Source of the DNA: Candidatus Fermentithermobacillaceae bacterium
Lineage (GTDB): Bacteria > Bacillota > Sulfobacillia > Fermentithermobacillales > Fermentithermobacillaceae
DNA length: 64,000 nucleotides
Direction of reading: 5' to 3'
Assembly: GCA_018052455.1 (NCBI GenBank)
Contig: JAGPNE010000001.1
Span: forward strand, 295,261-359,260
Positions 1 to 64,000 of this stretch are shown here, piece after piece; positions within the stretch are counted from its first letter, which is position 1, and each line of letters opens with the position of its first letter. The position numbers were made by a program, and so were the translations under genes. Under the pieces are notes generated by a model, which saw nothing but the letters and a program-made list of their open reading frames with translations, made no database searches and had not been told where the DNA came from.

Positions 1-66
1 CAGAAAGGTATGTATCCAGCTTGTCAATCATCGAAAGTACATCCATCACCTTTAGCCTCCCGTGTT

Positions 67-573
67 TTACTGCGTAGATTGATCCGCTACACCTATTTCC
101 TTCAGTTTCCTCAATAATCTAGCTTCGACGCAAGGTGGTACTAAATCCTTTATGCACCCACCATATTGAGCAACCTCTTTGACTAGGCTTGAACTAAGGT
201 AAAGATAATCTATAGACGTCATCATGAACACAGTCTCTATTCCAGGATCCAACTTTTTGTTCATCAACGCCATTTTGAATTCATAGTCAAAATCCGAAAC
301 TGCTCTTAACCCCTTGACCATTACGTCGATACCATTTTGCCTAGCAAAATCGACTAAAAGCCCGCTAGCTCCTACGACTTCAACGTTCCGCATATCTTTG
401 CATTCTTCTCTGATCATCTCTAGCCTTTCATCGACAGAAAACAAGGGCGTTTTTGCTGGATTACTAAATACAGCAACGTATAGTTTGTCAAAACATCTGG
501 CACTTCGTTTGATAATATCAAGATGTCCGTTGGTAATAGGATCAAAACTCCCTGGATAAACTGCGGACTGCAA
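67..573 (-). CDS. coaD: phosphopantetheine adenylyltransferase
   Basis: 168 aa; N-terminal GSFDPITNGH nucleotidyltransferase motif and full-length similarity to CoaD. Confidence 0.9.
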   Translation of the reverse strand: MQSAVYPGSFDPITNGHLDIIKRSARCFDKLYVAVFSNPAKTPLFSVDERLEMIREECKDMRNVEVVGASGLLVDFARQNGIDVMVKGLRAVSDFDYEFKMALMNKKLDPGIETVFMMTSIDYLYLSSSLVKEVAQYGGCIKDLVPPCVEARLLRKLKEIGVADQSTQ

Positions 574-671
574 TAGACCAACCTCCGTTTCGCATGGCTT
601 TCAGTAGACTGAGTCATTGTAACTGCTTATGTTATGATAATAACATCTATTGTATCTTCGATAAACCTAGG

Positions 672-2735
672 TTATCTAGATCTCGCGTGTTGCGCCAGAT
701 CCCCAAACCGACTCTGGATTTCGTTCAGAAGTGCATTGAATTCGTGAGGAACACGGTCACTCTGCCTAAGGGCCTCCATGACATGCCTAGCTTCTAGCCT
801 AGCCTCCTCTATAGTCTCCGTGGTAATTCCTAGATCTTCGACGTTAAGGCTGCTAAGCCCATGCTGCTTTACGCCAAAGAATTGCCCTGGACCTCTCTGC
901 AAAAGATCCAATTCCGCAAGTTCGAACCCATCAAATACAGTCTCAAATACTTTCAGTCTGTCCACAGAACTAGTCTCATCGTGAGAAGGAATGAGGAAAC
1001 AAAATGCGTCTTGCCCGGCCCGTCCTACTCTGCCTCGTAACTGATGCAAGGTAGCGAGACCAAACGATTCCGCTCCCTCTATCACCATGCATGTGGCGTT
1101 AGGCACATCTATCCCCACTTCTACCACGGTAGTTGCGATAAGCACCTGGATCAATCCTTCAGCGAAATCTGACATCTGCTGCGACAAAAAGTCTCGAGAC
1201 ATACCTCCATGGGCCAACCCCACTTTTACACCCTGCAGATAGCCCTTGCTTAACTCATCAAAAACGCGTTCGACAGATTTACGATCCGATTTGCCTTCGC
1301 TAATCTGAGGACATACTACATACGCTTGGTGCCCTTTTTCGATCTCCTGGCGCACCGTGTCGTAGGCAGCTCTGCGCTTGCTGTATTCTAAGAGCTGCGT
1401 CTTGACCCTGTTAGTACCATAGGGCAATTCGTCGATCACAGATATGTCAAGGTCCCCGTAAATCGTAAGAGCCAGAGATCTAGGGATTGGCGTAGCACTC
1501 ATCACTAGGACATGAGGTGCCGTGGTTTCGTGCGACAAGTTCAGACGCTGTTTTACCCCAAATCTATGCTGCTCGTCAGTGACAATTAGTCCAAGATTGG
1601 CCCATCTGACATTTGGCTCCAGCATGGCGTGAGTACCAATTAGGACATCTGTGGATCCTTCCGCAATGCTCCCAAGAACTGCTTGCTTCTCAGAAGCAGA
1701 AATGCTCCCAGAGAGGAAGCCGATCCTAGCAAATCTGCCTGCAAGTTCCTGGATTGTTTTTAGGTGTTGCCTAGCCAAGACCTCTGTAGGGACCAGAAAC
1801 GCACCTTGGTAGCCGTTACTCACAGCGGCTAGCAGCGCCCAAATGGCGACAACTGTTTTCCCGCTACCCACATCCCCCTGGATCAATCGGTTCATAGCCC
1901 GACCAGAGGAGAGATCTTTCTCAATGTCTTCGATTGTCTTTTCTTGTGCCGTAGTCAGGTGAAAGGGCAAAGAATCAACAAACTCCCGAGGAAGAGAGAA
2001 GTCTTTGAAACAAGATCTCGTACCTGTAGTCGCGTTCTCTTTCTTCATCATAAGAAGTGCCATTTGCTGCAAAAAAACCTCTCTGAAGGCAAACGTTCTA
2101 CGGGCTTTGTACCACTTTTCCGCATGGGTAGGACAATGAATCTCGTTGTAGGCCTCCCTCTGGCCCATAAGCTGCTGTCTGGCAACAACGTCATCAGAAA
2201 TCAGTTCCGTGACTAAATCAAGGTAGTCCGAGAGATTTTCCCTAATAATCCTGGATATGGTTGAGGAAGGAAGCTCGGCTTTGCAGTGATATATTGGGAT
2301 GATTGGTCCTTTGGACCCTGTCTGTACGTTTTCTTGTATAAGAGGGTGAGCAATCTCCCAGCCCTCGCGACGCCATTCTACCTTTCCCGACGCGAAAACT
2401 TGCATCCCCCGACGCATTCTTCTGGCGAGATATGGCATGTTGTACCACACCAGATAGCAGATCCCTGTTCCGTCTGACATGCCCACACGCAAAACAGGCC
2501 CTCGCAGGCCCGGTATTGTCGTGGTTGTGATGATCTTCCCTGCTACACTCACTTCGTCGCCAGGCTTAAGATCAGCGATTCTCTTGGTTCGGGAAAAATC
2601 ATCTATTCTGAACGGAAAGTAGTCGAAAAGATCCTTAACCGTCTCAATTCCCAACGAATGAAACTCTTTGGCCCTCTTCGGGCCTACCCCTTTGAGATAT
2701 CTGATATCCTGCGTTAACGATATCCCTTTCTCCAT
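672..2735 (-). CDS. recG: ATP-dependent DNA helicase RecG
   Basis: SF2 helicase motifs (GDVGSGKT, DEQH), wedge domain, typical RecG length. Start taken at the internal ATG that forms a TAATG stop/start overlap with the upstream yloV. Confidence 0.9.
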   Translation of the reverse strand: MEKGISLTQDIRYLKGVGPKRAKEFHSLGIETVKDLFDYFPFRIDDFSRTKRIADLKPGDEVSVAGKIITTTTIPGLRGPVLRVGMSDGTGICYLVWYNMPYLARRMRRGMQVFASGKVEWRREGWEIAHPLIQENVQTGSKGPIIPIYHCKAELPSSTISRIIRENLSDYLDLVTELISDDVVARQQLMGQREAYNEIHCPTHAEKWYKARRTFAFREVFLQQMALLMMKKENATTGTRSCFKDFSLPREFVDSLPFHLTTAQEKTIEDIEKDLSSGRAMNRLIQGDVGSGKTVVAIWALLAAVSNGYQGAFLVPTEVLARQHLKTIQELAGRFARIGFLSGSISASEKQAVLGSIAEGSTDVLIGTHAMLEPNVRWANLGLIVTDEQHRFGVKQRLNLSHETTAPHVLVMSATPIPRSLALTIYGDLDISVIDELPYGTNRVKTQLLEYSKRRAAYDTVRQEIEKGHQAYVVCPQISEGKSDRKSVERVFDELSKGYLQGVKVGLAHGGMSRDFLSQQMSDFAEGLIQVLIATTVVEVGIDVPNATCMVIEGAESFGLATLHQLRGRVGRAGQDAFCFLIPSHDETSSVDRLKVFETVFDGFELAELDLLQRGPGQFFGVKQHGLSSLNVEDLGITTETIEEARLEARHVMEALRQSDRVPHEFNALLNEIQSRFGDLAQHARSR

Positions 2736-4402
2736 TACTCCACCGACACAATGTAGTAGTATAAAGATTGTCCGCCAGAATGCACCTCTACATCGCAAGC
2801 GTCGCCAAAACCATCTGCTAACATCTCATAAACTTCCCTAGACGTGCTTTCATCAACGTCTTGTCCGTAGTATACAGTTATCACGGAATCGTCTTCCCGC
2901 ACCATCTTGGCCATGAGCGCCTCAAGCACTTCCTGGGGATCGTTCCCTACTACCTCTACCTTGCCGTCTGCTAGGCCAATTATGTCACCCTTTTTGAATA
3001 CGTGTTTTCCGAATTTGCCGTTCCGCGCGGCAAATGTAACCTCACCAGTCTTAACACTGCGAATTGCTTTTCCCGCTTTGCGCAGATTATACTCCATATC
3101 TTCATCTAGATTGAGCGACAAAAGAGCAGATATCCCCTGCGGCACAGTTTTGGAGGGCACAATGTACATTCTCCGACCAGTAAGTCTCTTAGCCTGTTTC
3201 GCTGCTAAGAAGATATTTGAATTATTGGGCAAAAATATCACCTTGTTTGTACCCAATGAGTTTACTGCCGCGGCTACGTCGCTTGTTGACGGATTCATTG
3301 TAAGGCCGCCATCCATCACCAGATCGCATCCGAGGTTCTTCATTATAGCCTTGAGCCCGTCGCCGGTTGCCACGGAGATTACGCCTATGTTTTTCGCAGC
3401 GCTCAGTGGCAAACTGCCCAGTCTATCCTGCGCATTTACAGTCTTTGCGGCATCTCTAAGCTTAAGGGCCGCTTTAGATTGTTCAATCATATTGTCGATT
3501 GTAACTTCAGCGATCTGCCCATATTGCCTACACACACCTATTACTCGTTCGGGTGCCTCAGTGTGAATGTGAACTCTCACAACGTCGCCTGAGCCCACAA
3601 CGAGCATAGAATCTCCCAAGGGATCAAGTGCCTGCCTTATATCCTGAATCGAAAGACCATCTCCGAGAATCAAGAGTTGAGTGTCGTAAGGATTCTGAAT
3701 ACTAACAATGTCTTCTTCATGAACAACTGGGGTAGATACGCTCGGGGCAACCTCTTGTAACACATCGTGTTGAATAGACTGCTCCTTCTCATACCATGCA
3801 AGAGCTCCTTCAACAATGTAAACAAGGCCTTGGCCACCCGCGTCTACAACACCCGCCTCTTTCAGTACAGGAAGCAATTCGGGAGTGCCCTGTAAGACCT
3901 CTTTGCCTCTAAAAACACATTCCCTGAGAAGCTGTTCGATAGTCACATCGCCAACCATTGTCTGGGTCAACGCCGCGTCTCTCATTCCCCGCAATACGGT
4001 GAGAATCGTTCCCTCCACAGGCTTCATGACAGCTTTGTACGCAGTTACAACGGCTTCTTCGATGGCGAGCGCGATATCTTCGGGCCCTGCACAATCTTTG
4101 TCTGCAAATCCTTTGGCAATGCCTCTTAGAATCTGCGATAGAATAACCCCCGAATTTCCGCGCGCTCCCATGAGCGCTCCTCTGCTCGCAATTTCTGAAG
4201 CCTCACACAGTGCAATCGCAGATTTCCCGTTGAGGCTTTCAACAGCAGAACACAAGGTGAGGTACATATTTGTTCCTGTATCTCCGTCTGGTACCGGAAA
4301 AACGTTTAAGGCATCCACTTCTTCTTTTCTATGGTACAAATAGTCTTTCGCGTGGGCAAGTATGTGTATAAACAAATCGCCATTCATATATAGCTCGGTC
4401 AT
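2735..4402 (-). CDS. yloV: DAK2 domain fusion protein (YloV family)
   Basis: 555 aa; DAK2 domain N-terminus (DGDTGTNM) plus DegV-like C-terminus; position between yloU and recG matches B. subtilis. Confidence 0.85.
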   Translation of the reverse strand: MTELYMNGDLFIHILAHAKDYLYHRKEEVDALNVFPVPDGDTGTNMYLTLCSAVESLNGKSAIALCEASEIASRGALMGARGNSGVILSQILRGIAKGFADKDCAGPEDIALAIEEAVVTAYKAVMKPVEGTILTVLRGMRDAALTQTMVGDVTIEQLLRECVFRGKEVLQGTPELLPVLKEAGVVDAGGQGLVYIVEGALAWYEKEQSIQHDVLQEVAPSVSTPVVHEEDIVSIQNPYDTQLLILGDGLSIQDIRQALDPLGDSMLVVGSGDVVRVHIHTEAPERVIGVCRQYGQIAEVTIDNMIEQSKAALKLRDAAKTVNAQDRLGSLPLSAAKNIGVISVATGDGLKAIMKNLGCDLVMDGGLTMNPSTSDVAAAVNSLGTNKVIFLPNNSNIFLAAKQAKRLTGRRMYIVPSKTVPQGISALLSLNLDEDMEYNLRKAGKAIRSVKTGEVTFAARNGKFGKHVFKKGDIIGLADGKVEVVGNDPQEVLEALMAKMVREDDSVITVYYGQDVDESTSREVYEMLADGFGDACDVEVHSGGQSLYYYIVSVE

Positions 4403-4405
4403 TTT

Positions 4406-4774
4406 CTAATTCTCCGCATCCTGAAACCTTAGGCTCTCTACGTTGACTGTTACTCGCTTGACCTCTAGGCCTGTGTAATTTTCTAGAGTGTAACGAACCT
4501 TCTCTGCAACCATCCTAGCGACTTCGGGGATCTTGACCCCGTAACCAAGTATGACCGAAACAGCGACATATAGATCATCGCCGTCAATAGATACAGTCAC
4601 ACCCTTTGATAGGTTCTCTTTACCCAGAAGTTCAGATAGCCCGTCAGTCATCTTGCGACCTGCCATTCCCACTACCCCATAGCACTCAGTTGCAGCCGCC
4701 CCGGCGATGGTCGCAATAGCTTCTTCCGACAGAGCCATCTTACCAATATCTGTCCTAATCTCTTTTCCTACCAC
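4406..4774 (-). CDS. Asp23/Gls24 family alkaline shock protein (YloU)
   Basis: 122 aa, Asp23-family sequence, conserved position next to yloV. Confidence 0.85.
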   Translation of the reverse strand: MVGKEIRTDIGKMALSEEAIATIAGAAATECYGVVGMAGRKMTDGLSELLGKENLSKGVTVSIDGDDLYVAVSVILGYGVKIPEVARMVAEKVRYTLENYTGLEVKRVTVNVESLRFQDAEN

Positions 4775-4976
4775 AGGTTACACTCCAATTCTGTCTTTCA
4801 CGGCACAAAGTGTACAATACAATAGTACGTACATAAGAAAATTTGTAAAGACTGAATGCTTCCTAGATAGCACATTTAACCGCCGGAGAAACTATTCAAC
4901 AAAGAATATCGCTTCTCCTGCCTCAAGTTGTGTGCTAAAATAAGCAGGCTACTAGGTTTGAGGAGGTTAGAATCAT

Positions 4977-5168
4977 ATGCCCAAGTGTGAGATCTGTGGT
5001 AAAACGAGAGCGGTTGGCCACCGCGTCAGCCATTCCAACATAAAGACGAAGAGAGACTGGTCCCCCAATGTTCAGCGCGTCCGTGTAGTAGTTGGAAATA
5101 CGCAAAAGAGGATGTGGGTGTGCACCAGGTGTCTCCGCAGCGGAAAGGTACAACGTGCTACTAGATAG
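4977..5168 (+). CDS. rpmB: 50S ribosomal protein L28 (zinc-ribbon form)
   Basis: 63 aa MPKCEICGK...CTRC; four Cys; GAGGAGG SD 8 nt upstream. Confidence 0.9.
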
Positions 5169-5187
5169 GCTTTTGGTCTCAAGTTAG

Positions 5188-5228
5188 AATAACACCTCTC
5201 GTGTCTTTGATTTGCGGGAGGTGTTATT
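5188..5228. terminator. hairpin between convergent rpmB and rpe (11-bp stem aataacacctc/gaggtgttatt)
   Basis: inverted repeat read directly in sequence; loop about 19 nt. Confidence 0.4.
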
Positions 5229-5261
5229 AATTCTATCGTGTCCTGTAAGTCAACCCTGTTA

Positions 5262-5954
5262 TCAGCATTCACCTGGGCCGAGTCTTTTCAGACTTCTTAT
5301 GGCACCGGGTATATCATCGCTCGAAAAAATGTAACTGCCTGATACCAGGATATCAGCCCCCTCTTCAATCACCCGGCTCGAATTGTCCGCAGTTATGCCG
5401 CCATCAACTTCGATTTCAATACGCAGACCACTCTCATCAATTAGGTGCCGGATTTTTTGGATTTTTGGGAGCATTGCGGGAATGAACGACTGACCTCCCA
5501 ATCCCGGATTTACGGTCATAACAAGTACCATATCCACTTCATCAAGAATATATGGCAAGAAATCGGGAGAAGTTGAAGGGTTAAGCGCTACCCCGCTTCT
5601 GCAACCCCTATCCCGTATTTCCCTTAGCAACCTATGCAAATGAGGAGTCGCTTCAGCATGAATTGTTACGTATTCTGCATACTCGCAGAACCAACTGAGT
5701 GCAGAATCTGGGTTGGACACCATAAGGTGAACATCGAGAGGCAATCCTATTTTGTACAAGTTTCTCGCAATGTCTGGCCCGAAAGTCAGATTAGGTACAA
5801 AATGTCCGTCCATTATGTCAAGGTGCAAGAGATCGGCTCCTGCGTCTTTGACTCTAGCTACATCCCGTCCCATCTCCAGCGCGTCTGCGGATAGAAGTGA
5901 CGGAGCTACTTTGACGCTCTTTATCTTGCTCTCAAGACCCGAATGACCCATCAT
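5262..5954 (-). CDS. rpe: ribulose-phosphate 3-epimerase
   Basis: VAPSLLSAD...DIMDGHFVPN motifs; about 13 aa N-terminal extension versus typical Rpe (start uncertain). Confidence 0.88.
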   Translation of the reverse strand: MMGHSGLESKIKSVKVAPSLLSADALEMGRDVARVKDAGADLLHLDIMDGHFVPNLTFGPDIARNLYKIGLPLDVHLMVSNPDSALSWFCEYAEYVTIHAEATPHLHRLLREIRDRGCRSGVALNPSTSPDFLPYILDEVDMVLVMTVNPGLGGQSFIPAMLPKIQKIRHLIDESGLRIEIEVDGGITADNSSRVIEEGADILVSGSYIFSSDDIPGAIRSLKRLGPGEC

Positions 5955-6814
5955 GAGTATCTCCTTTTCTCAGTTGCTTCTTCTAGCAACTTGAGGTAAC
6001 TTTCGTAGCGCCTAGGAGAAATCGCGCCCTCTGAAAGTGCGTCTCTTACGCGGCACCTTTCCTCTGTTTTGTGAAGGCACCTTGGAAAATGACACAAATC
6101 TGCGTATTTTTTGATCTCAGGGAACAAAAGGCCAAGTTCATGGGGTTCAACCGGCACAAGATCCATCCGCGAAAACCCCGGCGTGTCTGCAACGTAGCCG
6201 TGATCGCCTATAGGAAAGAGTCTTACCCATTTTGTGGTATGCCTGCCGCGACCGACTTGCGATAGGTTGCCTACTAGCAGATCTGCTCCTAGAAGCGAAG
6301 AGATGATTTTCGATTTACCTACGCCGCTTTCGCCGGCAAAAACCGATACTTTTCCGTCAAGAATCCCGCCTAGTTCGCTCAAACCATAACCTGTGAGAGC
6401 TGAGGTGACAACACATTCGTATCCAGCCATGGAATATACATCCACGATCTCAGCTATCTGCTCAGGATCCTCTATATCCTGCTTGTTGACACAGATCACC
6501 CCGCGGACGCCCTCGTACTCCATTTGAACCAGGACCCTATCAATATACAAATATCTAGCCGGAGGCTTAGTAACAGCTGTCACCAAAACACCTTGTTCAA
6601 CATTGGCTACGGGCGGCCTCACTAAGAGATTAGTGCGTCTATGTATTTCTTCGATCACATAGAGGCCCTCGACATAGGATACTGTCACTATGTCCCCGGC
6701 ATAGACTTGAGATTCGGAGATCTTCAAACGGCCTCTCATTACACATGAAACCAGTCTATCCCCCAAATCTACATCACATGCGGCCGAATGTACGCTTAGC
6801 ACTCTACCAATCAA
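5951..6814 (-). CDS. rsgA: ribosome small-subunit-dependent GTPase A
   Basis: circularly permuted GTPase motifs, C-terminal Cys cluster; 4-nt overlap with rpe. Confidence 0.9.
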   Translation of the reverse strand: MIGRVLSVHSAACDVDLGDRLVSCVMRGRLKISESQVYAGDIVTVSYVEGLYVIEEIHRRTNLLVRPPVANVEQGVLVTAVTKPPARYLYIDRVLVQMEYEGVRGVICVNKQDIEDPEQIAEIVDVYSMAGYECVVTSALTGYGLSELGGILDGKVSVFAGESGVGKSKIISSLLGADLLVGNLSQVGRGRHTTKWVRLFPIGDHGYVADTPGFSRMDLVPVEPHELGLLFPEIKKYADLCHFPRCLHKTEERCRVRDALSEGAISPRRYESYLKLLEEATEKRRYS

Positions 6815-6834
6815 AGGTTGATTAGCACCTCTTT

Positions 6835-8679
6835 CTAAGGTTTGATTACCTCCTCATACGAAAACTTATCGTCGAAATATACCTTGACTAGAGCCGCGCT
6901 ACCCTTGTATTCAAATGTAACACTTATGACTTCATCAGGAGCCTCATCCTTCTCATAGCAGACGGACTCTCCCCGCATATCCAATACCACTACCTTTACG
7001 CGCACTGGACCATCCTTTTTTGGAACTCTGATTTGTGTTGTATGTGACCGCATTGGTTCCTCAGGCCCGATCGAAATCGTGACATTGACCTTGCTGTGAG
7101 CTAAAACTTCTGTGCCTTCGATTGGATCTTGAGCCATAACAGTGCCATAGGCTAGGTTGGTGTGAACCTCGGCCACTTCACCTAGCTCCAAGGAATGGTC
7201 GGCAAGAGTACTTTCTGCCTTGTCTAATAACAATCCTATTAGACGCGGAACAACTGTTTTTTCTTCTTCAGGACCCTTCGATACTGAAAGATCAACCCGT
7301 GTGCCTATAGATACTGAAGTATTCGCCCGCGGGTTCTGTGAAATCACATGGTCCTCAGGCACCGTATCGCTGAAAACACGATCTACATTCCCAAGCTGCA
7401 GGTTCCTGTTTTCAAGCTCCAGCTGCGCCTCTCTGAGGGTCAATTCACGCACATCAGGAACACTTACCAATGATTCTCCTTTGGACAGTACATAATAGAC
7501 TTCTCGGCCCTTTTTCACCTTTTCTCCACCTAGCGGGCTTTGAGATATCACAGTATTTGCCGGCACATCCGGGTCATATTTCTCTGCGGAAAGCCTTGGG
7601 ACCAGTCCGCGTTCAACCAACATCTCCTGGGCTTGAACTTGGTTCTTTCCAACGATGTCTGGTACTTCGACAACAGGTACAGACATCCAATTGTTGAAAG
7701 CGTAGATAAAATAACCCCCCACGCCCAACCCAACCAGAACCACTATTCCAAGCAGCTTCAGAGCTTTGCTCGACGACTTTTTCTTTTGCCGCGACACTCT
7801 TTCATCACCCTTTGGTATCGGTTCCGCGTGTGGACTTACATTAACATACGAACTCAATCGCCGCATTGCTGCTAGCATCTCTTGAGCAGACTGGAATCTG
7901 TCCTCCGGATCTTTCGCAAGCGCCTTTGTAATCAACATCTCCAGTTCTATGGGGATTTCTGGCCGTTTCTCGCGAACTGAAGGGATCCTACCTTCAACGT
8001 GCTGAAGCGCCACAGCTACAGCCGTGTCACCAGTATACGGCACTTGACCTGTAAGCATCTCGTAAAGAACAATTCCTAGGGAATAAAGATCCGAGGCAGC
8101 CGAAACAACCCCGTTTCTTACTTGCTCAGGCGAAAGATACGAAGCCGAGCCAACTACCATGCTCTTTCCTGTATTGGACGCCGCTCCTAAAGCTCTTGCA
8201 ATACCAAAATCAGCCACTTTTACCTGTCCGGTTCTGGTTATTAGGATGTTCTGCGGTTTCACGTCCCTGTGGATAATACCGCTAGCATGGGCGTGAGCAA
8301 GACCTGAACATATTTGAGCTGCTATGCTTAGGGCTTCATCAACTGGTAGACTACCTGTTTCGTTGAGTATGTCGCGTAGAGTTCTGCCCTCAACTAACTC
8401 CATAACAATAAAATGCAGACCTCGGTCCTGCCCTACGTCGTATATGCTCACAATATTGGCGTGCGATAGCGATGCGGCAGCCTTTGCTTCCTGCCTGAAT
8501 CTTTGTACAAAATCCTCATCCTCGCTCATCTCTGGTCGCAGAATCTTGAGAGCTACGTATCTATCTAGGACTTTGTCCTTAGCTTTCCAAACAACCCCCA
8601 TGCCGCCGCTGCCTATTCTCTCCACGATCTCATAGCGACCGGCGATCATCTTGCCAAGCATATCATCGGTTGAACTCAT
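6835..8679 (-). CDS. prkC: PASTA-domain Ser/Thr protein kinase
   Basis: Hanks kinase motifs (GSGGMG, VALK, HRDVKPQN, DFG), single TM helix, PASTA repeats. Confidence 0.9.
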   Translation of the reverse strand: MSSTDDMLGKMIAGRYEIVERIGSGGMGVVWKAKDKVLDRYVALKILRPEMSEDEDFVQRFRQEAKAAASLSHANIVSIYDVGQDRGLHFIVMELVEGRTLRDILNETGSLPVDEALSIAAQICSGLAHAHASGIIHRDVKPQNILITRTGQVKVADFGIARALGAASNTGKSMVVGSASYLSPEQVRNGVVSAASDLYSLGIVLYEMLTGQVPYTGDTAVAVALQHVEGRIPSVREKRPEIPIELEMLITKALAKDPEDRFQSAQEMLAAMRRLSSYVNVSPHAEPIPKGDERVSRQKKKSSSKALKLLGIVVLVGLGVGGYFIYAFNNWMSVPVVEVPDIVGKNQVQAQEMLVERGLVPRLSAEKYDPDVPANTVISQSPLGGEKVKKGREVYYVLSKGESLVSVPDVRELTLREAQLELENRNLQLGNVDRVFSDTVPEDHVISQNPRANTSVSIGTRVDLSVSKGPEEEKTVVPRLIGLLLDKAESTLADHSLELGEVAEVHTNLAYGTVMAQDPIEGTEVLAHSKVNVTISIGPEEPMRSHTTQIRVPKKDGPVRVKVVVLDMRGESVCYEKDEAPDEVISVTFEYKGSAALVKVYFDDKFSYEEVIKP

Positions 8680-9452
8680 TCTGCTTCACCTCTGGTGGAC
8701 ACTGATTGATCTGGGATGTCTGGCCAAAGCAGAATCACTGTCACATTATCATAACCGCCACGGTTGTTCGCAAGACCCACAAGCTCGCTTGCAACGTTCA
8801 TATAGTCATAATCTAGGACTGTCTGGCGGATTTCTTCTGCAGAAACAAGACTTGTAAGCCCATCTGTGCACAAGACTATTACATCATCGGGTAGCAGTAT
8901 CTCTTCGTAAAGAGACAGCTCAAGTGATATCTGAGTTCCCAAAGCTGCGGTAAGCATGTTTCTATTTGGATGGTTCATGGCGTCTTCCTCTGTTATGGCG
9001 CCTTTCCTCAGAAGCTCGCCGGACACCGAGTGATCATCGGTGATGCGTCTTATCTGCCCGAAGGAGACAATATACGCCCGACTGTCCCCAACATGACTTA
9101 TGAAGGCTTTTGTTTCATCTTGGTATACCAAAACGCAGGTAAGAGTTGTACCCATACCTGTTATACTGCTGTCGGCGGTGCCTGCCTCAAAGACCCTTGT
9201 ATTGGCATATATCATGGCTTCCGTCAGCAAATCCACAGGGTCTTCATCCCAAGAAGACTGCGAGAAGAAATCTTTTACAGACTCAACAGCCAAACTGGAG
9301 GCTATCTGTCCGCCTTCTCTGCCTCCAATACCATCTGCGACCATAGCCAGCCATGCTTCTTTCCCGTCTTTGCGAGCAAAACGGTCAACTGACCACGAAT
9401 CTTGATTCTCAGACCTTACGAGTCCCTGGGATGAGCTAGCAGTCCACCTCAA
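8676..9452 (-). CDS. prpC: PP2C-family Ser/Thr protein phosphatase
   Basis: MVADGIGG metal-binding motif; 4-nt overlap with prkC. Confidence 0.9.
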   Translation of the reverse strand: MRWTASSSQGLVRSENQDSWSVDRFARKDGKEAWLAMVADGIGGREGGQIASSLAVESVKDFFSQSSWDEDPVDLLTEAMIYANTRVFEAGTADSSITGMGTTLTCVLVYQDETKAFISHVGDSRAYIVSFGQIRRITDDHSVSGELLRKGAITEEDAMNHPNRNMLTAALGTQISLELSLYEEILLPDDVIVLCTDGLTSLVSAEEIRQTVLDYDYMNVASELVGLANNRGGYDNVTVILLWPDIPDQSVSTRGEAE

Positions 9453-9474
9453 GGTCTTTGATCCCTCCTGCTAC

Positions 9475-10503
9475 CTAACTTTTTGCTCTCCGAAGCTGCC
9501 CGCAGGCACCTTTTACTTCAACACCTAGTCTGCGACGTACTGTAACCTTTACATGGTTTCTTTCAAGAATTCTCCTAAAATTGTCTGTCTGACCTTTTTC
9601 GGTCACCTGGTAGTCTACTCCCGGCACAGGGTTCCATCGGATAAGGTTCACGAGACAATCCAAGTCGCTTAAAAGATGCGCCAGCGCTAACGCATCCTCA
9701 CCAGAATCGTTTACGCCCCTAAGTAGCATATACTCAAAAGTTACTCTTTGCCCCGTAACTTTTGCAAAATACCTCACGGCACTCATTACCTCGTTGAGCG
9801 GATATACCTCATTTACAGGAATTAGCCTGTCTCTCGTAGGATTTGACGATGCATGAAGCGAAACTGCCAACCGAACACCATTTGAATCGTGGGCAAACCT
9901 ACGTATTGCAGCCGGAATACCTACAGTAGATATTGTAATCCTCCGAGACGACATATCGTATGTACGCGGTTCAGACAGTAGCGCTATCGCGTCCATGACG
10001 TTATCGTAATTGAAGAAAGGCTCCCCTGTTCCCATGAAAACTACCCTGCCTATGCGCTCGTGGGTGTTGCGGCACATTCCGAGGAGTTGATCGATAATTT
10101 CGCCTCTAGTCAAATTCCTGTCGAAACCTAGTTTCCCCGAAGCACAGAAACTGCACCCAACTGGGCAACCTACCTGCGTTGAAAGACACCCTGTAGTCCC
10201 GTACTTGTAAGTAAGCAACACTGACTCGCAAACCGGTGATCCATCAATGCCCCACAAGTAGCGTCTGGATTCTTCGGACCGCTCTGAGTAACATGCCAGC
10301 ATAGACAGTGCATGTAGATCCGTGTTACAAGCCATATAGGTCCTTAGGTCTTTTGGAAGATCTGTCATCTCGTCATAAGACGATGCGTATTTTTTGAAGA
10401 TCCAACCAATCAACTGTTCTGCCCTATATGATTGAAAACCCTGATCGGTTATCATTTTTTCTATCTGAACCAGAGATAGGTCCAAAACATGAGGCTTTTC
10501 CAC
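9475..10503 (-). CDS. rlmN: 23S rRNA (adenine2503-C2)-methyltransferase RlmN (radical SAM)
   Basis: CPVGCSFCASG radical-SAM motif, full-length RlmN/Cfr family similarity. Confidence 0.9.
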   Translation of the reverse strand: MEKPHVLDLSLVQIEKMITDQGFQSYRAEQLIGWIFKKYASSYDEMTDLPKDLRTYMACNTDLHALSMLACYSERSEESRRYLWGIDGSPVCESVLLTYKYGTTGCLSTQVGCPVGCSFCASGKLGFDRNLTRGEIIDQLLGMCRNTHERIGRVVFMGTGEPFFNYDNVMDAIALLSEPRTYDMSSRRITISTVGIPAAIRRFAHDSNGVRLAVSLHASSNPTRDRLIPVNEVYPLNEVMSAVRYFAKVTGQRVTFEYMLLRGVNDSGEDALALAHLLSDLDCLVNLIRWNPVPGVDYQVTEKGQTDNFRRILERNHVKVTVRRRLGVEVKGACGQLRRAKS

Positions 10504-11922
10504 CTAAATATCACATCCCCGTTGCTCATAACTTTCTATGTATAAGGGCGCACTATGTGCCTCAGAACAAGTCTTGCGCCCCTTGGCAATAAAAAAACCG
10601 TCTGTCTGATGGACATGCGGTAGTACATAAACGTAACCGCGTTCCCGACCGCATTCCTGCGCACTCTGGAGAGACCCCGAACCTTGCATGAATCGCTCAG
10701 GTAACGTCAGCGCTTCCATCGTACGGCTATTCTTTTCAAGAAACTCACACCACACGCCTTCGTTTTCCTCTGAAGTCAAAGTGCAAGTGCTGTACACGAC
10801 AAAACCCCCGGGCTTAAGAAAACGTACTGCTGTTTCAAGAATCTGTTTCTGCAGTTCTGCAAGCCTCTTTATGTCAGACTCATGTCTCTGCCATTTAATA
10901 TCCGGATTCTTGCCTATTGTGCCTAAACCCGAGCACGGAGCATCTACCAAGATTCTGTCATAAAGAATAGGCAGTCCTTCACGCCTGAAGGTAGCCAAAA
11001 CTTCATCTTCTTTGGTGGCATCCAAAACACAGGCAGAAACGTTATCAAGGCCAAGACGACGTCGAGATTCCACTATCATGCACACCCGCTGCAAGGATAT
11101 GTCCGATGCCACTACCATCCCGTCTGGTGACACCATTTCTGCAAGCTGGGTAGATTTTCCTCCAGGAGCTGCACACACGTCCCAAACTAAGTCACCGGGT
11201 TGGGCTTCAAGGGCCAAAGCTGGCAACATCGCAGCTTCATCCTGCACTACAAATAGACCTTCATGATATCCTGGAAATTGATCAACACAACGCCCTTTCT
11301 TCACTTTGATTGAGAACGGCAGGCTCCCCGGTTCTGCGTGGTAACCCTCTTCGACAAGCAAGCCAAGCAGTGTGTCCCTATCAGTCTTGGTTGTGTTAAC
11401 ACGAAGCGTAAGTGGCGGAGGTGTATTCTGAGCCTTAAGCAAGGCAAGAGTGTTCGCAAACCCGAAAGAATCACTATACCGTCTTACTATCCAGTCCGGG
11501 TAGGAATATCTTAATCCTGCGTACTCGGAAGGGCGCACGTCAATCGATGGCAATTCGATGTGGCCAACGTTTCTTGCTACACTTCTGAGCACACCGTTTA
11601 CGAAACTCTTCTCTCCTTTGTCTCTCATGCATCGCACTACTGAATCTACTGCAGCGTATGAAGGTATGCCCATAAAGACCAATTGATAAACACCGAGCCT
11701 GAGAGCGTTCATGACTCTGCTAGATATCCTTGCGCTCGGCCTTGCACAAAACATTGAAACATAGTAGTCTAACAACCGTTCCCATCGCTGTACCCCATTA
11801 ACTAATTCCTTGAGCAATGCCCTGTCTCGCTCATCTGGCAACTCAATCTCATCCAAACCGCCAGGAAAAGAGCCTCGATTCTCAAGGAACTGTAGCGCAA
11901 CGCCCCTAGTGTCTTTGGGCAA
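10504..11922 (-). CDS. rsmB: 16S rRNA (cytosine967-C5)-methyltransferase RsmB/Sun
   Basis: NusB-like N-terminus plus Fmu/NOL1 methyltransferase core (DAPCSG, active-site TC). Confidence 0.9.
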   Translation of the reverse strand: MPKDTRGVALQFLENRGSFPGGLDEIELPDERDRALLKELVNGVQRWERLLDYYVSMFCARPSARISSRVMNALRLGVYQLVFMGIPSYAAVDSVVRCMRDKGEKSFVNGVLRSVARNVGHIELPSIDVRPSEYAGLRYSYPDWIVRRYSDSFGFANTLALLKAQNTPPPLTLRVNTTKTDRDTLLGLLVEEGYHAEPGSLPFSIKVKKGRCVDQFPGYHEGLFVVQDEAAMLPALALEAQPGDLVWDVCAAPGGKSTQLAEMVSPDGMVVASDISLQRVCMIVESRRRLGLDNVSACVLDATKEDEVLATFRREGLPILYDRILVDAPCSGLGTIGKNPDIKWQRHESDIKRLAELQKQILETAVRFLKPGGFVVYSTCTLTSEENEGVWCEFLEKNSRTMEALTLPERFMQGSGSLQSAQECGRERGYVYVLPHVHQTDGFFIAKGRKTCSEAHSAPLYIESYEQRGCDI

Positions 11923-11924
11923 CC

Positions 11925-12599
11925 TCAGTCACGCCTTCCACGCAGCAGAAAAAGACGCATGAATTGTGCTAATGCCATTGCAGTAGCTGCGACATACGTA
12001 AGCGCTGCGGCATTTAGCATATTGCCAACCGCAACTGATTCCTGCCCCGCTACAAAGCCAAGTCCCTCCAGCATGTTAATCGCACGTTTTGAAGCATCGT
12101 ACTCAACAGGCAAAGTCACTATCTGGAAGATGACGGCGCCTAGGAAGAACAAAAGTCCCAGGTCCATAAGAAACCCTGATTGGGTTATCAGTCCTATCAA
12201 GAAAAGTGGGAATGCAGCATTTGATACTAGCTGAACTACGGGCACGAGGCCGTTTCTTATTGCGAGCGGAGCGTACCCAACTGCATGTTGTACAGCGTGC
12301 CCCACCTCATGGGCGGCAATACCTAATGCTGCTACTGAACTGCTCTCGTAAACACCTGACGATAGCCTAAGAGTTTTGTCCCTAGGATCGTAATGGTCCG
12401 TAAGTTCTCCAGATATTCTCTCAATCTTGACGTCGCCAAGGCCAGACTCCTGCAAGAGTCTCGCGGCAACCTTATAGGCAGGCACACCTGCTTCCGAATT
12501 GACTTCAGAGTACCGCCTGTAAGCAGAACTGACTCTAGATTGAGCCCATAGAGCAAATACAAGAGCGGGCAATACAAAAATCAAGTATCCTATGTCCAT
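11925..12599 (-). CDS. membrane zinc metallopeptidase, YugP-like
   Basis: HEVGHAVQH zinc motif, TM segments. Confidence 0.7.
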   Translation of the reverse strand: MDIGYLIFVLPALVFALWAQSRVSSAYRRYSEVNSEAGVPAYKVAARLLQESGLGDVKIERISGELTDHYDPRDKTLRLSSGVYESSSVAALGIAAHEVGHAVQHAVGYAPLAIRNGLVPVVQLVSNAAFPLFLIGLITQSGFLMDLGLLFFLGAVIFQIVTLPVEYDASKRAINMLEGLGFVAGQESVAVGNMLNAAALTYVAATAMALAQFMRLFLLRGRRD

Positions 12600-12650
12600 G
12601 TCGATCCCTCCTTCATATAATATGCCATAGAATCTATTCCACAGATTGCG

Positions 12651-14108
12651 TTATTTATCTAAGTCGCCAAATCGGAAGGGCCCTTTCTGCCGACCTGCCA
12701 AGAAAGCTTTGGCTGACATCCGCCTCTTGCCTTCCGGTTGCACTTCTGTAACTGCTAGCAATCCTTCGCCACAGCGAACCAACAACTTAGATTCTTCGAT
12801 TCCAATTATCGTACCCGGAGCTGAGTCTGAATCCTCTTTCTCATTTGAGTCAGCCAGTTCGATTTGCCATATCTTAATACGCTCGTCACCAAAGGTGGTA
12901 ACTGCACCTGGAGCGGGCGAAAGCGCTCTTACTAAATTATGGATCTCTGTAGCAGGACGGGTCCAGTCGATCACATCTTCGCCAGGCTTCAGATGAAAAG
13001 CAACGGTCTTCACCTTTTCATCTTGAGCAATACGCGGAGCTGAGCCTTCATAAATTGCGTGAATCGACTCGAGTAATGCATCCGCACCTACGACCGAAAG
13101 GCGTTTTTCAAGTGTGCCTAGAGTCTCGTCGGGCCCAACTGGAACAACTCTCTGAAGGCATATGTCACCGGAGTCCATGCCTTCGTCCATGTACATTATT
13201 GATACACCGACTTCGGTTTCTCCGGCCATAAGTTGCCTCTGAATGGGATTACCTCCTCTGTACTTAGGCAGCAAAGAAGGGTGCACATTTAGGCACGCAT
13301 ATTTCGGAATCTCGAGCACTTCCTTTGGCAGCTTCTGACCAAAAGCAACCACTGCTATAAAATCGGGCTGAACTTCCTTGATTGCCGAAACAACATCAGG
13401 ACAGCTCATGTCCTCAGGTGTGATAACCTTGAGTCCAAGTTCGGTAGCTCTTTTCCTGACAGGGGTTGGCATTAGGATTCCAGTTCTGCCATACGGGCGA
13501 TCTGGTTGAGTGACTACAAGTGGAACGCTAATCCCCGCCCGAATAAGGGCGTCCAATGATGGCAAAGAAAACTCTGGACTACCCATAAAAACACAGGTAA
13601 GACCGAGTTCCTTTTCATTCCCTTCCTCGGTATTTTCTTCCTCCTCAATCTCGGTTATAGATATCGCTTTGTCTACAAACATAATACCATCTAGATGGTC
13701 TATCTCGTGACACAAAGCCCTGGCAAGGAGGCCCTCTCCTTCAACCCATGTAGTCCGACCGTCTCTATCCAATGCCTTGACAAGCACCCGCACAGGTCTT
13801 TCCACTTCTCCAACAAAACCAGGCCAACTCAGACATCCTTCCCACTGGACTTCTTTCTCATCGGATTCAGACACTATCTCGGGATTCACCAAGAAGTACG
13901 GTCCCTCCCCTACATCCAAGACTACAAGCCGCTTTGAGACGCCTACCTGTGGAGCAGCCAATCCAACTCCCGACGCTGCTCTCATGCTATCGAGCATGTC
14001 ATCGAGTGTTTTCTTGACGCTGTTATTCACCCTAGGAACGGGTTTCGCTCTTTTTCTAAGTACAGGGTCATCAAAAGTACGTATTTCGATATTACCCAAT
14101 AGTATCAC
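12651..14108 (-). CDS. def-fmt: fused peptide deformylase / methionyl-tRNA formyltransferase (Def-Fmt single ORF)
   Basis: N-terminal ~165 aa is Def (GLAAPQVG, EGCLS, HEIDHLDG motifs). An acidic linker EIEEEENTEEGNEKE follows. The C-terminal ~310 aa is Fmt (VFMGSPEF, HPSLLPKYRGG). Junction codons were checked by hand and are in one frame with no stop and no usable internal start. Confidence 0.85.
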   Translation of the reverse strand: MILLGNIEIRTFDDPVLRKRAKPVPRVNNSVKKTLDDMLDSMRAASGVGLAAPQVGVSKRLVVLDVGEGPYFLVNPEIVSESDEKEVQWEGCLSWPGFVGEVERPVRVLVKALDRDGRTTWVEGEGLLARALCHEIDHLDGIMFVDKAISITEIEEEENTEEGNEKELGLTCVFMGSPEFSLPSLDALIRAGISVPLVVTQPDRPYGRTGILMPTPVRKRATELGLKVITPEDMSCPDVVSAIKEVQPDFIAVVAFGQKLPKEVLEIPKYACLNVHPSLLPKYRGGNPIQRQLMAGETEVGVSIMYMDEGMDSGDICLQRVVPVGPDETLGTLEKRLSVVGADALLESIHAIYEGSAPRIAQDEKVKTVAFHLKPGEDVIDWTRPATEIHNLVRALSPAPGAVTTFGDERIKIWQIELADSNEKEDSDSAPGTIIGIEESKLLVRCGEGLLAVTEVQPEGKRRMSAKAFLAGRQKGPFRFGDLDK

Positions 14109-14286
14109 CCTTGAACTTTGTATACGCTTGTCAACTTATCTGGTAATGGTATCTGTGCGATAGACTTAATCTAGCTTAAGCTACAGAGTCAGGAATCTCG
14201 CGCACGTTCACCCTTTTTCTAATTATACAGTAAGGCAGACGCTTTGAGAAACAAACAGATGGGGCCATGCAGTACTCAGGTCACGT

Positions 14287-16257
14287 TCAGAACGCGCCGA
14301 AAGGTTCTTCGAGGTCTACATATATCTTCACCTGTAGGGACGTAACAATAGGCAAAGATGTCTTCACAGCTTCGGTCGCGCAGTTTCTGACCGGCGACTT
14401 CACCATTATGTGCCATCTGTACTGCCCTCGCACCTTAACCTTGGGAGCAGGGCTGGGGCCTAAAACAGTGATTTTGTCTGACTTGCTGTCGATTTCGGCA
14501 GCCAATAGTTCAGACGCCTCAATGACTTTTTCCTCGGACTTTCCTGCAACAGTGATCCTCATGATGAATCCGAAAGGAGGGTATTGCAGGGATTTTCTGT
14601 TCTGTGTCTCTATAGCATAGAAAAACTCTGGATCCAACACTCCCTTTATGGCATGGTGCCCTGGGTTTAGTGTCTGAATGATGAAGCGCTTCGTGCTTTC
14701 TGTGTAAGTGGATCTTTCGTTACCGTTCAAAATGCCAAGCAGTTTCATGAGCAGCCTAAAGACCTCTTCTGGCGCTAGATAGTCCGGGAGATTCAACATG
14801 TTGTCGGCAGATAAAACACCCAAAACGCTCACTTCAGGAATCTCTGAGACGCTGAAGATCATCTGGGTACATAGCAAACACGAAGGTCTCTGTGACTCAA
14901 ATCCTCGAATGGCTTCGTCAATGGACGCTTTGGAGTCTTGGTCCACTTGGAAAACCGGAACCCTAGGGAATCGCTTGTTGAACTCGGAACGAGCTCGATC
15001 TATGCCATAACCAATCAGTTTCCAGTCAACACCTTGACACACCGGGCACTGAACCGGAGGAGCGTGCCTATACCCACAAGTATGGCACACAAGCTCGCTT
15101 TCTTTCGAGTGATACGCCATGGGCACTGAGCACCTAGGACACAAGATAACATTTCCGCATTCGGTACATGCAAGACTAGATGCGGTGCCTCGTCTGTTTA
15201 GGAATAGAAGACCTCTCTCCTCGGAAGCAAACGCATCTGCCAGTGCAAGGTGCAGTTCTTTGCTTATAAGAACTCTTTTTTTGCTTCCCAAAAGACTGAC
15301 TATCTTCGAATCCACCTTATCGCTCATAGGGAACCCTTCCATAAAGCCGCAAAACCCGCCTTCCGATAGACCGACGTTCGCGACTACAGAGGGCACATAT
15401 GAGCCCAAGATGACGGAACAATTCTCATATTTGCCACGTAATCTCGCAACCGTTCTCCCGTTGTACTTGGGATACTCTTCTGCTTTGTAATGCAGTGATT
15501 CTTCATCATCGACAATGACGAGCCCTAGATCCCTTATGGGATTGAAAACTGCAGATCTCGTACCCACCACAATCCGTTTCTTGCCATCTTTTACATCGAG
15601 CCACTGCTTTTTTCTCGAAGCAGTGGTCATATCGGAGTGTGTTACAGCAATGGTCTCTTTACCGTAAATGGGCTCCAATCTTTCCTCGAAATCATGGGCT
15701 TTGTTGATCTCAGGTACAAGTACCAGCACGTTGGAACCAGAACTGATGGTTTTGTCGATTGCATCAACGTACGTCTTCCATCTAAACGAATCTGAACCTT
15801 GAACGAAGCACTCACGATTGGCCGAATCAAGTTTTCGCGGTTTTTCAAAGACGTAGAAGGCATTATCCTCTCGTACGCCTAATGCTGGCGGTTGTTCCTT
15901 CGTTAAAGCAGTTTTCTTGACCTGAGGCGGCCACAAGTAGCCCCAAAAGGACGAAATAGCAGCTAAGTAGTAATCTCTCAGCAGGAGACCAAAATCTAGA
16001 AGGTGCTTCGGCGGCAGGAAATTGATATCATACACAGCTATGATATCTTTCAGGTCAATTTCGGGCACAGTAGCAGGACGACCAACGACATACCCGTCCA
16101 CATTTCTCCGACCAAATGGAACATAGACTTTGGCACCGTAGGGTAGGAAACAATCTTGCGGCACTTTGTAGGTAAATGTCTTATCGCCCATCGTCGGAAC
16201 ATCTACCACAATATCTACGCAGTTGACGAGATCCACATCAATTCCTTCGTTCGTCAA
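14287..16257 (-). CDS. priA: primosomal protein N' (PriA) with degenerate ATPase motifs
   Basis: 3'-DNA-binding domain, helicase core and Cys-rich zinc region (CPRCS...CHTCG...CPVCQ) are present. The Walker A position reads GSDSFRWKT and motif II reads DDEES. Confidence 0.85.
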   Translation of the reverse strand: MTNEGIDVDLVNCVDIVVDVPTMGDKTFTYKVPQDCFLPYGAKVYVPFGRRNVDGYVVGRPATVPEIDLKDIIAVYDINFLPPKHLLDFGLLLRDYYLAAISSFWGYLWPPQVKKTALTKEQPPALGVREDNAFYVFEKPRKLDSANRECFVQGSDSFRWKTYVDAIDKTISSGSNVLVLVPEINKAHDFEERLEPIYGKETIAVTHSDMTTASRKKQWLDVKDGKKRIVVGTRSAVFNPIRDLGLVIVDDEESLHYKAEEYPKYNGRTVARLRGKYENCSVILGSYVPSVVANVGLSEGGFCGFMEGFPMSDKVDSKIVSLLGSKKRVLISKELHLALADAFASEERGLLFLNRRGTASSLACTECGNVILCPRCSVPMAYHSKESELVCHTCGYRHAPPVQCPVCQGVDWKLIGYGIDRARSEFNKRFPRVPVFQVDQDSKASIDEAIRGFESQRPSCLLCTQMIFSVSEIPEVSVLGVLSADNMLNLPDYLAPEEVFRLLMKLLGILNGNERSTYTESTKRFIIQTLNPGHHAIKGVLDPEFFYAIETQNRKSLQYPPFGFIMRITVAGKSEEKVIEASELLAAEIDSKSDKITVLGPSPAPKVKVRGQYRWHIMVKSPVRNCATEAVKTSLPIVTSLQVKIYVDLEEPFGAF

Positions 16258-17443
16258 GGATGGTCTTCACCTGGTCAATAATAGCCATGGCGACTTCAAA
16301 TTTGGATGAGGGACCCACATCTAGATGCGTGCCATCAGGCATTATTATCGTAACAGCATTGGTATCAGCACCAAAAGCCCTGTCTGGCAGTCCGACTTGA
16401 TTGGCACAGATAAAGTCGAGGCTCTTCTTGGTGATCTTGGCCATCGCGTTTTCCAAAATGTTATCTGTCTCAGCAGCAAAACCTACCAGAATCCTTGACC
16501 CTTTACTTTCTCCTAAGGTTTTCAAAATGTCTACAGTTTCGGCAAAAGAAAGATGCAGCAGGTCTCCTTGCTTCTTGATCTTTTCTCCGCTGAATCCAAC
16601 GGGCTTAAAGTCCTCCGGAGCGGCACAGCCGATAACGACCTGCACTTCAGGATATACCTCAAGACAGGCATCCAACATCTCTTCGGTTGTCTCCACCTTC
16701 TTCAATATGACTCCAGAAGGCGGCTCAAGTTGGCTGGGCCCTGACACCAAGTAAACCTTGGCTCCTCTTTTTGCGGCTGCCTCAGCTACCGAGTAGCCCA
16801 TTTTCCCTGTCGACGGATTGGAAATATACCTTACGGGATCGATCCATTCCCTGGTCGGACCGGCAGTTACAAGGAAAGTGACACCTGTGAGGTCTTTTTG
16901 AAACGAGAGGACACTCACTATTTTTTGGACGATCTTCTCGGGATCAGGTAATCTACCCTTTCCGGTAGCCCCTGACGCCAGTCGGCCGTATTCCGGTTCC
17001 AGGATCTCATAGCCTAATCGTCTGAGTCTGGAGATGTTTTCTTGGACTATCTTGTTCTCGTACATGTTATGGTTCATGGCCGGACATATCAGCCTAGGGC
17101 AAGTACAAGCCATAATTGTAGTAGTTAGAAAATCATCGGCTATGCCGTTGGCTATCTTGCCTATGCAGTTTGCCGTAGCCGGACACAGAACAAACAGATC
17201 TGCCATTTCTGCCAGAGCCACATGTTCAACATTCCACTGTCTAGGCTCTTCAAACATATGTACAATTACAGGTTGAGCAGAAATGGTTCTAAAGGTAAGC
17301 GGTGCAACTAACTTAGTCGCGTTTTCGGTCATTACTACGTGAGTTTCGGCACCGAGTTTTCTGAGTCTTGACACAACATCTACGGCCTTGTACGCAGCTA
17401 TGCCACCTGATACGCCTACTATTATGTTTTTTCCTGAAAGCAT
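16238..17443 (-). CDS. coaBC: bifunctional phosphopantothenoylcysteine decarboxylase / phosphopantothenate-cysteine ligase
   Basis: flavoprotein N-domain plus DFP C-domain, 401 aa. Confidence 0.9.
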   Translation of the reverse strand: MLSGKNIIVGVSGGIAAYKAVDVVSRLRKLGAETHVVMTENATKLVAPLTFRTISAQPVIVHMFEEPRQWNVEHVALAEMADLFVLCPATANCIGKIANGIADDFLTTTIMACTCPRLICPAMNHNMYENKIVQENISRLRRLGYEILEPEYGRLASGATGKGRLPDPEKIVQKIVSVLSFQKDLTGVTFLVTAGPTREWIDPVRYISNPSTGKMGYSVAEAAAKRGAKVYLVSGPSQLEPPSGVILKKVETTEEMLDACLEVYPEVQVVIGCAAPEDFKPVGFSGEKIKKQGDLLHLSFAETVDILKTLGESKGSRILVGFAAETDNILENAMAKITKKSLDFICANQVGLPDRAFGADTNAVTIIMPDGTHLDVGPSSKFEVAMAIIDQVKTILDERRN

Positions 17444-17533
17444 GTTATCACTTGCACCCCGAATCTGTTCCGAAGTTGGGAAACCTGAGGCGCCCCCAAA
17501 AAAGGCGCCCCAGATACATCAATAATATTACAT

Positions 17534-17740
17534 TTATGCCGTATGCTTACGTGGAACACGGCGGACCACAACTTCGCCTTTGGCTATTTCTTCAATAGCA
17601 ATAGTAACCGGCTTATGCGGACCCAAGAATCCGCTTTCTTTTCTATCTAGTATTTGCCTGGCTCTTTTCGCAATTCCAACTACCAAATAGTACTTAGACC
17701 CAGTCTTGAGAATTAGGTCCCGCAGGGTTGGGGTTGTCAT
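17534..17740 (-). CDS. rpoZ: DNA-directed RNA polymerase subunit omega
   Basis: 68 aa; GAGGAGG SD 6 nt upstream of the ATG; the start lies 47 nt inside the gmk 3' end. Confidence 0.85.
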   Translation of the reverse strand: MTTPTLRDLILKTGSKYYLVVGIAKRARQILDRKESGFLGPHKPVTIAIEEIAKGEVVVRRVPRKHTA

Positions 17741-18341
17741 CTATTGACCTCCTCTGGCTTTCACAAGGGTAATCTCCATGAGCAATTCTTTCCCCCAGGA
17801 TGATTGCAGATAGCCTATCTTTAGCTCTTTCCATATCTGTATTGATGATAACATAATCAAAGTCACTTAGGTCTGCAATTTCCCTGCGAGCACTGTCGAA
17901 CCTCATAGCCATTTCAGATTCTTCTTCAGTACCTCTTGACTCAATTCGCCTCTTGAGTTCTTCCATCGACGGTGGGAGGATAAATATAAAGATCCCATCT
18001 GGGTACACTTTTCTCAGAGTTCTGGCACCCTGAACATCTTTCTCAAGTATTATGAGAGATCCTTCGGCAATGGCTTTTTCAACATCCTGTCTAGGTGTTG
18101 CATAGTAATTGCCATATACTTCTGCCCATTCGACAAATTCATCGTTTTCTCTTCTCCTAAAAAACTCAGGCATAGAGACGAAAGTGTAATCAACCCCATC
18201 TACCTCACCCGGACGAGGCTGCCTGGTAGTAATGGATGGACAAAACTTGATCTCCGAATGCTCACTCAATAATGCGCGCCGTAAAGTACCCTTCCCACAT
18301 CCCGAAGGAGCTGTAATAACAAACAGCAAACCCTTTTTCAT
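17694..18341 (-). CDS. gmk: guanylate kinase
   Basis: P-loop APSGCGKGT, full Gmk similarity. Confidence 0.9.
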   Translation of the reverse strand: MKKGLLFVITAPSGCGKGTLRRALLSEHSEIKFCPSITTRQPRPGEVDGVDYTFVSMPEFFRRRENDEFVEWAEVYGNYYATPRQDVEKAIAEGSLIILEKDVQGARTLRKVYPDGIFIFILPPSMEELKRRIESRGTEEESEMAMRFDSARREIADLSDFDYVIINTDMERAKDRLSAIILGERIAHGDYPCESQRRSIDDNPNPAGPNSQDWV

Positions 18342-18379
18342 TTTCGATGAGACTGCCTTTCAATCAGTAGTAGACACTT

Positions 18380-18691
18380 CTATGAATCCTGGAAGTGCGC
18401 CAGAAGAGCCTCTCTCTGCCGCTTGCCAAGTCCTTGAACACGTCTTGATTCGTTAATGCCTATTTCAGACATTATCTTCCCAGCCTTCACCTTTCCAACT
18501 CTTGGTAAAGACTCCAAGAGATATGAGACCTTCATCCTGGACACCACTGGATCATCGCGGTCGAGAACCTCTTCGAGCTTGATCTCTCCCTTTTTGAGTT
18601 GTTCCCGAAGATCCGCTCTTGCCTTACGCATGTCCTGAGCCTTCTCGAGCGCCTTCATTCTTTCTTCCTGAGTCAAACTTGGGAGCGCCAT
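18380..18691 (-). CDS. integration host factor-like protein (actinobacterial mIHF family)
   Basis: 103 aa; LPxLTxEQR...KMKVSxLLESLPxVGKVKA signature recalled from mIHF proteins; sits where remA lies in Bacillus. Confidence 0.65.
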   Translation of the reverse strand: MALPSLTQEERMKALEKAQDMRKARADLREQLKKGEIKLEEVLDRDDPVVSRMKVSYLLESLPRVGKVKAGKIMSEIGINESRRVQGLGKRQREALLAHFQDS

Positions 18692-18920
18692 TCTATTCCC
18701 TCCTTAAGGTATTGCTGCTAAATTATAGCAGCTGTTAGTTTTACCGAGCGATAACTGCTTTTCTTGGGCGTTATTCGCTCTTGCTGCTAAAATTCCTCTT
18801 TTAGCGCTTGTTTTTCGCAGACAAATTCGTATTCTAACGGCTCTGTAGTCAGGTGACCAAAATACTGGAAACAAAGAGCTAAGAAACAGCCCCACAAGAG
18901 AGCAGCACGAACACCAAGGC

Positions 18921-20141
18921 TTACCTTTTGTTTCTCTCAAAAAGTTTTGCTGCAACAATGAAAGAAACAAGAGCTAGGAAATTGAAAGCTCCAGCCATGA
19001 AGAAACTAACATCGAAACTACCTATTGCCTCCGCTAGATACCCTGTCACAGCTGGTGCTACCGCCATTGCAAGGGCACCGGCAAAGTTGAAAAGAGCTAA
19101 CATAGTGCTTCGAGATTCAGGTGGTGAGCTCTCGCTCACGTAGTTAATCAGGCCAGGGTCAATGACAAGTTTCCCAGTCGCACCATAAAGAGCAAGAAAA
19201 AGGACAAGCGTAAAGGTGCTATTCGACATAGGGATCGCCATAGTAGCAATTGCCGAAAGCGGCAAGCACATGTTAATCACAAGAGCCTTGCTGCCCAGTT
19301 TATCTGAAATGTATCCACCGAGAATCGTGGCGGGTGCCATGACAAACGGCATGACGACAGGTATGGTTGCCGAAAGACCGGGACTAAATCCTCTTATGGC
19401 CTCTAAGTAGTAGGGGAGCCAGGTCAGCATAAGATAGAATCCATACATACTAAGGAAATGTGTAACCGAAAACAACGTCAGAAACAAAGCCGACCTATTG
19501 TGAAACGGCTTAGGCTCGGTGCTTTCAACAAAATCTGATTTTCCGGCCCCTTTGGTTTCCCGAGGCGGCAGCTCGGGTTCGGGAACATACTTTTTTATTG
19601 CTAAGATAAAGACTACCGAGGCACATCCTAGAACTATGAAGGGAAGCCTCCAGCCCATCTTAGTATTTGAAAGAAGCCTTCCAAAGACCATCCCGAGTCC
19701 GGTGCCCAGAGCCGAGCCTGCAACCGAAGCGCTGTTCCCCAGTGCTTTTCGTTCCTCTGGAACGATCTTGCTAATAATTGTGAATTGACACGCAAAATAT
19801 GTAGCTTGCCCAGCACCTGAAATCACTCGTGTCCAGAGAAACTGTTGGTGCGTAACGGCGAGCCCGCTCAGAAGCACAGCTAAAGATTGAAGACTGAAGC
19901 CTATTAGCAGCACCTTTTTCGATCCTAACCTGTCGGCCAGAAAACCAGTGGGAATCTGCAATATGGTGTAGGCGAGAAAGAAACTTGAACTCATTAGGCC
20001 TAGTGCTGACTCGGTCAGGGTCCAATAATCTGCTATGTCCTTCAAGGTAACAGACAAGACAGTTCTGGCAGCATAAAGGAGAAACCACCCTATCGACAGG
20101 ATCAAGACGCTTCTTATCCAGTTGTTAGATTCCGAACGCAA
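18921..20141 (-). CDS. MFS transporter
   Basis: 12 predicted TM helices, MFS-type motifs. Confidence 0.8.
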   Translation of the reverse strand: MRSESNNWIRSVLILSIGWFLLYAARTVLSVTLKDIADYWTLTESALGLMSSSFFLAYTILQIPTGFLADRLGSKKVLLIGFSLQSLAVLLSGLAVTHQQFLWTRVISGAGQATYFACQFTIISKIVPEERKALGNSASVAGSALGTGLGMVFGRLLSNTKMGWRLPFIVLGCASVVFILAIKKYVPEPELPPRETKGAGKSDFVESTEPKPFHNRSALFLTLFSVTHFLSMYGFYLMLTWLPYYLEAIRGFSPGLSATIPVVMPFVMAPATILGGYISDKLGSKALVINMCLPLSAIATMAIPMSNSTFTLVLFLALYGATGKLVIDPGLINYVSESSPPESRSTMLALFNFAGALAMAVAPAVTGYLAEAIGSFDVSFFMAGAFNFLALVSFIVAAKLFERNKR

Positions 20142-20292
20142 TTTAGGTTAACCCCCAAGGTAGCATATTAGGTCATACTAGACTATAATAGCACTTATAC
20201 GGAAAAGAGGGCGCAGGTTTGTGCCTCACGCTCGATATTGGTTATTGGTCTATGCGCGAATTGCCGCAGTGTCTACGAAGAGGGGTATTACA

Positions 20293-21804
20293 TTGCATTA
20301 TCCAAACCACAGACGACGGATACTCTTGGCTCTAGCTGTTTGTACTCTTGTGTCGATCTTTACAGTCTCAGCAAAGGCAAATGCCCAGTCGGCCCTGGTA
20401 TACCTGGATCCTGATGCTTACCCAAATATCTCGTTGAAGGTTGCTCCAGCAGAAGCACCGTATGCGAACGTCTTTCTTGACATGGCTCCAATAAATAGCC
20501 CGGTGAGACCTTACGTTGAAAACGGATGCACTATGGTACCCATAAGAGCGCTAGGAGAATCACTCGGAGCTCAGATTGGATGGGACTCAGTAAGCAAAGC
20601 AGCCACATATTCCAAGGGTGAAGTTAGTCTAATTGTCACCATTGGAACGCCTACTATTGAAACTGCTGGTGGTAGAACAATAGCTATGCCACAGCCTGCG
20701 GCTTTGGTTAACGGAACTACAATGGTGCCCCTGCGTCTTTTCAGCGAGATTCTGGGTTACAAAGTACTCTGGGATGCAAGTAGTCGTTCAGTCTACATAA
20801 CTTCAACACCAGGGCCATTGGAACTATGGGGATTCTATGCGTTGGGATCTTCAACCTATTCAAGTTGGAAGGATTTATTTGGCACCGAGTATCCTTACAC
20901 AAATTCTTCTGGTTTGGTCAAAAACACCCAAGGCATCTTTGCGGGGTGGTTTTTTGTGAATCAAGACGGAACGATAACATCTGACGAAAACCCAACTGGC
21001 TTTCAGAAACCTGATGGCTGGCCTTCGGTTATCCTTGAGTCGAAGCGGCAAGGTGTGAAACTGTTTTCAATGTACTTTGCCGACCAAGAGCACAGCAGTA
21101 TATGCACGTTGCTCGAGGACCCTGTTTTGAGAAGCAAACTCGCCAAGGAGATTTCAGCTGCATCTTTCGAGTATGACGGGGTGCTAATAGACTTTGAGGA
21201 AATCGGTTTTGGTCGATCTGCAGCTGATTCAGACATGAGGAACTTTAACGCGTTCCTGGATGTACTCCATGCTTTTTTGGAAGGGAAATCTCTGGCCGTA
21301 TCTGTGCCCCCTTTGAACGGCAGCTTCAAAGGCTATGATCACGCCCATATCGGCGAAATTGCCGATTCTATTGTGCTTATGGCCTATGGATATGAGGACA
21401 GGTCTATACCAACGTCGACTGCACCTTTTGACAAAGTTGACGAAGCGATAAGGCTAGAGATGGAGGTAGTTGATCCAGGTAAGATCATTCTTGGAGTTCC
21501 TGCATATGGGACTTTGTATGCTACGGATTCTGGAAAGACGTACCTTTTTTCGAAACCGCCGGCAAAAGATCTAGGGACCAAGCTTCCAGAATACTCGGCA
21601 GACGAGGCAACTGAAAGATCATTTGCCCCGGATAGCCTGTGCAATCACCTCAAATGGCAAGGACAGCAACTGGAGTACGAAGGTTTTTTGGAAGACGCAG
21701 CCAGTTTCAACGTCAGGATTAACATGGCAAAAAGATACGGAATAAAGGGCGTAGCAGTCTGGAGACTCGGGTTCGTTACGAAGACGGTTCTGGCGCTTCC
21801 ATAA
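20293..21804 (+). CDS. secreted glycoside hydrolase family 18 protein with copper-amine-oxidase-like N-terminal repeats
   Basis: ORF opens at 20221. TTG at 20293 gives a signal peptide (RRRILLALAVCTLV...AKANAQ) with a GAGGGG SD. Two Cu_amine_oxidN1-like repeats (MVPIRALGE, MVPLRLFSE) are followed by a GH18 core (LIDFEE). Confidence 0.75.
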   Translation: MHYPNHRRRILLALAVCTLVSIFTVSAKANAQSALVYLDPDAYPNISLKVAPAEAPYANVFLDMAPINSPVRPYVENGCTMVPIRALGESLGAQIGWDSVSKAATYSKGEVSLIVTIGTPTIETAGGRTIAMPQPAALVNGTTMVPLRLFSEILGYKVLWDASSRSVYITSTPGPLELWGFYALGSSTYSSWKDLFGTEYPYTNSSGLVKNTQGIFAGWFFVNQDGTITSDENPTGFQKPDGWPSVILESKRQGVKLFSMYFADQEHSSICTLLEDPVLRSKLAKEISAASFEYDGVLIDFEEIGFGRSAADSDMRNFNAFLDVLHAFLEGKSLAVSVPPLNGSFKGYDHAHIGEIADSIVLMAYGYEDRSIPTSTAPFDKVDEAIRLEMEVVDPGKIILGVPAYGTLYATDSGKTYLFSKPPAKDLGTKLPEYSADEATERSFAPDSLCNHLKWQGQQLEYEGFLEDAASFNVRINMAKRYGIKGVAVWRLGFVTKTVLALP

Positions 21805-21836
21805 ATCCGAATAGATGGAGCGCCAGAACCGACCCT
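21783..21836. repeat. copy D of the dispersed AGGGTCGGTTCT repeat (inverted pair forming a hairpin)
   Basis: GACGGTTCTGGCGCTTCC, then a 16-nt loop, then GGAGCGCCAGAACCGACCCT. The left arm encodes the GH18 C-terminus; the right arm holds the core in reverse orientation. Confidence 0.6.
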
Positions 21837-21841
21837 ATGAT

Positions 21842-23041
21842 TCAAAATTGGTCGTAGAGCAGCCCTGCGAAGCACATAAGCGCAAATTGGATTCCAGGAA
21901 CCAAAGAATCGATATAAAGAAACTCAGTGGTTTTGTGTCCGTTTTCTGATCGCTTAAAGCCCATTGTAACTGCAGGCCAGCCTCGTGACAAGGGAATATT
22001 AGAGTCTGTACTGCTATAACCAACGGTAAGGTCATAACCACACTCCTTGCCCAATTCCATAAGGCCCTGTATATAGGCACAGTCTACCGGAATCTCTCCT
22101 GTTGGCCGATCGCCTACAACTGCAATGGTATATTCGGTTCCAGTAGAAGAAGCTGCTTCTAAGAGACATTTCATTATTTCTTCTTCAAGTTCTACCAAGC
22201 ATTTTGCGTCTACCGATCTCATATCCAACAACATGTGCGCATCCTGGGCAATCGAGTTCACCGAATGACCCCCTTGAACAACGCCTACATTGTAAGTCGT
22301 CCTTGGAGACTCGGGCACCTGAATCCGCGAAATATTCGCTATTGCCACCCCTATGCCGTAGATGGCGTTCGTGTTGCCGAAACTGCCCCAGCTATGTCCC
22401 CCTTGCCCCTTAAAGTCTACGCGGAGTCTCCTACTGCCAACCCCTCCATTTACGATATAACCCATCCCTCCGTCTATGTTCAGAAACACCACGTTTTCGG
22501 GATGGATTCGGAACCCACCGAAGTCATAGTTTTCTATGTTATCACAGAAAAATCGTGCCCCTTTGAGGTCTCCTAACCCTTCTTCTCCTACCGTAGATAC
22601 AAGAACAACCGGATGTTCAAGAGGCAAGTGTTGCTTGAAGATCTTGCCCAGCAACAACATACATGCTAAAGAAGCTGAATTGTCACTAACGCCGGGCGCG
22701 GCAAGAATATTGCCATCTCTTTTCACAGTAAGATCTGTATCAAATGGAAAAACCGTGTCCATATGCGCCATACTTATAACGGTCTTTTTATGATCTTTTC
22801 CAGGGAAAAAGGCCAGCACGTTCCCAACCTCGTCCCTTGCAACGAAGGGGAAGCCCATGCTTCGCATCTTTTTCTCCAAGTATTCCGAACGCTGGTCCTC
22901 CTCATTGCTCGGCGCCGGAACCTGCGTAATTTCAGCAATGAGTTCAACATACTCCTCCTCACATGAACGCAGATAATCCAGCCCTTCCTTCACTACAGCC
23001 TTCTCTTGCAGAACCTCCGAGATCATCTCAATCCCTCCCAT
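21842..23041 (-). CDS. M20/M25/M40 family metallopeptidase
   Basis: HMDTV and VGEEGLGD M20 motifs. Start chosen at the internal Met because upstream ORF sequence is made up of repeat copy A. Confidence 0.75.
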   Translation of the reverse strand: MGGIEMISEVLQEKAVVKEGLDYLRSCEEEYVELIAEITQVPAPSNEEDQRSEYLEKKMRSMGFPFVARDEVGNVLAFFPGKDHKKTVISMAHMDTVFPFDTDLTVKRDGNILAAPGVSDNSASLACMLLLGKIFKQHLPLEHPVVLVSTVGEEGLGDLKGARFFCDNIENYDFGGFRIHPENVVFLNIDGGMGYIVNGGVGSRRLRVDFKGQGGHSWGSFGNTNAIYGIGVAIANISRIQVPESPRTTYNVGVVQGGHSVNSIAQDAHMLLDMRSVDAKCLVELEEEIMKCLLEAASSTGTEYTIAVVGDRPTGEIPVDCAYIQGLMELGKECGYDLTVGYSSTDSNIPLSRGWPAVTMGFKRSENGHKTTEFLYIDSLVPGIQFALMCFAGLLYDQF

Positions 23042-23060
23042 ACTGACTATTCTACCATGT

Positions 23061-23130
23061 CGCAAGGGGTCGGTTCTCGTGCTTCTCCAATAGGCAACAC
23101 TATTCCTCGAAAACAAAGCACGAGAACCGT
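23061..23130. repeat. copy A of the dispersed AGGGTCGGTTCTC repeat with a distal inverted partner
   Basis: GGGGTCGGTTCTCGTGCT at 23066-23083 and its exact reverse complement AGCACGAGAACCG at 23118-23130. Confidence 0.6.
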
Positions 23131-23156
23131 TCCGGATGTATAATATGTTTGGCAGT

Positions 23157-23376
23157 CTTCGGGGCAGGGTGAAATTCCCGACCGGTGGTAATGCCGCTTC
23201 GCAAAAGGCGGACGAGCCCGACAGCCCCAGCGGTTGAGTCCGGTGAGATTCCGGCGCCGACAGTTATAGTCCGAATGGGAGGAGACTGGGGTACTTGTAC
23301 TTTACCCACAGTTGCCTAAACTTTTTAACCCCCTGAAGTAGCCAGACTCAAACTTTCAAGTATCTAAGGGGGTTTT
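23157..23376 (+). promoter_or_regulatory. FMN riboswitch (RFN element) with SD-sequestering expression platform
   Basis: CTTCGGGGCAGGGTGAAATTCCCGACCGGTGGTA...AGCCGACAGTTATAGTCCGAATGGGAGGAG is near-identical to the B. subtilis ribD leader consensus. Downstream, AACCCCCT (23327-23334) is the exact complement of the SD AGGGGGTT (23367-23374). Confidence 0.85.
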
Positions 23377-23379
23377 CCA

Positions 23380-23901
23380 ATGGGAAAAAGTCATGATTCT
23401 CTAATCACATTGGTAGTCCTGGGTCTGGTAACTTCAATAGTATTAGTATCTACTATGTTTCTCAAGTTACCGACCGCAACAGGCTACGTTCACCTAGGAG
23501 ACGGCGTGATTTTCGCCACCTCCCTTGCTCTCGGCCCACTTTACGGCATCGTTGCAGGCGCTTTAGGTTCGGCTCTTGCAGATATCTTTGGCGGGTACGT
23601 AGTCTGGGCGCCATGGACTCTGGTCATCAAAGGAGTGGCAGGTTTCATAGTGGCCAAGCTAGGCTACAATAAGGACAAAAAGAAACAGGTTTTCGCTATG
23701 GTGCTAGCATCAATTTGGATCATAGCAGGGTACGCGGCGGGAACCGCCGTGATTTATTCGCCCATGGCAATACTCCCTGAAGTAATGGGCAACGTGGTTC
23801 AAACAGGTTCGGGTGTACTAATTGGCGCAGTCTTGAGTCCTGTATTGGGCAAGATCATGTCAGAAACAAGCCTGAGCAGTAAAGTCGTGAAAGAACACTA
23901 A
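23380..23901 (+). CDS. ribU: ECF-transporter substrate-specific (S) component, probably riboflavin RibU
   Basis: 173 aa, about 5 TM helices, ECF S-component-like. Substrate assigned from the upstream FMN riboswitch. Confidence 0.7.
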   Translation: MGKSHDSLITLVVLGLVTSIVLVSTMFLKLPTATGYVHLGDGVIFATSLALGPLYGIVAGALGSALADIFGGYVVWAPWTLVIKGVAGFIVAKLGYNKDKKKQVFAMVLASIWIIAGYAAGTAVIYSPMAILPEVMGNVVQTGSGVLIGAVLSPVLGKIMSETSLSSKVVKEH

Positions 23902-23911
23902 CAAAAAGACA

Positions 23912-23962
23912 CACGTTGTCCGGCAAAAACCTTACTTAGTGCCAAGGATGCCGGACAACGTG
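23912..23962. terminator. bidirectional hairpin terminator (14-bp arms cacgttgtccggca/tgccggacaacgtg)
   Basis: perfect inverted repeat between convergent ribU and the lyase gene. Confidence 0.55.
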
Positions 23963-23992
23963 CTCACATTAGATGCCTACTATTCTGATGGT

Positions 23993-25378
23993 CTACCCTA
24001 CTCTTTCAAACCTCGCAGTAAAGTGGCGGAGCACCGGTGCCTGGTGCACAATCCTAAGTCCCTTTACCGACGATGCGCGTTCTTTTATCGCCTTCATTGT
24101 CTTGGCCACATATTCCATGTGCCTGTCGGTATATACTCTTCTAGGTATTGCTAGGCGCACAAGTTCCATCTGAGGCCAAATATCTTCCCCGGTTTCAGAG
24201 TCTTTGTGCCCAAAAGCACAGCCACCCAGTTCGACTCCTCTAACTCCACCCTCTATGAACAATTCGACGGTCAGAGCCTGAGCCGGAAACTCATGCCTAG
24301 GGATATGCGGCAGCAAAGATTTTGCATCGACATATATCCCATGTCCTCCGCTAGGTCTTACGATCGGAATGTCACACGCGGTAAGAAGATCGCCTAGATA
24401 AGCTACCTGACCAATTCGGTCCTCCAGATAGCGCTCGTCAAGGACCTCTCTAAGACCTCTTGCCACAGCTTCGAGGTCTCTCCCAGCCAGCCCCCCGTAA
24501 GTCGCGAAACCCTCAAAAGGTATTTGCCACTCAATCGCCTTCTCGTAGTTGTCCTTATTGTTGAAAGCGATGAATCCGCCTATGTTGACCAGCGCGTCCT
24601 TTTTCGCGCTCATGGTGCAACCATCGCCATAGGAAAACATTTCTCTTACAATGTCTGCAATTGATTTATCTTCATACCCTGGTTCAAGTTTTTTAATAAA
24701 ATATGCGTTCTCAGCAAATCTAGCTGCATCAAAGAACATGGGAATATGATACTTGTCTGCAATAGCCCGTACTCCCCTTATGTTCTCCATAGAGACAGGC
24801 TGCCCGCCATTGTTGTTGCAAGTTATAGTTACCAATATCAGCGCCGCTTTGTTTTTATCTCTCTCGATTTCTTCTTCTAACAAGTTGAGGTCAAAGTTCC
24901 CCTTGAAAGGTGCTTCTGCAGCAACATCGTAACCGATTTCCGCGAGACAATTCACAGGCTGTGCTCCTCGAAGAAGAATATGTCCCTCCGTCGTGTCGAA
25001 ATGCATATTGCCCAGGACACGATCTCCGGGCTCCACAAAGATGTTCATGAGGATGTGTTCGGCACCCCTACCTTGATGTGTTGGCGCTACGTATTCGTAA
25101 CCCATAACGTCTCTTACTGAATCTTTCAAGTGATAGTAGTTCCTGCTTCCTGCGTATGACTCGTCTCCCATCATCATACCCGCCCACTGATAGTCAGACA
25201 TCGCTGCCGTACCGCTATCGGTAAGAAGGTCTATGTACACAGCGTCAGCAGGCAGGGAAAAGACATTGTACCCGGCCTCATTTATCAGTTGTTCACGCGT
25301 TGGCCTATCTACCAACTCTATTCTTTCAATCATCTTGATCCTATACGGTTCGGCATAGTCTTGGCGTTCTCTAAACAT
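23993..25378 (-). CDS. beta-eliminating lyase, tyrosine phenol-lyase / tryptophanase family (closer to TPL)
   Basis: WAGMMMGDESYAGS, PTHQGRGAE and EMFSYGDGCTMSAKKD motifs, the last closer to TPL than TnaA. Start at the Met preceding EPYRIKMIE avoids overlap with the downstream gene. Confidence 0.8.
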   Translation of the reverse strand: MFRERQDYAEPYRIKMIERIELVDRPTREQLINEAGYNVFSLPADAVYIDLLTDSGTAAMSDYQWAGMMMGDESYAGSRNYYHLKDSVRDVMGYEYVAPTHQGRGAEHILMNIFVEPGDRVLGNMHFDTTEGHILLRGAQPVNCLAEIGYDVAAEAPFKGNFDLNLLEEEIERDKNKAALILVTITCNNNGGQPVSMENIRGVRAIADKYHIPMFFDAARFAENAYFIKKLEPGYEDKSIADIVREMFSYGDGCTMSAKKDALVNIGGFIAFNNKDNYEKAIEWQIPFEGFATYGGLAGRDLEAVARGLREVLDERYLEDRIGQVAYLGDLLTACDIPIVRPSGGHGIYVDAKSLLPHIPRHEFPAQALTVELFIEGGVRGVELGGCAFGHKDSETGEDIWPQMELVRLAIPRRVYTDRHMEYVAKTMKAIKERASSVKGLRIVHQAPVLRHFTARFERVG

Positions 25379-25403
25379 GCGATCACTCACTTTCAAGGCA
25401 TTT

Positions 25404-26369
25404 TCACATATTGCACAACCTTCTGAACACGTCCTCAGCACTGGAGATAACATTATCTATGATTTCCTTACACGACTCCTCTTTGTGTACCATTGCAGCG
25501 ACTTGTCCGGCCATCAAGGACCCATATTCTACGTCTCCATCGACAACTGCTCGCCTAAGCGCCCCGGCCCCTATCGCCTCTATCTGTCTCGGCGAAAGCC
25601 CTTTGGATTCTGCTTCCAAGAATTGCTTCGCAAGCTTATTGTTGAGCACTCGTACCGGATGCCCTGTACTTCTACCAGTTACCACTGTACTCCTGTCACG
25701 AGCCGCAATAATTGCTTTTTTGTAGTTAGGATGAACGCTGCACTCCTTTGCGCAGACAAAACGAGTTCCCATCTGTACGCCGCTCGCACCAAGAGCCAAC
25801 GCCGCAACGAGGCCTCTTCCGTCATATATCCCCCCAGCGGCCACAACCGGAATTGACACCGCATCAACTATCTGAGGAACCAAAGGCATGGTTGCGATAT
25901 CGCCTATGTGCCCCCCACATTCCATTCCCTCGGCAATCAGGGCATCTACACCTGTACGTTCGAGCCTCTTCGCAAGGTTTACCGATGCGACCACGGATAG
26001 TGTCCTTATTCCTGCGTCTTTGAATCTCGGTATGTGTATGCCCGGGTTACCTGCTCCCGTAATTACGACGGGCACTTTTTCTTCTATCACTAGATCGACA
26101 ATATCCTCAGCCAACGGCGACAAAAGATACACATTGACGCCGAATGGTTTGTTCGTAAGCTCTCTTGTCTTATGGATTTCCTCCCTCACTACTTGGCGTG
26201 GAGCATTCCCTACACCTATGACTCCTAATCCGCCGGCCTCGCTTACGGCAGCTGCAAGTTTGCCTGTCGCTACCCACGCCATTCCACCTTGTATAATCGG
26301 ATATTGAACATTCAAAAGATCACAAAGGACAGTCTTGATAGCCACCAATCTCCCTCCTATTAGGTGCAA
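25404..26369 (-). CDS. nitronate monooxygenase / enoyl-ACP reductase FabK-like FMN oxidoreductase
   Basis: YPIIQGGMAWV NMO-family N-terminus, TIM-barrel FMN motifs. Confidence 0.8.
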   Translation of the reverse strand: MHLIGGRLVAIKTVLCDLLNVQYPIIQGGMAWVATGKLAAAVSEAGGLGVIGVGNAPRQVVREEIHKTRELTNKPFGVNVYLLSPLAEDIVDLVIEEKVPVVITGAGNPGIHIPRFKDAGIRTLSVVASVNLAKRLERTGVDALIAEGMECGGHIGDIATMPLVPQIVDAVSIPVVAAGGIYDGRGLVAALALGASGVQMGTRFVCAKECSVHPNYKKAIIAARDRSTVVTGRSTGHPVRVLNNKLAKQFLEAESKGLSPRQIEAIGAGALRRAVVDGDVEYGSLMAGQVAAMVHKEESCKEIIDNVISSAEDVFRRLCNM

Positions 26370-26445
26370 AACGAAACATCGCTAGAGGTACATAATCACC
26401 ATGCATACGGTCCTGCCGCATGTGTATGATACCATTCAGTATAGT

Positions 26446-27309
26446 CTACTTATTTTCTCTCAACACTTCCATTACAAAATACTCAGATGGGTCAGGTTGC
26501 CACCCGTTCTCTAGTAGTATGTTCTCAAACTGGTCGTCGCGAGATGGGTACAAACACGATATCGAAGGGACAAGTAGTTCTCTAGCCTTGGCACTAGCAA
26601 AATCCAGTGCTTTTTGAACATCGCCACCCAAAAAGCCCACATGCAAGCACAGATCTGCCTGGAATCTGGCACCCAAAGACACAAAAGTCCCGTCATCGGG
26701 ATCTGCATACACTTTGCCCTCATTGAGCCATGAGCGCACAAGCGCTGGCGTCATCTCGTAGAAAGTTCGATTCATCACACAAAATCTGCCCCACGTAGTC
26801 CTTGCTTCCGTTAACAGCTTATCTGCCAAAAGATCATCTACTTCTAGCTGAGGCATTCCCATAAGATCGGCATTGGCATCTTGGTTTACATTGCACGAAG
26901 CTCCCCTGTAGGTAGCTGCAACTTGAAAACCGAACTTTTCAGCTAGTCCCCTGCTGGTCTGGTTTCTCACACCAGTGTACATGCGCATAACCGATACGTT
27001 CCTTGCTTCGGCGAGGTCGAAAAAACGTCTATAGAACTGCTTGCCCACCCCCTGGCCTTGAGCTTCAGGTATAACTCGAAGCGCCTCTAACCAGGCGGAT
27101 CCGTCGTAAAGAATCGTGAGCTTACTTACGCCCACTAACTGTCCTTCCACCTCTGCAACGCACAACTCTCCAATATCGTCATGCACCCAGTGCTCAAACA
27201 TGGTCCCCAAATATCTCAAATTGGGAGTAGCTCTTTCTTCAATTTGCATAACTCTAGCTTTATCCTCAATCCTGGCCCGTCTTAAGGTCGCTTGCATGAT
27301 GAAACCCAC
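26446..27309 (-). CDS. GNAT family N-acetyltransferase (two-lobed)
   Basis: acetyl-CoA-binding motif QGQGVGKQ. Confidence 0.7.
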   Translation of the reverse strand: MGFIMQATLRRARIEDKARVMQIEERATPNLRYLGTMFEHWVHDDIGELCVAEVEGQLVGVSKLTILYDGSAWLEALRVIPEAQGQGVGKQFYRRFFDLAEARNVSVMRMYTGVRNQTSRGLAEKFGFQVAATYRGASCNVNQDANADLMGMPQLEVDDLLADKLLTEARTTWGRFCVMNRTFYEMTPALVRSWLNEGKVYADPDDGTFVSLGARFQADLCLHVGFLGGDVQKALDFASAKARELLVPSISCLYPSRDDQFENILLENGWQPDPSEYFVMEVLRENK

Positions 27310-27516
27310 CTTCTCTTCAGTATCCTGGTAGTCCAGCCGCCAGTTTGTAGAATGGAAACACTGACCTTAATCTACGATCTTAATTTCCACAGGAGTCCCC
27401 AGTTTCCTTCAGCATCTGGGATTCATATTGTTCCTCTGGTATGACCAAAAAACTGCTGCCCCCTTCTTGGGTCAAGGGAGCAGCGTCTAGAAATTCCTAA
27501 GCTGGGATATCAAACA

Positions 27517-28260
27517 CTAGAACGTGAAGTCCATTCGGACTGTCGCAGTTACAGTTACCTCGCCCGGCTCTATAGGAGTCATGTCAGACTGATTTTCCGC
27601 GAACTTCGCTATCTCCCGCGTAGAAGACACATAGACCCACCCGTCAGACATATTGATGACATCCTTAATCGTCACTCCCGCGGCTTTAGCCATAACTTCC
27701 GCCTTATGTCGGGCGTTTTCCACTGCCTTAGCCAGAACCTGATCCTCGTACTTCTTGGAGTCAAGCACTCCGAAGGATATTCCGCCGACATTTGTAGCTC
27801 CTGCCTTTACAGTCACATCTATTATCTGCCCTATTTTCCCAAGGTCCTTGATCCTCACTGTAACCGTGTTGTTGCACCTATAACCCACCAATACTTGCTG
27901 ACTGAAACGTACATTCTCCTGAGTCTCATATACTGGGTATAAGGAAAAGTTCGAGGTCTGAACGTCTTCTCTCGAAATTCCTTGTGCCAAGAGTTCCGAT
28001 ATGACTTTGTTCATGACCAAGGAGTTACTCGACTGAGCTTCTTGAGCTGTAAGTGCATTGGTTTCGACCCCAAAACTCACTCTAGCTACATCCGGTTTGA
28101 CGTATATTGTGTATTCGCCAGTTACCGAAATCACTCTCTTGTCAACCTCCTCGGCTCTTACTTCCGGAGCATAGATGCCTTGAAATACGGAGAGACAAAG
28201 CACAATCACGACCGAAAGCGCGATCCTCCCAACTCTTTTGGTGTCTTTGATAAAAGACAT
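27517..28260 (-). CDS. SIMPL domain protein (DUF541, YggE-like)
   Basis: N-terminal signal/anchor, SIMPL-family similarity. Confidence 0.75.
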   Translation of the reverse strand: MSFIKDTKRVGRIALSVVIVLCLSVFQGIYAPEVRAEEVDKRVISVTGEYTIYVKPDVARVSFGVETNALTAQEAQSSNSLVMNKVISELLAQGISREDVQTSNFSLYPVYETQENVRFSQQVLVGYRCNNTVTVRIKDLGKIGQIIDVTVKAGATNVGGISFGVLDSKKYEDQVLAKAVENARHKAEVMAKAAGVTIKDVINMSDGWVYVSSTREIAKFAENQSDMTPIEPGEVTVTATVRMDFTF

Positions 28261-28492
28261 CCCGGTTCATCTCCTTAGCATACTCATATTTGTGGATATC
28301 CCACATTCCGTATAGTCTGGCTTAAATGCTAACTCTTGTCTGTGCGTTCGCCTTTTTGACGTAGAGATCTGCGATATGTTCCAAAATGAGTAATCTTGAC
28401 GCTTTTCTAACTATTCTTTCTTCCTCAGTTTGATGGAATCTGTCAAGAAAGATAGAATCTTGTGTAGCAGTAAGTGTGTCTGCAAATAGTAA

Positions 28493-29143
28493 GTGTTAGG
28501 TGAGGACCATATGGAGTTTATTGCGCCTCGGAAATTGGGAAGATGCGAGGTAGTCATCAAAAGATCAAGATTTATAGGACAAGCCGCGCCTTGCTTTTCA
28601 GAGGAAAAAGCCTTAGATTTTATCTCCCAAGTAAGGCAAGAGCATTCGGGAGCAACTCATAACGTCTACGCATATTCCGTAGGAATCAGCACTTTTGCGG
28701 AAAGAGCCTCAGACGATGGGGAGCCAAAAGGCACTGCAGGATATCCGGTGCTTGAAGTCATCAAGAAACGGGACTTGCGGAACGTGGTCGTGACCGTGAC
28801 CAGATATTTTGGAGGAACCAAACTCGGTGCCGGAGGGCTAATACGCGCATACAGCAACACGGCTTCCTCAGCCCTTGACAATGCAGGTTTGGCCCTTTAT
28901 AGGTACCATGATTTGGTTACCATAGTTGTTGATTACGAGAAGTTCGAGAGTGTGCACAGGGCTCTTGAAGGGTTGGGATGTCCGATAAGAAATATATCTT
29001 ACACTGAAGAAGTCACAATTGCAGCTTTTGCTGCCCCTGAAGACATACACAATGTCAAAGCCCGTATACGAGAATTGACCTCAGACAAAGCACGAGTTGA
29101 AGTATCAGAAGGTACGTACCTGATAGTAGAAAACATGCAATAA
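28493..29143 (+). CDS. IMPACT / YigZ family protein (UPF0029)
   Basis: RSRFIG...HNVYAY...GEPKGTAG...YFGGTKLGAGGL signature. Confidence 0.8.
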   Translation: MLGEDHMEFIAPRKLGRCEVVIKRSRFIGQAAPCFSEEKALDFISQVRQEHSGATHNVYAYSVGISTFAERASDDGEPKGTAGYPVLEVIKKRDLRNVVVTVTRYFGGTKLGAGGLIRAYSNTASSALDNAGLALYRYHDLVTIVVDYEKFESVHRALEGLGCPIRNISYTEEVTIAAFAAPEDIHNVKARIRELTSDKARVEVSEGTYLIVENMQ

Positions 29144-29152
29144 CTGCAATCG

Positions 29153-29210
29153 AAACGGGGCGGGGTATCGTTACTAAAGATCTATCCCGCAGATACGCTC
29201 GCCCCGTTTT
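29153..29210. terminator. hairpin between convergent yigZ-like and M20D genes (aaacggggcg / cgccccgttt, T-run follows)
   Basis: 10-bp GC-rich stem, large loop, TTTT tract. Confidence 0.4.
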
Positions 29211-29237
29211 CTTTCCGAAGACTAAACAACACTCTCT

Positions 29238-30704
29238 CTACCTGTTCTTAAACATGTCAAACGCCGGTACAACTTCGTCTGGAAGCGCAGTTGTGTAAGG
29301 CTTTCCGCCAGTTCTCTCGAAAAACTCTTCTTTGGCTTCATCAATAAGGGTTCTATCAGATATCAACATGAGGCCCGCCTGAGTCAATGTTCTTGCCGCG
29401 CTCAACATGCCTTCGTGACCTATGTTCATCCCCACCTGGGCCGTATATTGCCAGGAATGGCCAGGAGTCCCCAGCGCAACGCAAGCCGTGTTGAATTGCT
29501 CGGTCGGTGTGCACCAGCTTGCTTCCCCAACGTCTGTTGAACCCCTAGAATCAGACGGAGAGTCTGGACGTCCCAAGACTTCGTCATTTAAGACCTTGCC
29601 CTCTAATTTCGCCTTTTCCACAGCAGGCAGTTTTTCATCGTCAATCATTTCCTCAAACTTTTTCGGAAAAGTCTCTTCGATCTTCCGCGCAAATTCGACA
29701 TCCTCTTCAGTAAACCTAGGTGCACCTGCTATATGCATAGCTTGTCTCAAAACATCCTGCAGGGCCTCGTTTGGAAGAACTTCGTGTACAGCTTCTAGCA
29801 CTTGAACATCAAAACTCGTCTCGGTCATAATCGCTGCACCTTCCGCACACTTCAGAACCCGTTCGTAGATCTCTTCCAGCTGCTGCATCTTTGGGGCTCT
29901 AACATAGTACCAGACGGATGCAAGCGCCGGTACAACGTTCGGTTGAAGTCCACCGTTTGTAGTAACATAGTGAATCCTAGCCTGTTCAATTACATGTTCC
30001 CTAAGATAGTTGGCGCCTATATTCATGATCTCTACAGCATCGAGAGCACTCCTGCCAAGGTGAGGCGCGCCGCCTGCATGCGAAGCAATCCCGTGAAAAG
30101 TTACCACCATAGACTTGACAGCCAGCGAGCTACCACCCCGAACTATGTTCATCGAACCAGGATGCCAAGTCAAACAAATGTCAAGGTCCTGAAAATGGCC
30201 GTCTCTAGCCATAAATGCTTTTCCGCTGAAGTTCTCTTCAGCAGGACAACCAAAGTACTTGATTGTAGCATCGATCCCTCTACTCACAAGTTCTTCCTTA
30301 AGTGCGATTGCAGCTGCAGCACTCCCCACACCTAAGAGGTTGTGTCCACAACCGTGCCCGGAGCCTCCAGGAGTGACTTCCTCTCTTTTCCACGATACCT
30401 TCTGCGACACGCCCGGCAGAGCATCGTACTCCCCGAGAAACCCTATTGCAGGCGTGCCTTTCCCCCACCTAGCTACAAAGGCTGTTGGCATACCCGCTAC
30501 ACCGCTTTCAATGTCAAACCCATGCTCTTTCAGAAACTCCTCTAGTGCACTAGCCGACTGGTATTCGTGAAGACCAAGCTCGGCATATTGCCATATTTCA
30601 TCGCTAAGATGCGCAATTGCTTCAGCGTTCTGGTCAATCCACGCGAAGCCCCTATCGGCTACAACGCCCAAGCGTTCCAAATTCACTTTGTCTGTCATTT
30701 GCAC
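29238..30704 (-). CDS. M20D family amidohydrolase (AbgB-like)
   Basis: 488 aa; HGCGHN and GCPAEE motifs. Confidence 0.75.
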   Translation of the reverse strand: MQMTDKVNLERLGVVADRGFAWIDQNAEAIAHLSDEIWQYAELGLHEYQSASALEEFLKEHGFDIESGVAGMPTAFVARWGKGTPAIGFLGEYDALPGVSQKVSWKREEVTPGGSGHGCGHNLLGVGSAAAAIALKEELVSRGIDATIKYFGCPAEENFSGKAFMARDGHFQDLDICLTWHPGSMNIVRGGSSLAVKSMVVTFHGIASHAGGAPHLGRSALDAVEIMNIGANYLREHVIEQARIHYVTTNGGLQPNVVPALASVWYYVRAPKMQQLEEIYERVLKCAEGAAIMTETSFDVQVLEAVHEVLPNEALQDVLRQAMHIAGAPRFTEEDVEFARKIEETFPKKFEEMIDDEKLPAVEKAKLEGKVLNDEVLGRPDSPSDSRGSTDVGEASWCTPTEQFNTACVALGTPGHSWQYTAQVGMNIGHEGMLSAARTLTQAGLMLISDRTLIDEAKEEFFERTGGKPYTTALPDEVVPAFDMFKNR

Positions 30705-30896
30705 TCCTCATTCCTGACAATAGTCTGTAATCTGTCTTTCATGTGCGGCGTCAGAAAGCAATTGTCCGGAACACTTTCTTCGACTTCTAGTCAAGTTTTC
30801 CCTCCAACGAAGAAGGAATAAAGACTTCGTGTGAGGAAGCTGAACAGGAACCACTATCACTGTAGTTTGTCTATTAGTTAAAGGAGGTGCCTCTTT

Positions 30897-32951
30897 TTGA
30901 CAGCAAAACGAAGGATGAATAGCGAAGACCTCTACAAAATGATCTTTGTATCCGACCCACAGATGTCTCCTGACGGAAAACAAATAGCTTACGTAAAGAC
31001 CGTAATTGACGAGAAGACAAAGGAATATAGGAGCACAATATGGGTAGTCCCTGCAGATGGTTCTGGTAAACCGAGACCCTTTACCTCTGGTCCTAAGAGA
31101 GATACTTCACCAAGATGGTCTCCTGACGGAACCAATCTAGCTTTCGTGTCAGATAGGACAGATGAGAAGCAAGTGTGGATTATGGATACTTCGGGCGGTG
31201 AAGGTCTGCAACTGACCAGTATGCGCAGGGGAGCTTCAAATCCAGTCTGGTCTCCAGATGGCAAGAAGATCTGCTTCACGGCCCAGGTGAACCCGGAAGA
31301 TCCCCTCGATGAACTGCAGAAACCGCTAGATGAGAAAGCTAAGGAAGCCGAGAAGAAAAAGAAACTGGAAGAGCCCACATTGGTAACCAGATTGAAAATG
31401 AAGTCTGACGCAGCGATGGGACTCATAGGAAACAGTAGAAGCCACCTATTTGTACAGCCAGTTTGCGGAAAAGAACCTGCTAAGCAAATAACGTCGGGCG
31501 ATTTTGACCATTTTGGTCCTGCGTGGTCGCCCGATGGGAACTATATTGCATTTTGTGCAAATAGGCAGAAGGATCCAGATCGAGATCCGTGGATCGTAGA
31601 TATCTTCACTGTCCAGTCTGACGGTGGCGAACCAACCAAGATCACAGACAGCAAAGGACCCTCAACGAGCCCTGCCTGGACTCCCGATGGACAATATATC
31701 ATCTATGCAGGTCACAAACGCGAGTACGGGTCGGCGACACTGACGAAGATCTGGAAAGTGCCTTCAGAAGGCGGCGAATCAGTCTTACTGACTGGTTCTT
31801 TTGATCGCTCAGTAGGAGACAGTATGGCTGGAGATAGCCACTTTGGTCAATCAGAAAACGGGCCTATCATAAGTCCTGACGGAAGAACCATATACTTCCT
31901 TGCCAGCGACAGCGGAAACACCTCACTGTTTGCCGTCCCCTTAGAGGGCGGAGACGTAGACCTCGTCCTGGGCGGAAAACGTCAGATATTCGGCTTCACC
32001 ATCGACAGATCCGGAACGACGTTTGCAATAGCTCTTTCAACCCCAACCATCCCCGGTGACATTGGTGTTTTCCAGAAAGGTCCTAGCAAAGAATGTCTGC
32101 TCACGGCCGAAAACAAGGAACTTCTGGAAGAAGTCTACCTCAGCGAGCCGGAACCACTAGACTTCAAATCCAAAGACGGACAAGATAGGCTCGGCTGGGT
32201 TATGAAGCCAATTGGATATCAGAAAGGCAAGAAATATCCTGCAATTCTTGAGATTCACGGCGGACCCGCGTCAATGTATGGGTGCAATTTCTTCTTCGAA
32301 TTTCAAGTGCTCGCTGCAAAGGGATACACTGTATTATATACAAATCCCAGAGGCGGTGAGGGTTTTGGCCAGGAATTCCTCCATGCCGTAATAGGAGACT
32401 ACGGCGGTATGGATTACGAGGATCTCATGACCTGGATTGATTTTGCTGCTTGCCATGATCTGATCGATGAAAGCAACCTGGGCGTTACGGGAGGCAGTTA
32501 CGGCGGCTTCATGACAAACTGGATCGTGGGCCACACAGACAAGTTCAAAGCTGCTGTTACTCAAAGAAGTATTTCTAACTGGATCTCGTTCCACGGTGTA
32601 TCTGATATAGGATACACATTCACCGAAACACAGATTCTAGGCAATCCGTGGAAAGACTATGACCTTTTGTGGAAGCACTCGCCTCTTGCCTATGTAGAAA
32701 ACGTAACCACGCCTATTTTAATAATCCATGCTGAAAAAGACCAAAGGTGTCCAATTGAGCAAGGCGAACAATTTTACGTGGCGCTAAAGAAATTGGGCAA
32801 AGAAGCTGAGATGGCAAGGTTCCCCGAGTCAAATCATGAATTATCGCGTTCAGGAAAGCCTGTTTTGCGCGTGCACAGACTAAACCAAATTCTGAGATGG
32901 TTCGATGCGCACTTGCAAAAGAATCAAGAGGATTATGACCTTCCCCTCTAA
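30897..32951 (+). CDS. S9 family serine peptidase with N-terminal TolB-like beta-propeller
   Basis: PD40-like repeats (SPDGK..., WSPDG...), catalytic GGSYGG and a His near the C-terminus. Confidence 0.85.
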   Translation: MTAKRRMNSEDLYKMIFVSDPQMSPDGKQIAYVKTVIDEKTKEYRSTIWVVPADGSGKPRPFTSGPKRDTSPRWSPDGTNLAFVSDRTDEKQVWIMDTSGGEGLQLTSMRRGASNPVWSPDGKKICFTAQVNPEDPLDELQKPLDEKAKEAEKKKKLEEPTLVTRLKMKSDAAMGLIGNSRSHLFVQPVCGKEPAKQITSGDFDHFGPAWSPDGNYIAFCANRQKDPDRDPWIVDIFTVQSDGGEPTKITDSKGPSTSPAWTPDGQYIIYAGHKREYGSATLTKIWKVPSEGGESVLLTGSFDRSVGDSMAGDSHFGQSENGPIISPDGRTIYFLASDSGNTSLFAVPLEGGDVDLVLGGKRQIFGFTIDRSGTTFAIALSTPTIPGDIGVFQKGPSKECLLTAENKELLEEVYLSEPEPLDFKSKDGQDRLGWVMKPIGYQKGKKYPAILEIHGGPASMYGCNFFFEFQVLAAKGYTVLYTNPRGGEGFGQEFLHAVIGDYGGMDYEDLMTWIDFAACHDLIDESNLGVTGGSYGGFMTNWIVGHTDKFKAAVTQRSISNWISFHGVSDIGYTFTETQILGNPWKDYDLLWKHSPLAYVENVTTPILIIHAEKDQRCPIEQGEQFYVALKKLGKEAEMARFPESNHELSRSGKPVLRVHRLNQILRWFDAHLQKNQEDYDLPL

Positions 32952-33003
32952 CAGGATAAGACATGAGACACGGGAAGAAATCAAGTAGAACAGGAGGAAG
33001 AAT

Positions 33004-33858
33004 ATGTTAAAAACAAACGAAGATCGTCTGGTAATGCTGTCGGTCATGGGCGAAGTTTCATCACCTGGGGCCAGACCCCGAATATGCTATGATGGGCATG
33101 TGCGCGTCACCCCAGGTACTGGCGGAATAACGTACAATGTCAAGGTTGGTGACCCAGCGTTTGGTTGGGCCGGCGATCACGTAGAACCTGGTGTAAGCAC
33201 CAAGAACTTGGACCAAAACGCAAACCAAGGATACAACACTCTATCATGCATAGGTAACACAGCCTATGTAGTCTCGGGAGATGCCAAAGGTGCTACTGGA
33301 GTAGTCACAGGTAAGCACGGCGGGATTGAGCACGTACTGGTTCACTTCGAAAAGGACATCCTGGAAAAACTCCAAATTGGCGACAAAGTTCAGATTCGGT
33401 CTATGGGGCAGGGTCTAGAACTCACCGGCTACCCGGATGTAAAGTGCATGAATCTATCCCCACTATTCCTGCATAGCATGGGCATTCAAGAGAAAGAGAG
33501 TATCCTCGAAGTACCCGTTTCCGCAATGGTACCTCCCGAGTTCATGGGCAGCGGCTTAGGAGCTTCTTCTGCCGAAACAGGTGACTATGATATCACTTCT
33601 ATGGAGGAAGAAAGGCTCAAGGAATTAGGGCTTGACAAAATAAGGCTGGGAGACATTGTGGCTATTCTAGACTCCTCATCGTACTACGGCAGAAGCTACA
33701 GACGCGGCGCAGTCATAATCGGCATAGTCGTGCACAGTAACTCTTTTGTATCGGGGCACGGGCCAGGCGTGACGTCGCTGCTAACATCTTTGAGCGGCAA
33801 GATCAAACCAGTGAAGTCTGAAAGGGCCAACATAGCCGACTATCTCAACCTGAAATAG
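33004..33858 (+). CDS. conserved hypothetical protein (possibly DUF4438-like)
   Basis: 284-aa ORF with an AGGAGG SD. No motif I can name with certainty. Embedded among peptidase genes. Confidence 0.5.
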   Translation: MLKTNEDRLVMLSVMGEVSSPGARPRICYDGHVRVTPGTGGITYNVKVGDPAFGWAGDHVEPGVSTKNLDQNANQGYNTLSCIGNTAYVVSGDAKGATGVVTGKHGGIEHVLVHFEKDILEKLQIGDKVQIRSMGQGLELTGYPDVKCMNLSPLFLHSMGIQEKESILEVPVSAMVPPEFMGSGLGASSAETGDYDITSMEEERLKELGLDKIRLGDIVAILDSSSYYGRSYRRGAVIIGIVVHSNSFVSGHGPGVTSLLTSLSGKIKPVKSERANIADYLNLK

Positions 33859-33877
33859 CAAGAAGTCTTTTCTCACA

Positions 33878-33907
33878 GATACAGGCGGAACAAGTTCCGC
33901 CTGTATC
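33878..33907. terminator. bidirectional hairpin (gatacaggcggaac/gttccgcctgtatc)
   Basis: perfect inverted repeat between convergent genes. Confidence 0.5.
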
Positions 33908-33949
33908 TTCGTTGGCGTCGGGGTTGGTTTTTCAGAGAAGATTCCATTG

Positions 33950-34813
33950 CTAATCGGCTTCTTCTTTATGAACTACTACCCTGGGGTAAGATATCTCTAT
34001 GGATGCGGCATCCAGCGCCTCTTTTAGCCTAAACCTGATATGCCGCTCAACGCTCCACTGACTCAAAGGCTCGGTTCTTGCCCAAATCAAGAAAGTTGGC
34101 CCTAATTCACCCAACTTGGTAACGCCTAATACCCTCGGCCCTTCGACGATTGAAGGTAATTCGCTCTTAACCTTCTCGCACACATCTTGCATCACCTGTG
34201 TGACTTTCTCCAAATCCTCAGCATATGGAACTGAAACTTCCACAAGTGCCCTTGACGCGCTTCTGCTGCAATTTGTGGTTTTGTCAACTAATCCGTTAGG
34301 CACTGTGTGGACATCTCCAGACCAGTCTCTAAGCACAGTGGTTCGCAGACCCACCTGTTCCACTACTCCCGATACTTCCGCTATCTTCACATATTCCCCC
34401 ACATCGTATTGCCGTTCATAGATTATGAAGAAACCGGAGATCACATCTCTCACCAAGTTCTGCGCCCCAAAGCTTATGGTAAGACCAAGCACCGCAGCTC
34501 CGCCCAAAAGGGCCTTCGTGTCTATTCCAAAAACGTCAAGAACCATAAACAGAACTATAAGCCCCATTACGTACTTGAGCGCATTTTTCAGCAGACCTGA
34601 AAGCGTTTTTGCCCTGCTCTCATCTATAGCAAAAGGATGTGACTTCTCAGCGGGCCTGGCGAAGAACCGGCCTATGAGAGAGTTTCCAATTCTAACCATT
34701 GTGTAGGCAACGATCAGGATTGCGCTAATCTTGACCACCACAGCTCCTGTGCTAAGCCAGAACTCGGACTCAAAAAAAGAGACGTTGCTACTCAAACACC
34801 AAGGAAATCCCAT
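33950..34813 (-). CDS. mechanosensitive ion channel, MscS family
   Basis: 3 N-terminal TM helices plus MscS beta-domain. Confidence 0.85.
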   Translation of the reverse strand: MGFPWCLSSNVSFFESEFWLSTGAVVVKISAILIVAYTMVRIGNSLIGRFFARPAEKSHPFAIDESRAKTLSGLLKNALKYVMGLIVLFMVLDVFGIDTKALLGGAAVLGLTISFGAQNLVRDVISGFFIIYERQYDVGEYVKIAEVSGVVEQVGLRTTVLRDWSGDVHTVPNGLVDKTTNCSRSASRALVEVSVPYAEDLEKVTQVMQDVCEKVKSELPSIVEGPRVLGVTKLGELGPTFLIWARTEPLSQWSVERHIRFRLKEALDAASIEISYPRVVVHKEEAD

Positions 34814-34982
34814 GAATACTCACCTCTTTTCTGGGGCACCCCGGGCTAAGATGACTTTTTCCCCCTTCCGCATGTTTTGCTAACCTAGACTTTCGCAGCA
34901 GTGAAGGTTAATTCCTTTTAGATGGCGAAGACGTATCATGTGTCAATATCGAAGTGCTTTTTATTTTGGGGAGGTGCAACGC

Positions 34983-36371
34983 ATGGAAAACAATGAAGCG
35001 GAGATGAAGTTCATAGACGACAACTTCGACGCATTTGTCTTGGAACTGCAAGAAGCCGTCAGAAAGCCTAGCATTGCAGCGCAAAACGTAGGAATGGAAG
35101 ATACCGCGCAATATTTCAAGGACCTTATGGGTAGCTATGGCATAGACGCGAGAATGATCCCTACGAAAGGCTATCCAGTCGTCTACGGTGAGGTCAAAGG
35201 AAAGTCGGAAAAGACAGTGCTTTTTTACAACCACTATGACGTTCAACCGCCTGATCCTTTGGAGGAATGGGAGTCAGATCCCTTTGGCGCAGACATTAGA
35301 GATGGCAAGATCTACGGGCGGGGAGTGTCAGACAATAAAGGCAATGCATGTGCGCGGATCCAGGCAATCGGCACTATGCTGAAATTGCGAAAAGAACTTC
35401 CTCTGACAGTCAAATTTCTCATTGAAGGCGAAGAGGAAATTGGAAGCCCTAGCCTTTCGGATTTTGTAGAGGAAAATACAGACCTTCTTAGGGCTGACTA
35501 CGGTGTCTGGGAGTCTGGTTATATGAACCCCAATGGCAGACCTGGCATATATCTCGGGGTCAAGGGCATGCTATACGTAGAACTCGCGGCGAAAGGTGCC
35601 TCTAAAGATATGCATTCTGGATCTGCAACTACAGTACCAAATCCCGCATGGCGCTTAATATGGGCACTATCAAGCATAAAAGATGCTAATGAACAAATCC
35701 TTATTCCCGGTTTCTACGATGATGTGCTGCCGCCAACTGCAAAAGAAATAGAACTCCTAAAGGACGCCATAGATGATAAAGAACTATCAGACGAGGAATC
35801 TAGACAGCTAGCAAGACAGAAGGCTCAATCGCTTGGCCTGGAAAACTACTTGCTTGACCTGTACGGTTTTGATCTGCACAAGCGTTCCTTGTTTAGCCCC
35901 ACCGCAAATATATGCGGCTTGAAGTCAGGTTACATTGGCGAAGGCCAAAAAACCGTCTTGCCTTCGCGGGCGCTAGCGAAAATGGATTACCGACTCGTTC
36001 CAGACCAAGACCCTAATGACATATTGGAAAAACTCAAGGAACATCTCCTTCGCCAAGGCTTTGGAGACATAGAAGTCCGCCTTGTAAGCCTTGATTATCC
36101 AGTAAAGACACCTGCGGAACTGCCGGTAGTAGATGCGGCGACAAGAGCTGCCCTTTCTGTTTACGGAAATGCACCCGTGGTCTCCCCCACCCAGGGAGGA
36201 TCAGGGCCTATGTACCCTTTCAAAAAGCACCTTGACCTGTCTTTTGTTTCTTTCGGCGTCGGCTATTGGGACTCTTCTAACCATGCGCCAAATGAGAACA
36301 TCCGACTAAAAGATTACAAGTCAGGCTTGAAAATGGTAATAGACTTTGTGGACAAGGCTGCGCGGATCTAA
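34983..36371 (+). CDS. M20 family dipeptidase
   Basis: HYDVQP, GRGVSDNKG and EGEEEIGS motifs. Start at the Met of MENNEAEM. Confidence 0.8.
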   Translation: MENNEAEMKFIDDNFDAFVLELQEAVRKPSIAAQNVGMEDTAQYFKDLMGSYGIDARMIPTKGYPVVYGEVKGKSEKTVLFYNHYDVQPPDPLEEWESDPFGADIRDGKIYGRGVSDNKGNACARIQAIGTMLKLRKELPLTVKFLIEGEEEIGSPSLSDFVEENTDLLRADYGVWESGYMNPNGRPGIYLGVKGMLYVELAAKGASKDMHSGSATTVPNPAWRLIWALSSIKDANEQILIPGFYDDVLPPTAKEIELLKDAIDDKELSDEESRQLARQKAQSLGLENYLLDLYGFDLHKRSLFSPTANICGLKSGYIGEGQKTVLPSRALAKMDYRLVPDQDPNDILEKLKEHLLRQGFGDIEVRLVSLDYPVKTPAELPVVDAATRAALSVYGNAPVVSPTQGGSGPMYPFKKHLDLSFVSFGVGYWDSSNHAPNENIRLKDYKSGLKMVIDFVDKAARI

Positions 36372-36382
36372 TATAGGTTTGC

Positions 36383-36425
36383 AAAAAGGCTCACAAAAAC
36401 TACCTAGCGATTCTTGTGAGCCTTT
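36383..36425. terminator. bidirectional hairpin (aaaaggctcacaa/ttgtgagcctttt)
   Basis: 13-bp perfect arms flanked by A/T runs, between convergent genes. Confidence 0.55.
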
Positions 36426-36449
36426 TCCCAATACTGGATAATCTCTCTA

Positions 36450-37232
36450 TCAGGCGATACCTCCACCATCCACTACTAGAGTGGTTCCAGTTATCCAACC
36501 AGAGAGATCGCTAGCCAAGAACAAAACTGCGTTGGCTATGTCACGAGGCACGCCTATTCTTCGAAGTGGCCTGTCCACTCCCGAAGATCTTAGAAACTTC
36601 TCTTCATCATACCCAAGCTGTTTGGCTTCTCCCCGGAGCATGGGAGTATCAGTGTCACCAGGGCAAACACAGTTCACTCTTATGTTATCGGGCCCATGAT
36701 CTATTGCCATCGCACGGGTAAGATTCACGACACCCGCTTTGGCTGCACAGTAGGAAGCCGCCTTGTCTCCCCCTTTAAGACCCCAACCGGATCCGGTGTT
36801 GATTATGCTCCCTCCACCACATCGGGTCATAACCGGAATAACGTATTTTGACATTAGGTAGGTACCCTTTAGACAAACTCCTAGTACCATATCCCATTCG
36901 CTTTCTTGATGCTCAACAACGTCTTTCCTCACGATGACCCCTGCGTTGTTAAAAAGAATGTCTATATGGCCATGCTGTGTCTCGATCTTTTCTACTGCCG
37001 CCTGACATGAAGAGTCTGAAGTAACATTGCACTCCAAAAACTGGCAGTATCCCCAGCGGTCCGATATGCTCCTTGCTGCTCCCAGACCCTTTTCGGGGTT
37101 TATATCAAGAATTACAACGTCTGCCCCATATTCAGCTAGTATTTCAGCAGAAGCTAGACCTATCCCCGATGCCCCTCCGGTCACTATAGCAGTTCTACCC
37201 TCCAAAACGAGGGGATTTTCGTATTTACGCAT
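36450..37232 (-). CDS. SDR family oxidoreductase
   Basis: TGGASGIG Rossmann motif, YxxxK active site. Confidence 0.85.
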   Translation of the reverse strand: MRKYENPLVLEGRTAIVTGGASGIGLASAEILAEYGADVVILDINPEKGLGAARSISDRWGYCQFLECNVTSDSSCQAAVEKIETQHGHIDILFNNAGVIVRKDVVEHQESEWDMVLGVCLKGTYLMSKYVIPVMTRCGGGSIINTGSGWGLKGGDKAASYCAAKAGVVNLTRAMAIDHGPDNIRVNCVCPGDTDTPMLRGEAKQLGYDEEKFLRSSGVDRPLRRIGVPRDIANAVLFLASDLSGWITGTTLVVDGGGIA

Positions 37233-37245
37233 GCAGACTCCCTCC

Positions 37246-38802
37246 TCAGACTGTATGTTTCTTCAAATATGACCTCCATGTTATGGCCCACTTCGAAGGG
37301 TCATCGAACCAATCCTGAGAGATCTTGTGCACCACGCTTCTGTGAGGAGCGTTGCGCAAGACCTCGGGGCACTCATATGCTTCGCGTGACACTTCTTCTA
37401 GCGCTTCTACATATTCGTCTAGTTCTTCCTTTGACCACGATTCTGTAGGCTCTAGTGTAAAAGGTTCTGGAACAATCCACGGATGATGGCTTGTCCAATA
37501 ATGAAGCCCAAAGTCACACATCCTCCTCTGGACATCTTCGGTCGTAATAGTGGTTTCCTCTGTCAAAGGAGCCCAGCTGTACCGAACCTGCTCAAAGCGG
37601 TGTTCCCCAGGAGCATACGGGATATGAACTCCCTTTATCTTTTTTATCCTTGAAAGAAGGTAGTTGCTGTTTAAGACTGCTACCTTGGCTACCTCCCTAA
37701 GACCATCCTCTCCGAGACTCATCATCCACGCATAGGCTCTCACTACTGCAGGGATCCCCCCGTAAAACATCTTGATCTTGCCTATTGAATCCGGAAGGTC
37801 GTAATTCAGACTGTATTTTTTCCCATCAAAATCAACTATGGGAACGGGCAAAAACCTTTCGAGATCCTTCCTAACCCCTAGAGCACCCGAACCGGGTCCT
37901 CCACATCCGTGCGGCGAAGAAAAAGTCTTATGCAGGTTGAAAAAACACATATCGAAGCCTGCTTCCTTGGCTCTCGTAATTCCCAAAATCCCATTCGCAT
38001 TTGCCTGGTCATAACCGCATAGTCCGCCCACCTCATGCACAATCTGCGTGAACTCTCTGATCCGCGGATTAAATACGCCAGTGTCCTCAGGATTAGTCAC
38101 AATCAGGCCTGCTGTCCGTTGAGATACCGCATTCTTTAGCGCTTCCAAATCCGGATAGCCGTTCTCATCGGGATAGATTGTGACGACCCTGAACCCTTTG
38201 ACCGCAGAAGCTGCGGCATTAGAAGGATGGGAGAATATCGTGGTTATGATCTCGTCGCGATCCTGCTCCTCGTTTCTGGATTTTTGGTAAGCACGCATAA
38301 TGGATGCCATACCTAGGGCCGCTTGAGAACCCCCGCCAGGCTGGAATGAAAAGCGATCAAGACCAGATAATTCCCTAAGGAAAAGGTCGGTTTTATACAT
38401 TATCTCAAGTACGCCTTGCACTGTCTCTGATGGCTGATTAGGGTGCAGATCTTCAATCTTGGAAGACGAAGCAAATCTCTCATTTACTTTGGGACTATAC
38501 TTCATAGTGCAAGTCCCCTGCCCTATCTCTATGTTAACATCGGCGCCCAATGTCTCTTGTGAGAGGTGGAGGTAGTGCCTCAAAACCTGCGCCTGAGACA
38601 ATTCCGGGAGAGTAGGAGGACTCTTTCTTCTGACAACTTCAGGCAAGTTCTCCCACGGATTCCCGACTTCATCTATTACGTCATCCTCGGCTTCTTGGAC
38701 GCAAATTGCTCGTTGCCCCGGTATACTCAGTTCGAATATTATGGGTTCGTCCCACTTGGCTTGATGAAAGCCTCGGCGTAGCAACGGTCGTTCCCTTTTC
38801 AT
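37246..38802 (-). CDS. gcvPB: glycine dehydrogenase (decarboxylating) subunit 2
   Basis: NLHKTFSSPHGCGGPG PLP-lysine motif. Confidence 0.9.
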   Translation of the reverse strand: MKRERPLLRRGFHQAKWDEPIIFELSIPGQRAICVQEAEDDVIDEVGNPWENLPEVVRRKSPPTLPELSQAQVLRHYLHLSQETLGADVNIEIGQGTCTMKYSPKVNERFASSSKIEDLHPNQPSETVQGVLEIMYKTDLFLRELSGLDRFSFQPGGGSQAALGMASIMRAYQKSRNEEQDRDEIITTIFSHPSNAAASAVKGFRVVTIYPDENGYPDLEALKNAVSQRTAGLIVTNPEDTGVFNPRIREFTQIVHEVGGLCGYDQANANGILGITRAKEAGFDMCFFNLHKTFSSPHGCGGPGSGALGVRKDLERFLPVPIVDFDGKKYSLNYDLPDSIGKIKMFYGGIPAVVRAYAWMMSLGEDGLREVAKVAVLNSNYLLSRIKKIKGVHIPYAPGEHRFEQVRYSWAPLTEETTITTEDVQRRMCDFGLHYWTSHHPWIVPEPFTLEPTESWSKEELDEYVEALEEVSREAYECPEVLRNAPHRSVVHKISQDWFDDPSKWAITWRSYLKKHTV

Positions 38803-40226
38803 CGACTCCGCCCTCCTTCTGCTCCATGCACGATTTCTTCGAGCGCATCACACAACAAGAGTACATCGTTTCTCCTGTGGACCTCTGTTACGCAATAAAT
38901 AGCAGTCTGACCCAGTTCAGGAAACTCCTGAGATATGTCCTTGCCTCCAAAGATCCCTCTGGACAGAAGTTCACGGTTGACCTTTTCAACGGTAAGGCCA
39001 GTCTTGTCGAAATTGACCGCGAACTCTTTGAAGAAATGGCTCTGAAAACCGTGTATCTGTATTCCTTCTATCCCTCCGATTTTCTTGGCTGCGTAGGCAG
39101 AGTTGCGCATTATTGTCTCGCCTACCTCTATCATTCCCAAAGGCCCCATGAGTGCGAGATAAACTCCTGCAGTAATACCCCACAGAGCCGCCGCAGTCCC
39201 TACAAACTCCTTACCCATCTCCCTTTTCGCGAAAGAAGTTCTATCGTACAACACATCTCCGAAGCCCCATTCTCCTTCTACTTCTGTCTGCGCGATGCCG
39301 AACAGTCTAGAAGGATACTCTGCCACAAATTCTTCTTTATCATGGCTGGCAACGAATCCGGCTACACCCCCACCATAGTTCATGTGAATACCCAGGGTCT
39401 GAATATCACCTACCACAATGTCGGCGCCATAGTGGGAAGGTGGCGCAAGTACTCCCAGTGTAATTGGATCTACTCCTACAAGCATAAGGGAGCCGTTTTC
39501 GTGGGCTATCTCAGCGATATTCTGGCCCATCGTTTCTATAAGCCCAAAGTAGTTTGGATTTTCGAAATACACCGCTGCTACATTGCGCGTAAGCTTTGCC
39601 ACAAGGTCTGACACATCGACACACCCAGTATTGGCATCGTATCCCACTTTCTCTACCGTCATCGCCGGGTCTGCGTAATTCTTGATGGCCAGTAGTCTCT
39701 GCGGGTTTATGTTCCCAGCCACCAAAATTGCGTTCCGTTGCGTTATGCGACCAGCCATTCTCACTGCAGTCGCAGCTGCCTGGCACCAATCGTACGTAGG
39801 AACGTTTACAACATCCATATCTAGAAGCTCTGCCATCATACTTTGGTACTCAAAAAGCGCCTGAAATCTTCCGTGGTCTTCGTACGGTTCTCCGGCATAC
39901 GACGTCAGAAACTCAGACCTAGATGCCACTTCGTCACATATTGCGGGTACGTAGTGCTGATAGCAACCTGCGCCAAGAAAACTCAGGCACTCCTTTGTCG
40001 TCTTGTTTCCTGACAGGAGATCTTCCATGTGCCGTGAGAGGCCTTCTTCTGAAAGAATTGCCCTCGGTAGATCCATCTTGCCTTTGTATCTGAGATCTTC
40101 AGGAATTCCAGAAAAAAGCTCTTCAGTATCAGTTATCCCGACCTCTCGCATCATTTCCTCCTGTACTTGTGTCTGAGAGTTCGGGATGTAAGGATGCGCA
40201 CGCCTGCGTTCACCCATAAATATCAC
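38799..40226 (-). CDS. gcvPA: glycine dehydrogenase (decarboxylating) subunit 1
   Basis: full-length GcvPA similarity; 4-nt overlap with gcvPB. Confidence 0.9.
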   Translation of the reverse strand: MIFMGERRRAHPYIPNSQTQVQEEMMREVGITDTEELFSGIPEDLRYKGKMDLPRAILSEEGLSRHMEDLLSGNKTTKECLSFLGAGCYQHYVPAICDEVASRSEFLTSYAGEPYEDHGRFQALFEYQSMMAELLDMDVVNVPTYDWCQAAATAVRMAGRITQRNAILVAGNINPQRLLAIKNYADPAMTVEKVGYDANTGCVDVSDLVAKLTRNVAAVYFENPNYFGLIETMGQNIAEIAHENGSLMLVGVDPITLGVLAPPSHYGADIVVGDIQTLGIHMNYGGGVAGFVASHDKEEFVAEYPSRLFGIAQTEVEGEWGFGDVLYDRTSFAKREMGKEFVGTAAALWGITAGVYLALMGPLGMIEVGETIMRNSAYAAKKIGGIEGIQIHGFQSHFFKEFAVNFDKTGLTVEKVNRELLSRGIFGGKDISQEFPELGQTAIYCVTEVHRRNDVLLLCDALEEIVHGAEGGRSR

Positions 40227-40287
40227 CCTTTCTTAAGCAAATCGGACATTTTGCACTCTCCATGAGATACCATTGACCTTTGACCAT

Positions 40288-41280
40288 CTAAAACATGTCA
40301 CTCAGAAACGCAAAAAACCGCTCGCTGGGCTTTATAGCAGAACCAATTTCAGAGATAACCATGCCTGCCACAATCAAAATAGCACCCCAAATCTCACGGG
40401 TAGAGAGAATCTCGCCTGCTTTCAGCCAAGCAAAGAACGCTCCAAACACTGGTTCGCACGACAGTATGAGGGCTGCGTGAGTAGCGGTTGTGTATTTTTG
40501 GACACCAGATTGTATTAGTATTGTAATCGAAGTAGCGATAATGGCAGTGTATGTAATGGATGCCCAGCTGTCCTTAGGTATCGTGAGAGGCCATTCGAAC
40601 AAAACCGCTGCAACAAAAGCTCCGAAAGACACGACCAAGAGCTGAATTGCTGCAAACACCAATGGGTCATTTTCCTTTGAGTATTTTTCTATGAGCAGAA
40701 TGTGGGCTGCAAAACCTATGGCACACAGAAATACCAGGACGTCTCCAGCCTGAACCATAACAGGAAAAGTCAATGACATGAACCCCAAACCAATTGTTGC
40801 AAGAACCACCCCAAATACAGTGTTTGTAGGAGGAACAGACTTAAGCAGAAAAGCTGATGCCACAGGAACCATGACCACTGATAGCCCAGTGATAAACGCC
40901 GCTTTCCCGGCAGGGACTGTTATCAAGCCCACTGTCTGGGTAGCGTAGGCCAAAAACAACGTCACGCCGGTAATCACCGAGCCTAAAGTAAACTCTCTAT
41001 TAAGCTGCCGAATCTTCAAACGCGCACTGCTTTCTCGCCAGTTCCCCGGGGTTGATTCTACCCCCTGTCTGCCAATAACATGGGCAGTATCTGAGTTATT
41101 CTTCACTAAAAATGCTCTTAAGAGCACAAAAACCAACAGGAAAAGACCGCCGACTAAGAACCGCACGGCTATAAATGTAAAGGGCTTTATGGCCTCTATT
41201 GCCTCTTTCACTACCACAAAGGTAGTACCCCAGATTACGGTTACAAGAAGCAAGAGCAGATCTGCTACTATTTGGCTCAT
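40288..41280 (-). CDS. DMT superfamily transporter (EamA family)
   Basis: two EamA repeats, 10 TM helices. Confidence 0.8.
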   Translation of the reverse strand: MSQIVADLLLLLVTVIWGTTFVVVKEAIEAIKPFTFIAVRFLVGGLFLLVFVLLRAFLVKNNSDTAHVIGRQGVESTPGNWRESSARLKIRQLNREFTLGSVITGVTLFLAYATQTVGLITVPAGKAAFITGLSVVMVPVASAFLLKSVPPTNTVFGVVLATIGLGFMSLTFPVMVQAGDVLVFLCAIGFAAHILLIEKYSKENDPLVFAAIQLLVVSFGAFVAAVLFEWPLTIPKDSWASITYTAIIATSITILIQSGVQKYTTATHAALILSCEPVFGAFFAWLKAGEILSTREIWGAILIVAGMVISEIGSAIKPSERFFAFLSDMF

Positions 41281-41317
41281 ATGGGCTACCTCGTTTTACC
41301 CTGATTCTCAGAGATTA

Positions 41318-42181
41318 TCATGGTTCGTAATGGTAAAGACCAGTACAGACAGTTGCAGCCGGTCCGGTTTGCCATACATGACCATCTTTCTTCCACTCTA
41401 CCAGAAGCGTGCCTCCAGGCAAATTCACTTTTATGGGGATCCCTTTCTCTGCCTTACCATTAAGAATAGTAGCAACCACCGAAGCAGAAGAGCCGGTTCC
41501 CGATGCGAGTGTTATCCCAGAACCTCTTTCCCATATGCGCATATCTATTTCGTCTTTTGACTTTACAGCAACAAATTCTATATTTGCACGCTCAGGAAAT
41601 ATTGGGTTATGCTCGAGAACTGGGCCAATTATCTCAAGGTCGATCCCGTTTACGTCGTCGCAGAAGAAGACGCAGTGGGGGTTCCCCATTGACACACAAG
41701 TACCGTAGAACACCTCACCATTTGATTGGATAGGTTCGTTAACGACTGGTTCAGGCCCTTGCAGCCTGGCAATAGGGATTTCAGATCTCCTCAGCCTGGG
41801 CTCTCCCATATCCACTGAAATTGACTCTACTCTGCCATCTTTTACCGTAAGATAGGGCTTTATCAACCCGGCCTTTGTTTCGATAGTTAGTTCAACCTTG
41901 TCTGTAAGTTTGTTTTCGTAGACGTACTTTGCGAAACATCTGATCCCGTTGCCGCACATCTCACCCTCCAGGCCGTCAGCATTAAACATCCGCATCCTGA
42001 AGTCCGCTATATTAGATGGCTCAATTGTGATCAGCCCGTCTGAACCTACCCCAAAATGCCGATCAGCCATGACCCGGGTTAACGCGCTCCAGTTTTCCTC
42101 TTTTTCGTAGGCAAACCTATCTATATAAAGATAGTCATTGCCGAGTCCATGCATTTTCGTAAACGGAATAGTTCTAGTCAC
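41318..42181 (-). CDS. dapF: diaminopimelate epimerase
   Basis: HGLGNDY and CGNGIRC catalytic cysteine motifs. Confidence 0.85.
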   Translation of the reverse strand: MTRTIPFTKMHGLGNDYLYIDRFAYEKEENWSALTRVMADRHFGVGSDGLITIEPSNIADFRMRMFNADGLEGEMCGNGIRCFAKYVYENKLTDKVELTIETKAGLIKPYLTVKDGRVESISVDMGEPRLRRSEIPIARLQGPEPVVNEPIQSNGEVFYGTCVSMGNPHCVFFCDDVNGIDLEIIGPVLEHNPIFPERANIEFVAVKSKDEIDMRIWERGSGITLASGTGSSASVVATILNGKAEKGIPIKVNLPGGTLLVEWKKDGHVWQTGPAATVCTGLYHYEP

Positions 42182-42399
42182 CCTTAGTCCTCCCCGTGTT
42201 CAAATATGTGGTACGTAAAGAGCAAGAATCGTTCCTAAGATGATATTTAGGAAACGCACGCCAGAATCCTTCTTTGAAACACACGGCCACACGTTTTACT
42301 GTCGCATGTGTAGTTCAACTCGACAATAGTATTGTGATAACCTTGGAGTGTTATCATGTGTGTAAGAAAAAAACCATCAACTACGTTTTTGGGGGAGGT

Positions 42400-43305
42400 A
42401 TGAAGTTCGTGAAACGCAAGAAAATAGTAGAATGCGTACCGAATTTCAGTGAAGGTAGAGACCAGTCTGTCATAGATGCAATCTTGAGAGCAATTGAAGG
42501 TTCGGGGTGCAAAATACTCGATTGGTCCATGGATCCGAGCCACAACCGGGCCGTTGTTACATTTGTGGGAAGTCCCGACCAGGTAGAAGAAGGTGCGTTT
42601 AACGCCGCAAAGACGGCCAGCGAGCTTATAGACATGGAAAAACATCATGGAGAACACCCGAGAATTGGCGCCACCGACGTCATTCCGTTTGTGCCTATCC
42701 ATGGGGTAACGATGGAAGACTGCATCGAGATATCTAGAAGACTGGCCAAGAGAATTGGCGACGAGCTTTCGATCCCTGTTTATCTCTATGCCAAGGCCGC
42801 AACAAGGCCGGATAGAGTGCGCTTACCTGATGTAAGAAAAGGTGAATATGAAGGACTGAAAGAAGACATCAAGTCCGATCCTGAAAGAAAACCCGATTTC
42901 GGGCCTTCTGAACTGCACCCAAGAGCAGGCGCAACGGCTGTAGGAGCAAGGCCGCCGCTCATCGCATTCAATGTCAATTTGAATACCGATGACATAAAAG
43001 TTGCCCGGACCATCGCAAGACACATAAGGGAGTCGTCAGGAGGACTCCCTGCAGTCCAGGCAAAGGGGGTAATGATTGAGGAACTAGGTCTTGCGCAGGT
43101 AACCATGAATCTTTTGGACTACAAGACCACGCCAATCCACATTGTGATGGCCAAGATAGAAGAAGAGGCTGCGGAAAAAGGAGTAGAGATTGTGAACTCC
43201 GAAATCATTGGACTAGTGCCATTGGATGCGCTTCTCGACACGGCTTACGCAAGGTTGAAGTTAAAAGACTTCTCACGAGAGCGTATCCTAGATCTAATTG
43301 TGTGA
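42400..43305 (+). CDS. ftcD: glutamate formimidoyltransferase (FtcD N-terminal domain, stand-alone)
   Basis: IVECVPNFSEGRD N-terminus. Start at the Met of MKFVKRK. Confidence 0.85.
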   Translation: MKFVKRKKIVECVPNFSEGRDQSVIDAILRAIEGSGCKILDWSMDPSHNRAVVTFVGSPDQVEEGAFNAAKTASELIDMEKHHGEHPRIGATDVIPFVPIHGVTMEDCIEISRRLAKRIGDELSIPVYLYAKAATRPDRVRLPDVRKGEYEGLKEDIKSDPERKPDFGPSELHPRAGATAVGARPPLIAFNVNLNTDDIKVARTIARHIRESSGGLPAVQAKGVMIEELGLAQVTMNLLDYKTTPIHIVMAKIEEEAAEKGVEIVNSEIIGLVPLDALLDTAYARLKLKDFSRERILDLIV

Positions 43306-43397
43306 TAGCGGCTATGCCAGTCATATCCGCACCAAGCAGTTTGGATTGCTCTCAGTTGATATGGTTTGACAACGATATTGAATTGGAGTGATTACCT

Positions 43398-44012
43398 TTG
43401 AATCTAGAACAGTTCCTAGAGGATCTACGTGCTCCGACGGGTGCACCGGGGGGCGGCGCAGCGGCCGCCATGGCAGGTGCCATGGGTTGTGCGCTTTTTC
43501 AGATGGTTGCAGGCGTAACTTCATCTCTGCCCCGGTTTTCGGAGAACAAGGACAAACTAGAGGAAATCTACAGCAAATCTGAAACTCTGTACAACACTTT
43601 TTTGCAATTGACGGAAAAGGACACAAATGCGTATAGACAAGTAGAGTCCGCCATGAAAATGCCAAAGAACACAGTAGAGGAAAAGGCTTCTAGGCGGCAG
43701 GCTATGCAAGAAGCATTTGGTGTGGCTACACAGATTCCGCTTCAGGTTATTCGCACATCACTTGAGGCTATGTCTCTTTTACCGGATCTACTCCTATACG
43801 GCAATCCCAACGCTATAACCGACGTATGCGTAGGAGCTTTCATGCTAGATAGTGCAGTGCGCGGCGCATCCGTGAACGCCAAAATTAACCTCGGCTCGAT
43901 AAAAGACGAAGAATTCAAGAATCGCTGCAATCTAGAGCTTCAGAGTGCAGAGCAAGATGCATCCAGGTACATGGCCCAGCTAGAGCACGCCATGGAAGAA
44001 GCAGGATTGTAG
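43398..44012 (+). CDS. formimidoyltetrahydrofolate cyclodeaminase (FtcD C-domain-like)
   Basis: 204 aa cyclodeaminase-domain similarity (GGGAAAAMAGAMG...). Confidence 0.8.
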   Translation: MNLEQFLEDLRAPTGAPGGGAAAAMAGAMGCALFQMVAGVTSSLPRFSENKDKLEEIYSKSETLYNTFLQLTEKDTNAYRQVESAMKMPKNTVEEKASRRQAMQEAFGVATQIPLQVIRTSLEAMSLLPDLLLYGNPNAITDVCVGAFMLDSAVRGASVNAKINLGSIKDEEFKNRCNLELQSAEQDASRYMAQLEHAMEEAGL

Positions 44013-44026
44013 GTTCACTGAACCGG

Positions 44027-44079
44027 GGGGACGGTACTTTTTGCTTCACTGTCTCGGTGAAGCAAAAAGTACCGTCCCC
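44027..44079. terminator. bidirectional terminator, perfect 23-bp stem with 7-nt loop
   Basis: ggggacggtactttttgcttcac / gtgaagcaaaaagtaccgtcccc between convergent genes. Confidence 0.7.
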
Positions 44080-44094
44080 TCCATTTGCTTTGAT

Positions 44095-45627
44095 TCACTT
44101 GACGCAGTATACACCCTGCTGTTGTATTGCCCTGCCTACCAAGTTTAGTCCGGCATCTCGGGCTTTTAGGACGTAATCTATGATCTCACTGCTTATGAGC
44201 TCTCCGGGAACTATCAAAGGCGACCCCGGCGGGTAAACTACAACTGTATCTGCCGAGATACGACCCTGGCTATTCCCTATTTCCATAAGTTGTGACGGCG
44301 ATAGAAAGGATTCCCTTAGCCCTTGAACTTTTTCTGGCCTAGGAGGCTCACCCAGACCTCTCAATGAGCCATGGCCCGACTGGCTTGGTTGCTTTCCAAA
44401 CCGTCTGGATAGATCTCCAAAAGCATCTGCCACCAATTCTATCTCCTGTGTTCCATCAGCGCCTGTTACAATCATCACTAGGTACGAAGGTCCAGCCATT
44501 TCGCAGACAATTGATTTCTCTGACGCAAGGTAGCGCGCAGCCTCCGGGCCAGTAATGTTAAGATCTCGCAGATCTACCAATATCCTCGATGGGTCACGAA
44601 AAATCCCTTGGGGCATCTTGGTTTGGCCATTGTGACCCGAAATCCCTATGAAGGGTACCTCCTCCAGACGCCTGGTAAGCTCGAGTGCACTATCGACGCT
44701 CTGTCTCACCCAGGCAGACTCGTCTTGTTGCAAAACGTCGATCGCCTGTTCCAAGGAAGACATGAGAAGATATGATGGCGACGTACTTTGAACACTCCTA
44801 AGAGACTCCTCGACCGAAGGCGCTATATCCGGGAACCTATTCTGCGCTCCGCTCGCTATATGAAGCAGACCTGTCTGAGTAAAGGCTGTCGTCGTTTTGT
44901 GAGTCCCATGTATCACAATATCCGCCCCACACTTGAGCGCAGACTGCGGCAACATTCTATTGAATCCAAAGTGTGCACCGTGAGCTTCGTCAACAATGAG
45001 CATAGCTCCCCAAGAATGTGCGATTTCTGCGATTCGAGTGAGATCCCTCGCAAATCCACAGTAAGTAGGATTTACAACAAACACGGCTTTGACTTGGTCT
45101 TCATCTGAATTGCAACGGTTTGATTTCAAAGCTTCTGACAGGTCGTCTTCTGAAATGGGTAAATAGCCACCGAAGTCCTCGTAGTAGTCGGGCCGCACCC
45201 ACATAGGCTCGAATCCGGACATGACCATAGCAGAAATTGCAGACTTGTGAGTGTTTCTCGGCAGAATCACTTCTCCCGGTCCTAACATCATGCGTGCGGC
45301 TAGAAAAGATGCTTGCACGCCGCAGCTAGCCCCATTGATTAGGAAGTAGGAACGCAGGGATCCAAAGACGCGTTGTGCCATCTCTTCGCTTCGTAGAATA
45401 CAACCTGAGGGATAGTGAAGATTGTCCAATCCTGGACATTCAGTAACATCGAGCAACCTACAGTCGTCTAGGATTCGGCAAACCCTCTGCATATCTGGGT
45501 CAGGAGCTACTCCGCCCAGGCTTGTAGGCTTGCCTTTATGCCCGGGCATATGCATTCTAACAGGCTCTTCTGCGGCATACTGACATAAGGCGTCTATTAT
45601 GCCGCTTGCATTCCGGTCTATGTTCAA
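44095..45627 (-). CDS. Orn/Lys/Arg decarboxylase family PLP enzyme (SpeA/YaaO-like)
   Basis: MPGHKG N-terminus typical of OKR_DC_1. Confidence 0.8.
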   Translation of the reverse strand: MNIDRNASGIIDALCQYAAEEPVRMHMPGHKGKPTSLGGVAPDPDMQRVCRILDDCRLLDVTECPGLDNLHYPSGCILRSEEMAQRVFGSLRSYFLINGASCGVQASFLAARMMLGPGEVILPRNTHKSAISAMVMSGFEPMWVRPDYYEDFGGYLPISEDDLSEALKSNRCNSDEDQVKAVFVVNPTYCGFARDLTRIAEIAHSWGAMLIVDEAHGAHFGFNRMLPQSALKCGADIVIHGTHKTTTAFTQTGLLHIASGAQNRFPDIAPSVEESLRSVQSTSPSYLLMSSLEQAIDVLQQDESAWVRQSVDSALELTRRLEEVPFIGISGHNGQTKMPQGIFRDPSRILVDLRDLNITGPEAARYLASEKSIVCEMAGPSYLVMIVTGADGTQEIELVADAFGDLSRRFGKQPSQSGHGSLRGLGEPPRPEKVQGLRESFLSPSQLMEIGNSQGRISADTVVVYPPGSPLIVPGELISSEIIDYVLKARDAGLNLVGRAIQQQGVYCVK

Positions 45628-45702
45628 TTTGCTTACCTACTTTCTAGACATACTTGCCCTTACAAGAGACCCGTTGTGCAGGAAAGCGCCATAAAAAACC
45701 TG

Positions 45703-47364
45703 TTACACCACGTTTCCATCTTTACGCTCTTCGCTTCGGGGAAACGATCCGCATAGGGGCAGAACCAGTACCGATGGATTTTCGAGACCATAGTATATAG
45801 TTTGAGCCGCCCTTTGCATTGTTGGGCTCTCGAAAACAGGCAGATCTGTGTTTGGGTTCCTATCAAACTTGGGAAAGTTCGAACTACCTATGACCAAACG
45901 TACGCAGTGACCCTTGCCAAAAGTGTGGGCACACGCCTTCATGAGAATTGCAAACCTGCTTATCTGACCCGGTTCCAGAAATACCTCTGTAGTGATCCCG
46001 TTTCTGTATCTAGCCCTTACTATTCCATCTGCTACGTATCTAGAAACTCCGTCTGGACCTACATCGAACAGACCGGCCGTGAAATCCGTATCAGGAGCAG
46101 TAGAAGAAGCGTAAAACTCGACCATCGGGACGCCCGATATCTTGAGTGGCCCCTCGAGCGGGCCGTAATCGTGGACCAGAACGTCTGGTCTTTCAGATAC
46201 ACAAGAGACACTTGGTCCTGGCTCCAGACCTGCTTTGGGAAAAGCCCAAACCGCTCCCCCTTCGGTAGGTATGGGATCGTTGGGATCATACACAAAACCG
46301 TCAGATTCGCATTTACATCCGATCATATCTACCTGTCTTGAAAGGAGTCCCCTGTGCAGATACATGTTCAAACTAGAATCGCAATTAGGCCAATCGTCCG
46401 CTTCTTCCCAATGTGCTCTGCTGCCCGTGAAGAACACTTTTACAGGCGCCAACGATGAGAGATCTCCCTCTCCTTTGACCCACAAGTTCAACCATCTAAC
46501 GCTCTCTTCCACAAACCTTGAAGAAAGGTCTCCAACGGTCCCTAGGCTCCCTGGGTCGCCATAGCAAATATCGCCCGAGATCTTCTCGTTCCCTACTACT
46601 CCGTTATGACTCCAAGGGCCAAGGATTAACCGCTGAGGCGCGCCAGACTTTTTCATTTGCTGGTAAGGCTCTAGAGTGCTATCAAGAAGGAAATCGAACC
46701 AACCGGCGAAGTGTAGCCCCGGAATCGAAATCTCTCTAACGTAATTCCACAAGTCGTTTTCTTGCCAAAACTGCGACCGCGGTCCCCCTCTGAGCATCTG
46801 CGCCCAAGGAGAATTCAACTCTTGAGGCATTGCATCAATAAGAGGCATCTTCTCGTACAATTTAGCTTCAAACGAATCTAAGGTGGCGGTTTTTCGCCAA
46901 GGAAGGGAATACACCCAGGGTAGAGTATGATGCAATCTTAGGGCACCGGACTGAAAGCACAGCGTCTCACTGCATGTAGGAACTGTTACCCATACTGCGC
47001 ACTTTGTTTCCTCAGGGAATTCTACTCCGATGGCAATAGAGGCGGCCGACAGGTACGATATACCCAGTATTGCTAGGCTTCCGTCACACCATGGCTGTTC
47101 AAGCACCCACCTAGCCGTTTCAACCGCATCCCCAGGCTCTTGGCGCATAAAGTTGAAAACCCCAGATGAGTCTCCACTGCCCCGAACATCCTGAATAACG
47201 GTAGCGTAGCCGAATCGGGACATGACTCTGCCCAAAACTGCTAGACCACTCCGAGAATATACTGTGCGCACAATGATCACAGGATATGACCCGGAGCCTG
47301 GTAACGTTACACTTGTAGCTAGAGATACTCCATCTTTCCCATCTACCAAACACTCAATGCTCAT
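45703..47364 (-). CDS. CocE/NonD family hydrolase (S15 X-Pro dipeptidyl-peptidase-like)
   Basis: GISYLS nucleophile motif, 553 aa. Confidence 0.75.
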   Translation of the reverse strand: MSIECLVDGKDGVSLATSVTLPGSGSYPVIIVRTVYSRSGLAVLGRVMSRFGYATVIQDVRGSGDSSGVFNFMRQEPGDAVETARWVLEQPWCDGSLAILGISYLSAASIAIGVEFPEETKCAVWVTVPTCSETLCFQSGALRLHHTLPWVYSLPWRKTATLDSFEAKLYEKMPLIDAMPQELNSPWAQMLRGGPRSQFWQENDLWNYVREISIPGLHFAGWFDFLLDSTLEPYQQMKKSGAPQRLILGPWSHNGVVGNEKISGDICYGDPGSLGTVGDLSSRFVEESVRWLNLWVKGEGDLSSLAPVKVFFTGSRAHWEEADDWPNCDSSLNMYLHRGLLSRQVDMIGCKCESDGFVYDPNDPIPTEGGAVWAFPKAGLEPGPSVSCVSERPDVLVHDYGPLEGPLKISGVPMVEFYASSTAPDTDFTAGLFDVGPDGVSRYVADGIVRARYRNGITTEVFLEPGQISRFAILMKACAHTFGKGHCVRLVIGSSNFPKFDRNPNTDLPVFESPTMQRAAQTIYYGLENPSVLVLPLCGSFPRSEERKDGNVV

Positions 47365-47454
47365 GAATCTAGAACACCCTCTTTTGTTTTTCTCATAGAT
47401 ACGAGCGATCTACCCTAGACTGGACCGTGGGAAGCCGTTTAACCATTAAGGCAT

Positions 47455-47482
47455 ATGGGGTCCATGCAAACATGGACCCCAT
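47455..47482. terminator. hairpin downstream of the SPFH gene (atggggtccatg caaa catggaccccat)
   Basis: 12-bp perfect stem, 4-nt loop. Confidence 0.5.
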
Positions 47483-47502
47483 ACAATCAAACTACAATCA
47501 AC

Positions 47503-48429
47503 CTATTGGTCCTTCTTCGTTAATCCTCCAACCATGCCAAGGATGTCCATAGGAAGGGGGATCGGGAATACTATAGTTGAGTTCTGCTCTGAAGCTATTT
47601 CCGACAAGGTATGCAGGAAACGCAGCTGCACGGAAACAGGAGCTTCGGCCATAATCCTGGCAGCCTCGGCTAGTTTTTCTGAAGCTTGGAGTTCTCCTTC
47701 TGCAGAAATTACTTGGGCCCGCCTATCTCTCTCTGCCTCTGCTTGCCTGGCCATTGCCCGTTTCATGCTGTCGGGAAGTTCGATAGACTTCATCTCTACC
47801 ATGGATACTTTTATCCCCCACGGATCAGTCGCCTCGTCCAGGAGTCTTCTCAAGATTTCGTTCAGTTCTGATCTTTTGCTCAGTAGCTCATCAAGCTCGT
47901 GTTGACCGAGAATCGACCTGAGTGTAGTCTGGCCGAGTAGGCTCGTAGTTTTCACATAGTCGGCCACCTGCGTTACTGCCAGAACGGAATCGAAAACGTT
48001 GAAATAGACTACCGCATCCACAACAACAGGCACGTTATCCTTTGTTATCACTTCTTGCTTAGGAACATCGATAGTAAATGTTCTGATATCGACTATCCTA
48101 ACCTGATCAATGCCAAAAGGTGCTATGACTGCGATACCGGCCTCCAATACACCACTCAGTTTGCCAAGCCTGAAGGCCACTCCTCTAGTATACTCACGAA
48201 TGACTCTGTACGAAGTAGCCATGACTACAATGAGTATGAGGGAACATACAGATCCTACGGTAGGAAGCCAAATAGACACCCCAAAGGTAAGTGCTCCCAT
48301 CGCTCCGTGAATAAGAGCTACAAAGGAGTCCTTTCTCTTTATTGCCATGCTAATGGTAACAAGCCACATCAATGCGGCAACCACTATGGGAACATAAACA
48401 AGAGCTAGCCCCCAGTCCAAATGACTCAC
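47503..48429 (-). CDS. SPFH/band-7 (stomatin-like) membrane protein
   Basis: N-terminal TM helices, YTRGVAFRLGK SPFH core. Confidence 0.8.
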   Translation of the reverse strand: MSHLDWGLALVYVPIVVAALMWLVTISMAIKRKDSFVALIHGAMGALTFGVSIWLPTVGSVCSLILIVVMATSYRVIREYTRGVAFRLGKLSGVLEAGIAVIAPFGIDQVRIVDIRTFTIDVPKQEVITKDNVPVVVDAVVYFNVFDSVLAVTQVADYVKTTSLLGQTTLRSILGQHELDELLSKRSELNEILRRLLDEATDPWGIKVSMVEMKSIELPDSMKRAMARQAEAERDRRAQVISAEGELQASEKLAEAARIMAEAPVSVQLRFLHTLSEIASEQNSTIVFPIPLPMDILGMVGGLTKKDQ

Positions 48430-48477
48430 CTCTCAAGAGTTAGTTTCCAAATTTGGTACGCACCTACACATAGGTCC

Positions 48478-50172
48478 CTACTTGTTTGCACTAGCAGCAC
48501 GTTTCTTGTTTGTGCTCATAAAGGCAAGAACCACAATTGCTACAACCACCAACATGACCACTATAGGAATTAGGTTTGACCTTGGTTCTTCTAGAGGCAA
48601 TGTAATCTCTGCTTTGTACTTGTCCTTGTTCTTCCCTATAAACGTGAACGTGTAAGTGCCAGGTTCGCTTTCAGCGCTTACTAACAAAAGATCAGGCGCT
48701 TCGCTAGACGATTTCAAGATGAAAGGTGTCGACATCCCGCTCTCATAGGACAAGACCACGCTCCTGAAACTGGCGCTATTTACATCTACATTCTGCCCAT
48801 CTGCAGTCAGCCTCATCTTGTAGTACCCGTCCTTGGTCTTTCCTTCAGGCACCAGTTCTGCAGAGACAGCAATGGGTGCATAGATCCCATCGATCTCGTT
48901 TTCGTCCCTATAGATTACATACGCCGCACGTTTGACCCAAGCATCAAAGAACTGATCCGCCCTGTACTCCCGGCGCACAGTTTCATTGTCAGGGGCAGCC
49001 GGGTCATTGACTATGACGTATTCGATGCCATCCTTCCACGTAAAGCCCCTCACCAGGACAAGGTGCCCCTCGGTAGAATCAATGGGGACTCCCTCAACGG
49101 GAGGCATATCTCCGGGTATGGAGGGATTCTTATACCTCACGCTCACGACTACAGGTCTGTCTAAAGCGATTTGCTGTTTGACGTAGTACCAGGGATCAGC
49201 CCCTTCTTCCGGAACAACATAGTCTACATATGAGACAAACCCGTAGCTGGCGGCCGCTGCTACGTTGAACGCCCAGTTGCCAAATATCCCTGCTTCGTGG
49301 TCATGTACATCCCAGGCTACCTCTTCAGGCGAAATATCCAGACCATAATAACTAAGTACCATGGCCACAGATGTAGGGCTACAGATCGAATTTGCAATCT
49401 TGTAATCCCGCACCATCTGGGAATAACAGGGAACATCGAGATCCTTCTCAAAGTTAGTCAGATCTTGTGCATCATCAGGATATTTCTTCGCAATTGCTTG
49501 CCCTGGGAGTGTATTCTTCAAGGTTGACGCGACTAACCTGACTTTGGGCGTAACACCTTCATTTGCTCGTGGGTTTTCTGCAACATGCAAAACAAGGCGA
49601 TACTGAAAAGCATTAGCAGTTTCTCCGCTCTGCCCTTTTACTATCAGTTCATCTATGGATACCATGGCCAGAGGGTTATCGGTTTCGTCGTCTCTGCCTG
49701 ACCCGGGTAAGACTCTTCGGTTGTTGACTGTAAACGCAGAAGTACTCCACCGCCCCCACGATAGCCAATCGGTCCACTCATCCTTAACTCTCACTCTGCC
49801 TTGAATCTCAATATGTGATGTCTGAGGGGTATCTGCATTCCATGACAAGACCATATACTCAAAAGGCATTGTTTCTACTATTGGTGATGTGTATGTACCC
49901 GAAGAAGCGCCGTCCTCCAAGACAATTGCTCCATTACCACTGTCTATAACCTGAGTTCCATCCGTCTCACCTTTTCCAAAATCATCAACTGTTGTGAAGA
50001 TAAACAGATTGTCCTGTGAGACTCCAATCTCCTCGTTAGCACTTTGACTTCCCTGAGCTGCAGCAACCGGTAGCTTCACCAGAGGAACCACCTGCAGTAC
50101 CAAAGCAGCAATAACGGCAAATCCAATAACAATTACAGCAGTCCTTTCCACCACAAAACACCTCTCAGTCAA
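48478..50172 (-). CDS. membrane-anchored peptidase C39-like domain protein
   Basis: N-terminal signal/TM, central Peptidase_C39_2-like region (candidate Cys in ICSPTSVAMVLSYYG, His in GHLVLVRGF), C-terminal TM anchor plus basic tail. Confidence 0.6.
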   Translation of the reverse strand: MTERCFVVERTAVIVIGFAVIAALVLQVVPLVKLPVAAAQGSQSANEEIGVSQDNLFIFTTVDDFGKGETDGTQVIDSGNGAIVLEDGASSGTYTSPIVETMPFEYMVLSWNADTPQTSHIEIQGRVRVKDEWTDWLSWGRWSTSAFTVNNRRVLPGSGRDDETDNPLAMVSIDELIVKGQSGETANAFQYRLVLHVAENPRANEGVTPKVRLVASTLKNTLPGQAIAKKYPDDAQDLTNFEKDLDVPCYSQMVRDYKIANSICSPTSVAMVLSYYGLDISPEEVAWDVHDHEAGIFGNWAFNVAAAASYGFVSYVDYVVPEEGADPWYYVKQQIALDRPVVVSVRYKNPSIPGDMPPVEGVPIDSTEGHLVLVRGFTWKDGIEYVIVNDPAAPDNETVRREYRADQFFDAWVKRAAYVIYRDENEIDGIYAPIAVSAELVPEGKTKDGYYKMRLTADGQNVDVNSASFRSVVLSYESGMSTPFILKSSSEAPDLLLVSAESEPGTYTFTFIGKNKDKYKAEITLPLEEPRSNLIPIVVMLVVVAIVVLAFMSTNKKRAASANK

Positions 50173-50270
50173 AATCTAATACCACAGGCACATTACATGC
50201 CCTATAACTACGTACAACCATGTTCTTAACTGGTCATGGAACAGAAGTAGCCAGCGCGAAAAAAAGAACC

Positions 50271-50675
50271 CTAACGCTCCTCCTTTTCGGGAACAGTATT
50301 CTCAAGAAATTCAATCAATTTCTGCATAGTCTCAGGGCTAACTGCATGTTCCATAAGACACGCGTCGTTTTCCGCAACTTCCTCGCCTACTCCCAACACA
50401 TCTACAAGGAACTTCCGCAAAACTCTGTGTCGTCGCTGGACTCCCAAGGCGTGTTTGCGCCCTTCAGGGGTCAAATACACCTTCCCATAGCGTTCCTGTG
50501 TGACAAATCCTCTTTCTTTGAGGACGTTAAGGGCTGCAGTGACACTTGGTTTAGCTATCTGGAGCTTATCTGCGATATCAGTAACTCTTACCGATTGCTC
50601 TGCAGAATCGAGCTCTGAAAGCACTAATATGGCTTCTAGATAGTCTTCTATAGACGACGACAATTCTGCATCCAT
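50271..50675 (-). CDS. DtxR/MntR family metal-dependent transcriptional repressor
   Basis: wHTH plus metal-binding helix, DtxR-family similarity. Confidence 0.85.
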   Translation of the reverse strand: MDAELSSSIEDYLEAILVLSELDSAEQSVRVTDIADKLQIAKPSVTAALNVLKERGFVTQERYGKVYLTPEGRKHALGVQRRHRVLRKFLVDVLGVGEEVAENDACLMEHAVSPETMQKLIEFLENTVPEKEER

Positions 50676-50806
50676 TGAAAGCCCCCACCCTTTGGTTAGT
50701 TAACTTACGCTCTACCTTGTTCCACGCTGAGAATGGATTCTAGAAACGTCCGGAATTCTCCTGTCTACATCTTGTTTTCGCTTGACAGATGTAGTATATA
50801 ATATTG

Positions 50807-50825
50807 TTAGGTTAGGCTAACACTA
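50807..50825. promoter_or_regulatory. DtxR/IdeR-type iron box
   Basis: TTAGGTTAGGCTAACACTA matches consensus TTAGGTTAGSCTAACCTAA at 16 of 19 positions. Lies immediately upstream of feoB, divergent from the dtxR-like gene, overlapping a TTGACA -35-like hexamer at 50782. Confidence 0.65.
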
Positions 50826-52970
50826 TTGAACGAATGTAAGAAAGAAGACGGAAGTGGGATTGGAGCAGAGCGTATGCAATCTAGGCACAGCATAGATATG
50901 AGTGAACAATCTGGTAATCTGACCGAACGAGCATCTTTGTATCCTCAGTCTTCGGACCTTAACATAACAATTGCCCTCGTCGGACAACCCAACGTTGGCA
51001 AGAGCGTAATTATGAATTTGCTCACAGGCGCAGGCGCTATGGTTTCAAACTACCCGGGCACTACGGTTGAAATCACAGAAGGCTATTTTCCCACGCCTGC
51101 AGGCAAGGTGCGCATAATCGATACGCCAGGTATCTATAGCCTCCACTCGGATACACAGGAACAAAAAGTAACGCAGAGGATTCTGCTCGAAGAAGACATA
51201 GACATCATAGTCAACGTAGTAGACGCCAGAAATCTCTCGAGAAATCTGTACCTGACGCTGCAACTTTTGGAACTTGACATTCCACTAATCCTGGTCTTGA
51301 ACCAAATGGATATGGCTGAAGAACTGGGGATGGAAATTGATGTGAGTGCGCTTTCGGACATTCTTGGGGTGCAGATCGTCACCATGGTAGCCTCTAAGGG
51401 AAGAGGATTGGACGAGCTAAAGGAAATCATCTCGACAATTAGCGCTTGTTCGAAAGACATGGAACTTGACGAAGGAAGTGTACCTCTTTCTACCCATGGG
51501 CGCAATAAAGATTTATTGACTTACTCAGAACCAGTAGAAAACGTCCTATCCATGCTTCAGAGCCGTATTGAAGATACAATCCCGGAGGAAGAAGGCAAAC
51601 ACAGGCTTCATCCACCGAGAGCTCTTGCGATTCACCTTATGGAACACGACAGTTTGGACGAAGATGTTTTCCATGTCTATCCTGAACTTGCTGAAGTTGT
51701 CGAGAGTTTTCAGAAAGATCTATCAAACGGATATATGCCGTGCGAAAACTGTTTTAGGGGATGCGCATTTTGTCCTGCCGGGCAGCAGTCTCATCCGCCT
51801 CTGCAGACATGTATCGAAAGAACACAGAAGGCCCGTGAAATAGCATTACAAGTCGTGAGATACAAGACAAAAGAATCGGTTTCTCCAAGAGCCCGCATCG
51901 AAGAATTCTTGGACAGGCCTTCTACTGGTATCCCGGCTCTAATACTGATAACCTTGGCTTCGCTCAAAGTGATCTTATGGTTCCTGGAATTCGCCGAGGC
52001 GTTTGTCCCATGGGCACTTGGGCCGCTTGTCGACGCAATAACAAGGTTTGCCCACACCTTCCCTCCCGGCAGCGCCCTTGAAATGATAATTTCTGCCATA
52101 CCAGAGGGTCTACTTTTACCTTTTGAAGTAGTGATGCCTACCATGATATCCATCTACGTTATAATGGCACTCTTGGAGGACTCTGGACTAATGCCCAGAA
52201 TCGCTGTGATGATGGATAGCGTCATGTCTCTTCTCAAGTTGCCAGGGCAGGCCATAATCCCGATCGTACTTGGCTTCGGATGCAGGGCCCCTGGGGTCCT
52301 AGCAACAAGAGCTTTGCCCGACAAGCAGTCTCGATTGGTTGTAACTGCTCTTCTCGCAATTCCCATACCTTGTGCGGCTACCATTGGAATTGTCACAGGC
52401 GTAGCTAAGTCTTTCGGTGCAAATCTTTGGGTAATTTACGGCTCTGTATCGGTAGTTTTCGTGTTGCTCGCGCGCCTACTCGCAAAATATCTCAAGTCGG
52501 ATTACGAATTGATACTTGAGGTCCCTCCCATACAGATTCCTTCTCTCAAAGGCGTAGGAATGAAGGTATGGATGCGGTTAGAAGGCTTTTTCAAGCAGGT
52601 ACTACCTGTACTCATTATGACAAGCATAGGAATTAAGATACTGTTGAATTCGGGAGCTCTGGAAGTTCTAAGCAAACTAGACCCTATTAGCATGAAGGTG
52701 TTCGGAATTCAAGGACAATCTCTTGCAGCTGTCGCAGTTACTGTGGTTCAAAGATATGCTGCACCAATGGTACTCTTAAATCTCCCTTTAAGTGCACGGG
52801 AAGCAACCATAGCCACATCCATGATAGCGCTTTCCATGCCGTGCTTGCCAGTATCATTTCTAGTCTTCAAGGAATTCGGGTGGAAAACTCTTATTTACAT
52901 ATTTGCAATAGCCATACTGATTTCACTGACAGTAGGAATCACCCTAAACCTCCTTCTGCCTGTGTTTTGA
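50826..52970 (+). CDS. feoB: ferrous iron transporter FeoB
   Basis: G-domain (GQPNVGKS, DTPG) plus Gate-motif membrane domain. Exact start uncertain; candidates 50826, 50874 and 50898. Confidence 0.85.
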   Translation: MNECKKEDGSGIGAERMQSRHSIDMSEQSGNLTERASLYPQSSDLNITIALVGQPNVGKSVIMNLLTGAGAMVSNYPGTTVEITEGYFPTPAGKVRIIDTPGIYSLHSDTQEQKVTQRILLEEDIDIIVNVVDARNLSRNLYLTLQLLELDIPLILVLNQMDMAEELGMEIDVSALSDILGVQIVTMVASKGRGLDELKEIISTISACSKDMELDEGSVPLSTHGRNKDLLTYSEPVENVLSMLQSRIEDTIPEEEGKHRLHPPRALAIHLMEHDSLDEDVFHVYPELAEVVESFQKDLSNGYMPCENCFRGCAFCPAGQQSHPPLQTCIERTQKAREIALQVVRYKTKESVSPRARIEEFLDRPSTGIPALILITLASLKVILWFLEFAEAFVPWALGPLVDAITRFAHTFPPGSALEMIISAIPEGLLLPFEVVMPTMISIYVIMALLEDSGLMPRIAVMMDSVMSLLKLPGQAIIPIVLGFGCRAPGVLATRALPDKQSRLVVTALLAIPIPCAATIGIVTGVAKSFGANLWVIYGSVSVVFVLLARLLAKYLKSDYELILEVPPIQIPSLKGVGMKVWMRLEGFFKQVLPVLIMTSIGIKILLNSGALEVLSKLDPISMKVFGIQGQSLAAVAVTVVQRYAAPMVLLNLPLSAREATIATSMIALSMPCLPVSFLVFKEFGWKTLIYIFAIAILISLTVGITLNLLLPVF

Positions 52971-53005
52971 GAAATCGCATGTATGCCTAAGAAAGGAGAA
53001 GCAAC

Positions 53006-53257
53006 GTGACCCTCCTCGACGCACGACCCGGTGATACAATAGTGATCGAAGAATCCAACTTGGGCAGATCAGCCCAAAAAAGACTATGGGATCTTGGCCT
53101 TTTGCCTGGCACAAAAGCAAAAGTAATCTGCTCCCACCCGTTCAAAGGACCAATATTGCTCGAAGTAGACAACTCAAGACTAGCAATAGGCCGAAGACTT
53201 GCACGACAAATAAGTGTTAGTAAGGAGCACAGGGTCGGTTCTCATGCTCCACGTTAG
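53006..53257 (+). CDS. feoA: ferrous iron transport protein A
   Basis: FeoA fold. The last ~10 codons (EHRVGSHAPR) are encoded by repeat copy B. Confidence 0.75.
   Translation: MTLLDARPGDTIVIEESNLGRSAQKRLWDLGLLPGTKAKVICSHPFKGPILLEVDNSRLAIGRRLARQISVSKEHRVGSHAPR
53224..53250. repeat. copy B of the dispersed AGGGTCGGTTCTC repeat
   Basis: GGAGCA-CAGGGTCGGTTCTCA-TGCTCC; 6-bp stem with the core in the loop. Confidence 0.6.
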
Positions 53258-53289
53258 CTGTGTTTTCGAGTTGGAAGGAGGATTGTCTA

Positions 53290-53775
53290 ATGCCTAGACC
53301 TACTAAACCCAGGTGGGTAGAGTTTCCACCTAGGGCCTTGTATTTCAAGCCTGCAGGTGTTCCTAGGTCAGAACTTCAGGAAGTAATCCTTGGCGTAGAT
53401 GAAGTCGAAGCTATTCGCCTCAAAGACTATGTGGGCCTAGAACAGATAGAATGTGCCAAACGGATGAATCTGGCCCAGAGCACATTTCAGCGAATTCTCA
53501 CCGAGGCCAGAAGAAAAGTTGCAGAAGCTCTAATTGAAGAAAAATCTTTGCGTGTAGAAGGCGGCAACTACCTGGTATTCCCTATGAACTATAGGTGCCA
53601 TACGTGCGGCCACGAGTGGACAAACGATGAAAGGCCCAAAGAAGACATCGTATGTCCAAAATGCGGGGGGCTAAACTTGGAATCTTTCAGAGAGCCATGT
53701 GCTTCTGACCAAGCTCACAAACACGCTGGCAGAACACAAAAAAGACATGGCCACGAACGACGCCGAAATCGGTAA
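53290..53775 (+). CDS. DUF134 (UPF0251) putative DNA-binding protein with C-terminal zinc ribbon
   Basis: MPRPTKPRWV...YFKPAGVP...LEQIECAKRM DUF134 signature, C-terminal CHTCG...CPKCGG, GGAGGAG SD. Confidence 0.7.
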   Translation: MPRPTKPRWVEFPPRALYFKPAGVPRSELQEVILGVDEVEAIRLKDYVGLEQIECAKRMNLAQSTFQRILTEARRKVAEALIEEKSLRVEGGNYLVFPMNYRCHTCGHEWTNDERPKEDIVCPKCGGLNLESFREPCASDQAHKHAGRTQKRHGHERRRNR

Positions 53776-53801
53776 TTGGCACATCATTATGAAATCAGGA
53801 G

Positions 53802-54644
53802 ATGAGTTGGTTGATAAAGGCAGACAATAGAGGCTCTCAAGACCAGTCCAAGTCTGGTGCAGGAGTTGACAAGTTAGAGCAACCAGATAACAGTCACATT
53901 CAAAAGACCATTGCTGTAGCAAGCGGTAAGGGCGGCGTAGGCAAGTCCTCCGTATCAGCGCTACTTGCTTCTGAAATAAGGAAAAGAGGATTCAAGGTTG
54001 GGATCCTTGATGCCGATGTAACTGGTCCTAGCATTCCGAAACTGTTCGGGCTGAAAGGGGTTCCATCAATGCTAGGTTCGCAGCTCCTTCCGGAAATCAG
54101 TGCCTCTTCAATCCGAGTGATGTCTTTGAACTTGCTTCTAGAAAACGAGGATGACCCGGTCATATGGCGAGGCCCCCTACTTGCCGGCGTGATTAAGCAA
54201 CTGTGGAAAGACGTCTTATGGGGAGAAATCGATTACATGGTGATTGATCTACCGCCTGGCACAGGAGACATACCACTTACCGCTTTTCAATCTCTGCCAA
54301 TTGACGGTGTAGTCATTGTCTCAACTCCGCAGGAGCTCTCGGAACTCATCGTAAAAAAAGCTGTTACCATGGTTCGAATGTTCAACATCCCTATACTAGG
54401 TCTCATTGAGAACATGTCCTGGATTAAGTGCCCTAACTGTGCAGAGAGAATTCAACCGTTTGGTCCAAGCAGAGCAGATGCTATCGCGGAATCGATGGAA
54501 CTAGATCTTCTTGGATCGCTGCCGCTTGATCCTGAGGTAAGCATCCTTGGTGACCGGGGCACAATTGAAAGCTATTCGTGTGTAGAACTCCAGAGCATTG
54601 TCGACGGAATTCTCAACAAACCAGAAATGGCGATTGCAGAGTAG
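53802..54644 (+). CDS. Mrp/NBP35 (ApbC) family iron-sulfur cluster carrier ATPase
   Basis: SGKGGVGKSS deviant Walker A, CPNC motif. Confidence 0.85.
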   Translation: MSWLIKADNRGSQDQSKSGAGVDKLEQPDNSHIQKTIAVASGKGGVGKSSVSALLASEIRKRGFKVGILDADVTGPSIPKLFGLKGVPSMLGSQLLPEISASSIRVMSLNLLLENEDDPVIWRGPLLAGVIKQLWKDVLWGEIDYMVIDLPPGTGDIPLTAFQSLPIDGVVIVSTPQELSELIVKKAVTMVRMFNIPILGLIENMSWIKCPNCAERIQPFGPSRADAIAESMELDLLGSLPLDPEVSILGDRGTIESYSCVELQSIVDGILNKPEMAIAE

Positions 54645-54695
54645 CACAGTCAAGCGCTGGCTACTAAAGTGGGACATCAATGAAACAATCGCTCG

Positions 54696-54734
54696 ACAAG
54701 TAGGGGGAAAACCGCAGGTCTCCCCCCTACTTGT
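54696..54734. terminator. bidirectional hairpin (acaagtaggggg / cccccctacttgt)
   Basis: 12-bp perfect stem between convergent mrp and aroM. Confidence 0.55.
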
Positions 54735-54772
54735 TGGATACTTGCCCTTGAGATAAGCCCTATCGTGTCTTA

Positions 54773-55447
54773 TTACAGTAGCTCTGCCAAGGTACGCGCG
54801 ACTATTGAGCGAGCAAGAATTACAGGAACCCCGAGGATCTCTTTCACCATGTTTTTATCCGCAATTGTGTATCCTATACAATCAAGAATCCCCATCTGCA
54901 CGTCTGCCTTCTTTAAGGCTTCGGCCGCCTCTACAATTCCGGCCATTGATCCGTATGGCGAAGCTGCCTGCACTTGCACCGAAGACGCGGTTCTTGACCA
55001 CCTTAGTTTTGCATGCTCCATCTGATCTTTATCCGGAATAAAGACACCCAGTCTCATCCCTTTTCCAACTGCGCTGACCGTATTGAATAGTACTTTCTCG
55101 GGCCTTACAAGTAGTTTGCTGCTTCTAAATTCTGGGAATTCCCCTGTGCAGACCAGTGCAATAATCTGCGCCCCTTTTCCTTCCAGTTCATTGATTTTCT
55201 CTTGCATCCTTGGCAGAATGTGTTTCTCAGCGATTTTCACCTGCGTTCCATCCCTCATTCGTGTGATCAGTACATAATCACCCGGTTCAGGGGATAGCTT
55301 CCTTACCTCATCAAGAGTCATACCATCAAGAGCACCAGCCTCAATCACGTGAACACCATCTCCCAAGAATGGAATCATCTCAGGTATTAAATCGTGTCTG
55401 GGCGACTGGCCAATGGTAACGGTACCTAAAATCCTCTTAGTGTGCAT
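54773..55447 (-). CDS. aroM: AroM family protein
   Basis: alignable along its length with E. coli AroM (TIGxxP, ILDCxG, VPVxLxxxxxARxxAELL). Confidence 0.75.
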   Translation of the reverse strand: MHTKRILGTVTIGQSPRHDLIPEMIPFLGDGVHVIEAGALDGMTLDEVRKLSPEPGDYVLITRMRDGTQVKIAEKHILPRMQEKINELEGKGAQIIALVCTGEFPEFRSSKLLVRPEKVLFNTVSAVGKGMRLGVFIPDKDQMEHAKLRWSRTASSVQVQAASPYGSMAGIVEAAEALKKADVQMGILDCIGYTIADKNMVKEILGVPVILARSIVARTLAELL

Positions 55448-55469
55448 AACCTCACCGCCCTTTCCGCTG

Positions 55470-56438
55470 CTACTTGAGCTCAGGGTAAACACACGTCATC
55501 TCTCCATGGTACCCAAGTGTCTGCAAGTGATTCATTGGCCCGTAAAGGCGCACAATGGCATCGAACTCATTCTCATCAAAGAAAGAGTATTTCTCTGTGC
55601 CGAAGCCTTTTGCGACTTCTACAGAAAAACGAACAACCTGTTCAATATCGACCACATGACTGGCACCTGTGGCGCAGCCAGGAACCGCCGTTTCCGTCGT
55701 GATGGCTACTCCGACTACCGGAGCGGATGTTGCGGTAGCCGGCTGAAGAATACTGTTCAAATGGTAAAGACCATTTCCATAGGGCGTTATGTCCTGTACA
55801 GTCACAGGAAAGGTCACTGGCAATCTACCTGTCACGATGCTCATGACCTCAAGCAAGTCTTCAGATATTCGCAAGATATAGCCTTCTTTGACTGTAGGAG
55901 AAATCGCAAAACCCTTGTGGTTTATGACTCTATTACCCTTGGTTGTATCGATAGACAAAACCGCATCCATCCCCGAATCTACCTCGTACCTGTTCATTGT
56001 GTCCATACCTACAGGTGATCCCATAAATGGCACGGGGTCGTGAGGTTGAGTTGGAGCGTTAGGACAGATATGAGTAGTCACAATCACATCTCCTGGCAGA
56101 ACATCGCCTTTTTGCGCCATATGCGCTAGCTTGATCGCAACTGCCAATGCCGAAACTGCGCCGTCTCCGTCTGAAACCAAACCAATCATCTCAGGTCGAG
56201 CGCCTATGCCCCCCAATCGCCCTATCACTCCCAAAGTAGGAGCGTGTCCTCCCGAACTCTTCCCTTCAGAACCTGGAACCAATACTTTTACAAAATCCGT
56301 GCTGCCGCTGTCGCCGTGTATTGTTGCAAACTCACCATGCTGTAGTCCCAAACCCCTTAGGTACTCTATTACCTCTTTGCCGTTGACCTGGGCGCTGTCA
56401 AGCAACGAAATTGCCTCAAGTGTAGATCTAAAACTCAC
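55470..56438 (-). CDS. conserved hypothetical protein (possibly DUF1177 family)
   Basis: 322-aa ORF between aroM and the LD-carboxypeptidase gene. Family assignment is from memory, not verified. Confidence 0.5.
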   Translation of the reverse strand: MSFRSTLEAISLLDSAQVNGKEVIEYLRGLGLQHGEFATIHGDSGSTDFVKVLVPGSEGKSSGGHAPTLGVIGRLGGIGARPEMIGLVSDGDGAVSALAVAIKLAHMAQKGDVLPGDVIVTTHICPNAPTQPHDPVPFMGSPVGMDTMNRYEVDSGMDAVLSIDTTKGNRVINHKGFAISPTVKEGYILRISEDLLEVMSIVTGRLPVTFPVTVQDITPYGNGLYHLNSILQPATATSAPVVGVAITTETAVPGCATGASHVVDIEQVVRFSVEVAKGFGTEKYSFFDENEFDAIVRLYGPMNHLQTLGYHGEMTCVYPELK

Positions 56439-56454
56439 CTAAAATCACCCCCAT

Positions 56455-57435
56455 CTAAATCACTGGTTGTTCAAGAAATACCAACCGACTATAGTCCTTC
56501 TTCCCAAGATCCGCCGTAATTTCCACGCGCAACCCCAAAGGTAGTACCCCATTGTACTTACCATGTCCGCAAGGAACATTAGCCAAACAAGGTTTGCCAG
56601 TTTCGCTGAAGTACTGTCTTAACACCTCTTCTACTGAAAACGAAGGTCCCTGCGGTTGAGGATCCGGCTCACAATCAGTGAAATCCCCAAGGCAAAAGCC
56701 CTCTGCGTCGTCTAGTTTGCCTGAGAGCTTAAGTTGGCATAACATCCGGTCTATTCTGTATGGCTTTTCGCCTATGTCTTCTAAGAAAAGGATGCAGCCT
56801 TTGGTCTGGATCTCCCAGGGAGTACCTATAGTCGATGCGACCAACGAAAGGTTCCCGCCAACAAGTCTGCCGGAGGCTCTGCCCTTCTCTAGCACAGTCA
56901 ACGGTCGCCGCTCCTGCACTGCATCTTCGGATCCACACGTAGGAAGAGGCAGATCCTTTAGAGGCCGCATACCAAACAAAACATCCCTAACGCAGGCTAG
57001 GTTGTATTCCTGCATCTTGGGTGCCCAGAGTTCCGCCATAGGCCCGTGGAACGTGCAGAGATTCGCTTCCTTCAAAAACGCGAGATGAAGCGCTGTGATA
57101 TCTGAGTATCCCATCAAGATTTTCGGGTGTGCTCTAATACAATCAAAATCCAAAAGAGGAAGTATGCGCATGGCTCCATAACCTCCCCTAGCAGCTATCA
57201 CGGCCTTTACGTCGGGATCCGACCAGGCCCGCATGAGATCCAAGGCCCTTTCGTTATCCTTACCTGCTAGATAGCCCCATCGCTGCAGAACTGAATCACC
57301 AAATTGGACTTTGAGACCCAACTCCTCAAAGACACGCACTCCACGTTCTAGCGATTCTTGTTCAACCGGGCCCGATGGAGCCACTATAGCAACAGTATCA
57401 CCACTTTTTAGGGCCTTCGGCTTCACTACGTCCAT
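56455..57435 (-). CDS. LD-carboxypeptidase (peptidase S66, LdcA/MccF family)
   Basis: VAIVAPSG nucleophile region, S66-wide similarity. Confidence 0.85.
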   Translation of the reverse strand: MDVVKPKALKSGDTVAIVAPSGPVEQESLERGVRVFEELGLKVQFGDSVLQRWGYLAGKDNERALDLMRAWSDPDVKAVIAARGGYGAMRILPLLDFDCIRAHPKILMGYSDITALHLAFLKEANLCTFHGPMAELWAPKMQEYNLACVRDVLFGMRPLKDLPLPTCGSEDAVQERRPLTVLEKGRASGRLVGGNLSLVASTIGTPWEIQTKGCILFLEDIGEKPYRIDRMLCQLKLSGKLDDAEGFCLGDFTDCEPDPQPQGPSFSVEEVLRQYFSETGKPCLANVPCGHGKYNGVLPLGLRVEITADLGKKDYSRLVFLEQPVI

Positions 57436-57734
57436 AACCGCACTCCTTCCTGACTCTACGCCAATTACGTCTGCTCACCTACTTGCATACCTAGAGTAAC
57501 TTCGCCTAATGCTCTCTGATTCCCTTCAACAGGTGCCCACTTAATGCGCACCGAACCCCTCCTTAGACCCAACAGGGTGACGCAGGACGAAAAAATCTCA
57601 CGGGCGCGCACGAGTTGCATTAGATTTCCAAAAGTGCAATCATATTCATGATGCATTTTCGAGCCTGGTATGTCATCTGTATTTGATTCAATATTTGGTC
57701 CCGATATCAGTTCCGCAAAAGGAGGCACACCAAA

Positions 57735-58073
57735 GTGGCAGTCTACGATAAGGCATATGAACTGGCGAGAGAACTCAAAGAAAGCGCGGAGTACAAAGAG
57801 TACCAAGCGGCCAAAGAGGCCATCGAAGGAAACGAGCCGGCCCTTCAAATCCTAAGAGATTATTGGCAGCAGCAACTGTCAATTCAAACCGCTCTACTGA
57901 CCGGAAGAGAACCGGACGAAAAAACCCAGGAGAGTTTCAGCAAAACCCAAGAACTCATAAGCATGCACGGACCGATCCAGAGATTCATGCAAGCCGAACG
58001 GCAGGTACTCACCATGCTCGCCGATATCCAGAGAATCCTTAGCGACTCCCTTGACTTACTAGACTACACCTAA
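57735..58073 (+). CDS. YlbF/YmcA family regulatory protein
   Basis: GTG start with AAAGGAGG SD; 112 aa helical protein with YlbF-like signature. Confidence 0.65.
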   Translation: MAVYDKAYELARELKESAEYKEYQAAKEAIEGNEPALQILRDYWQQQLSIQTALLTGREPDEKTQESFSKTQELISMHGPIQRFMQAERQVLTMLADIQRILSDSLDLLDYT

Positions 58074-58082
58074 CAAGGGAAA

Positions 58083-58109
58083 GAAGCGCAGGGTCGGTTC
58101 TCCTGCTTC
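58083..58109. repeat. copy C of the dispersed AGGGTCGGTTCTC repeat
   Basis: GAAGCGCAGGGTCGGTTCTCCTGCTTC in the convergent intergenic region. Confidence 0.6.
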
Positions 58110-58202
58110 ATCAACACCTAAGGTCTTACAAGAGACAGAAAACAGAGGCAGTCTTTCACATAAGACACTGCAGCATGATTTAATACCAATTCCATAGCTA
58201 AA

Positions 58203-58694
58203 TCACTCTATCAACCCTAGGTCGCTTAAGAGCCCTTCAATCTCCGAATATTTGCGATATCCGGGAGAAGCTTTTTTGAGCTTGCCCTCCGCGTCAAAGA
58301 ACAAAAGAGTAGGAACTCCTTGAATTTTGTAAGCTGAAGCGGTACCTGGGTAGAGTTCTGCATTCATCTTAAGTACAAGGATTTTGTTACTGTACTTCGC
58401 GTTCAACTCAGAGAGTTCAGGTTCCATCTTGACGCAATAGGGACAAGATTTTGTGTAGAACTCTAGAACTACAGGTTTCCCCTGCGATAAATACCCATCC
58501 AGAGTGTCGTCAGTAACATCTAGAATCGAACGAGAAGCAGTTCCTTCCTCCAAACTCGGAGAACGTACAGTTCCAACATACCATATTCCAGCCGCCGCTA
58601 GGATTACGAGCAGTAGGAGAGCGATCCAGCGGTGCCTGCCAATCCATGTAAATGGGCACGTCTTTTTCATTAGAGTTGGACTCCTCCTCGTCAT
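58203..58694 (-). CDS. membrane-anchored thioredoxin-fold thiol:disulfide oxidoreductase
   Basis: N-terminal TM, CPYC active site. Confidence 0.8.
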   Translation of the reverse strand: MTRRSPTLMKKTCPFTWIGRHRWIALLLLVILAAAGIWYVGTVRSPSLEEGTASRSILDVTDDTLDGYLSQGKPVVLEFYTKSCPYCVKMEPELSELNAKYSNKILVLKMNAELYPGTASAYKIQGVPTLLFFDAEGKLKKASPGYRKYSEIEGLLSDLGLIE

Positions 58695-58719
58695 TTAGTA
58701 TCATCAAAGCAACACCGCT

Positions 58720-59430
58720 TCAAATGTACGGTCTAATGAGCAAATACCCTCCGAATCCAGCGATTATGATGCCGCTTAGTTTCCTAGCTACTTCAACAAC
58801 TAAGACTCCTTTTTCATTTTCAAGAAACCCCATAAACGCGGATGTAAAGAGGCCGGCCAAAATAACAAATACAGACTGACCCAATGAGTACCCAAAAAGC
58901 AGCATGCCTCCGCGCATTAAAGAGCCTGAAGAAGCCGCGATAGATAGTATGGCTACAAGCATCGGAGTTGTGCAAGGAGACGATGATAGCCCATAGAGCA
59001 TCCCCATAAAAAGCGGTCTAAAGACCAAATTTGCTGAATCACCAGAATTGCATCTCGAAGAATCTTGGGGATTCTGATGTGTCTCTTCTGCTTCCGATGG
59101 AATTAGAGCCTCGCACGTCCGCGATATCCCAAACACCCCGAAATACGATAATCCTGCGATCAGAAACGCAATCCCTGCAACCCACCTAAGCCAAGGGGCG
59201 ACAAAGAGCAGGGACTTACCAACGAGACCCACAACAACCCCCGCAAATGAAAGGGCCAGAGCCATACCAAGTACAAACATGAACACATGTGTCCGCTGTC
59301 TATGTTTCTCAACTGCCGCTACGTGCGCTACTACGATAGGTATGGCAGATAGAGCACAGGGATTGACTGAAGATAACACGCCTGCCATCACCGCGAACAC
59401 TGGCCCTAGAATTGGGTTATCGAAATTCAT
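58720..59430 (-). CDS. ccdA: cytochrome c biogenesis / thiol-disulfide transporter CcdA (DsbD core)
   Basis: conserved Cys in NPCAL, 6 TM helices. Start at the internal Met of MNFDNPIL. Confidence 0.8.
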   Translation of the reverse strand: MNFDNPILGPVFAVMAGVLSSVNPCALSAIPIVVAHVAAVEKHRQRTHVFMFVLGMALALSFAGVVVGLVGKSLLFVAPWLRWVAGIAFLIAGLSYFGVFGISRTCEALIPSEAEETHQNPQDSSRCNSGDSANLVFRPLFMGMLYGLSSSPCTTPMLVAILSIAASSGSLMRGGMLLFGYSLGQSVFVILAGLFTSAFMGFLENEKGVLVVEVARKLSGIIIAGFGGYLLIRPYI

Positions 59431-59886
59431 CCATCCAGGCAAGACCAGACTATACCTCCCTGTAACGTGCACGCAGAGCCTATACCTCACTATAGGACCC
59501 CTCGTGTATTTCACTTAAGTCATTCTATCAGTAGACCACCTGTTTTGTGACTTTTCTACTCAATTTTCATGACCGGACATATCTTAGATTGGCGCAAACT
59601 GCAACAACAGGAAGTTCTCCTCAAACCGTGTGCAGAAGCAGGATCACGCCGAGCAAAACCAAGAATGCTCCCAGGCAGCCCCTTGAACAGCACAATCGGA
59701 TCACTCCTCCCTATAGACAATTGTGATACTCTATAGCCCTATTACGATGCAAAACGCCATCGGTTTAGTGGCATGGGATATCACATTGAAGCGCGTTGAT
59801 ATAGGATACGCGAACACAATCAAGAGTCAATATCTCTCTACTCAATGGATAAAAAACCTTCGAGGCGTCCTTGTAACAACGAAGAA

Positions 59887-59963
59887 TGGTCGGGGCGACT
59901 GGATTTGAACCAGCGGCCTCATGGTCCCGAACCATGCGCGCTGCCAAGCTGCGCTACGCCCCG
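59887..59963 (-). tRNA. tRNA-Pro (anticodon CGG)
   Basis: folded by hand: acceptor CGGGGCG/CGCCCCG, D-arm GCGC..GCGC, anticodon stem CATGG/CCATG with loop TTCGGGA, T-arm GCTGG-TTCAAAT-CCAGT, CCA encoded. Confidence 0.9.
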
Positions 59964-60048
59964 ACATCTGAGATTATAACATCTATCTGAGTACAAGTTC
60001 AATTGACCGAAATGTACCAGGTCACACAAACAAATTCCTCTGACCACG

Positions 60049-61398
60049 TCACTGCAAACGACGTACTCCGTCTTCAATTTCGCACACGATAAAGTCAGCC
60101 TCAAGCCCTGTTTTCGCGAAATACTCCTCGCCGACTATCGCCTCAAACGCGTCGCAACAATCGCTCCTAACCAGGGCTATGGCACACCCACCAAACCCTG
60201 CCCCGGTCATCCTTGCACCAAGGCAACACTCTTGCGAAAGCGCTGCTTCCACAATTGAATCCAGTTCAAATCCAGTTACCTCATAATCATCCCTTAAAGA
60301 AATGTGAGACTCGGTCATCAAACGCCCAAACCCCGCAACATCCCCAGTAGACAGCAGCTGTTCAGCTAGAAGAGTACGTAGGTTCTCAGTTACAACATGA
60401 CGAGCTCTCCTGCCTAGCACTGGTTCTCCCATTTTCGAATAATTGGCAAGACCATGCTTCAACCGAGGACTACGCAGACCAAATGTTCTCTCAACTTGCT
60501 CTATTTCAGCCTGAGCGAGATTCTCTATATGTGCATAGCCTGGATGGCTTCGAATAACGGCAAGTGCCTCCTCGCACTCAGCTCGTCTTTGATTGTACCT
60601 CGACTCGCCAAGGCTCCGCCTCTTCCCAGTGTTCATAATCACCAGGCGGTAATCGCAAAGCCTCACAGGGACGTAACGGTAGTCTAGAGCCGAACAGTCC
60701 AGGAGCATGGCATGGTTCTTCTTTCCCATTGCAACCGCAAATTGGTCCATAATGCCACACTGAACCTGCACAAAATCGTTCTCCGCCCTCTGACACAATT
60801 GCGCCAGCCAGATCCTATCAACACTAGAGAGATTACCCCCCAAGACAGGGTGCAGCATGAAATAGGCTGTAAGAACCTCTATTGCCGCCGATGACGAAAG
60901 GCCTGCCCCAACCGGAAGATTGCCCCAATAAAGAACCTGGCAACCCTTGAAGTCGCAATCAATGTCAATATGACCAGTTTGCTCCTGTCTCAGTTGCCGA
61001 ATTACACCGACAGGGTAGTTGGCCCAACCCCTGCTTGCCTCATACCTGACATGCTCGGACAGATCCACAGATGTCTTACCCCACTCATTGATCGAAGCAA
61101 GATGAATAACCTCCGCTTTCCCCAAGGATCTACCGGAGCTGCCACTGCCAGTTCTTCCGAAAACCGTCTCTGAATACCTCACTGCCGCAAATATGCCTAT
61201 GGAAAGCGCTACAGGCAGCACGTACCCCCCGTTGTAGTCTACATGGTCACCAATTAGGTTAACGCGCCCAGGCGCGAAGAAAACATGAATTTCACCTGGA
61301 GATTCACCGTATACCTCAAGGAACTTTCCCTTGAGCCTCTCTACATCAATGTGTTCCGTAAAACCAGCATTCATGTCCATAGTTGTTCCCTTAGCCAC
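60049..61398 (-). CDS. galK: galactokinase (GHMP kinase family)
   Basis: GRVNLIGDHVDY galactokinase signature and PVGAGLSSSAA GHMP motif; no galT or galE adjacent. Confidence 0.8.
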   Translation of the reverse strand: MAKGTTMDMNAGFTEHIDVERLKGKFLEVYGESPGEIHVFFAPGRVNLIGDHVDYNGGYVLPVALSIGIFAAVRYSETVFGRTGSGSSGRSLGKAEVIHLASINEWGKTSVDLSEHVRYEASRGWANYPVGVIRQLRQEQTGHIDIDCDFKGCQVLYWGNLPVGAGLSSSAAIEVLTAYFMLHPVLGGNLSSVDRIWLAQLCQRAENDFVQVQCGIMDQFAVAMGKKNHAMLLDCSALDYRYVPVRLCDYRLVIMNTGKRRSLGESRYNQRRAECEEALAVIRSHPGYAHIENLAQAEIEQVERTFGLRSPRLKHGLANYSKMGEPVLGRRARHVVTENLRTLLAEQLLSTGDVAGFGRLMTESHISLRDDYEVTGFELDSIVEAALSQECCLGARMTGAGFGGCAIALVRSDCCDAFEAIVGEEYFAKTGLEADFIVCEIEDGVRRLQ

Positions 61399-61433
61399 CA
61401 GTTATAGATGCTAGTAACCGTTACAATTCTCTC

Positions 61434-61943
61434 CTATGCTTCATGGTCTCCGTCAATCTTCCGGTATCCCCGGAATACCCGTTCCACTGGAGTCCATCCT
61501 GCGTACTTCGGTTTTGTCCACTTTTCAGCGCCAGGAGTTAGATTCTGAATATCCAGGTAGTGATCAATTCTAACTCTGTCCCAAGAATGTATGACATTTC
61601 CGTCACCCAAAGACAATCCAACGTGCCCCCAGTTCTTGTATCTGCCGTTTAGAGGGCCAAAGCAGTCGTAAAACACGAACGCACCGCGTGGAGGAAAACC
61701 TTGAGTCGTCATAACTCCGTATTCGTCAGCCGACTCCTTTGCCGAATCACCTCCGAATATCTCTACTTTGTTGCTTATCTCATAGGCATCCTCGACAAAT
61801 GCAAGGCACCTGAACGGCCATGCCTTAGAGCCTAGCTGACTCTTGGCCCATCTAATCGCATTATCGATATACGCAGTGAGTTCATCATCCCTGTCTTTGC
61901 TGTTTGCCACACTAGACCTCCTAATTCTCTCCCTACCTCTCAA
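61434..61943 (-). CDS. NlpC/P60-like papain-fold hydrolase without signal peptide
   Basis: Cys in FRCLAFV and His in WGHVGLSLGDGNVIHSW match the NlpC/P60 spacing; no secretion signal. Confidence 0.5.
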   Translation of the reverse strand: MRGRERIRRSSVANSKDRDDELTAYIDNAIRWAKSQLGSKAWPFRCLAFVEDAYEISNKVEIFGGDSAKESADEYGVMTTQGFPPRGAFVFYDCFGPLNGRYKNWGHVGLSLGDGNVIHSWDRVRIDHYLDIQNLTPGAEKWTKPKYAGWTPVERVFRGYRKIDGDHEA

Positions 61944-62170
61944 GGTCTCCGCTTAGCCATTTCTGCGAATCCGAACACCCCATTTCGTCTACCCCATTAT
62001 CCTTTCTTCCACACATTCTGACCTATAACCTTCAAAGGCATTCAGATACATCAACCGATTGCCCCAAAGGAGACGCAACTGATGGGCGTAGGCTGTTGGC
62101 ATTTGACAGGGCACTTCATCACCAATATTATTAGTGAAAACGTTGTACAAATCAGAAGGGGTGTTTTGAG

Positions 62171-63856
62171 ATGACCCGATATCTAGTAACAAGCGCACTA
62201 CCTTACATAAACGGCATGAAACATCTTGGCAACCTGGTCGGATCTATGCTCCCCGCTGATGTGTATTCCAGATTCCTGCGACTCGAGGGTGAAGACGTGC
62301 TTTACATATGTGCAACTGACGAGCACGGAACCCCAGCCGAAATAGCTGCACTAGAAGAAGGTCTGGATGTTCAAACCTATTGCGATATTCAACATCAGCG
62401 TCAAAAGGATGTTTACATGCGTTTCGGGTTATCTTTTGACTATTTTGGTCGCAGTTCCTCACCTCAGAACCATGAACTGACGCAGCATTTTTTCAAACTG
62501 CTAGACAAGAATGGTTTTATTGAGGAAAGAGAAATAGAACAGATATATTGCTTCGATGATGAAAGGTACCTTCCTGACAGATATGTCATAGGGACATGCC
62601 CTCATTGTGGATACGATAAGGCTCGCGGAGACCAGTGCGAGAACTGCGCTACCCTTCTTGACCCTTCAGATCTTCTGAATCCCAAATCAGCCGTATCAGG
62701 AAGCGAGAACCTTGAGCTACGGAAATCGCGACACCTATTCCTAAGACTTGATGCCCTAAGCCAAGAAGTGGAGCAATGGGTTGCTTCCCATCAAGACTGG
62801 CCTCGACTCACTCAGTCTATCGCTCGGAAATGGCTCAACGAGGGCCTTCAGCCTAGATGCATCACAAGAGATCTTTCATGGGGAGTTTCTGTACCCAAGG
62901 AAGGTTTTGAAGACAAGGTATTCTATGTATGGTTTGATGCGCCTATCGAATACGTAGGCGCTACAAAGGAATGGTCAGATGCATGCCCTCGTTGCCGCGA
63001 TTGGAGATCTTGGTGGTATAATGCAAACGATGTATACTATGCCCAGTTTATGGCAAAAGACAACCTTCCATTCCATACTATTGTTTGGCCCGCAACAGTC
63101 TTGGGAACAAGAGAGCCCTGGACCATGGCCTCCTACATAAAAGGGTTCAATTGGCTTACATACTACGGAGGTAAGTTCTCTACAAGCCAGAATCGGGGAG
63201 TCTTCATGGACCAAGCTCTTGAAATCTTGCCTCCAGATTACTGGCGTTATTTTCTAATGACTGTAGCTCCTGAGTCCGACGATTCAGATTTCACTTGGGA
63301 ACTGCTCTCTGCAGTGGTAAACAAGGACTTAGCCGGCACCCTGGGAAACTTCGTGAACCGAACTTTGAAACTTGCGGTGTCTCAGTTCGGGAACACAGTT
63401 CCTCAAGGTGGTACGTGGGGACCTCACGAAGATGATCTCCTGGAAAAGTGCAGAGATAGCATTTCAGAATACAAAAATGCCTTGCGAAACTTCGAGTTCA
63501 GGAAGGCAATGATAGCCCTGAAACAGTTGTGGACTCACGGAAATGTTTATATAGATGCTCGGGCTCCCTGGAGTCTTGTCAGAACAAATCGAGATGAAGC
63601 AGCACTGGTTCTTAGAACCTGCATCAACCTGGTCCGGACATATGCTCTAGCTTCATCGCCTGTCATTCCATTTACATCAGAGACTCTGTTCGATGCGTTG
63701 AAAATGAATGCCGAAGAGAGGAAAGCAAGCCTCAACGATGCCCTTGACCTCGCCGCCTTGAATCCCGGTAGAGCATTTGAGGTCCCTCCCATCCTGTTTA
63801 GAAAACTGGAACCGGATGAGATCCAAAAGCTCCAGGAAAAATATAGCGGAATGTAG
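62171..63856 (+). CDS. metG: methionine--tRNA ligase
   Basis: HLGN (HIGH-type), KFSTS (KMSKS-type), zinc knuckle CPHCG...CENC. Confidence 0.9.
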   Translation: MTRYLVTSALPYINGMKHLGNLVGSMLPADVYSRFLRLEGEDVLYICATDEHGTPAEIAALEEGLDVQTYCDIQHQRQKDVYMRFGLSFDYFGRSSSPQNHELTQHFFKLLDKNGFIEEREIEQIYCFDDERYLPDRYVIGTCPHCGYDKARGDQCENCATLLDPSDLLNPKSAVSGSENLELRKSRHLFLRLDALSQEVEQWVASHQDWPRLTQSIARKWLNEGLQPRCITRDLSWGVSVPKEGFEDKVFYVWFDAPIEYVGATKEWSDACPRCRDWRSWWYNANDVYYAQFMAKDNLPFHTIVWPATVLGTREPWTMASYIKGFNWLTYYGGKFSTSQNRGVFMDQALEILPPDYWRYFLMTVAPESDDSDFTWELLSAVVNKDLAGTLGNFVNRTLKLAVSQFGNTVPQGGTWGPHEDDLLEKCRDSISEYKNALRNFEFRKAMIALKQLWTHGNVYIDARAPWSLVRTNRDEAALVLRTCINLVRTYALASSPVIPFTSETLFDALKMNAEERKASLNDALDLAALNPGRAFEVPPILFRKLEPDEIQKLQEKYSGM

Positions 63857-64000
63857 ACTAGATTCGGAAGGCATAATGGACCTATACGGCGAACAACTAG
63901 AACCTAGAGAAGACTTAGTGGTGATTTTCTGGTTTTTTGATGAGTTTTCCGCCAAAGAGTTGAACATTATGTAACTACATACGATAATTTATGTAATAGA

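What the first reader, a model, noticed from the sequence alone, without database searches (positions are those of the whole stretch)
12651..14108. In-frame Def-Fmt fusion protein with an acidic linker
Peptide deformylase and Met-tRNA formyltransferase are normally adjacent but separate genes. Here a single 485-aa ORF carries a complete Def (through HEIDHLDG) joined by EIEEEENTEEGNEKE to a complete Fmt beginning LTCVFMGSPEF. I translated the junction by hand from the DNA. There is no stop codon. The codon aligned to the usual Fmt Met is CTT. The only in-frame ATG nearby is the conserved Met of the VFMG motif, so Fmt cannot be made separately without truncation. The GAGGAGGAAG inside the linker looks like a fossil SD of a formerly separate fmt. 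A fused enzyme would couple formylation and deformylation activities physically, which is unusual.
Basis: seen in the sequence. Interest (0 to 1): 0.55.

Follow-up and report, generated by a model that had tools for sequence, protein, structure and literature searches.

The report
Genuine Def–Fmt fusion gene, already-known kind
One gene in this uncultured heat-loving Bacillota bacterium really does encode the enzyme that formylates the initiator Met-tRNA joined to the enzyme that later removes the formyl group from new proteins, but such fusions are already catalogued and one from another genus has been shown to work, so this is a new example rather than a new phenomenon.

Summary
Window 12651..14108 (minus strand) is one uninterrupted 485-codon ORF. 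It encodes a complete peptide deformylase (Def, residues ~1-153), an acidic linker (~154-169) and a complete Met-tRNA formyltransferase (Fmt, 170-485). It is not an assembly error: four independent assemblies carry the identical 1458-nt gene. Fifty-six further protein clusters at 51-99% identity are also full-length fusions (plus one truncated fragment that spans the junction). Their linkers vary in length but are always net negative. All catalytic residues of both domains are invariant in 66 fused sequences. AlphaFold gives two confident domains joined by a disordered linker. No start codon is conserved at the junction, so Fmt is most likely made only as part of the fusion.

The fusion is not new as a kind. 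UniRef labels such proteins "Multifunctional fusion protein" (Thermaerobacter marianensis, Exiguobacterium). A 2025 paper showed that the Exiguobacterium def-fmt fusion complements an E. coli def-fmt deletion. The fusion is rare (about 20 of the 150 best-scoring 50%-identity representatives) and seems to have arisen several times. In many Clostridia, def and fmt lie in the same frame a few codons apart. The "fossil Shine-Dalgarno" idea is not supported. Verdict: real, ordinary in mechanism, a new member of a known rare kind. Interest is low to moderate.

The parts
12651..14108 (-). Whole def~fmt fusion ORF: 485 codons from the GTG, plus the stop at 12651..12653
   Evidence: The identical 1458-nt gene is present in four independent assemblies.
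14097..14099 (-). TTG at codon 4, the probable true start codon (gives MGNIEIRTFDDPVL...)
   Evidence: Comparison with the family consensus N-terminus MAxLEIxxFxDPVL. AAGGG lies 8 nt upstream in the sequence. This is an inference.
13650..14108 (-). Peptide deformylase domain, residues 1-153. Motifs: GVGLAAPQ (47-54), EGCLS (90-94), HEIDH (134-138). It ends in a short beta-strand at 150-153.
   Evidence: PF01327 E 2e-48. TIGR00079 above its cut-off. Motif residues are invariant in 66 fused homologues. AlphaFold pLDDT is above 90. Best solved relative is 1lme.
13602..13649 (-). Acidic linker, residues 154-169 (IEEEENTEEGNEKELG), predicted to be disordered
   Evidence: pLDDT is below 50 for residues 157-166. 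In the clade the linker is 9-66 aa, about 38% D/E, and net negative in 57 of 57 clusters.
13637..13646 (-). It is four consecutive Glu codons.
   Evidence: It ends 38 nt upstream of codon L170. It is not conserved at the DNA level in L005-L008.
13599..13601 (-). CTT (L170), the codon at the position of the usual Fmt initiator Met
   Evidence: TIGR00460 profile position 3 aligns to residue 172. Relatives carry TTG, TTG, CTT and TTC at this position. T. marianensis has CTG and Exiguobacterium has CAG.
12654..13601 (-). Met-tRNA formyltransferase module, residues 170-485: N-terminal formyltransferase domain and C-terminal tRNA-binding domain. Key residues: N274/H276/D312 triad; tRNA-recognition loop TQPDRPYGR (G207-R208).
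   Evidence: TIGR00460 equivalog, 274 bits against a cut-off of 201.5. PF00551 and PF02911. Invariant residues. pLDDT above 90. Best solved relatives are 4iqf and 1fmt/2fmt.
14222..14250 (-). Promoter-like site (TTCTCA-17-TATAAT, 10 of 12 matches) in the priA-def spacer
   Evidence: This is a consensus match only; the count in the region is no higher than in shuffled sequence.

Best explanation
The ORF encodes a single bifunctional polypeptide. An N-terminal peptide deformylase and a C-terminal methionyl-tRNA formyltransferase are joined by a short, disordered, strongly acidic linker. Each module folds on its own and carries out its normal reaction. Fmt formylates Met-tRNAfMet in the cytosol. 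Def removes the formyl group from nascent chains.

The fusion probably arose in the normal priA-def-fmt-rsmB operon when the def stop codon was lost. In many relatives def and fmt sit in the same reading frame only a few codons apart. The fusion then became fixed across the whole lineage (Candidatus Fermentithermobacillaceae and relatives).

The likely benefit is obligatory 1:1 co-expression with Def translated first, so that Fmt is never made without Def. Formylation without deformylation is the lethal combination in E. coli genetics. Direct substrate channelling is not a likely benefit.

Shown here: the ORF, its conservation, the intact catalytic residues and the two-domain model. Inferred: that both activities are real in this protein, how it arose, and the selective rationale.
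For: - The ORF and its domains are confirmed.
- The identical gene occurs in four independent assemblies.
- All 120 best hits among 5.8 billion proteins carry Def next to Fmt domains: 119 have all three domains and one is a truncated fragment. Clusters P0001-P0057 (51-99% identity) share the acidic-linker junction.
- No stand-alone Fmt scores within the range of these fused hits. The closest full-length stand-alone Fmt proteins are 48-49% identical.
- At the DNA level the genes in L005-L008 are fused. Their linkers differ in length, always in frame.
- Def metal and catalytic motifs, the Fmt N/H/D triad and the G-R tRNA loop are invariant in 66 fused sequences.
- AlphaFold: mean pLDDT 93, only residues 157-166 below 50 between the domains, pTM 0.68.
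- Sixty of 76 split loci in other Clostridia and Desulfotomaculia have def and fmt in the same frame, with spacers of 12-141 nt.
- The Exiguobacterium def-fmt fusion restores growth of an E. coli def-fmt deletion strain (PMC12690207). That protein is P0126, 42% identical to this one.
- Synteny is canonical: gmk, coaBC, priA, def~fmt, Zn_peptidase_2, rsmB, rlmN, PP2C, PASTA kinase, rsgA, rpe.
Against: - There is no biochemical or proteomic evidence for this protein.
- I could not check the rest of the genome for a second def or fmt. None lies in the 64-kb window. All Exiguobacterium genomes with the fusion do carry a second deformylase.
- Proteolytic cleavage in the exposed linker, which would release two enzymes, cannot be excluded.
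- The excess of same-frame loci among split relatives may be inflated by how tblastn ranked the loci.
- The stoichiometry and toxicity-avoidance rationale comes from E. coli genetics (Mazel et al. 1994, cited in PMC12690207) and was not tested here.
Confidence: 0.85

Rival explanations
1. Sequencing or assembly artefact: a stop codon or frameshift between separate def and fmt genes was lost in this assembly.
For: None was found. It is a generic possibility for a metagenome-derived window.
Against: The gene has zero mismatches over 1458 nt in four contigs from four different sequencing runs. Fifty-six further clusters (51-99% identity) are full-length fusions, with linker indels always in frame. 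Cultured T. marianensis and Exiguobacterium genomes are fused at the DNA level.
Confidence: 0.01
2. There is one ORF but two proteins. Fmt would be produced separately, either by internal initiation near the junction or by proteolytic cleavage within the exposed acidic linker. The fusion would then be only a transcriptional and translational convenience.
For: The linker is predicted to be disordered and exposed. A membrane Zn-metallopeptidase gene (PF04298) lies immediately downstream. Some relatives have TTG or ATG near the junction: L005 and L006 have TTG at the Met position, and L007 has an ATG two codons upstream.
Against: The window has no ATG, GTG or TTG between M143 and M175. Starting at M175 would delete the first beta-strand of the Fmt fold (E171-176). 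The codon at the Met position is not conserved (CTT, TTG, CTT, TTC), and no SD-like motif sits at a workable distance. There is no promoter-like site near the junction on the coding strand. The Zn_peptidase_2 gene occupies the same position in Thermaerobacter, which has a quite different, short, non-acidic junction. That points to synteny, not a dedicated protease.
Confidence: 0.1
3. One of the two domains is a catalytically dead passenger, with the real activity supplied by a stand-alone paralogue elsewhere in the genome.
For: All Exiguobacterium genomes with the fusion also encode a second, intact deformylase. The rest of this genome could not be inspected.
Against: Every catalytic and metal-binding residue of Def, and the N/H/D triad plus tRNA loop of Fmt, is invariant across 66 fused sequences down to 43% identity. 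Both equivalog HMMs score above their curated cut-offs. The Exiguobacterium fusion supplies both activities in E. coli.
Confidence: 0.04

Closest known systems
Exiguobacterium def-fmt fusion (for example WP_021067074.1 = P0126; UniRef 'Multifunctional fusion protein'), reported and validated functionally in PMC12690207 (Mol Biol Evol 2025)
   Same: It has the same domain order, Def then Formyl_trans_N then Formyl_trans_C, in one ORF. It sits at the same operon position between priA and rsmB. The Fmt initiator Met is replaced by another residue (CAG there, CTT here).
   Different: It is only 42% identical. Its junction is short and not acidic (..FTDKLAVPDKGTDQRIVFMGTP). It falls apart from this clade in both neighbour-joining trees, with split genes in between, so it is probably an independent fusion event. 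It comes from Bacillales rather than Ca. Fermentithermobacillia. No Zn_peptidase_2 gene lies downstream of it.
Thermaerobacter marianensis DSM 12885 fused Def-Fmt (P0119, 550 aa, CP002344.1) and related fusions with 'PPE(T/S)xLR(I/V)VFMGTP' junctions
   Same: It is a single ORF with the same three domains. Synteny is identical, including Zn_peptidase_2 downstream. It has Leu (CTG) at the Met position. It groups in the same large fused block as this clade in the trees.
   Different: It is 42% identical. Its junction is about 10 residues shorter and lacks the acidic stretch. It has a long basic N-terminal extension.
Canonical separate def and fmt genes of the def-fmt(-rsmB) operon (E. coli, B. 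subtilis, most Clostridia)
   Same: The same two enzymes occur in the same order and the same neighbourhood. In 60 of the 76 split loci examined the two genes are in the same frame and 12-141 nt apart.
   Different: A stop codon and a separate fmt start, with its own ribosome-binding site, allow independent translation. Here both have been lost.

Membership tests
Peptide deformylase (PF01327 / TIGR00079) | The profile HMM match exceeds the curated cut-off. | tested here: met
   PF01327 scores 164 bits against a cut-off of 22.8. TIGR00079 scores 145.5 against 103.95.
Peptide deformylase (PF01327 / TIGR00079) | The three signature motifs are present: GxGxAAxQ, EGCLS and HExxH (metal ligands Cys, His, His; catalytic Glu). 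| tested here: met
   GVGLAAPQ at 47-54, EGCLS at 90-94 and HEIDH at 134-138 are present. They are invariant in 66 fused homologues.
Peptide deformylase (PF01327 / TIGR00079) | The protein has deformylase activity on formyl-Met peptides. | not testable with these tools
   The only evidence is by analogy: the Exiguobacterium fusion complements an E. coli def-fmt deletion.
Methionyl-tRNA formyltransferase (TIGR00460 equivalog) | The equivalog HMM scores above its cut-off, and both the N- and C-terminal domains are present. | tested here: met
   TIGR00460 scores 274.2 bits against a cut-off of 201.5 over residues 172-474. PF00551 and PF02911 both match.
Methionyl-tRNA formyltransferase (TIGR00460 equivalog) | The catalytic Asn/His/Asp triad (E. 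coli N108, H110, D146) and the initiator-tRNA recognition loop (E. coli G41-R42) are present. | tested here: met
   N274, H276, D312 and G207-R208 are invariant in alignment A1. The mapping to E. coli numbering was done by hand from the known E. coli sequence, recalled from memory.
Def-Fmt 'multifunctional fusion protein' (Exiguobacterium type, PMC12690207) | A single uninterrupted ORF with Def at the N-terminus and Fmt at the C-terminus. | tested here: met
   The gene is identical in four assemblies.
Def-Fmt 'multifunctional fusion protein' (Exiguobacterium type, PMC12690207) | Both activities are delivered by the one polypeptide in vivo. | not testable with these tools
   Intact catalytic residues support this, but no experiment was done.
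Def-Fmt 'multifunctional fusion protein' (Exiguobacterium type, PMC12690207) | The fusion shares descent, that is the same fusion event, with the Exiguobacterium protein. | tested here: not met
   The junction sequences are unrelated. P0126 is separated from this clade by split genes in both neighbour-joining trees. The trees are crude, so this is suggestive rather than decisive.
Def-Fmt 'multifunctional fusion protein' (Exiguobacterium type, PMC12690207) | The genome also carries a second stand-alone deformylase, as in all Exiguobacterium genomes. | tested here: inconclusive
   No second def or fmt lies in the 64-kb window (tblastn). The rest of the genome is not available.

The most novel reading that the evidence does not exclude
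In this lineage the fusion may be the only Def and the only Fmt in the cell, and the conserved net-negative flexible linker may itself be functional. For example, it could keep the tRNA-binding Fmt module off the ribosome surface while Def works at the exit tunnel. Conversely, it could tether Fmt near translating ribosomes so that formylation capacity tracks ribosome number. That would make the fusion a built-in regulator of the formylation cycle, not a neutral stop-codon loss.
Probability: 0.12. Interest if true: 0.5.

Novelty: new member of a known kind. Interest (0 to 1): 0.25.

Why it matters
The finding shows that the Def-Fmt fusion, reported in 2025 as an oddity of Exiguobacterium, is the fixed state of a whole uncultured thermophilic Bacillota lineage. 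It also occurs in Thermaerobacter and in several other groups, probably through repeated loss of the def stop codon.

This supports the idea that Def and Fmt levels need to be matched. It also offers natural linker variants, from short neutral to long acidic, for anyone studying how deformylase works at the ribosome when a 35-kDa partner is attached to its C-terminus.

It does not change what is known about either enzyme. For genome annotation, the practical point is that these genes are usually named only 'methionyl-tRNA formyltransferase', which hides the organism's deformylase.

Tried and rejected
1. Assembly error. Rejected: four independent assemblies are identical.

2. Internal start for Fmt. 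Rejected: there is no canonical start codon between M143 and M175, and the codon at the Met position is not conserved in relatives.

3. Fossil SD at GAGGAGGAAG. Rejected as positioned: it is 38 nt from the Met-equivalent codon and is not conserved as DNA, whereas acidity is conserved as protein. AAGGAA, 6 nt upstream of CTT, is better placed but is also not conserved.

4. Taxonomic census with the genome-contig scan. It returned mostly split loci, because the scan relies on exact peptide patterns from the query. It is therefore not a census, and tblastn ranking may favour same-frame loci. My first automatic call of L073 (Ammonifex) as 'fused' was wrong. Motif-level inspection shows def and fmt there in different frames.

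5. Counting independent origins. Fitch parsimony on a neighbour-joining tree of the Fmt domain gives 15 changes. I treat this only as 'several', because the tree is poorly resolved.

6. Sequence of the synthesised Exiguobacterium gene. It is not in the paper's supplements. I obtained the natural protein through the cluster look-up instead.

7. Solved structure of a fusion. No PDB chain spans both halves.

8. Second def or fmt in the genome.

Full report
**1. Observation**

The window has one open reading frame at 12651..14108 on the minus strand. It is 485 codons long from a GTG start and has no internal stop.

I re-read the junction on the coding strand.

- Pfam finds Pep_deformylase at residues 8-150, Formyl_trans_N at 176-347 and Formyl_trans_C at 373-473.
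- The NCBIfam equivalog models for fmt (TIGR00460: 274 bits, cut-off 201.5) and for peptide deformylase (TIGR00079: 145.5 bits, cut-off 104) both pass.
- The fmt profile starts at its position 3 on residue 172. The usual initiator Met therefore aligns with L170, codon CTT at 13601..13599.
- There is no ATG, GTG or TTG in frame between M143 and M175.

One small correction: the real start is probably the TTG at codon 4 (14099..14097). That gives an N-terminus matching the family consensus and a better-spaced purine-rich site upstream.

**2. The ORF is not an artefact**

The exact 485-aa protein is encoded on contigs assembled independently from four sequencing runs: ERR6188820, ERR6188837, ERR6175446 and ERR12350209. 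All four genes are identical to the window over all 1458 nt.

In a search of 5.8 billion proteins, all 120 best hits join a deformylase domain to formyltransferase domains. Of these, 119 carry all three domains; one, P0058, is a truncated 311-aa fragment with the first two.

Clusters P0001-P0057 (51-99% identity) share this clade's junction. The junction has three parts:
- a conserved D(K/R)A..I.E(V/I) segment ending the Def fold;
- a variable linker;
- the motif (T/S/R)(C/A)VFMGSPEF.

I defined the linker core as running from the end of the Def strand to two residues before VFMG. It is 9-66 residues long (median 16), about 38% Asp+Glu and 7% Lys+Arg. It is net negative in 57 of 57 clusters.

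At the DNA level, four species-representative genomes are fused, with linker length differences always in frame. These are L005-L008: Candidatus Fermentithermobacillaceae and unclassified Bacillota MAGs, 67-84% identical.

No stand-alone Fmt appears among hits scoring in the range of these fused proteins. The nearest full-length stand-alone Fmt representatives are 48-49% identical (P0133 and P0137). The fused state therefore looks fixed in this lineage. NCBI taxonomy places it in the class Candidatus Fermentithermobacillia, phylum Bacillota.

**3. Both halves look functional**

I aligned 66 fused proteins reaching down to 43% identity. The following residues are invariant:
- the deformylase motifs: G47/L50-A51-A52/Q54, E90/C92-L93-S94, and H134-E135/H138;
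- the formyltransferase catalytic Asn274, His276 and Asp312;
- Gly207-Arg208 of the initiator-tRNA recognition loop.

The mapping of the Fmt residues to E. coli N108, H110, D146 and R42 is my own, made from the E. coli sequence as I recall it.

An AlphaFold2 model built on that alignment has mean pLDDT 93 and pTM 0.68. Both modules score above 90 and only residues 157-166 between them fall below 50. That is the signature of two rigid domains on a flexible tether.

In the model, Def ends with a short helix (144-147) and a short strand (150-153). It does not end with the long basic C-terminal helix that E. coli deformylase uses to dock on the ribosome near uL22. That docking role is established knowledge (Bingel-Erlenmeyer et al. 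2008), cited from memory and not tested here.

No chain in the PDB spans both halves. The best solved relatives are the Fmt structures 4iqf and 1fmt/2fmt and the deformylase 1lme.

**4. Context**

The gene sits in the standard Bacillota arrangement: guanylate kinase, CoaBC, PriA, def~fmt, a PF04298 zinc metallopeptidase, RsmB, RlmN, PP2C phosphatase, PASTA kinase, RsgA, ribulose-phosphate epimerase.

There is no second def or fmt anywhere in the 64-kb window (tblastn). The rest of the genome could not be examined.

A promoter-like hexamer pair lies in the priA-def spacer and none lies near the junction on the coding strand. The counts are no higher than in shuffled sequence.

**5. How the fusion probably arose, and what it does**

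I checked 76 split loci from other Clostridia, Desulfotomaculia and related groups. In 60 of them, def and fmt are in the same reading frame with only 12-141 nt between the def stop and the VFMG motif. Often a single stop codon separates them. This fraction may be inflated by tblastn ranking.

Many of those stand-alone Def proteins already end in acidic tails, for example ..LEYVEPEEN* and ..DLTDEGED*. Losing one stop codon would therefore produce just this sort of protein, including an acidic junction.

- GAGGAGG at 13646..13640 ends 38 nt upstream of the Met-equivalent codon.
- It is simply four Glu codons.
- Relatives keep the negative charge but not the DNA string. L008 uses GAC and GAT Asp codons.
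- The codon replacing the Met is CTT, TTG, TTG, CTT and TTC in the window and L005-L008. It is CTG in Thermaerobacter and CAG in Exiguobacterium. No internal start is conserved.
- Starting at M175 would remove the first beta-strand of the Fmt fold (E171-176).

Direct channelling between the two active sites is implausible. The Fmt product must be used in initiation and the chain must emerge from the ribosome before Def acts; this is established pathway knowledge.

The most economical benefit is obligatory 1:1 co-expression with Def made first. In E. coli, def is essential only when fmt is active (Mazel et al. 1994, as cited in PMC12690207). This rationale is an inference.

**6. Comparison with what is known**

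The architecture is already in public databases. UniRef names the Thermaerobacter marianensis and Exiguobacterium proteins 'Multifunctional fusion protein', while NCBI and JGI call them only 'methionyl-tRNA formyltransferase'.

A 2025 Molecular Biology and Evolution paper (PMC12690207) described def-fmt fusions in the four Exiguobacterium reference genomes as 'an unusual case'. It noted a second deformylase in all of those genomes. It also showed that the E. alkaliphilum fusion fully rescues an E. coli def-fmt deletion strain.

I recovered an Exiguobacterium fusion (E. chiriqhucha) as P0126. It is 461 aa and 42% identical to this protein, and I confirmed at the DNA level that it is fused. Its junction (..DKLAVPDKGTDQRIVFMGTP) is short and not acidic. 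It lies away from this clade in both crude neighbour-joining trees.

The T. marianensis complete genome is also fused at the DNA level. It has the same synteny, including the PF04298 peptidase, but a short non-acidic junction.

The junction types among other hits point to several independent events or to deep divergence. Examples:
- PPETTLRIVFMGTPEF;
- EVREVxPAPRVVFLGTGEF;
- TELVEGELHKV...MKIVYMGTPDF.

Fitch parsimony on an Fmt-only neighbour-joining tree gives 15 state changes. I read that only as 'several'.

Some metagenomic 'fusions' that retain the Met could be artefacts of the translation table used. The window clade, Thermaerobacter and Exiguobacterium were all checked on DNA.

The fusion is rare overall. 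Among the 150 best 50%-identity representatives out of 1.84 billion proteins, only about 20 are fusions. The rest are ~310-aa stand-alone Fmt proteins. In total 7,558 representatives match at E <= 1e-30.

**7. Verdict**

The main interpretation, a true fusion with Fmt not separately translatable, is supported. The 'fossil SD' and 'physical coupling of activities' ideas are not supported.

The feature is a new member of a known, rare and recurrent kind. It has two modest new points: it is fixed across an uncultured class-level lineage, and it carries a conserved net-negative disordered linker absent from the published example.

Interest is 0.25. The most novel reading that remains open is that this is the cell's only Def and Fmt and that the acidic tether has a function of its own at the ribosome. 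I give that about 12% probability.

Noticed in passing
window 14287..16257 (-): The PriA homologue is short (656 aa) and matches only the 3'-DNA-binding, Cys-rich zinc-ribbon and C-terminal PriA domains at strong E-values. The DEAD hit is below the gathering score (25.5 bits against 26) and begins at profile position 38, so it misses the Walker A region. The Helicase_C hit is also weak (E 1.3e-4) and falls on the same stretch as the DEAD hit, residues 166-235. By eye, the Walker A position reads QGSDSFRWKT instead of GxTGSGKT, and motif II reads DDEES instead of DEEH. PriA of T. marianensis (833 aa) and Exiguobacterium (774 aa) hit DEAD, ResIII and Helicase_C normally. This may be a degenerate helicase core.
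   Followed up: partly
window 11925..12599 (-); L085 5814..6497: A PF04298 putative neutral zinc metallopeptidase gene (224 aa, predicted membrane protein) is inserted between fmt and rsmB. It occurs both here and in Thermaerobacter marianensis, but not in Exiguobacterium. It is a synteny marker linking the two fused lineages. Its function is unknown.
   Followed up: partly
window 23151..23290 (+): An FMN riboswitch (RF00050, 84.8 bits) lies upstream of the ORF at 23380..23901 (+).
   Followed up: no
L009-L084 (split def/fmt loci from other Clostridia and Desulfotomaculia): In 60 of 76 loci, def and fmt are in the same reading frame and separated by very short spacers, often by a single stop codon. 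Many stand-alone Def proteins end in acidic tails. The sample may be biased by tblastn ranking. If the pattern is real, it would explain why the fusion recurs.
   Followed up: partly
P0051, P0055, P0056, P0057: Some members of the fused clade have much longer linkers, 55-84 residues between HExxH and VFMG. These are low-complexity and rich in E, A, G, P and S, showing that the tether tolerates large expansions.
   Followed up: no

Follow-up and report, generated by a model that had tools for sequence, protein, structure and literature searches.

The priA gene of a Candidatus Fermentithermobacillaceae bacterium (Bacillota) probably encodes a pseudohelicase: a protein that would recognise forks and assemble the primosome as an ATP-independent scaffold, its motor having been dismantled throughout the lineage, Candidatus Fermentithermobacillia. 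The gene lies in a 64-kb stretch of DNA which was analysed as a whole and is called the window here. A sequence-only reading of the window had proposed that this PriA has probably lost its helicase activity and works through structure-specific DNA binding and loading. Sequence comparison and an AlphaFold model support that proposal, and they show degeneration beyond what was first noticed, in motif III, the second half of motif V, motif VI, the pre-beta-1 helix and the entire winged-helix (WH) domain.

The priA locus

The open reading frame which the sequence-only reading had placed at 14287..16257 is found there on the minus strand, and both motif strings it had quoted are in the product, QGSDSFRWKTYV at residues 153-164 and VIVDDEESLHYK at residues 247-258. 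The full frame begins with a TTG, and residue numbers here refer to its 656-aa product. A GTG at 16236 is likely the true start, because it has the sequence GAAGGA 7 nt upstream, lies 1 nt past the coaBC stop, and is the choice of most gene callers. The product would then have 649 aa. The window PriA is 100% identical to MBP8613513.1, and at least 24 contigs, assembled independently and from independent samples, carry the 649-aa form with identical sequence.

The gene order in the window is gmk-rpoZ-coaBC-priA-def::fmt-Zn peptidase-rsmB-rlmN-PP2C (prpC)-prkC-rsgA-rpe-...-fakA, with recG also present. The same order surrounds the gene in five divergent relatives, four of them at 74%, 64%, 39% and 37% identity and the fifth a deeper member of the clade (P0173). 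The gene stands at the orthologous Bacillota place, coaBC-priA-def-fmt, and it is the orthologous priA of this bacterium, at a single locus. The features of the gene and its surroundings are collected in Table 1.

It is quite improbable that the window gene is a diverged extra copy with a derived or accessory role, while a canonical priA elsewhere in the genome does the work of restart. Metagenomes do contain occasional degenerate PriA-like singletons whose close relatives are canonical, and these lend the idea some weight. Against it, the gene occupies the ancestral Bacillota position, from coaBC to def/fmt, in every relative examined, and the degenerate state is common to the whole clade. 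No canonical PriA from the family is among the named top hits. Within the 64-kb window there is no second priA, which the sequence-only reading had named as a finding that would count against it, nor any priA-like sequence besides recG.

Table 1. Coordinates of priA, its domains and motifs, and marker genes in the window. Percentages give how far the clade matches the columns that canonical PriA conserves.
Feature	Coordinates	Strand	Description
priA orthologue	14287..16257	-	656-aa ORF from TTG, stop included
3'-DNA-binding domain (3'BD)	15907..16221	-	residues 13-117; PF17764 57.2 bits vs 22.7 (residues 15-104); pLDDT >90; retained
Variable linker	15814..15906	-	residues 118-148, ~30 residues; replaces the WH domain and pre-beta-1 helix of canonical PriA
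Motif I / Walker A, degenerate	15769..15798	-	GSDSFRWKTY instead of GxTGSGKTEVY; 26%
Motif Ia	15706..15729	-	VLVLVPEI; retained, 71%; P182 invariant
Motif Ib	15541..15564	-	GTRSAVFN; retained, 84%
Motif II / Walker B remnant	15496..15510	-	DDEES (canonical DEEHx); acids kept, His lost; 76%
Aromatic-rich loop (ARL)	15463..15495	-	LHYKAEEYPKY; largely retained; 76% (block scored at residues 255-276); K258, P263 invariant
Motif III remnant	15388..15405	-	GSYVPS (canonical GSATPS); altered, 66%
Motif IV	15187..15207	-	LFLNRRG; retained, 84%; N354, R356, G357 invariant
Cysteine-rich region (CRR)	15025..15177	-	PF18319 37.2 bits vs 26; four CxxC pairs, 8 Cys, two Zn; fully retained, ~100%
Motif V, half retained	14833..14877	-	LLCTQM kept; IFSVSEIPE replaces AKGxDFP; 49%; T464 invariant
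Former motif VI	14698..14766	-	KLLGILNGNE replaces QVxGRAGR; no arginine fingers; 19%
PriA C-terminal domain (CTD)	14308..14667	-	residues 531-650; PF18074 61.6 bits vs 26.9; retained, 88% at its start
coaBC	16238..17443	-	upstream neighbour, marker of the conserved priA locus
def::fmt fused gene	12651..14108	-	downstream neighbour, marker of the conserved priA locus
recG	672..2798	-	context, outside priA; canonical SF2 motifs GDVGSGKT, DEQH, SAT and QLRGRVGR all intact

Retained domains and fold

The protein is a PriA by family model, domain content and fold, as the sequence-only reading had claimed. It scores 367.5 bits with TIGR00595 (PriA / primosomal protein N'), above the curated equivalog cut-off of 230.35, while the lineage-specific NF0040xx models all score under their own cut-offs. 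Its best solved relatives are the PriA proteins of K. pneumoniae and E. coli, with E about 1e-58, and its Pfam domains include the 3'BD, the CRR and the CTD. The AlphaFold model of the window PriA (pLDDT 89.7, pTM 0.90) has the PriA fold with two RecA-like lobes, and the top nine matches in a PDB fold search were all PriA, with TM up to 0.78. The closest structure is the E. coli delta-WH PriA, 6DCR_A, with E 2.9e-50 and TM 0.76/0.78.

The helicase lobes had been called retained, and both are present in the predicted fold. The Pfam models of the SF2 core fall under their gathering thresholds: DEAD scores 25.5 against 26, and Helicase_C scores 22.6 against 23.5 and is placed wrongly, on lobe 1. 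The 3'BD and the zinc region are retained as had been said, but the latter is not "Cys4-type". It is a full CRR with eight cysteines and two zincs, situated in helicase lobe 2, and none of its eight cysteines (C364, C367, C373, C376, C391, C394, C404 and C407) varies within the clade. Of 252 comparisons with conserved columns of the canonical CRR, 251 are matches.

The winged-helix domain that lies between the 3'BD and the helicase core is absent from the window PriA in both the alignment and the AlphaFold model. The linker in its place leaves about 100-150 columns empty when aligned with PriAs that have the WH domain, and its identity within the clade is 0.14. Its residues 129-146 have pLDDT below 50, and a canonical PriA modelled the same way as a control has the pre-beta-1 helix there, at 131-146. 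The WH domain is not universal, and canonical PriAs without it exist. Short WH-less PriAs of the Spirochaetota and Omnitrophota type (P0024, P0044, P0114) resemble the clade in length, at about 650-680 aa, but keep GxTGSGKT, DEEH and GRAGR, so the WH domain and the ATPase can be lost separately. The E. coli protein in 6DCR has the same WH-less domain set as the clade, but it is an engineered deletion with its ATPase motifs intact, and identity to it is just 24%.

Degeneration of the ATPase motifs

Each motif was scored by how far the clade matches the columns conserved in canonical PriA (Table 1). Motifs I, III, V and VI are lost or eroded by this measure, and motifs Ia, Ib, II and IV, the ARL, the CRR and the start of the CTD are retained. 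Two of the retained elements have described roles in binding DNA: the RR pair of motif IV corresponds to R427/R428 of E. coli PriA, which contact ssDNA in the PriA pore (PMC13594977), and the ARL has been described as taking part in DNA binding (PMC5175346).

Walker A shows four changes: G to F, K to R, T to W, and the deletion of one residue, on which the MAFFT alignment and the AlphaFold models agree. The sequence-only reading had correctly seen that the glycine-rich P-loop is lost, and the loop has two residues in the model where the canonical control has five. It had also seen one residue inserted, whereas relative to GxTGSGKT there is one fewer. R159 aligns to the Walker A lysine, a position that is K in 100% of the canonical set and R in 100% of the clade, and both R159 and the following W160 are invariant across the clade. 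Motif II is altered, as had been noticed from the change of DEEH to DDEE, but its acidic residues are kept, D250 being nearly invariant and E252 invariant in the clade, and only the histidine is lost. The loop that follows the former motif VI is modelled with pLDDT about 62.

Neither GxxxxGK[ST], DExH nor GRxGR occurs anywhere in the window PriA, and a canonical Walker A elsewhere in the protein, the other finding that had been named as telling against an inactive PriA, was looked for and not found. A GKS at residues 572-574 was considered as a relocated Walker A and rejected, as it has no G or A five residues upstream and forms a strand-to-helix turn of the C-terminal domain.

Loss of ATPase activity is expected because the catalytic lysine has become arginine and the P-loop, the motif VI arginine fingers and the pre-beta-1 helix are gone. 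Judging from the alignment and the model, the window PriA probably neither binds nor hydrolyses ATP. It is very unlikely that a non-canonical site, made of R159, the Walker B acids and further residues, still allows it to bind ATP and perhaps to hydrolyse it slowly, which would leave it a weak or regulated motor. Such residual use of ATP would fit the conservation of D250 and E252, the arginine in the lysine position and the purifying selection on both lobes, and E. coli PriA has itself been proposed to carry a second nucleotide site, weaker and of unknown location (PMC5778457). But in E. coli PriA the K230R change alone is enough to remove the ATPase, helicase and translocase activities, with restart via PriA-PriB preserved (PMC5778457; PMC13594977; for ATPase and helicase also PMC4504706). 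The window PriA goes further: the glycine before the lysine is Phe, the Mg-binding threonine is Trp, the loop is cut to two residues, both motif VI arginines and the pre-beta-1 helix are missing, and the DEAD and Helicase_C scores lie under their cut-offs.

Motif loss across the clade and selection on the gene

The loss of motifs is common to at least 21 protein clusters with 37–74% identity, which form one monophyletic group, and those clusters that carry a taxon name are Candidatus Fermentithermobacillaceae. All 21 clade sequences lack motif I, the histidine of motif II and motif VI, and GRxGR is found in none, whereas Walker A is kept in 99 of 99 other top hits (the best matches of the protein search). 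This pattern shows that the motif loss is not due to chance. Four of the new residues, R159, W160, C460 and K606, are invariant in the clade. Genome contigs were also scanned with the clade alignment, and the matches listed include at least one genome of the family (L001), whose PriA is also degenerate, and at least 79 canonical PriAs from other phyla; one of the patterns used for the contig scan, [DNG]LGL[IV][IV][VLI]D[ED]E, matches canonical PriA too.

The clade priA is under purifying selection. Comparing the window with its relative at 74% identity (L081) gave dN/dS of about 0.08, a rough ratio that rests on this pair only as synonymous sites are saturated against the 64%-identical relative, and neighbouring genes gave 0.04-0.10. 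In the same pair both lobes have pN of 0.14-0.15 while pS is about 0.7. The low dN/dS and the identical protein on at least 24 contigs indicate that the gene is neither a pseudogene nor an artefact.

The notion of a decaying gene under relaxed selection, or of an error of assembly or binning, draws on the many catalytic motifs lost and on a dN about 1.4-2.6 times that of neighbouring genes. It is effectively refuted by the reading frames, which are unbroken in all of the at least 21 clusters, even at identities as low as 37%, together with the dN/dS, the invariant new residues, the confident AlphaFold model and the recurrence of the same sequence on independent contigs.

Constraint within the protein seems to have moved as well. 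In pairwise comparisons inside the clade the CRR (0.58) and the 3'BD (0.54) are more conserved than the lobes (0.47-0.50), while in canonical PriA the lobes (0.52-0.56) rank above the CRR (0.42) and the 3'BD (0.35). The two sets differ in taxonomic breadth and the comparison is one of ranking only, and by these sequence identities the ranking of domains is inverted in the clade.

Other degenerate PriA-like representatives turned up in a search of 1.84 billion proteins, scattered among canonical sequences. Grouping them as a second degenerate clade was considered and rejected: P0244, the representative that was looked at more closely, is a singleton, and the sequences nearest to it, at 47-49% identity, are canonical. 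These scattered cases do not count as established lineages.

A possible mechanism of restart

A PriA without a motor could still direct replication restart. The two RecA-like lobes would persist as a folded scaffold for binding DNA, with the nucleotide site dismantled. At an abandoned fork the 3'BD would bind the 3' end of the leading strand, and the lobes, the pore at motif IV and the CRR would bind ssDNA of the lagging strand. The protein could then nucleate loading of the replicative helicase through the loader proteins of the lineage without using ATP. By analogy with Bacillota generally, these partners are assumed to be of the DnaD/DnaB/DnaI type. A duplex lagging arm would have to be cleared by other enzymes, for example by the intact RecG encoded 11 kb away, which is a possible source of fork-remodelling activity.

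More tentatively, the former ATP cleft may have been rebuilt, and not just have decayed, as a new conserved element, made of R159-W160, F158, C460 and the hydrophobic replacement of motifs V and VI. Such an element might hold the RecA lobes in a single conformation, or it might serve as a new surface for binding. If it does, the clade PriA would be a naturally frozen, nucleotide-free minimal PriA, consisting of the 3'BD, locked lobes, the CRR and the CTD with no WH domain, and it would define the irreducible function of restart in a bacterium of the DnaD/DnaB/DnaI type. Loss of the PriA motor would then be a recurrent outcome of evolution, met also in Deinococcus-Thermus and sporadically in metagenomes.

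Comparison with known PriA systems

The sequence-only reading had pointed to an ATPase-deficient PriA in Deinococcus, and this precedent is real: D. radiodurans PriA binds forks and DnaB but neither hydrolyses ATP nor unwinds DNA (Lopper, Boone & Morrow 2015, PMC4504706). The clade and Deinococcus-Thermus share a natural, lineage-wide degeneration of motifs I and II, including the change of the Walker A lysine to arginine, with the rest of PriA retained. The departures described in PMC4504706 are in motifs I and II only, whereas the clade also departs in motif III, half of motif V, motif VI and the pre-beta-1 helix. It differs from that description too in its shortened P-loop with an invariant F/x-R-W and in having no WH domain. 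The clade, known from sequence and model, belongs to a different phylum (Bacillota, class Ca. Fermentithermobacillia), and from its host we infer that the two losses of the motor were independent in origin. As in the pseudohelicase described in PMC4504706, the protein descends from PriA with Walker A/B catalytic residues lost, including the lysine-to-arginine change, the trait is fixed in the lineage and the gene is kept by selection.

The E. coli variants K230R (priA300), K230A and K230D are changed at the same lysine as the clade, and they are motor-dead yet assemble primosomes and sustain restart by way of PriA-PriB (PMC5778457; PMC13594977). They differ in being engineered single substitutions with the rest of the motor intact, and in E. 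coli they fail in the PriA-PriC pathway. The PriB/DnaT/PriC set of partners is absent from Bacillota (PMC5778457). The PriAs of Bacillus subtilis and Staphylococcus aureus share their phylum and kind of locus with the clade, and act in a PriA-DnaD-DnaB-DnaI restart system (PMC5778457), which is presumed by analogy to be the partner system here. In that system PriA works as a helicase, and DnaD stimulates its ATPase, while the clade proteins are predicted to be inactive.

In a survey of PriA from 100 genera in 18 phyla, Deinococcus-Thermus was the sole exception (PMC4504706). The PriA of Fermentithermobacillia would be a second one, deep, lineage-wide and in another phylum, and its degeneration goes much further. 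It adds weight to the view that PriA is indispensable for recognising forks and nucleating the primosome, and that unwinding is an add-on. The clade proteins offer a natural minimal PriA for structural study of fork recognition and of CRR dynamics without nucleotide heterogeneity, and they let one ask what clears the lagging arm if PriA is unable to do so. Public databases annotate the proteins of this clade as "replication restart helicase PriA", which is a misleading name for them.

The gene and its product

The priA of the window is a single long ORF whose product carries QGSDSFRWKTYV at residues 153-164 and VIVDDEESLHYK at residues 247-258 (numbered from the 656-aa form), both as quoted in the sequence-only reading. 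Its identification as PriA was borne out: NCBIfam model TIGR00595 scored 367.5 bits (cut-off 230.35), the Pfam PriA 3'-DNA-binding domain, zinc ribbon and C-terminal domain were above threshold, with the generic DEAD and Helicase_C just under theirs, and the closest solved proteins were the K. pneumoniae and E. coli PriAs (E ~1e-58, residues 157-641). It is 100% identical to MBP8613513.1, annotated as primosomal protein N' of a Candidatus Fermentithermobacillaceae bacterium (class Ca. Fermentithermobacillia, Bacillota), and public names still label it a helicase. The 649-aa form from the GTG is the likelier product, because GAAGGA lies 7 nt upstream, the coaBC stop is 1 nt before this codon and most gene callers choose it. 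This arrangement also suggests that coaBC and priA are translationally coupled.

Coordinates of features in the window and, in the last line, at a relative's locus
Feature	Position	Strand	Description
priA ORF	14287..16257	(-)	656 aa from TTG
priA start 1, TTG	16257	(-)	656 aa; NCBI choice; 20 nt within coaBC
priA start 2, GTG	16236	(-)	649 aa; seven codons downstream of TTG
def::fmt fusion	12651..14108	(-)	485-aa ORF; Pep_deformylase 8-150, Formyl_trans_N 176-347, Formyl_trans_C 373-473
recG TTG, listed mechanically	2798	(-)	overlaps fakA end by 64 nt
recG in-frame ATG	~2735 (2735..2798)	(-)	MEKGISL...
Peptidase and amino-acid catabolism genes	~21800..47400
Gap at L084	4878..6185		1.3 kb, priA to Zn peptidase, no called gene

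The window reads gmk, rpoZ, coaBC, priA, def::fmt, Zn peptidase, rsmB, rlmN, PP2C phosphatase, prkC, rsgA, rpe, then fakA and recG, which is the classical Bacillota arrangement around priA. The order is kept around homologues of 74%, 64%, 39% and 37% identity (loci L081, L082, L083 and L084) and at the deeper relative P0173 (L085), so the window gene is the orthologous priA and no stray paralogue. A second intact priA, which the earlier reading had proposed to look for, was not found in the window, where tblastn with three canonical PriAs (those with intact motifs) matched only this gene, plus recG weakly. A canonical second copy elsewhere in the genome seems unlikely: a scan of the genome collection was dominated by canonical PriAs, but synteny favors the window copy as the ancestral one. 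The recG of the window has textbook motifs (GDVGSGKT, DEQH, SAT, QLRGRVGR), so it is priA specifically that has degenerated.

Loss of the nucleotide-site motifs

The window protein and its relatives, a clade of 21 protein clusters, were aligned with a canonical set of 44 PriAs that spans many phyla (alignment A3).

Clade match in A3: share of clade residues agreeing with columns where conservation among canonical PriAs is 80% or higher
Element	Clade match	Remark
Motif I	26%	nucleotide contact
Motif VI	19%	nucleotide contact
Motif V	49%	TQM retained, AKGxDFP gone
Motif III	66%	SAT to S-F/Y-V
Motif II	76%	D and E retained, His gone
Motif Ia	71%	DNA contact
Motif Ib	84%	DNA contact
Motif IV	84%	DNA contact
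Aromatic-rich loop	76%	DNA contact
Cysteine-rich zinc region (CRR)	251/252	zinc region
Start of C-terminal domain	88%

Opposite GxTGSGKT the alignment placed G-SDSFRW, with Gly to Phe, Lys to Arg and Thr to Trp; the glycine-rich loop is lost, as had been read, but the supposed one-residue insertion is one residue fewer. The reported departure from DEEH at Walker B stood, though it is limited to the His. Neither GxxxxGK[ST], which might have lain elsewhere in the protein, nor DExH nor GRxGR occurs anywhere in the window protein or any of the 21 clade sequences; of the top 120 matches, the 99 that fall outside the clade all keep Walker A. Residual, non-canonical use of ATP by the window protein is unlikely given the many independent lesions in its nucleotide site.

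At the position of the winged-helix (WH) domain the window protein has a variable linker of ~30 residues. This domain is also absent from many canonical PriAs whose motifs are all intact (P0024, P0044, P0114 and others in A1/A3; 652-680 aa), so WH loss is common and independent of ATPase loss.

AlphaFold2 run on A3 predicted the window protein with pLDDT 89.7 and pTM 0.90, and disorder limited to residues 1-9 and 129-146. The top nine Foldseek matches in the PDB were PriA structures, the best being 6DCR_A, an engineered E. coli winged-helix-deletion PriA (E 2.9e-50, TM 0.76/0.78), with Mfd, RecQ and RecG far behind. The canonical WH-less P0024, modeled from the same sequence set, served as control (pLDDT 90.7). 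Its strand beta-1 ends at G156 and is followed by a five-residue loop, ITASG, and a helix from K162, a classical P-loop, whereas in the window protein the strand ends at 153, the loop is two residues (G154-S155) and the helix runs from D156 with R159 buried four residues in. Before the strand, P0024 has a helix (131-146) with the LTxEQ segment, which is disordered in the window protein. Based on the shortened loop and the position of R159 within the helix, the phosphate-binding loop is predicted to be gone; we hypothesize that F158 and W160 fill the cleft.

A clade under selection

A search of 5.8 billion proteins showed a sharp step, with the 21 clusters at 459-1504 bits and the next match, a canonical PriA, at 338. 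Those clusters that have a name belong to Ca. Fermentithermobacillaceae or to unclassified Bacillota MAGs. The 21 are monophyletic in a neighbor-joining tree, and the midpoint root separates them from all else; every clade member has R159 and W160, and novel residues, among them C460 and K606, are likewise invariant. Deeper members (P0171-P0174) were added by profile searching 1.84 billion representatives, and in P0173 Walker B is also gone (VDVGED), yet synteny and the def::fmt fusion are unchanged.

Against the 74%-identical orthologue, priA has pN 0.144, pS 0.70 and dN/dS ~0.08, a rough ratio because synonymous sites are near saturation; five neighboring genes have 0.04-0.10, and both helicase lobes have pN 0.14-0.15. 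The gene is clearly under purifying selection, and the identical protein is found on at least 24 independently assembled contigs, one labeled anaerobic-digester metagenome. A pseudogene or artefact is effectively refuted. The ranking of domains by conservation is inverted: pairwise identity is 0.52-0.56 in the lobes, 0.42 in the CRR and 0.35 in the 3'-DNA-binding domain of canonical PriAs, and 0.47-0.50, 0.58 and 0.54 in the clade, where only the ranking is meaningful since the two sets differ in breadth.

Proposed function and precedents

E. coli PriA K230R is without ATPase, helicase and translocase activity but retains primosome assembly in vitro and PriA-PriB restart in vivo; the motor is required only for the PriA-PriC route, Mu transposition and some fork types (PMC5778457; PMC13594977). 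The pore of PriA holds ssDNA through R427 and R428 of motif IV, preprimosome assembly is controlled by how mobile the CRR is (PMC13594977), and the aromatic-rich loop contacts DNA (PMC5175346). In the window protein the elements kept are exactly those for fork recognition and assembly, and the elements lost exactly those for nucleotide binding, so it is probably an ATP-independent adaptor. It would recognize the fork without ATP and then nucleate the primosome, with partners presumed to be of DnaD/DnaB/DnaI type by analogy with other Bacillota (PMC5778457), and duplex lagging arms might be cleared by RecG or another helicase.

The Deinococcus precedent named in the earlier reading is real: D. 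radiodurans PriA binds forks and DnaB but neither hydrolyzes ATP nor unwinds DNA, and it has the same Lys to Arg change (PMC4504706). Deinococcus-Thermus was the notable exception in the survey of 100 genera in 18 phyla by Lopper et al (PMC4504706). A natural PriA pseudohelicase is already known, and the clade is a second lineage-wide case, in Bacillota; unlike the Deinococcus-Thermus protein it has no WH domain, and its nucleotide site is far more completely dismantled. No paper was found on the clade's degenerate PriA, and the sole paper found naming Fermentithermobacillus surveys the gas vents of coal fires by metagenomics.

About a dozen further PriA-like proteins without motif I and/or motif VI were seen among the 150 best representatives of the 1.84 billion searched (P0178, P0204, P0222, P0236, P0244, P0246, P0247, P0256, P0271, P0295, P0305). 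They are metagenomic, mostly WH-less and ~650-700 aa long, with a different replacement sequence in each, and in a rough tree they branch at scattered points among the canonical PriAs. The one examined, P0244, is a singleton whose closest relatives (47-49% identity) are canonical. These may be sporadic decays, extra copies or further small lineages, or the PriA motor may have been lost repeatedly.

Neighboring genes

A fused def::fmt (479-493 aa) adjoins priA in L081, L082, L083, L085 and L086, and is therefore a lineage trait. To date, functional def-fmt fusion has been reported from Exiguobacterium as something unusual (PMC12690207), and the present lineage appears to be a second, independent one. 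At L084, the P0021 locus and most divergent relative examined, the gap occupies the def::fmt position of all other loci. For recG, the in-frame ATG is the more plausible start. Elsewhere in the window, a tight cluster holds peptidases (three M20-family, an S9 prolyl oligopeptidase with PD40 repeats, an S15 X-Pro dipeptidyl peptidase) and catabolic genes (a beta-eliminating lyase, two glycine-cleavage P-protein subunits, an Orn/Lys/Arg decarboxylase), consistent with life as a peptide fermenter in anaerobic digesters.

Follow-up and report, generated by a model that had tools for sequence, protein, structure and literature searches.

The 13-mer dispersed through the window, i.e. the whole 64-kb stretch of DNA analysed here, is neither a regulator site nor an RNA gene. 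It forms the conserved centre of a ~ 29-nt imperfect palindrome, GAAGCA-N-GGGG(A/T)CGGTTCTC-N-TGCTTC, and we consider it likely (probability of about 0.8) that this unit defines a Bacillota family of REP/REPIN-like repeats whose RAYT belongs to TIRYT / subclass 2.1 / Group 1. Indeed, inverted copies directly flank a RAYT-type gene in other genomes, and the repeat therefore belongs to a known kind of miniature mobile DNA. This agrees with the original prediction of a REP-like miniature element rather than an operator, as the repeat is an imperfect palindrome scattered outside genes, is found in either orientation and as inverted doublets, and elsewhere flanks a RAYT-type Y1 gene.

The repeat unit and its copies in the window

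The unit is 27-31 nt long and folds into a 6-7 bp stem, three inner pairs and a 7-nt loop, the variable N/N position being paired in only 49% of copies. Among 269 copies from metagenomes, the 13-nt core is 96-100% conserved at each position, the two end positions excepted, and the position table of these copies places this block inside the unit, between the stem halves, with no conserved flanking tetranucleotide, including an unpaired 5' GTAG tag. The repeat head is GGGGACGG or GGGGTCGG, which agrees with 7/8 positions of the published GGGGWSAS, position 7 being G in 263/269 copies. Covariation gives weak support for the stem because the stem sequence itself is conserved. The unit occurs in two forms, a singlet folding as a self-hairpin and a doublet (54-75 nt) in which two inverted units pair with one another, and both fold stably; these forms account for the earlier description of a core that is sometimes in a hairpin loop and sometimes at the base of a stem.

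A covariance model trained on metagenome copies only, the window copies being left out, recovers all four copies reported previously (E 1e-9 to 3e-5) as well as a fifth locus, doublet E, absent from the original prediction. The five loci are singlets B and C and the inverted, tail-to-tail doublets A, D and E, and every copy is intergenic or clips a gene 3' end (Table 1). The 13-mer had been thought to occur at least four times; exact copies of AGGGTCGGTTCTC are found only twice, at 53231 and 58090, both on the + strand, while the other two copies, GGGGTCGGTTCTC at 23066 (+) and AGGGTCGGTTCTG at 21824-21836 (-), carry one mismatch each. Its recurrence is nonetheless beyond chance as claimed, given that 100 shuffles of the window lead to an expectation of 0 exact matches, and that 7 matches with up to two mismatches are observed against 1.28 expected. 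A degenerate remnant proposed near the tRNA-Pro (59609-59645) gave no covariance-model match even at E <= 10.

Table 1. Units of the repeat in the 64-kb window, with scores from the covariance model.
Unit	Position	Strand	Sequence	Score	Remarks
Doublet D unit 1	21780..21801	+	GAAGACGGTTCTGGCGCTTCC		Degenerate head; inside last GH18 codons (KTVLALP, stop 21802-21804)
Doublet D unit 2	21814..21846	-	AGGGTCGGTTCTGGCGCTCC	24.2 bits, E 3.4e-5	One mismatch to 13-mer
Doublet A unit 1	23056..23088	+	GGGGTCGGTTCTCGTGCTTC	30.8 bits, E 2e-7	
Doublet A unit 2	23112..23145	-	GGAACGGTTCTCGTGCTTTG (- strand)	10.8 bits, E 0.88 (alone)	
Doublet E unit 1	44017..44050	+	GGGGACGGTACTTTTTGCTTCAC (44027-44049)	23.8 bits, E 4.5e-5	
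Doublet E unit 2	44056..44089	-			Perfect 23-nt inverted copy (44057-44079); 7-nt spacer after unit 1
Singlet B	53221..53253	+	GGAGCA-C-AGGGTCGGTTCTC-A-TGCTCC	34.0 bits, E 1.9e-8	
Singlet C	58080..58112	+	GAAGCG-C-AGGGTCGGTTCTC-C-TGCTTC	37.8 bits, E 1e-9	

The gene calls around these loci (GH18, M20, FeoA, YlbF and thioredoxin) were all confirmed. The two units of doublet D pair as a hairpin of -30 to -33 kcal/mol (z about -6), and the second lies between the convergent GH18 and M20 genes with its outer end overlapping the M20 stop codon (21842-21844). The predicted coordinates of this copy and the coding of the GH18 C-terminus by its left arm were correct, while the 16-nt loop attributed to it is in fact shorter, the inverted repeat extending into it. 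Doublet A sits between two divergent promoters: its first unit precedes the M20 start codon (23026, M20 being on the - strand) by 30 nt and its second is just upstream of the FMN-riboswitch promoter region, both pairing in a hairpin of -30 kcal/mol (z -4.0). The inverted partner announced for copy A, AGCACGAGAACCG, is indeed an exact 13-nt complement within unit 2, but it lies at 23117-23129, one base off the predicted 23118-23130. Doublet E represents a variant subfamily, its fifth core position being A, and is flanked by the convergent FTCD_C (43398-44012) and Orn/Lys/Arg decarboxylase (44095-45627) genes. Singlet B provides, as proposed, the C-terminus of feoA (53006-53257), namely its last 11 codons, the Pfam FeoA domain stopping at residue 72 of 83. 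Singlet C, whose sequence is found identical in six metagenome contigs, is located between convergent ylbF (57735-58073) and the thioredoxin-like gene (58203-58694).

Doublets A and D, the two that could be compared with a sister species, are both present there in decayed form and there is therefore no sign of recent movement here; the window loci look like old, vertically inherited insertions. The repeats now supply the C-terminal codons of two genes, feoA and GH18, and two doublets bracket the M20 gene, which is missing in a syntenic relative. Altogether, ~ 79 kb of this organism (the window and ~ 15 kb past its ends) hold 5 repeat loci, and no RAYT homologue was found by tblastn in the 64-kb window nor in the ~ 15 kb beyond its ends.

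Distribution and genomic context across Bacillota

In metagenomes, 269 copies of the unit were found in 622 kb around 120 seed matches. The unit is also present in the named Bacillota Niallia oryzisoli, Bacillus sp. T33-2, Geosporobacter, Syntrophocurvum and Cytobacillus as well as in Clostridiales MAGs; Niallia and the metagenome loci both contain several copies per 8 kb. In the metagenome loci, 89% of copies are extragenic, against a coding background of 75%, and 11% are inside ORF cores. Convergent gaps hold 33% of the copies while representing 16% of all gaps, a twofold enrichment, whereas divergent (promoter) gaps are depleted (12% of copies versus 17% of gaps) and gene 3' ends are enriched. 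Neighbouring pairs are arranged tail-to-tail (61), head-to-tail (48) or head-to-head (6), and tandem, nested and truncated copies occur.

Given that copies lie directly 3' of stop codons with this enrichment between convergent genes, that singlets and doublets fold stably, and that REPs in E. coli are known to stabilise upstream mRNA, the hairpin could act mainly as RNA, i.e. by terminating transcription, by stabilising mRNA 3' ends or as a stem-loop to which a protein binds, the link to a transposase being secondary. This appears very improbable to us. The copies show no strand bias relative to gene direction (38 sense, 35 antisense) or to GC skew (89/82), and the asymmetric core is equally frequent on either strand. 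Moreover, the hairpins have no T-run: a scan for intrinsic terminators finds none at A or D, and the T-run is missing after B, C and E. Finally, as the Rfam check showed, the repeat has no match at gathering score or E-value thresholds, with nothing credible in loci L021 or L026 at E <= 10, the window matches being the FMN riboswitch and tRNA only.

Still less credible is a role of the units as a DNA-uptake sequence, suggested earlier as a DUS-like alternative, or as an operator or nucleoid site to which a chromosomal protein binds. Across many genera the core hardly varies, the putative C-terminal HTH of the associated protein described below leaves room for a domesticated DNA-binding role, and doublet A does separate two divergent promoters. 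However, the depletion of divergent gaps and the enrichment of gene 3' ends argue against such sites, and the tandem, nested and truncated copies look replication-derived rather than regulatory. Uptake sequences are frequent inside genes, contrary to the extragenic location of the present copies, and the association of the repeat with a transposase also speaks against this function.

A Y1 transposase gene adjoining the repeat in other organisms

At seven loci of other organisms, the repeat adjoins a gene for a ~ 257-aa Y1 HUH transposase. Inverted copies, with their tails towards the gene, flank it on both sides at four of them (L088, L117, L154 from Geosporobacter and L157 from Syntrophocurvum), while L120, L044 and L121 have the repeat on one side. 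The metagenome loci account for five adjacent Y1 genes, L088 and L117 being bracketed by inverted copies 8-44 nt from the ORF ends, and the arrangement is seen as well in Geosporobacter ferrireducens (CP017269) and Ca. Syntrophocurvum alkaliphilum (CP046457). In Geosporobacter, the 879-bp repeat-gene-repeat unit is duplicated with 98% identity 9.8 kb apart, and its boundaries are the outer hairpin edges. In Cytobacillus a second Y1 gene is close to the first.

The transposase matches Pfam Y1_Tnp (PF01797) with E 1e-14 to 1e-18, and three members score 82.8, 76.9 and 70.5 bits with the NCBIfam model NF047646 for REP-associated tyrosine transposases (cut-off 80). Its best match of solved structure is 4ER8, the E. 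coli TnpA-REP, aligned across both the HUH and Tyr motifs. In 14 homologues the HUH (NHxH), Y---NP (RYIHxNP) and WSS motifs are invariant, and a RQxARxxG motif is also conserved. A C-terminal extension of ~ 100 aa gives sub-threshold matches to HTH_23/HTH_29 (E 2e-4, 21.8 bits versus a cut-off of 24.6), and one homologue has a precomputed PF13384 hit. TIRYT / subclass 2.1 / Group 1 proteins carry a C-terminal HTH of the Bac_DnaA_C, HTH_23 or HTH_28 kind; among RAYT groups, subclass 2.1 / Group 1 is the largest, and there are reports of Group 1 from Clostridia. The Y1 protein appears to fit this type.

The units could alternatively be relics of ordinary IS200/IS605-type IS ends, that is solo ends or MITE-like deletion derivatives of an IS that is autonomous and spreads horizontally, instead of a domesticated REP-RAYT pair. 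The left-end and right-end hairpins of IS200/IS605 are not known to be mutual inverted repeats, unlike the flanking units observed here, and the protein reaches at most 22 bits on the IS200 equivalog model NF033573 (cut-off 55) compared to 70-83 bits on the REP-transposase model. Furthermore, the 622 kb of metagenome loci hold 269 units versus 5 transposase genes, and the consensus unit is unmatched in 72,556 plasmids and 50,697 phage records. On the other hand, the duplicated Geosporobacter unit and the second Y1 gene of Cytobacillus would suit an IS, protein and repeat are highly conserved across Bacillota classes (62-83% identity for the protein among the best 120 homologues), which fits horizontal spread, and Bertels et al. 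(2017, PMC5581495) count Group 1 with the RAYTs that most resemble IS. We hold this origin to be unlikely and favour the REP/REPIN-like family with its RAYT.

Proposed mechanism and comparison with known systems

If E. coli TnpA-REP and IS200/IS605 are taken as models, the Y1 enzyme would mobilise the repeats by recognising the folded unit in single-stranded DNA; alternatively, its HTH domain might read the asymmetric 13-nt core. Cutting and rejoining beside the unit would then copy units into intergenic DNA, and the products expected are singlets, tail-to-tail doublets folding as long hairpins, and head-to-tail arrays. Tentatively, and with somewhat less than even confidence, we propose an undescribed pan-Bacillota REPIN-RAYT-like system in which subclass 2.1 / Group 1 RAYTs would have a true hairpin-forming dispersed partner, with a near-invariant 13-nt core perhaps read by the extra HTH, which would move singly as well as in repeat-gene-repeat form and mark the borders of gene-content differences such as the M20 gene.

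To our knowledge, work on REP/REPIN-RAYT systems is almost confined to Proteobacteria, and the RAYT literature searched names no Firmicutes repeat family. The Bacillota repeat and its Y1 protein offer a tractable candidate enzyme-substrate pair for DNA recognition by the HTH-bearing RAYT subclass. In addition, the family consensus and covariance model let annotators mask units that create spurious short ORFs or change the 3' ends of genes, feoA and GH18 being examples, and the units can help to locate rearrangement breakpoints in uncultured digester Bacillota.

The original prediction also evoked MITEs, which is a loose fit given units of ~ 29 nt. Like the Firmicutes MITEs bcr1, RUP, BOX and EFAR, the repeat is small, non-coding, dispersed in intergenic DNA and of inverted symmetry. 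These MITEs are of 70-300 bp and linked to DDE-type IS transposases, whereas the present units are of ~ 29 nt (doublets 54-75 nt) and associated with a Y1 enzyme. With IS200/IS605 the system shares the Y1 HUH fold and hairpins at the element ends, but it differs by end hairpins that are inverted copies, by solo repeats greatly outnumbering genes and by its low IS200 score.

The resemblance to REP/BIME/REPIN elements (E. coli TnpA-REP 4ER8, Pseudomonas REPINs) is closer: short imperfect palindromes within the 20-40 nt range, extragenic and enriched at gene 3' ends, some of them overlapping gene ends, with inverted doublets giving long hairpins and inverted copies flanking a Y1 HUH gene. Classical REPs have as their hallmark an unpaired 5' tetranucleotide, conserved as GTAG or, in the other super-family, as CGTC, whereas the Bacillota unit is devoid of the GTAG tag and has its 13 conserved nt inside, flanked by the stem halves. 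Most doublets counted here are also tail-to-tail, unlike those of classical REP/REPINs, the transposase is ~ 100 aa longer than a REP/REPIN-type RAYT, and the unit is nearly invariant across classes while classical REPs are species-specific. Moreover, E. coli REPtrons are reported immobile as a unit (PMC3333891), in contrast to the repeat-gene-repeat unit duplicated in Geosporobacter.

The closest known counterparts are TIRtrons/TIRYT, RAYT-like genes flanked by inverted repeats starting with GGGGWSAS and forming dispersed families (Di Nocera et al. 2013, PMC3733652), which probably correspond to TnpA-REP subclass 2.1 (Quentin et al. 2018, PMC6006769) and to RAYT Group 1 (Bertels et al. 2017, PMC5581495). 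Subclass 2.1 carries a C-terminal HTH, and no REP-like structures were found adjoining its genes (Quentin et al. 2018, PMC6006769). As in TIRtrons, a RAYT-like gene (with an HTH that is putative here) and flanking inverted repeats are accompanied by dispersed copies, dimers and clusters, and the inner repeat starts with GGGGACGG, which departs from GGGGWSAS by G instead of A at position 7. As far as the strains of Di Nocera et al. (2013) could be searched, no Bacillota species was found among them, and, unlike TIRtrons, one unit is common here to several Bacillota classes. Unlike subclass 2.1 as described by Quentin et al. (2018), the present units possess an outer complementary half-stem and hence form a hairpin.

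Repeat units and their surroundings in the window

The original prediction had placed at least four copies of a 13-mer core in the window, a count which holds only when one mismatch is allowed. Indeed, the exact sequence AGGGTCGGTTCTC is found twice, at 53231 and 58090, both on the forward strand (none in 100 shuffles), while the remaining two copies, GGGGTCGGTTCTC at 23066 (+) and AGGGTCGGTTCTG at 21824-21836 (-), carry one mismatch each. When the four sites are read directly, they share a longer unit, GAAGCA-N-(A/G)GGGTCGGTTCTC-N-TGCT(T/C)C, which is an imperfect palindrome with the core between two half-stems. Paired with their partners, units A and D fold into long hairpins (-30 to -33 kcal/mol, z -4 to -6.6). 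The inverted partner of A is exact, as had been described, but lies at 23117-23129, one base away from the position first reported.

Repeat loci of the window and arrangement of their units
Locus	Position	Strand	Arrangement
A	23056-23088		Paired with a nearby inverted, more degenerate unit
B	53221-53253		Self-contained hairpin
C	58080-58112		Self-contained hairpin
D	21814-21846	-	Paired with a nearby inverted, more degenerate unit
E	44017-44089		Inverted repeat of 23 nt without mismatches, GGGGACGGTACTTTTTGCTTCAC, spacer of 7 nt; flanking genes convergent; covariance-model match

A covariance model built from 136 metagenome copies, none of them from the window, recovers the four window copies with E values from 1e-9 to 3e-5 and brought out locus E, which had been overlooked. 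The degenerate remnant proposed at 59609-59645 was not detected by this model. A weak match at 59057-59097 (+; 16.2 bits, E 0.015) carries a 13-nt insertion and lies inside a DsbD-like gene; it is probably due to chance, though it could be a decayed intragenic unit. No further copies were found in the ~15 kb outside the window ends.

The window organism is an uncultured member of the Bacillota found in anaerobic digesters (e.g. MAG GCA_023622925.1). The gene calls made around the units were confirmed for GH18, the M20 peptidase, FeoB/FeoA, YlbF, thioredoxin and the FMN riboswitch followed by the ECF riboflavin S component, and so was the overlap of two units with gene ends. The left unit of D encodes the last GH18 residues, and unit B, within the 3' end of feoA, supplies the last 11 FeoA residues since the FeoA domain extends no further than residue 72 of 83. 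At 50826-53775 the gene order is feoB, feoA and a DUF134/zinc-ribbon gene, the feoB ORF being of 714 aa with a TTG start ~46 residues ahead of the FeoB_N domain. The FMN riboswitch (23151-23290, +; Rfam RF00050, 84.8 bits) lies 5' of the ECF riboflavin S-component gene (23380-23901), and the right unit of doublet A is immediately upstream of the putative -10 box of the riboswitch. When A and D were scanned for promoters and terminators, nothing overlapping the units came out. The tRNA-Pro (CGG) gene at 59887-59963 (-) has no adjoining repeat unit.

From the orthologous loci, doublets A and D are old. The comparison of orthologous sites proposed in the original prediction was run and gave decayed versions at both A and D sites in a sister species (L166-L168; M20 82% identical), with no clean empty site obtained. 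In the window lineage A and D form perfect 13-14 bp stems, unlike these decayed versions. In a 70% relative, the sites are either rearranged or hold another hairpin: an unrelated one follows M20, and the upstream neighbour is different. The arm changes of doublet D between window lineage and sister are partly compensatory-looking (TTCTGG/CCAGAA versus TTCCTGG/CCAGGA), which could reflect selection for the hairpin or conversion within the palindrome.

Furthermore, a syntenic relative (L053, ~9849-12116) has the same succession of MFS, GH18, FMN riboswitch, RibU and lyase and is devoid of M20, with one intact unit at the junction where M20 is missing. Since doublets D and A stand on either side of M20 in the window (21780-23145), the repeats lie at the edges of a difference in gene content. 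From these sequence comparisons, the M20 difference is suggestive of a repeat-associated event, either a deletion or an insertion.

The repeat family in other genomes

Species-representative genomes were scanned with the strict window variant AGGGTCGGTTCTCNTGCT, the commoner form of the family being GGGGACGG. This gave 27 matches, mostly chance ones in unrelated phyla, the genome of the window not being among them. A matching hairpin was present in 5 Bacillota loci, with further copies nearby, some in tandem; the hairpin-bearing loci are from Niallia oryzisoli, Bacillus sp. T33-2 and two Clostridiales MAGs. The repeat family is not specific to the genome of the window and extends beyond it.

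The metagenome scan returned at least 120 loci (622 kb), with 269 copies at up to two mismatches to GGGGACGGTTCTC among the loci listed. The consensus of these 269 copies is G-GAAGCA-N-GGGGACGGTTCTC-N-TGCTTC-C. Except for its two end positions the core is conserved at 96-100%; the value is ~90% for the 3' half-stem and 70-85% for the 5' one. At core position 5, 257 of the 269 have A, and the T found in window copies A-D is a minority variant. Since the stem is conserved in sequence, its covariation signal is weak, and the variable N/N position is paired in only 49% of copies; covariation support is therefore not claimed.

Among the same metagenome loci listed, 89% of copies are extragenic against a coding background of 75% (crude ORF calls), and convergent gaps hold 33% of copies compared to 16% of all gaps, while divergent gaps hold 12% compared to 17%. 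No orientation bias was seen there with respect to flanking genes (38/35), GC skew (89/82) or majority gene strand (65/65), which argues against a strand-specific RNA role; the orientation counts likewise give no support to lagging-strand targeting. Rfam, a search suggested with the original prediction, showed nothing relevant at gathering thresholds in the window, nor at E<=10 in two repeat-rich loci. No T-run or terminator-like site was found after the units. A strand-specific RNA element, an operator and an uptake sequence are all incompatible with the features of the family, which point to a DNA-level repeat. BLAST of a 33-nt consensus against plasmid and phage collections gave no real match, and a literature search by sequence string returned unrelated primers only.

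Of the pairs of adjacent units in the metagenome loci listed, 61 are tail-to-tail, 48 head-to-tail and 6 head-to-head. Three loci (L039 ~5770-5850; L021 1005-1060; L026 6742-6850) have head-to-tail arrays in which complete units occur along with truncated ones. Several arrays repeat the 5' half-stem and core without the 3' half-stem, and nested or overlapping units are seen as well; such arrangements may be footprints of a copying mechanism.

The associated Y1 transposase gene

All ORFs of the fetched loci were clustered in search of genes adjoining the repeat, and one recurrent ORF family was found immediately next to it. In two loci (L088 and L117) inverted units bracket the gene 8-44 nt from its ends with their tails toward it, and in three others (L120, L044 and L121) a unit is present on the captured side of the gene. 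The ~257-aa protein matches Pfam Y1_Tnp (E 1e-14 to 1e-18), scores 70.5-82.8 bits against the NCBIfam model "REP-associated tyrosine transposase" (RAYT; cut-off 80) and at most 22 bits against the IS200 model (cut-off 55). Its best solved relative is E. coli TnpA-REP (4ER8), in an alignment spanning the HUH and Tyr motifs. HUH, RYIHxNP and WSS are found unchanged in all of 14 homologues, and at the end of a ~100-aa C-terminal extension there is a motif, RQxARxxG, which is HTH-like. No Y1 gene was found in the 64-kb window.

Homologues number 4081 at E<=1e-20, many of them automatically annotated "RayT", and those bearing a species or family name are Bacillota (Geosporobacter, Anaerovirgula, Desulfosporosinus, Desulfotomaculum, Dehalobacterium, Syntrophocurvum, Cytobacillus and Ornithinibacillus). 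In Ca. Syntrophocurvum alkaliphilum, GGAAGCATAGGGACGGTTCTTTTGCTTCC ends 46 nt 5' of the start codon and its inverse begins 4 nt after the stop. Geosporobacter ferrireducens (CP017269) has two gene copies, each with inverted flanking units, in repeat-gene-repeat units of 879 bp which are 98% identical and 9.8 kb apart (L154 9925-10811 and 19711-20597). Each unit ends at the outer edges of its two hairpins; hence the whole repeat-gene-repeat unit was duplicated. In Cytobacillus oceanisediminis (L156 6248-9971), the stretch immediately 5' of the RAYT-like gene has a full-length ComM-like gene and, beside it, another Y1_Tnp gene, which is shorter, together with fragments of Mg-chelatase/ComM-like ORFs; this may be a rearranged region.

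Relation to known systems

The observation is real, and the first choice of the original prediction, a REP-like element, was right: dispersed extragenic hairpin units flank a RAYT-type gene elsewhere. Repeat and transposase together are a system of the REP/REPIN-RAYT kind (PMC2817692, PMC3116915, PMC3333891), and by analogy the enzyme would mobilise the repeat. In contrast to classical REPs, the family lacks the 5' GTAG tag and has its conserved block inside the unit, and its transposase is longer, with a putative HTH; moreover, classical REPs are species-specific whereas this repeat is nearly invariant across classes. A CGTC-tagged REP was considered as well, CGTC being present in the reverse complement of the common form, and was rejected because the window variant reads CGAC and the motif lies inside the unit.

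Di Nocera et al. described TIRtrons/TIRYT, RAYT-like genes between inverted repeats which have GGGGWSAS in common and some of which are also dispersed, as families of dimers and clusters (PMC3733652). TnpA-REP subclass 2.1 was described by Quentin et al., and Group 1, with a C-terminal HTH and a wide distribution that takes in Clostridia, by Bertels (PMC6006769, PMC5581495). These descriptions fit best, the placement in subclass 2.1 being one of shared features and not of a tree. The head of the unit matches GGGGWSAS at 7 of 8 positions. Quentin et al. found no REP-like structures beside subclass 2.1 genes (PMC6006769), whereas each unit here is a hairpin. As far as the literature could be searched, no description of a Bacillota repeat family was found, and this family and the hairpin units beside a subclass 2.1-type gene are new with respect to the TIRYT, subclass 2.1 and Group 1 papers. 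The element is a Bacillota-wide transposase-associated repeat and a new addition to a known kind.

Follow-up and report, generated by a model that had tools for sequence, protein, structure and literature searches.

Organization of the three-gene locus

The genes examined here lie on the minus strand of a 64-kb stretch of DNA, hereafter called the window. The first gene (positions 56455-57435, ATG start) encodes a 326-amino-acid serine peptidase of the S66 LD-carboxypeptidase/MccF family. It is followed by a gene with a GTG start (55470-56438) for a 322-amino-acid DUF1177 protein, a predicted hydrolase with a Zn-exopeptidase fold, and then by a gene with an ATG start (54773-55447) for a 224-amino-acid AroM-family protein, a predicted two-cysteine, cofactor-independent racemase/epimerase. 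The listing of open reading frames also offers a longer version of the third gene that begins with GTG at 55492, but the start at 55447 is preferred based on the N-termini of homologues and on the JGI gene call. The genes are co-directional and tightly spaced, as the initial annotation had described, with gaps of 16 nucleotides (S66 to DUF1177) and 22 nucleotides (DUF1177 to AroM), each of which carries a purine-rich ribosome-binding site. The shorter gap, which has no terminator within it, suggests that the S66 and DUF1177 genes are co-transcribed, and from gene order and spacing we infer that all three genes share one transcript.

An 18-bp GC-rich hairpin identified by fold computation (54696-54734, not assigned to either strand) is located between the convergent genes downstream. 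The 93-nucleotide segment that holds it (54680-54772) folds with a free energy of −37.6 kcal/mol (z = −4.5). The hairpin had been annotated as a strong terminator, and the structure itself is well supported by these values. However, it lacks a U-tract on the minus (operon) strand and is not among the calls made by a simple terminator scan of the window. It is likely to be a bidirectional terminator. At the other end of the operon, the 5′ intergenic region (57436-57734, minus strand) is common to the S66 operon and a divergent YlbF-like gene, and a promoter scan reveals a weak sigma-70-like site at 57676-57648. This leader had been flagged as a place to look for a regulatory RNA, and none was found, as evident by the absence of Rfam matches at E ≤ 1 and by a fold stability that does not exceed that of shuffled sequences (z = +0.63). 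The leader is also absent from close relatives.

DUF1177 proteins are predicted to adopt a metallo-exopeptidase fold

The tentative placement of the middle protein in DUF1177 is correct, because the protein matches Pfam PF06675 with an E-value of 1.1e-138 and a score of 461 bits over profile positions 2-271 of 272. This is its sole Pfam match, and no match to a characterised enzyme was obtained. The predicted fold has the alpha/beta core that is common to the Zn-dependent exopeptidases of families M17, M20, M28 and M42, and seven residues (D90, D92, H133, E152, D164, D216 and H226) are invariant. However, no sequence relationship to these co-catalytic metallo-exopeptidases (M17 including PepA/LAP) is detectable. 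Searches of the PDB by phmmer and with a profile gave nothing credible, and hhalign returned probabilities of only 7% for an M20 alignment compiled from genes in the neighbourhood and 0.7% for E. coli PepA. Neither the canonical H-D-EE-D/E-H ligand set nor that of M17 could be aligned in these comparisons, and the ligand motifs of the four families are not recognisable in DUF1177. Membership in a named MEROPS or Pfam peptidase family was therefore not found at the sequence level by Pfam, PDB or hhalign comparisons.

A profile search of 1.84 billion representative sequences for distant relatives yielded just 616 matches to DUF1177, which are largely fragments and provide no bridge to a known family. 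Proteins from Bacillota, Actinomycetota, Enterobacteria and Thermococci share 60-70% identity, which makes DUF1177 exceptionally tight across domains of life compared with the exopeptidase families named above. Such conservation is unusual for a peptidase and may reflect exacting chemistry or an assembly that is obligatory. In the literature, DUF1177 has one full-text mention, in an unrelated paper, and the identifiers PF06675 and IPR009561 returned nothing.

AroM as a candidate two-thiol racemase

The third open reading frame had been annotated as AroM by its alignment with the E. coli protein, and this family assignment is borne out by matches to Pfam AroM (PF07302; E = 2.9e-77, 259.5 bits against a cutoff of 23.8) and to the NCBIfam model PRK10481 (222.8 bits, above the cutoff of 198). 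The alignment with E. coli AroM is real though distant, with 25% identity over the full length (E = 2e-21), and here too no characterised enzyme was matched. The predicted fold is the two-domain racemase fold of the Asp/Glu/hydantoin racemase superfamily, and the best structural match is the P. horikoshii protein 2eq5, which was deposited as a hypothetical hydantoin racemase. C100 (CTGEFP) aligns with the SCAADP segment of 2eq5, and C190 (DCIGY) aligns with GCTGMS. These two residues, one per domain, are invariant in two alignments of 55 and 44 homologues, and they occupy what we take, from established knowledge of the superfamily, to be the positions of the catalytic cysteines. Based on this predicted fold, AroM is predicted to be a two-thiol, cofactor-independent racemase/epimerase. 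It nonetheless differs from the superfamily in sequence, in that it is only 17% identical to 2eq5, falls below detection by Pfam PF01177, and carries an N-terminal TIGQSPRxD motif that is specific to AroM.

The E. coli protein belongs to the same Pfam family and NCBIfam model as AroM of the window and keeps the second cysteine motif (DCxG). However, it has Ser at the position of the first cysteine, its counterparts of R17, Q14 and D41 are Met, Ile and Gly, respectively, and unlike the window protein it has no DUF1177 neighbour. E. coli AroM probably represents a diverged or functionally different branch. To our knowledge, no function has been assigned to E. coli AroM, which is part of the aroL-yaiA-aroM operon, since it was sequenced in 1986. 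Aromatic amino-acid synthesis, the function that the name would imply, was considered and rejected, because no shikimate-pathway genes are present near any AroM locus with annotated genes and the tie of the E. coli gene to this pathway consists only of its position in the operon.

The S66 protein retains an intact catalytic triad

The assignment of the first protein as an S66 LD-carboxypeptidase likewise holds. Both the N-terminal (E = 1.6e-43) and C-terminal (E = 8.8e-39) Peptidase_S66 domains are matched in Pfam, with scores of 148 and 133 bits that exceed the gathering cutoffs of 25 and 23.7. The Ser-His-Glu triad, composed of S111 (GYSD), E219 (LED) and H291 (GHG), is invariant among 31 homologues and aligns with the motifs of 6uuk. 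The best sequence matches in the PDB are the muramoyltetrapeptide carboxypeptidases 6uuk (E = 1e-39) and 1zrs (E = 1e-36), followed by MccF structures (E of about 1e-32 to 4e-32). The score against the NCBIfam LdcA equivalog model NF008424 is 177.8 bits, which is below the threshold of 378. No signal-like segment was seen on reading the N-terminal sequence, and the protein is taken to be cytoplasmic, where it would most likely trim a C-terminal D-residue.

DUF1177 and AroM form a conserved gene pair

The initial annotation called for an examination of whether the AroM and DUF1177 neighbourhood is conserved, and the two genes indeed co-occur strongly. Of the 78 genomic loci listed, 46 have an AroM gene at most 7 kb from DUF1177, with no other gene in between in 33 of them. 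Conversely, a DUF1177 gene was found at 45 of 56 metagenome loci centred on AroM. In 13 of the 34 adjacent pairs the genes overlap by 1-4 nucleotides, and in another 12 they are 0-30 nucleotides apart. The pair is found in Bacteria and in Archaea, including Archaea that lack murein. We conclude that DUF1177 and AroM constitute a conserved gene pair, newly recognised here, in which each gene is linked to the other and the two are often translationally coupled, across hundreds of bacterial and archaeal species.

The surroundings of the pair are almost always rich in peptide importers and peptidases. Among 54 fully flanked loci, a peptidase (M29, M20, S51 or S66) occurs in 42 and a peptide importer (OPT or Dpp/Opp ABC) in 35; one or both are found in 50. 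The commonest wider cluster, which is uncharacterised, has the order PucR - OPT - hydantoin-racemase-like - DUF917 - DUF1177 - AroM - M29/NicX. In the window, DUF1177 and AroM keep this order and equally tight spacing, but they are all that is retained of the cluster, and S66 takes the place of the upstream DUF917. OPT, DUF917, hydantoin-racemase-like, M29 and NCS1 genes are all absent from the 64 kb, as is any peptide transporter, both within the operon and in the rest of the window. A single DUF1177-AroM fusion (P0364) occurs on a 4-kb Logan contig; it is a singleton that may be a frameshift artefact, and was not counted as evidence.

Hydantoin-racemase-like, DUF917 and AroM genes have been reported to be enriched near cyclodipeptide-oxidase-like genes, in a study that makes no mention of DUF1177 (Andreas and Giessen, 2024; PMC11055893). 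This was the sole publication found in which AroM and DUF917 appear together. Our literature searches found no biochemical data on DUF1177 or AroM, and gave no account of where the Pfam name S-Me-THD comes from. The linkage, genomic context and predicted folds (a hydrolase and a two-thiol racemase) turn what would otherwise be a ‘conserved hypothetical’ operon into concrete assays.

Association of S66 with the pair is restricted to one clade

The three genes do not constitute a conserved module, because only 4 of the 83 loci listed have S66 alongside DUF1177, and all 4 belong to close relatives within the clade of the window. The tight S66-DUF1177 order recurs in loci L009 and L097. One relative (L011) carries DUF1177-AroM without S66. 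Close relatives also retain AroM beside S66 and a PAP2 gene and lack DUF1177. In related Bacillota, S66 orthologues are either solitary or adjacent to an ABC-2 exporter and a PAP2 phosphatase, and S66 homologues with 54-57% identity are solitary genes that have SpoIIE/TilS/FtsH or an M28 peptidase in their vicinity. The order ABC-2 exporter - S66 - PAP2 (undecaprenyl-diphosphatase-like) is found in relatives whether DUF1177 is present or absent, although the DrrA-like ABC-2 and PAP2 proteins score far below their NCBIfam cutoffs. The window has neither of these genes. Across the clade, S66 and AroM remain close and co-directional although the genes between them vary.

A proposed route for peptides with D-residues

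We favour the view, to which we assign a probability of roughly 45%, that the operon encodes a co-transcribed trio of enzymes that act in the cytoplasm to break down peptides with unusual stereochemistry. The S66 carboxypeptidase would serve as a lineage-specific front end that acts before DUF1177-AroM, most likely by removing a C-terminal D-residue, for example from a murein tetrapeptide. DUF1177, which would use its own invariant Asp/His/Glu set on a metallo-exopeptidase fold, probably then cleaves a peptide or amide bond, and AroM probably inverts an alpha-carbon in either the substrate or the product, be it a dipeptide or a freed amino acid, such that ordinary L-specific enzymes could finish the degradation. 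The DUF1177-AroM core is best read as a cytoplasmic hydrolysis-plus-epimerisation module for peptides that carry D-residues or unusual bonds. We infer the catalytic activities, the substrate, the order of steps and any physical complex. The suggestion that these genes process D-amino-acid-containing peptides is partly supported: DUF1177 and AroM co-occur strongly and their predicted folds fit this role, but S66 is not part of a conserved three-gene module.

Weighing against the trio are the tie of S66 to the pair in a single clade, the close relatives that carry AroM without DUF1177, the lack of a transporter in the operon and the rest of the window, and the failure of DUF1177 to align with the canonical exopeptidase ligand sets. 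S66 might instead be a housekeeping cell-wall LD-carboxypeptidase of a lineage-specific envelope block, with an independent DUF1177-AroM pair that landed beside it and no shared pathway. The rarity of the S66-DUF1177 association, the solitary S66 homologues, the exporter - S66 - PAP2 order that is indifferent to DUF1177, and the S66-free pair in L011 are all as expected for such a juxtaposition. We nevertheless consider it somewhat unlikely, given that the 16-nucleotide gap without a terminator suggests co-transcription, that L009 and L097 show the same tight order, and that S66 and AroM stay together clade-wide even where the genes between them have changed. MccF structures are also strong matches to S66, and the exporter and PAP2 genes of relatives resemble a bacitracin-type resistance layout, as if an MccF-like enzyme detoxified an aminoacyl-nucleotide or peptide antibiotic and DUF1177 and AroM processed the released moiety. 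This immunity function is very improbable, since MccF scores below the murein carboxypeptidases, the exporter and PAP2 are missing from the window and match their NCBIfam models poorly in relatives, and DUF1177-AroM resides mostly in nutrient-uptake contexts.

The neighbours of the pair in other genomes raise the matter of its substrate. DUF917, hydantoin-racemase-like genes and NCS1 permeases are present at many DUF1177 loci, with NCS1 permeases adjoining DUF1177 in Streptomyces and at two other loci, and these neighbours suggest that the substrates are cyclic amides and not linear peptides. DUF1177 could then act like an L-carbamoylase or cyclic amidase while AroM racemises either the cyclic compound or the product of ring opening, by analogy with the hydantoinase process, and S66 would be peripheral. 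The composition of the commonest cluster, the annotation of 2eq5 and the enrichment near cyclodipeptide-oxidase-like genes are in keeping with this proposal. However, we judge it improbable, because the cyclic-amide-type neighbours and OPT are absent from the window, the dominant transporters (OPT and SBP5-type ABC) and partners (M29, M20, S51 and S66) are peptide-oriented, and the commonest cluster has no characterised member. A broader and rather doubtful possibility is that DUF1177 and AroM form a hitherto overlooked and nearly universal unit of two enzymes, perhaps joined in a physical complex, which couples amide hydrolysis to cofactor-independent stereoinversion. Thermococci and anaerobes that ferment peptides would thereby have a new catabolic route for peptides that contain D-residues or are cyclic (diketopiperazine- or hydantoin-like). 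If true, this would provide a first function for the AroM family, and the S66 version in the window would carry the route on to murein stem peptides.

Comparison with murein-peptide recycling

Murein-peptide recycling is carried out by the ykfABCD gene products of B. subtilis and by LdcA, MpaA and YcjG of E. coli. In both sets, the S66 LD-carboxypeptidase is joined in the cytoplasm by another peptidase and by an epimerase, which converts a dipeptide with a D-residue into a digestible form. The degradation route that we favour for the trio would follow the same three-step logic by analogy. The resemblance is functional only; the partners of S66 in the window are DUF1177 and AroM. The second peptidase of the known sets is an NlpC/P60 (YkfC) or M14 (MpaA) enzyme where the window has DUF1177, and their epimerase (YkfB or YcjG) belongs to the enolase superfamily where the candidate in the window is a two-Cys protein with a racemase fold. 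In addition, the set in the window has no linked transporter. Because Archaea without murein also carry DUF1177-AroM, the core function of the pair cannot be confined to murein. The earlier proposal of murein peptide recycling is plausible for this operon, but does not extend to the core of the pair. In line with the favoured route for unusual peptides, the genome from which the window derives has many peptidases as well as a DapF gene.

Operon architecture

The three genes of the operon are transcribed from the minus strand in the order S66 peptidase (56455-57435, 326 aa), DUF1177 (55470-56438, 322 aa) and AroM (54773-55447, 224 aa). Gaps of 16 and 22 nt separate them, with a purine-rich ribosome-binding site before each downstream gene, and the 16-nt S66/DUF1177 junction argues for co-transcription. 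A longer AroM reading frame starting with GTG at 55492 is possible, but the N-termini of homologues and the JGI gene call favor the ATG at 55447. Downstream of the operon, an 18-bp GC-rich hairpin occupies exactly positions 54696-54734, and the 93-nt stretch around it folds with -37.6 kcal/mol (z = -4.5). This hairpin, which separates the operon from a convergent ParA/Mrp-like gene, is probably a bidirectional terminator; the U-tract is missing on the operon strand, and the hairpin is not among the matches of a simple terminator scan. Upstream, 299 nt lie between the operon and a divergent YlbF-like gene. The initial annotation of three closely spaced minus-strand ORFs, a 3′ hairpin and an upstream region of ~300 bp is borne out by the ORF coordinates and the fold.

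The suggestion that the leader (57436-57734) might hold a regulatory RNA found no support, as Rfam gave nothing at E<=1 over 54500-58200 and the 299-nt leader fold is no more stable than those of shuffled sequences (z = +0.63). The sole promoter signal in the leader is a weak sigma-70-like site at 57676-57648. A 63-aa ORF called there by the JGI annotation (57465-57656, equal to 8783-8974 of the compared locus L006) has no Pfam match and looks spurious.

Protein family assignments

The first protein matches both Peptidase_S66 domains of Pfam (N-terminal E 1.6e-43, C-terminal E 8.8e-39), and its Ser-Glu-His triad positions S111, E219 and H291 show no variation in 31 homologues. Its closest solved structures are the muramoyltetrapeptide carboxypeptidases 6uuk and 1zrs, followed by MccF. 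On the LdcA equivalog model of NCBIfam it reaches just 178 bits (cutoff 378), and it can therefore be placed in S66 but not assigned to a particular specificity.

The tentative placement of the middle protein in DUF1177 is now secure (Pfam E 1.1e-138). Among 83 bacterial and archaeal family members, D90, D92, H133, E152, D164, D216, H226 and E274 are invariant and H123, C125, C255 and D264 nearly so, a residue set that would be enough for a putative metal site. No PDB relatives were detected by single sequence or by profile. Profile-profile comparisons with E. coli PepA and with an M20 alignment built from neighboring genes gave no meaningful alignment, and therefore the predicted relationship to these proteins is at the fold level only.

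The third protein belongs to the AroM family (Pfam E 2.9e-77; 223 bits on the NCBIfam model, cutoff 198). The alignment to E. coli AroM that had been considered convincing holds as shared family membership, but identity is only 25%. Compared with AroM proteins linked to DUF1177, the E. coli K-12 product (L089:3429-4106, a comparison locus) has its first conserved Cys replaced by Ser and differs at several other invariant positions (R17M, Q14I and D41G). Judged from these residues, E. coli AroM may not share the activity of the DUF1177-linked proteins.

DUF1177 and AroM form the conserved unit

Gene neighborhoods were evaluated by clustering ORFs from 83 non-redundant DUF1177 loci. AroM lies within 7 kb of DUF1177 in 46 of the 78 loci with enough downstream sequence, and is the immediate next gene in 33. 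Conversely, DUF1177 is present in 45 of 56 AroM-centered metagenome loci that extend 1.1 kb or more upstream of AroM (directly upstream in 29), so the expected association holds from both sides. Adjacent genes of the pair (n = 34) overlap by 1-4 nt in 13 cases and are 0-30 nt apart in 12. This linkage is reciprocal and tight, and is consistent with joint expression. By contrast with the three-gene module originally proposed, the order S66 - DUF1177 - AroM occurs in only 4/83 loci, all within the window's clade, and it is DUF1177-AroM that is conserved as a unit.

Four other layouts recur: hydantoin-racemase-like - DUF917 - DUF1177 - AroM - M29 - OPT, often with PucR, in Thermococci, Moorella, Synergistota and Tissierellia; Dpp-type ABC - DUF1177 - M20 - IclR in Bacilli; S51, IclR, DUF1177, M20 and NCS1 in Streptomyces; and IclR - OPT - DUF1177 - AroM - S51 - racemase in Erwinia, Pantoea and Serratia. 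Where 5 kb is available on each side (n = 54), a peptidase (M29/NicX-like, M20, S51 or S66) is found in 42 loci, an OPT or SBP5-type Dpp/Opp ABC peptide transporter in 35, and one or the other in 50.

In related Bacillota, S66 orthologues of at least 61% identity occupy the same syntenic block, whose composition varies: ABC-2 exporter - S66 - PAP2 - DUF1177 - AroM in locus L090, S66 - PAP2 - AroM lacking DUF1177 in L093, L099 and L100, an amidohydrolase gene between S66 and DUF1177 in L012, and no S66 in L011. Homologues at 54-57% identity are isolated in unrelated contexts. S66 is therefore a lineage-specific partner of the pair, which may be functional or only syntenic.

In L099:1135-5675, and also in L090 and L093, a tight block encodes a DrrA-like ABC ATPase, a 257-aa membrane protein, S66, PAP2 (undecaprenyl-diphosphatase-like by a sub-threshold match) and AroM. 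AroM is retained without DUF1177 in the L099-type lineage, with a 4-nt overlap between its gene and that of PAP2. A LarA-like (lactate-racemase family) gene, which the window lacks, lies immediately upstream of S66 in L010 (15-1292) and L012 (3747-5063), and upstream of PAP2 in L011 (5466-6746).

The window DUF1177 protein is 69% identical to that of P. horikoshii and 60-65% identical to those of Streptomyces, Serratia and Bathyarchaeia. Across the family (P0001-P0120; L009-L088), identities of 60-70% span Bacillota, Streptomyces, Enterobacteria, Thermococci and Bathyarchaeia. A one-genome-per-species scan matched at least 596 stretches, and a profile search found only 616 matches, mostly fragments, among 1.84 billion 50%-identity representatives, with only ~30 full-length clusters. 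Conservation this exceptional suggests that the family is under strong constraint, is often transferred horizontally, or both.

Two separate singletons (P0389 and P0395, 733 aa each), one from an NCBI Clostridia MAG (MDO4565640.1), join a PucR-type regulator (GGDEF_2 + HTH_30) to a C-terminal DUF1177, and may be either genuine sensor fusions or gene calls that were merged. A 532-aa DUF1177-AroM fusion (P0364), a singleton known from one 4-kb Logan contig, may have arisen artefactually by a frameshift in overlapping genes and was not used as evidence. ORFs of ~280-360 aa without a Pfam match separate DUF1177 from AroM in Synergistota and other lineages (e.g. L034:8954-9802, L094:4587-5432 and L013:8974-10065), one cluster of which occurs in 15/56 AroM-centered loci.

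Proposed function

The best-supported reading is that the operon encodes a cytoplasmic module, combining hydrolysis with epimerisation, for peptides that ordinary L-specific peptidases cannot break down completely. S66 would take off a C-terminal D-residue, DUF1177 would hydrolyze a further amide bond, and AroM would invert a stereocentre via a two-thiol mechanism. The logic parallels that of B. subtilis YkfA/YkfC/YkfB and E. coli LdcA/MpaA/YcjG, but the second and third enzymes of both systems are non-homologous to those proposed here. DUF1177 and AroM are uncharacterised families of known superfamilies within a catabolic logic of known kind; the operon has offered no mechanistic surprise so far, and provides a testable route towards a first function for both. 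On reading the three N-termini we found no signal-like segment, so that substrates would have to be imported or made inside the cell; the 64-kb window holds no peptide transporter.

The role in D-amino-acid peptide processing originally advanced remains reasonable, and is strengthened by the predicted folds and gene contexts. Murein recycling is one candidate of several. The window's genome is peptidase-rich and encodes DapF. The pair also occurs in Archaea without murein, and it is often accompanied by DUF917 and a hydantoin-racemase-like gene and sometimes by NCS1 permeases; therefore its core substrate is not murein-specific. A cyclic amide, for example a hydantoin or a diketopiperazine, is one possibility. 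Around cyclodipeptide-oxidase-like genes, an enrichment of hydantoin-racemase-like, DUF917 and AroM genes, along with OPT/ABC transporters and peptidases, has been noted, and none of these neighbors has been characterised (Andreas & Giessen 2024, PMC11055893); DUF1177 is not mentioned in that study.

In P. horikoshii, a gene two positions upstream of DUF1177 (L001:6271-6948) encodes the solved protein 2eq5 (E 7e-142), deposited as a hypothetical hydantoin racemase, and the neighboring DUF917 gene has a relative in PDB 2o3i. Structures therefore exist for parts of this uncharacterised archaeal cluster.

Other features of the window

The region 21842-42181 is rich in genes of peptide and amino-acid catabolism, and includes three M20-type peptidases (21842-23116, 29238-30704 and 34938-36371), an S9 prolyl-oligopeptidase-family protein (30897-32951), DUF4438 (33004-33858), glycine-cleavage P subunits (37246-40226), an EamA transporter (40288-41280) and DapF (41318-42181). 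Convergent with the operon, a plus-strand FeoB - FeoA - DUF134 - ParA/Mrp-like ATPase cluster spans 50826-54644, beyond which matching JGI contigs carry an iron-dependent repressor gene. A minus-strand tRNA-Pro (CGG) lies at 59887-59963, between a CcdA/DsbD-like gene and galactokinase.
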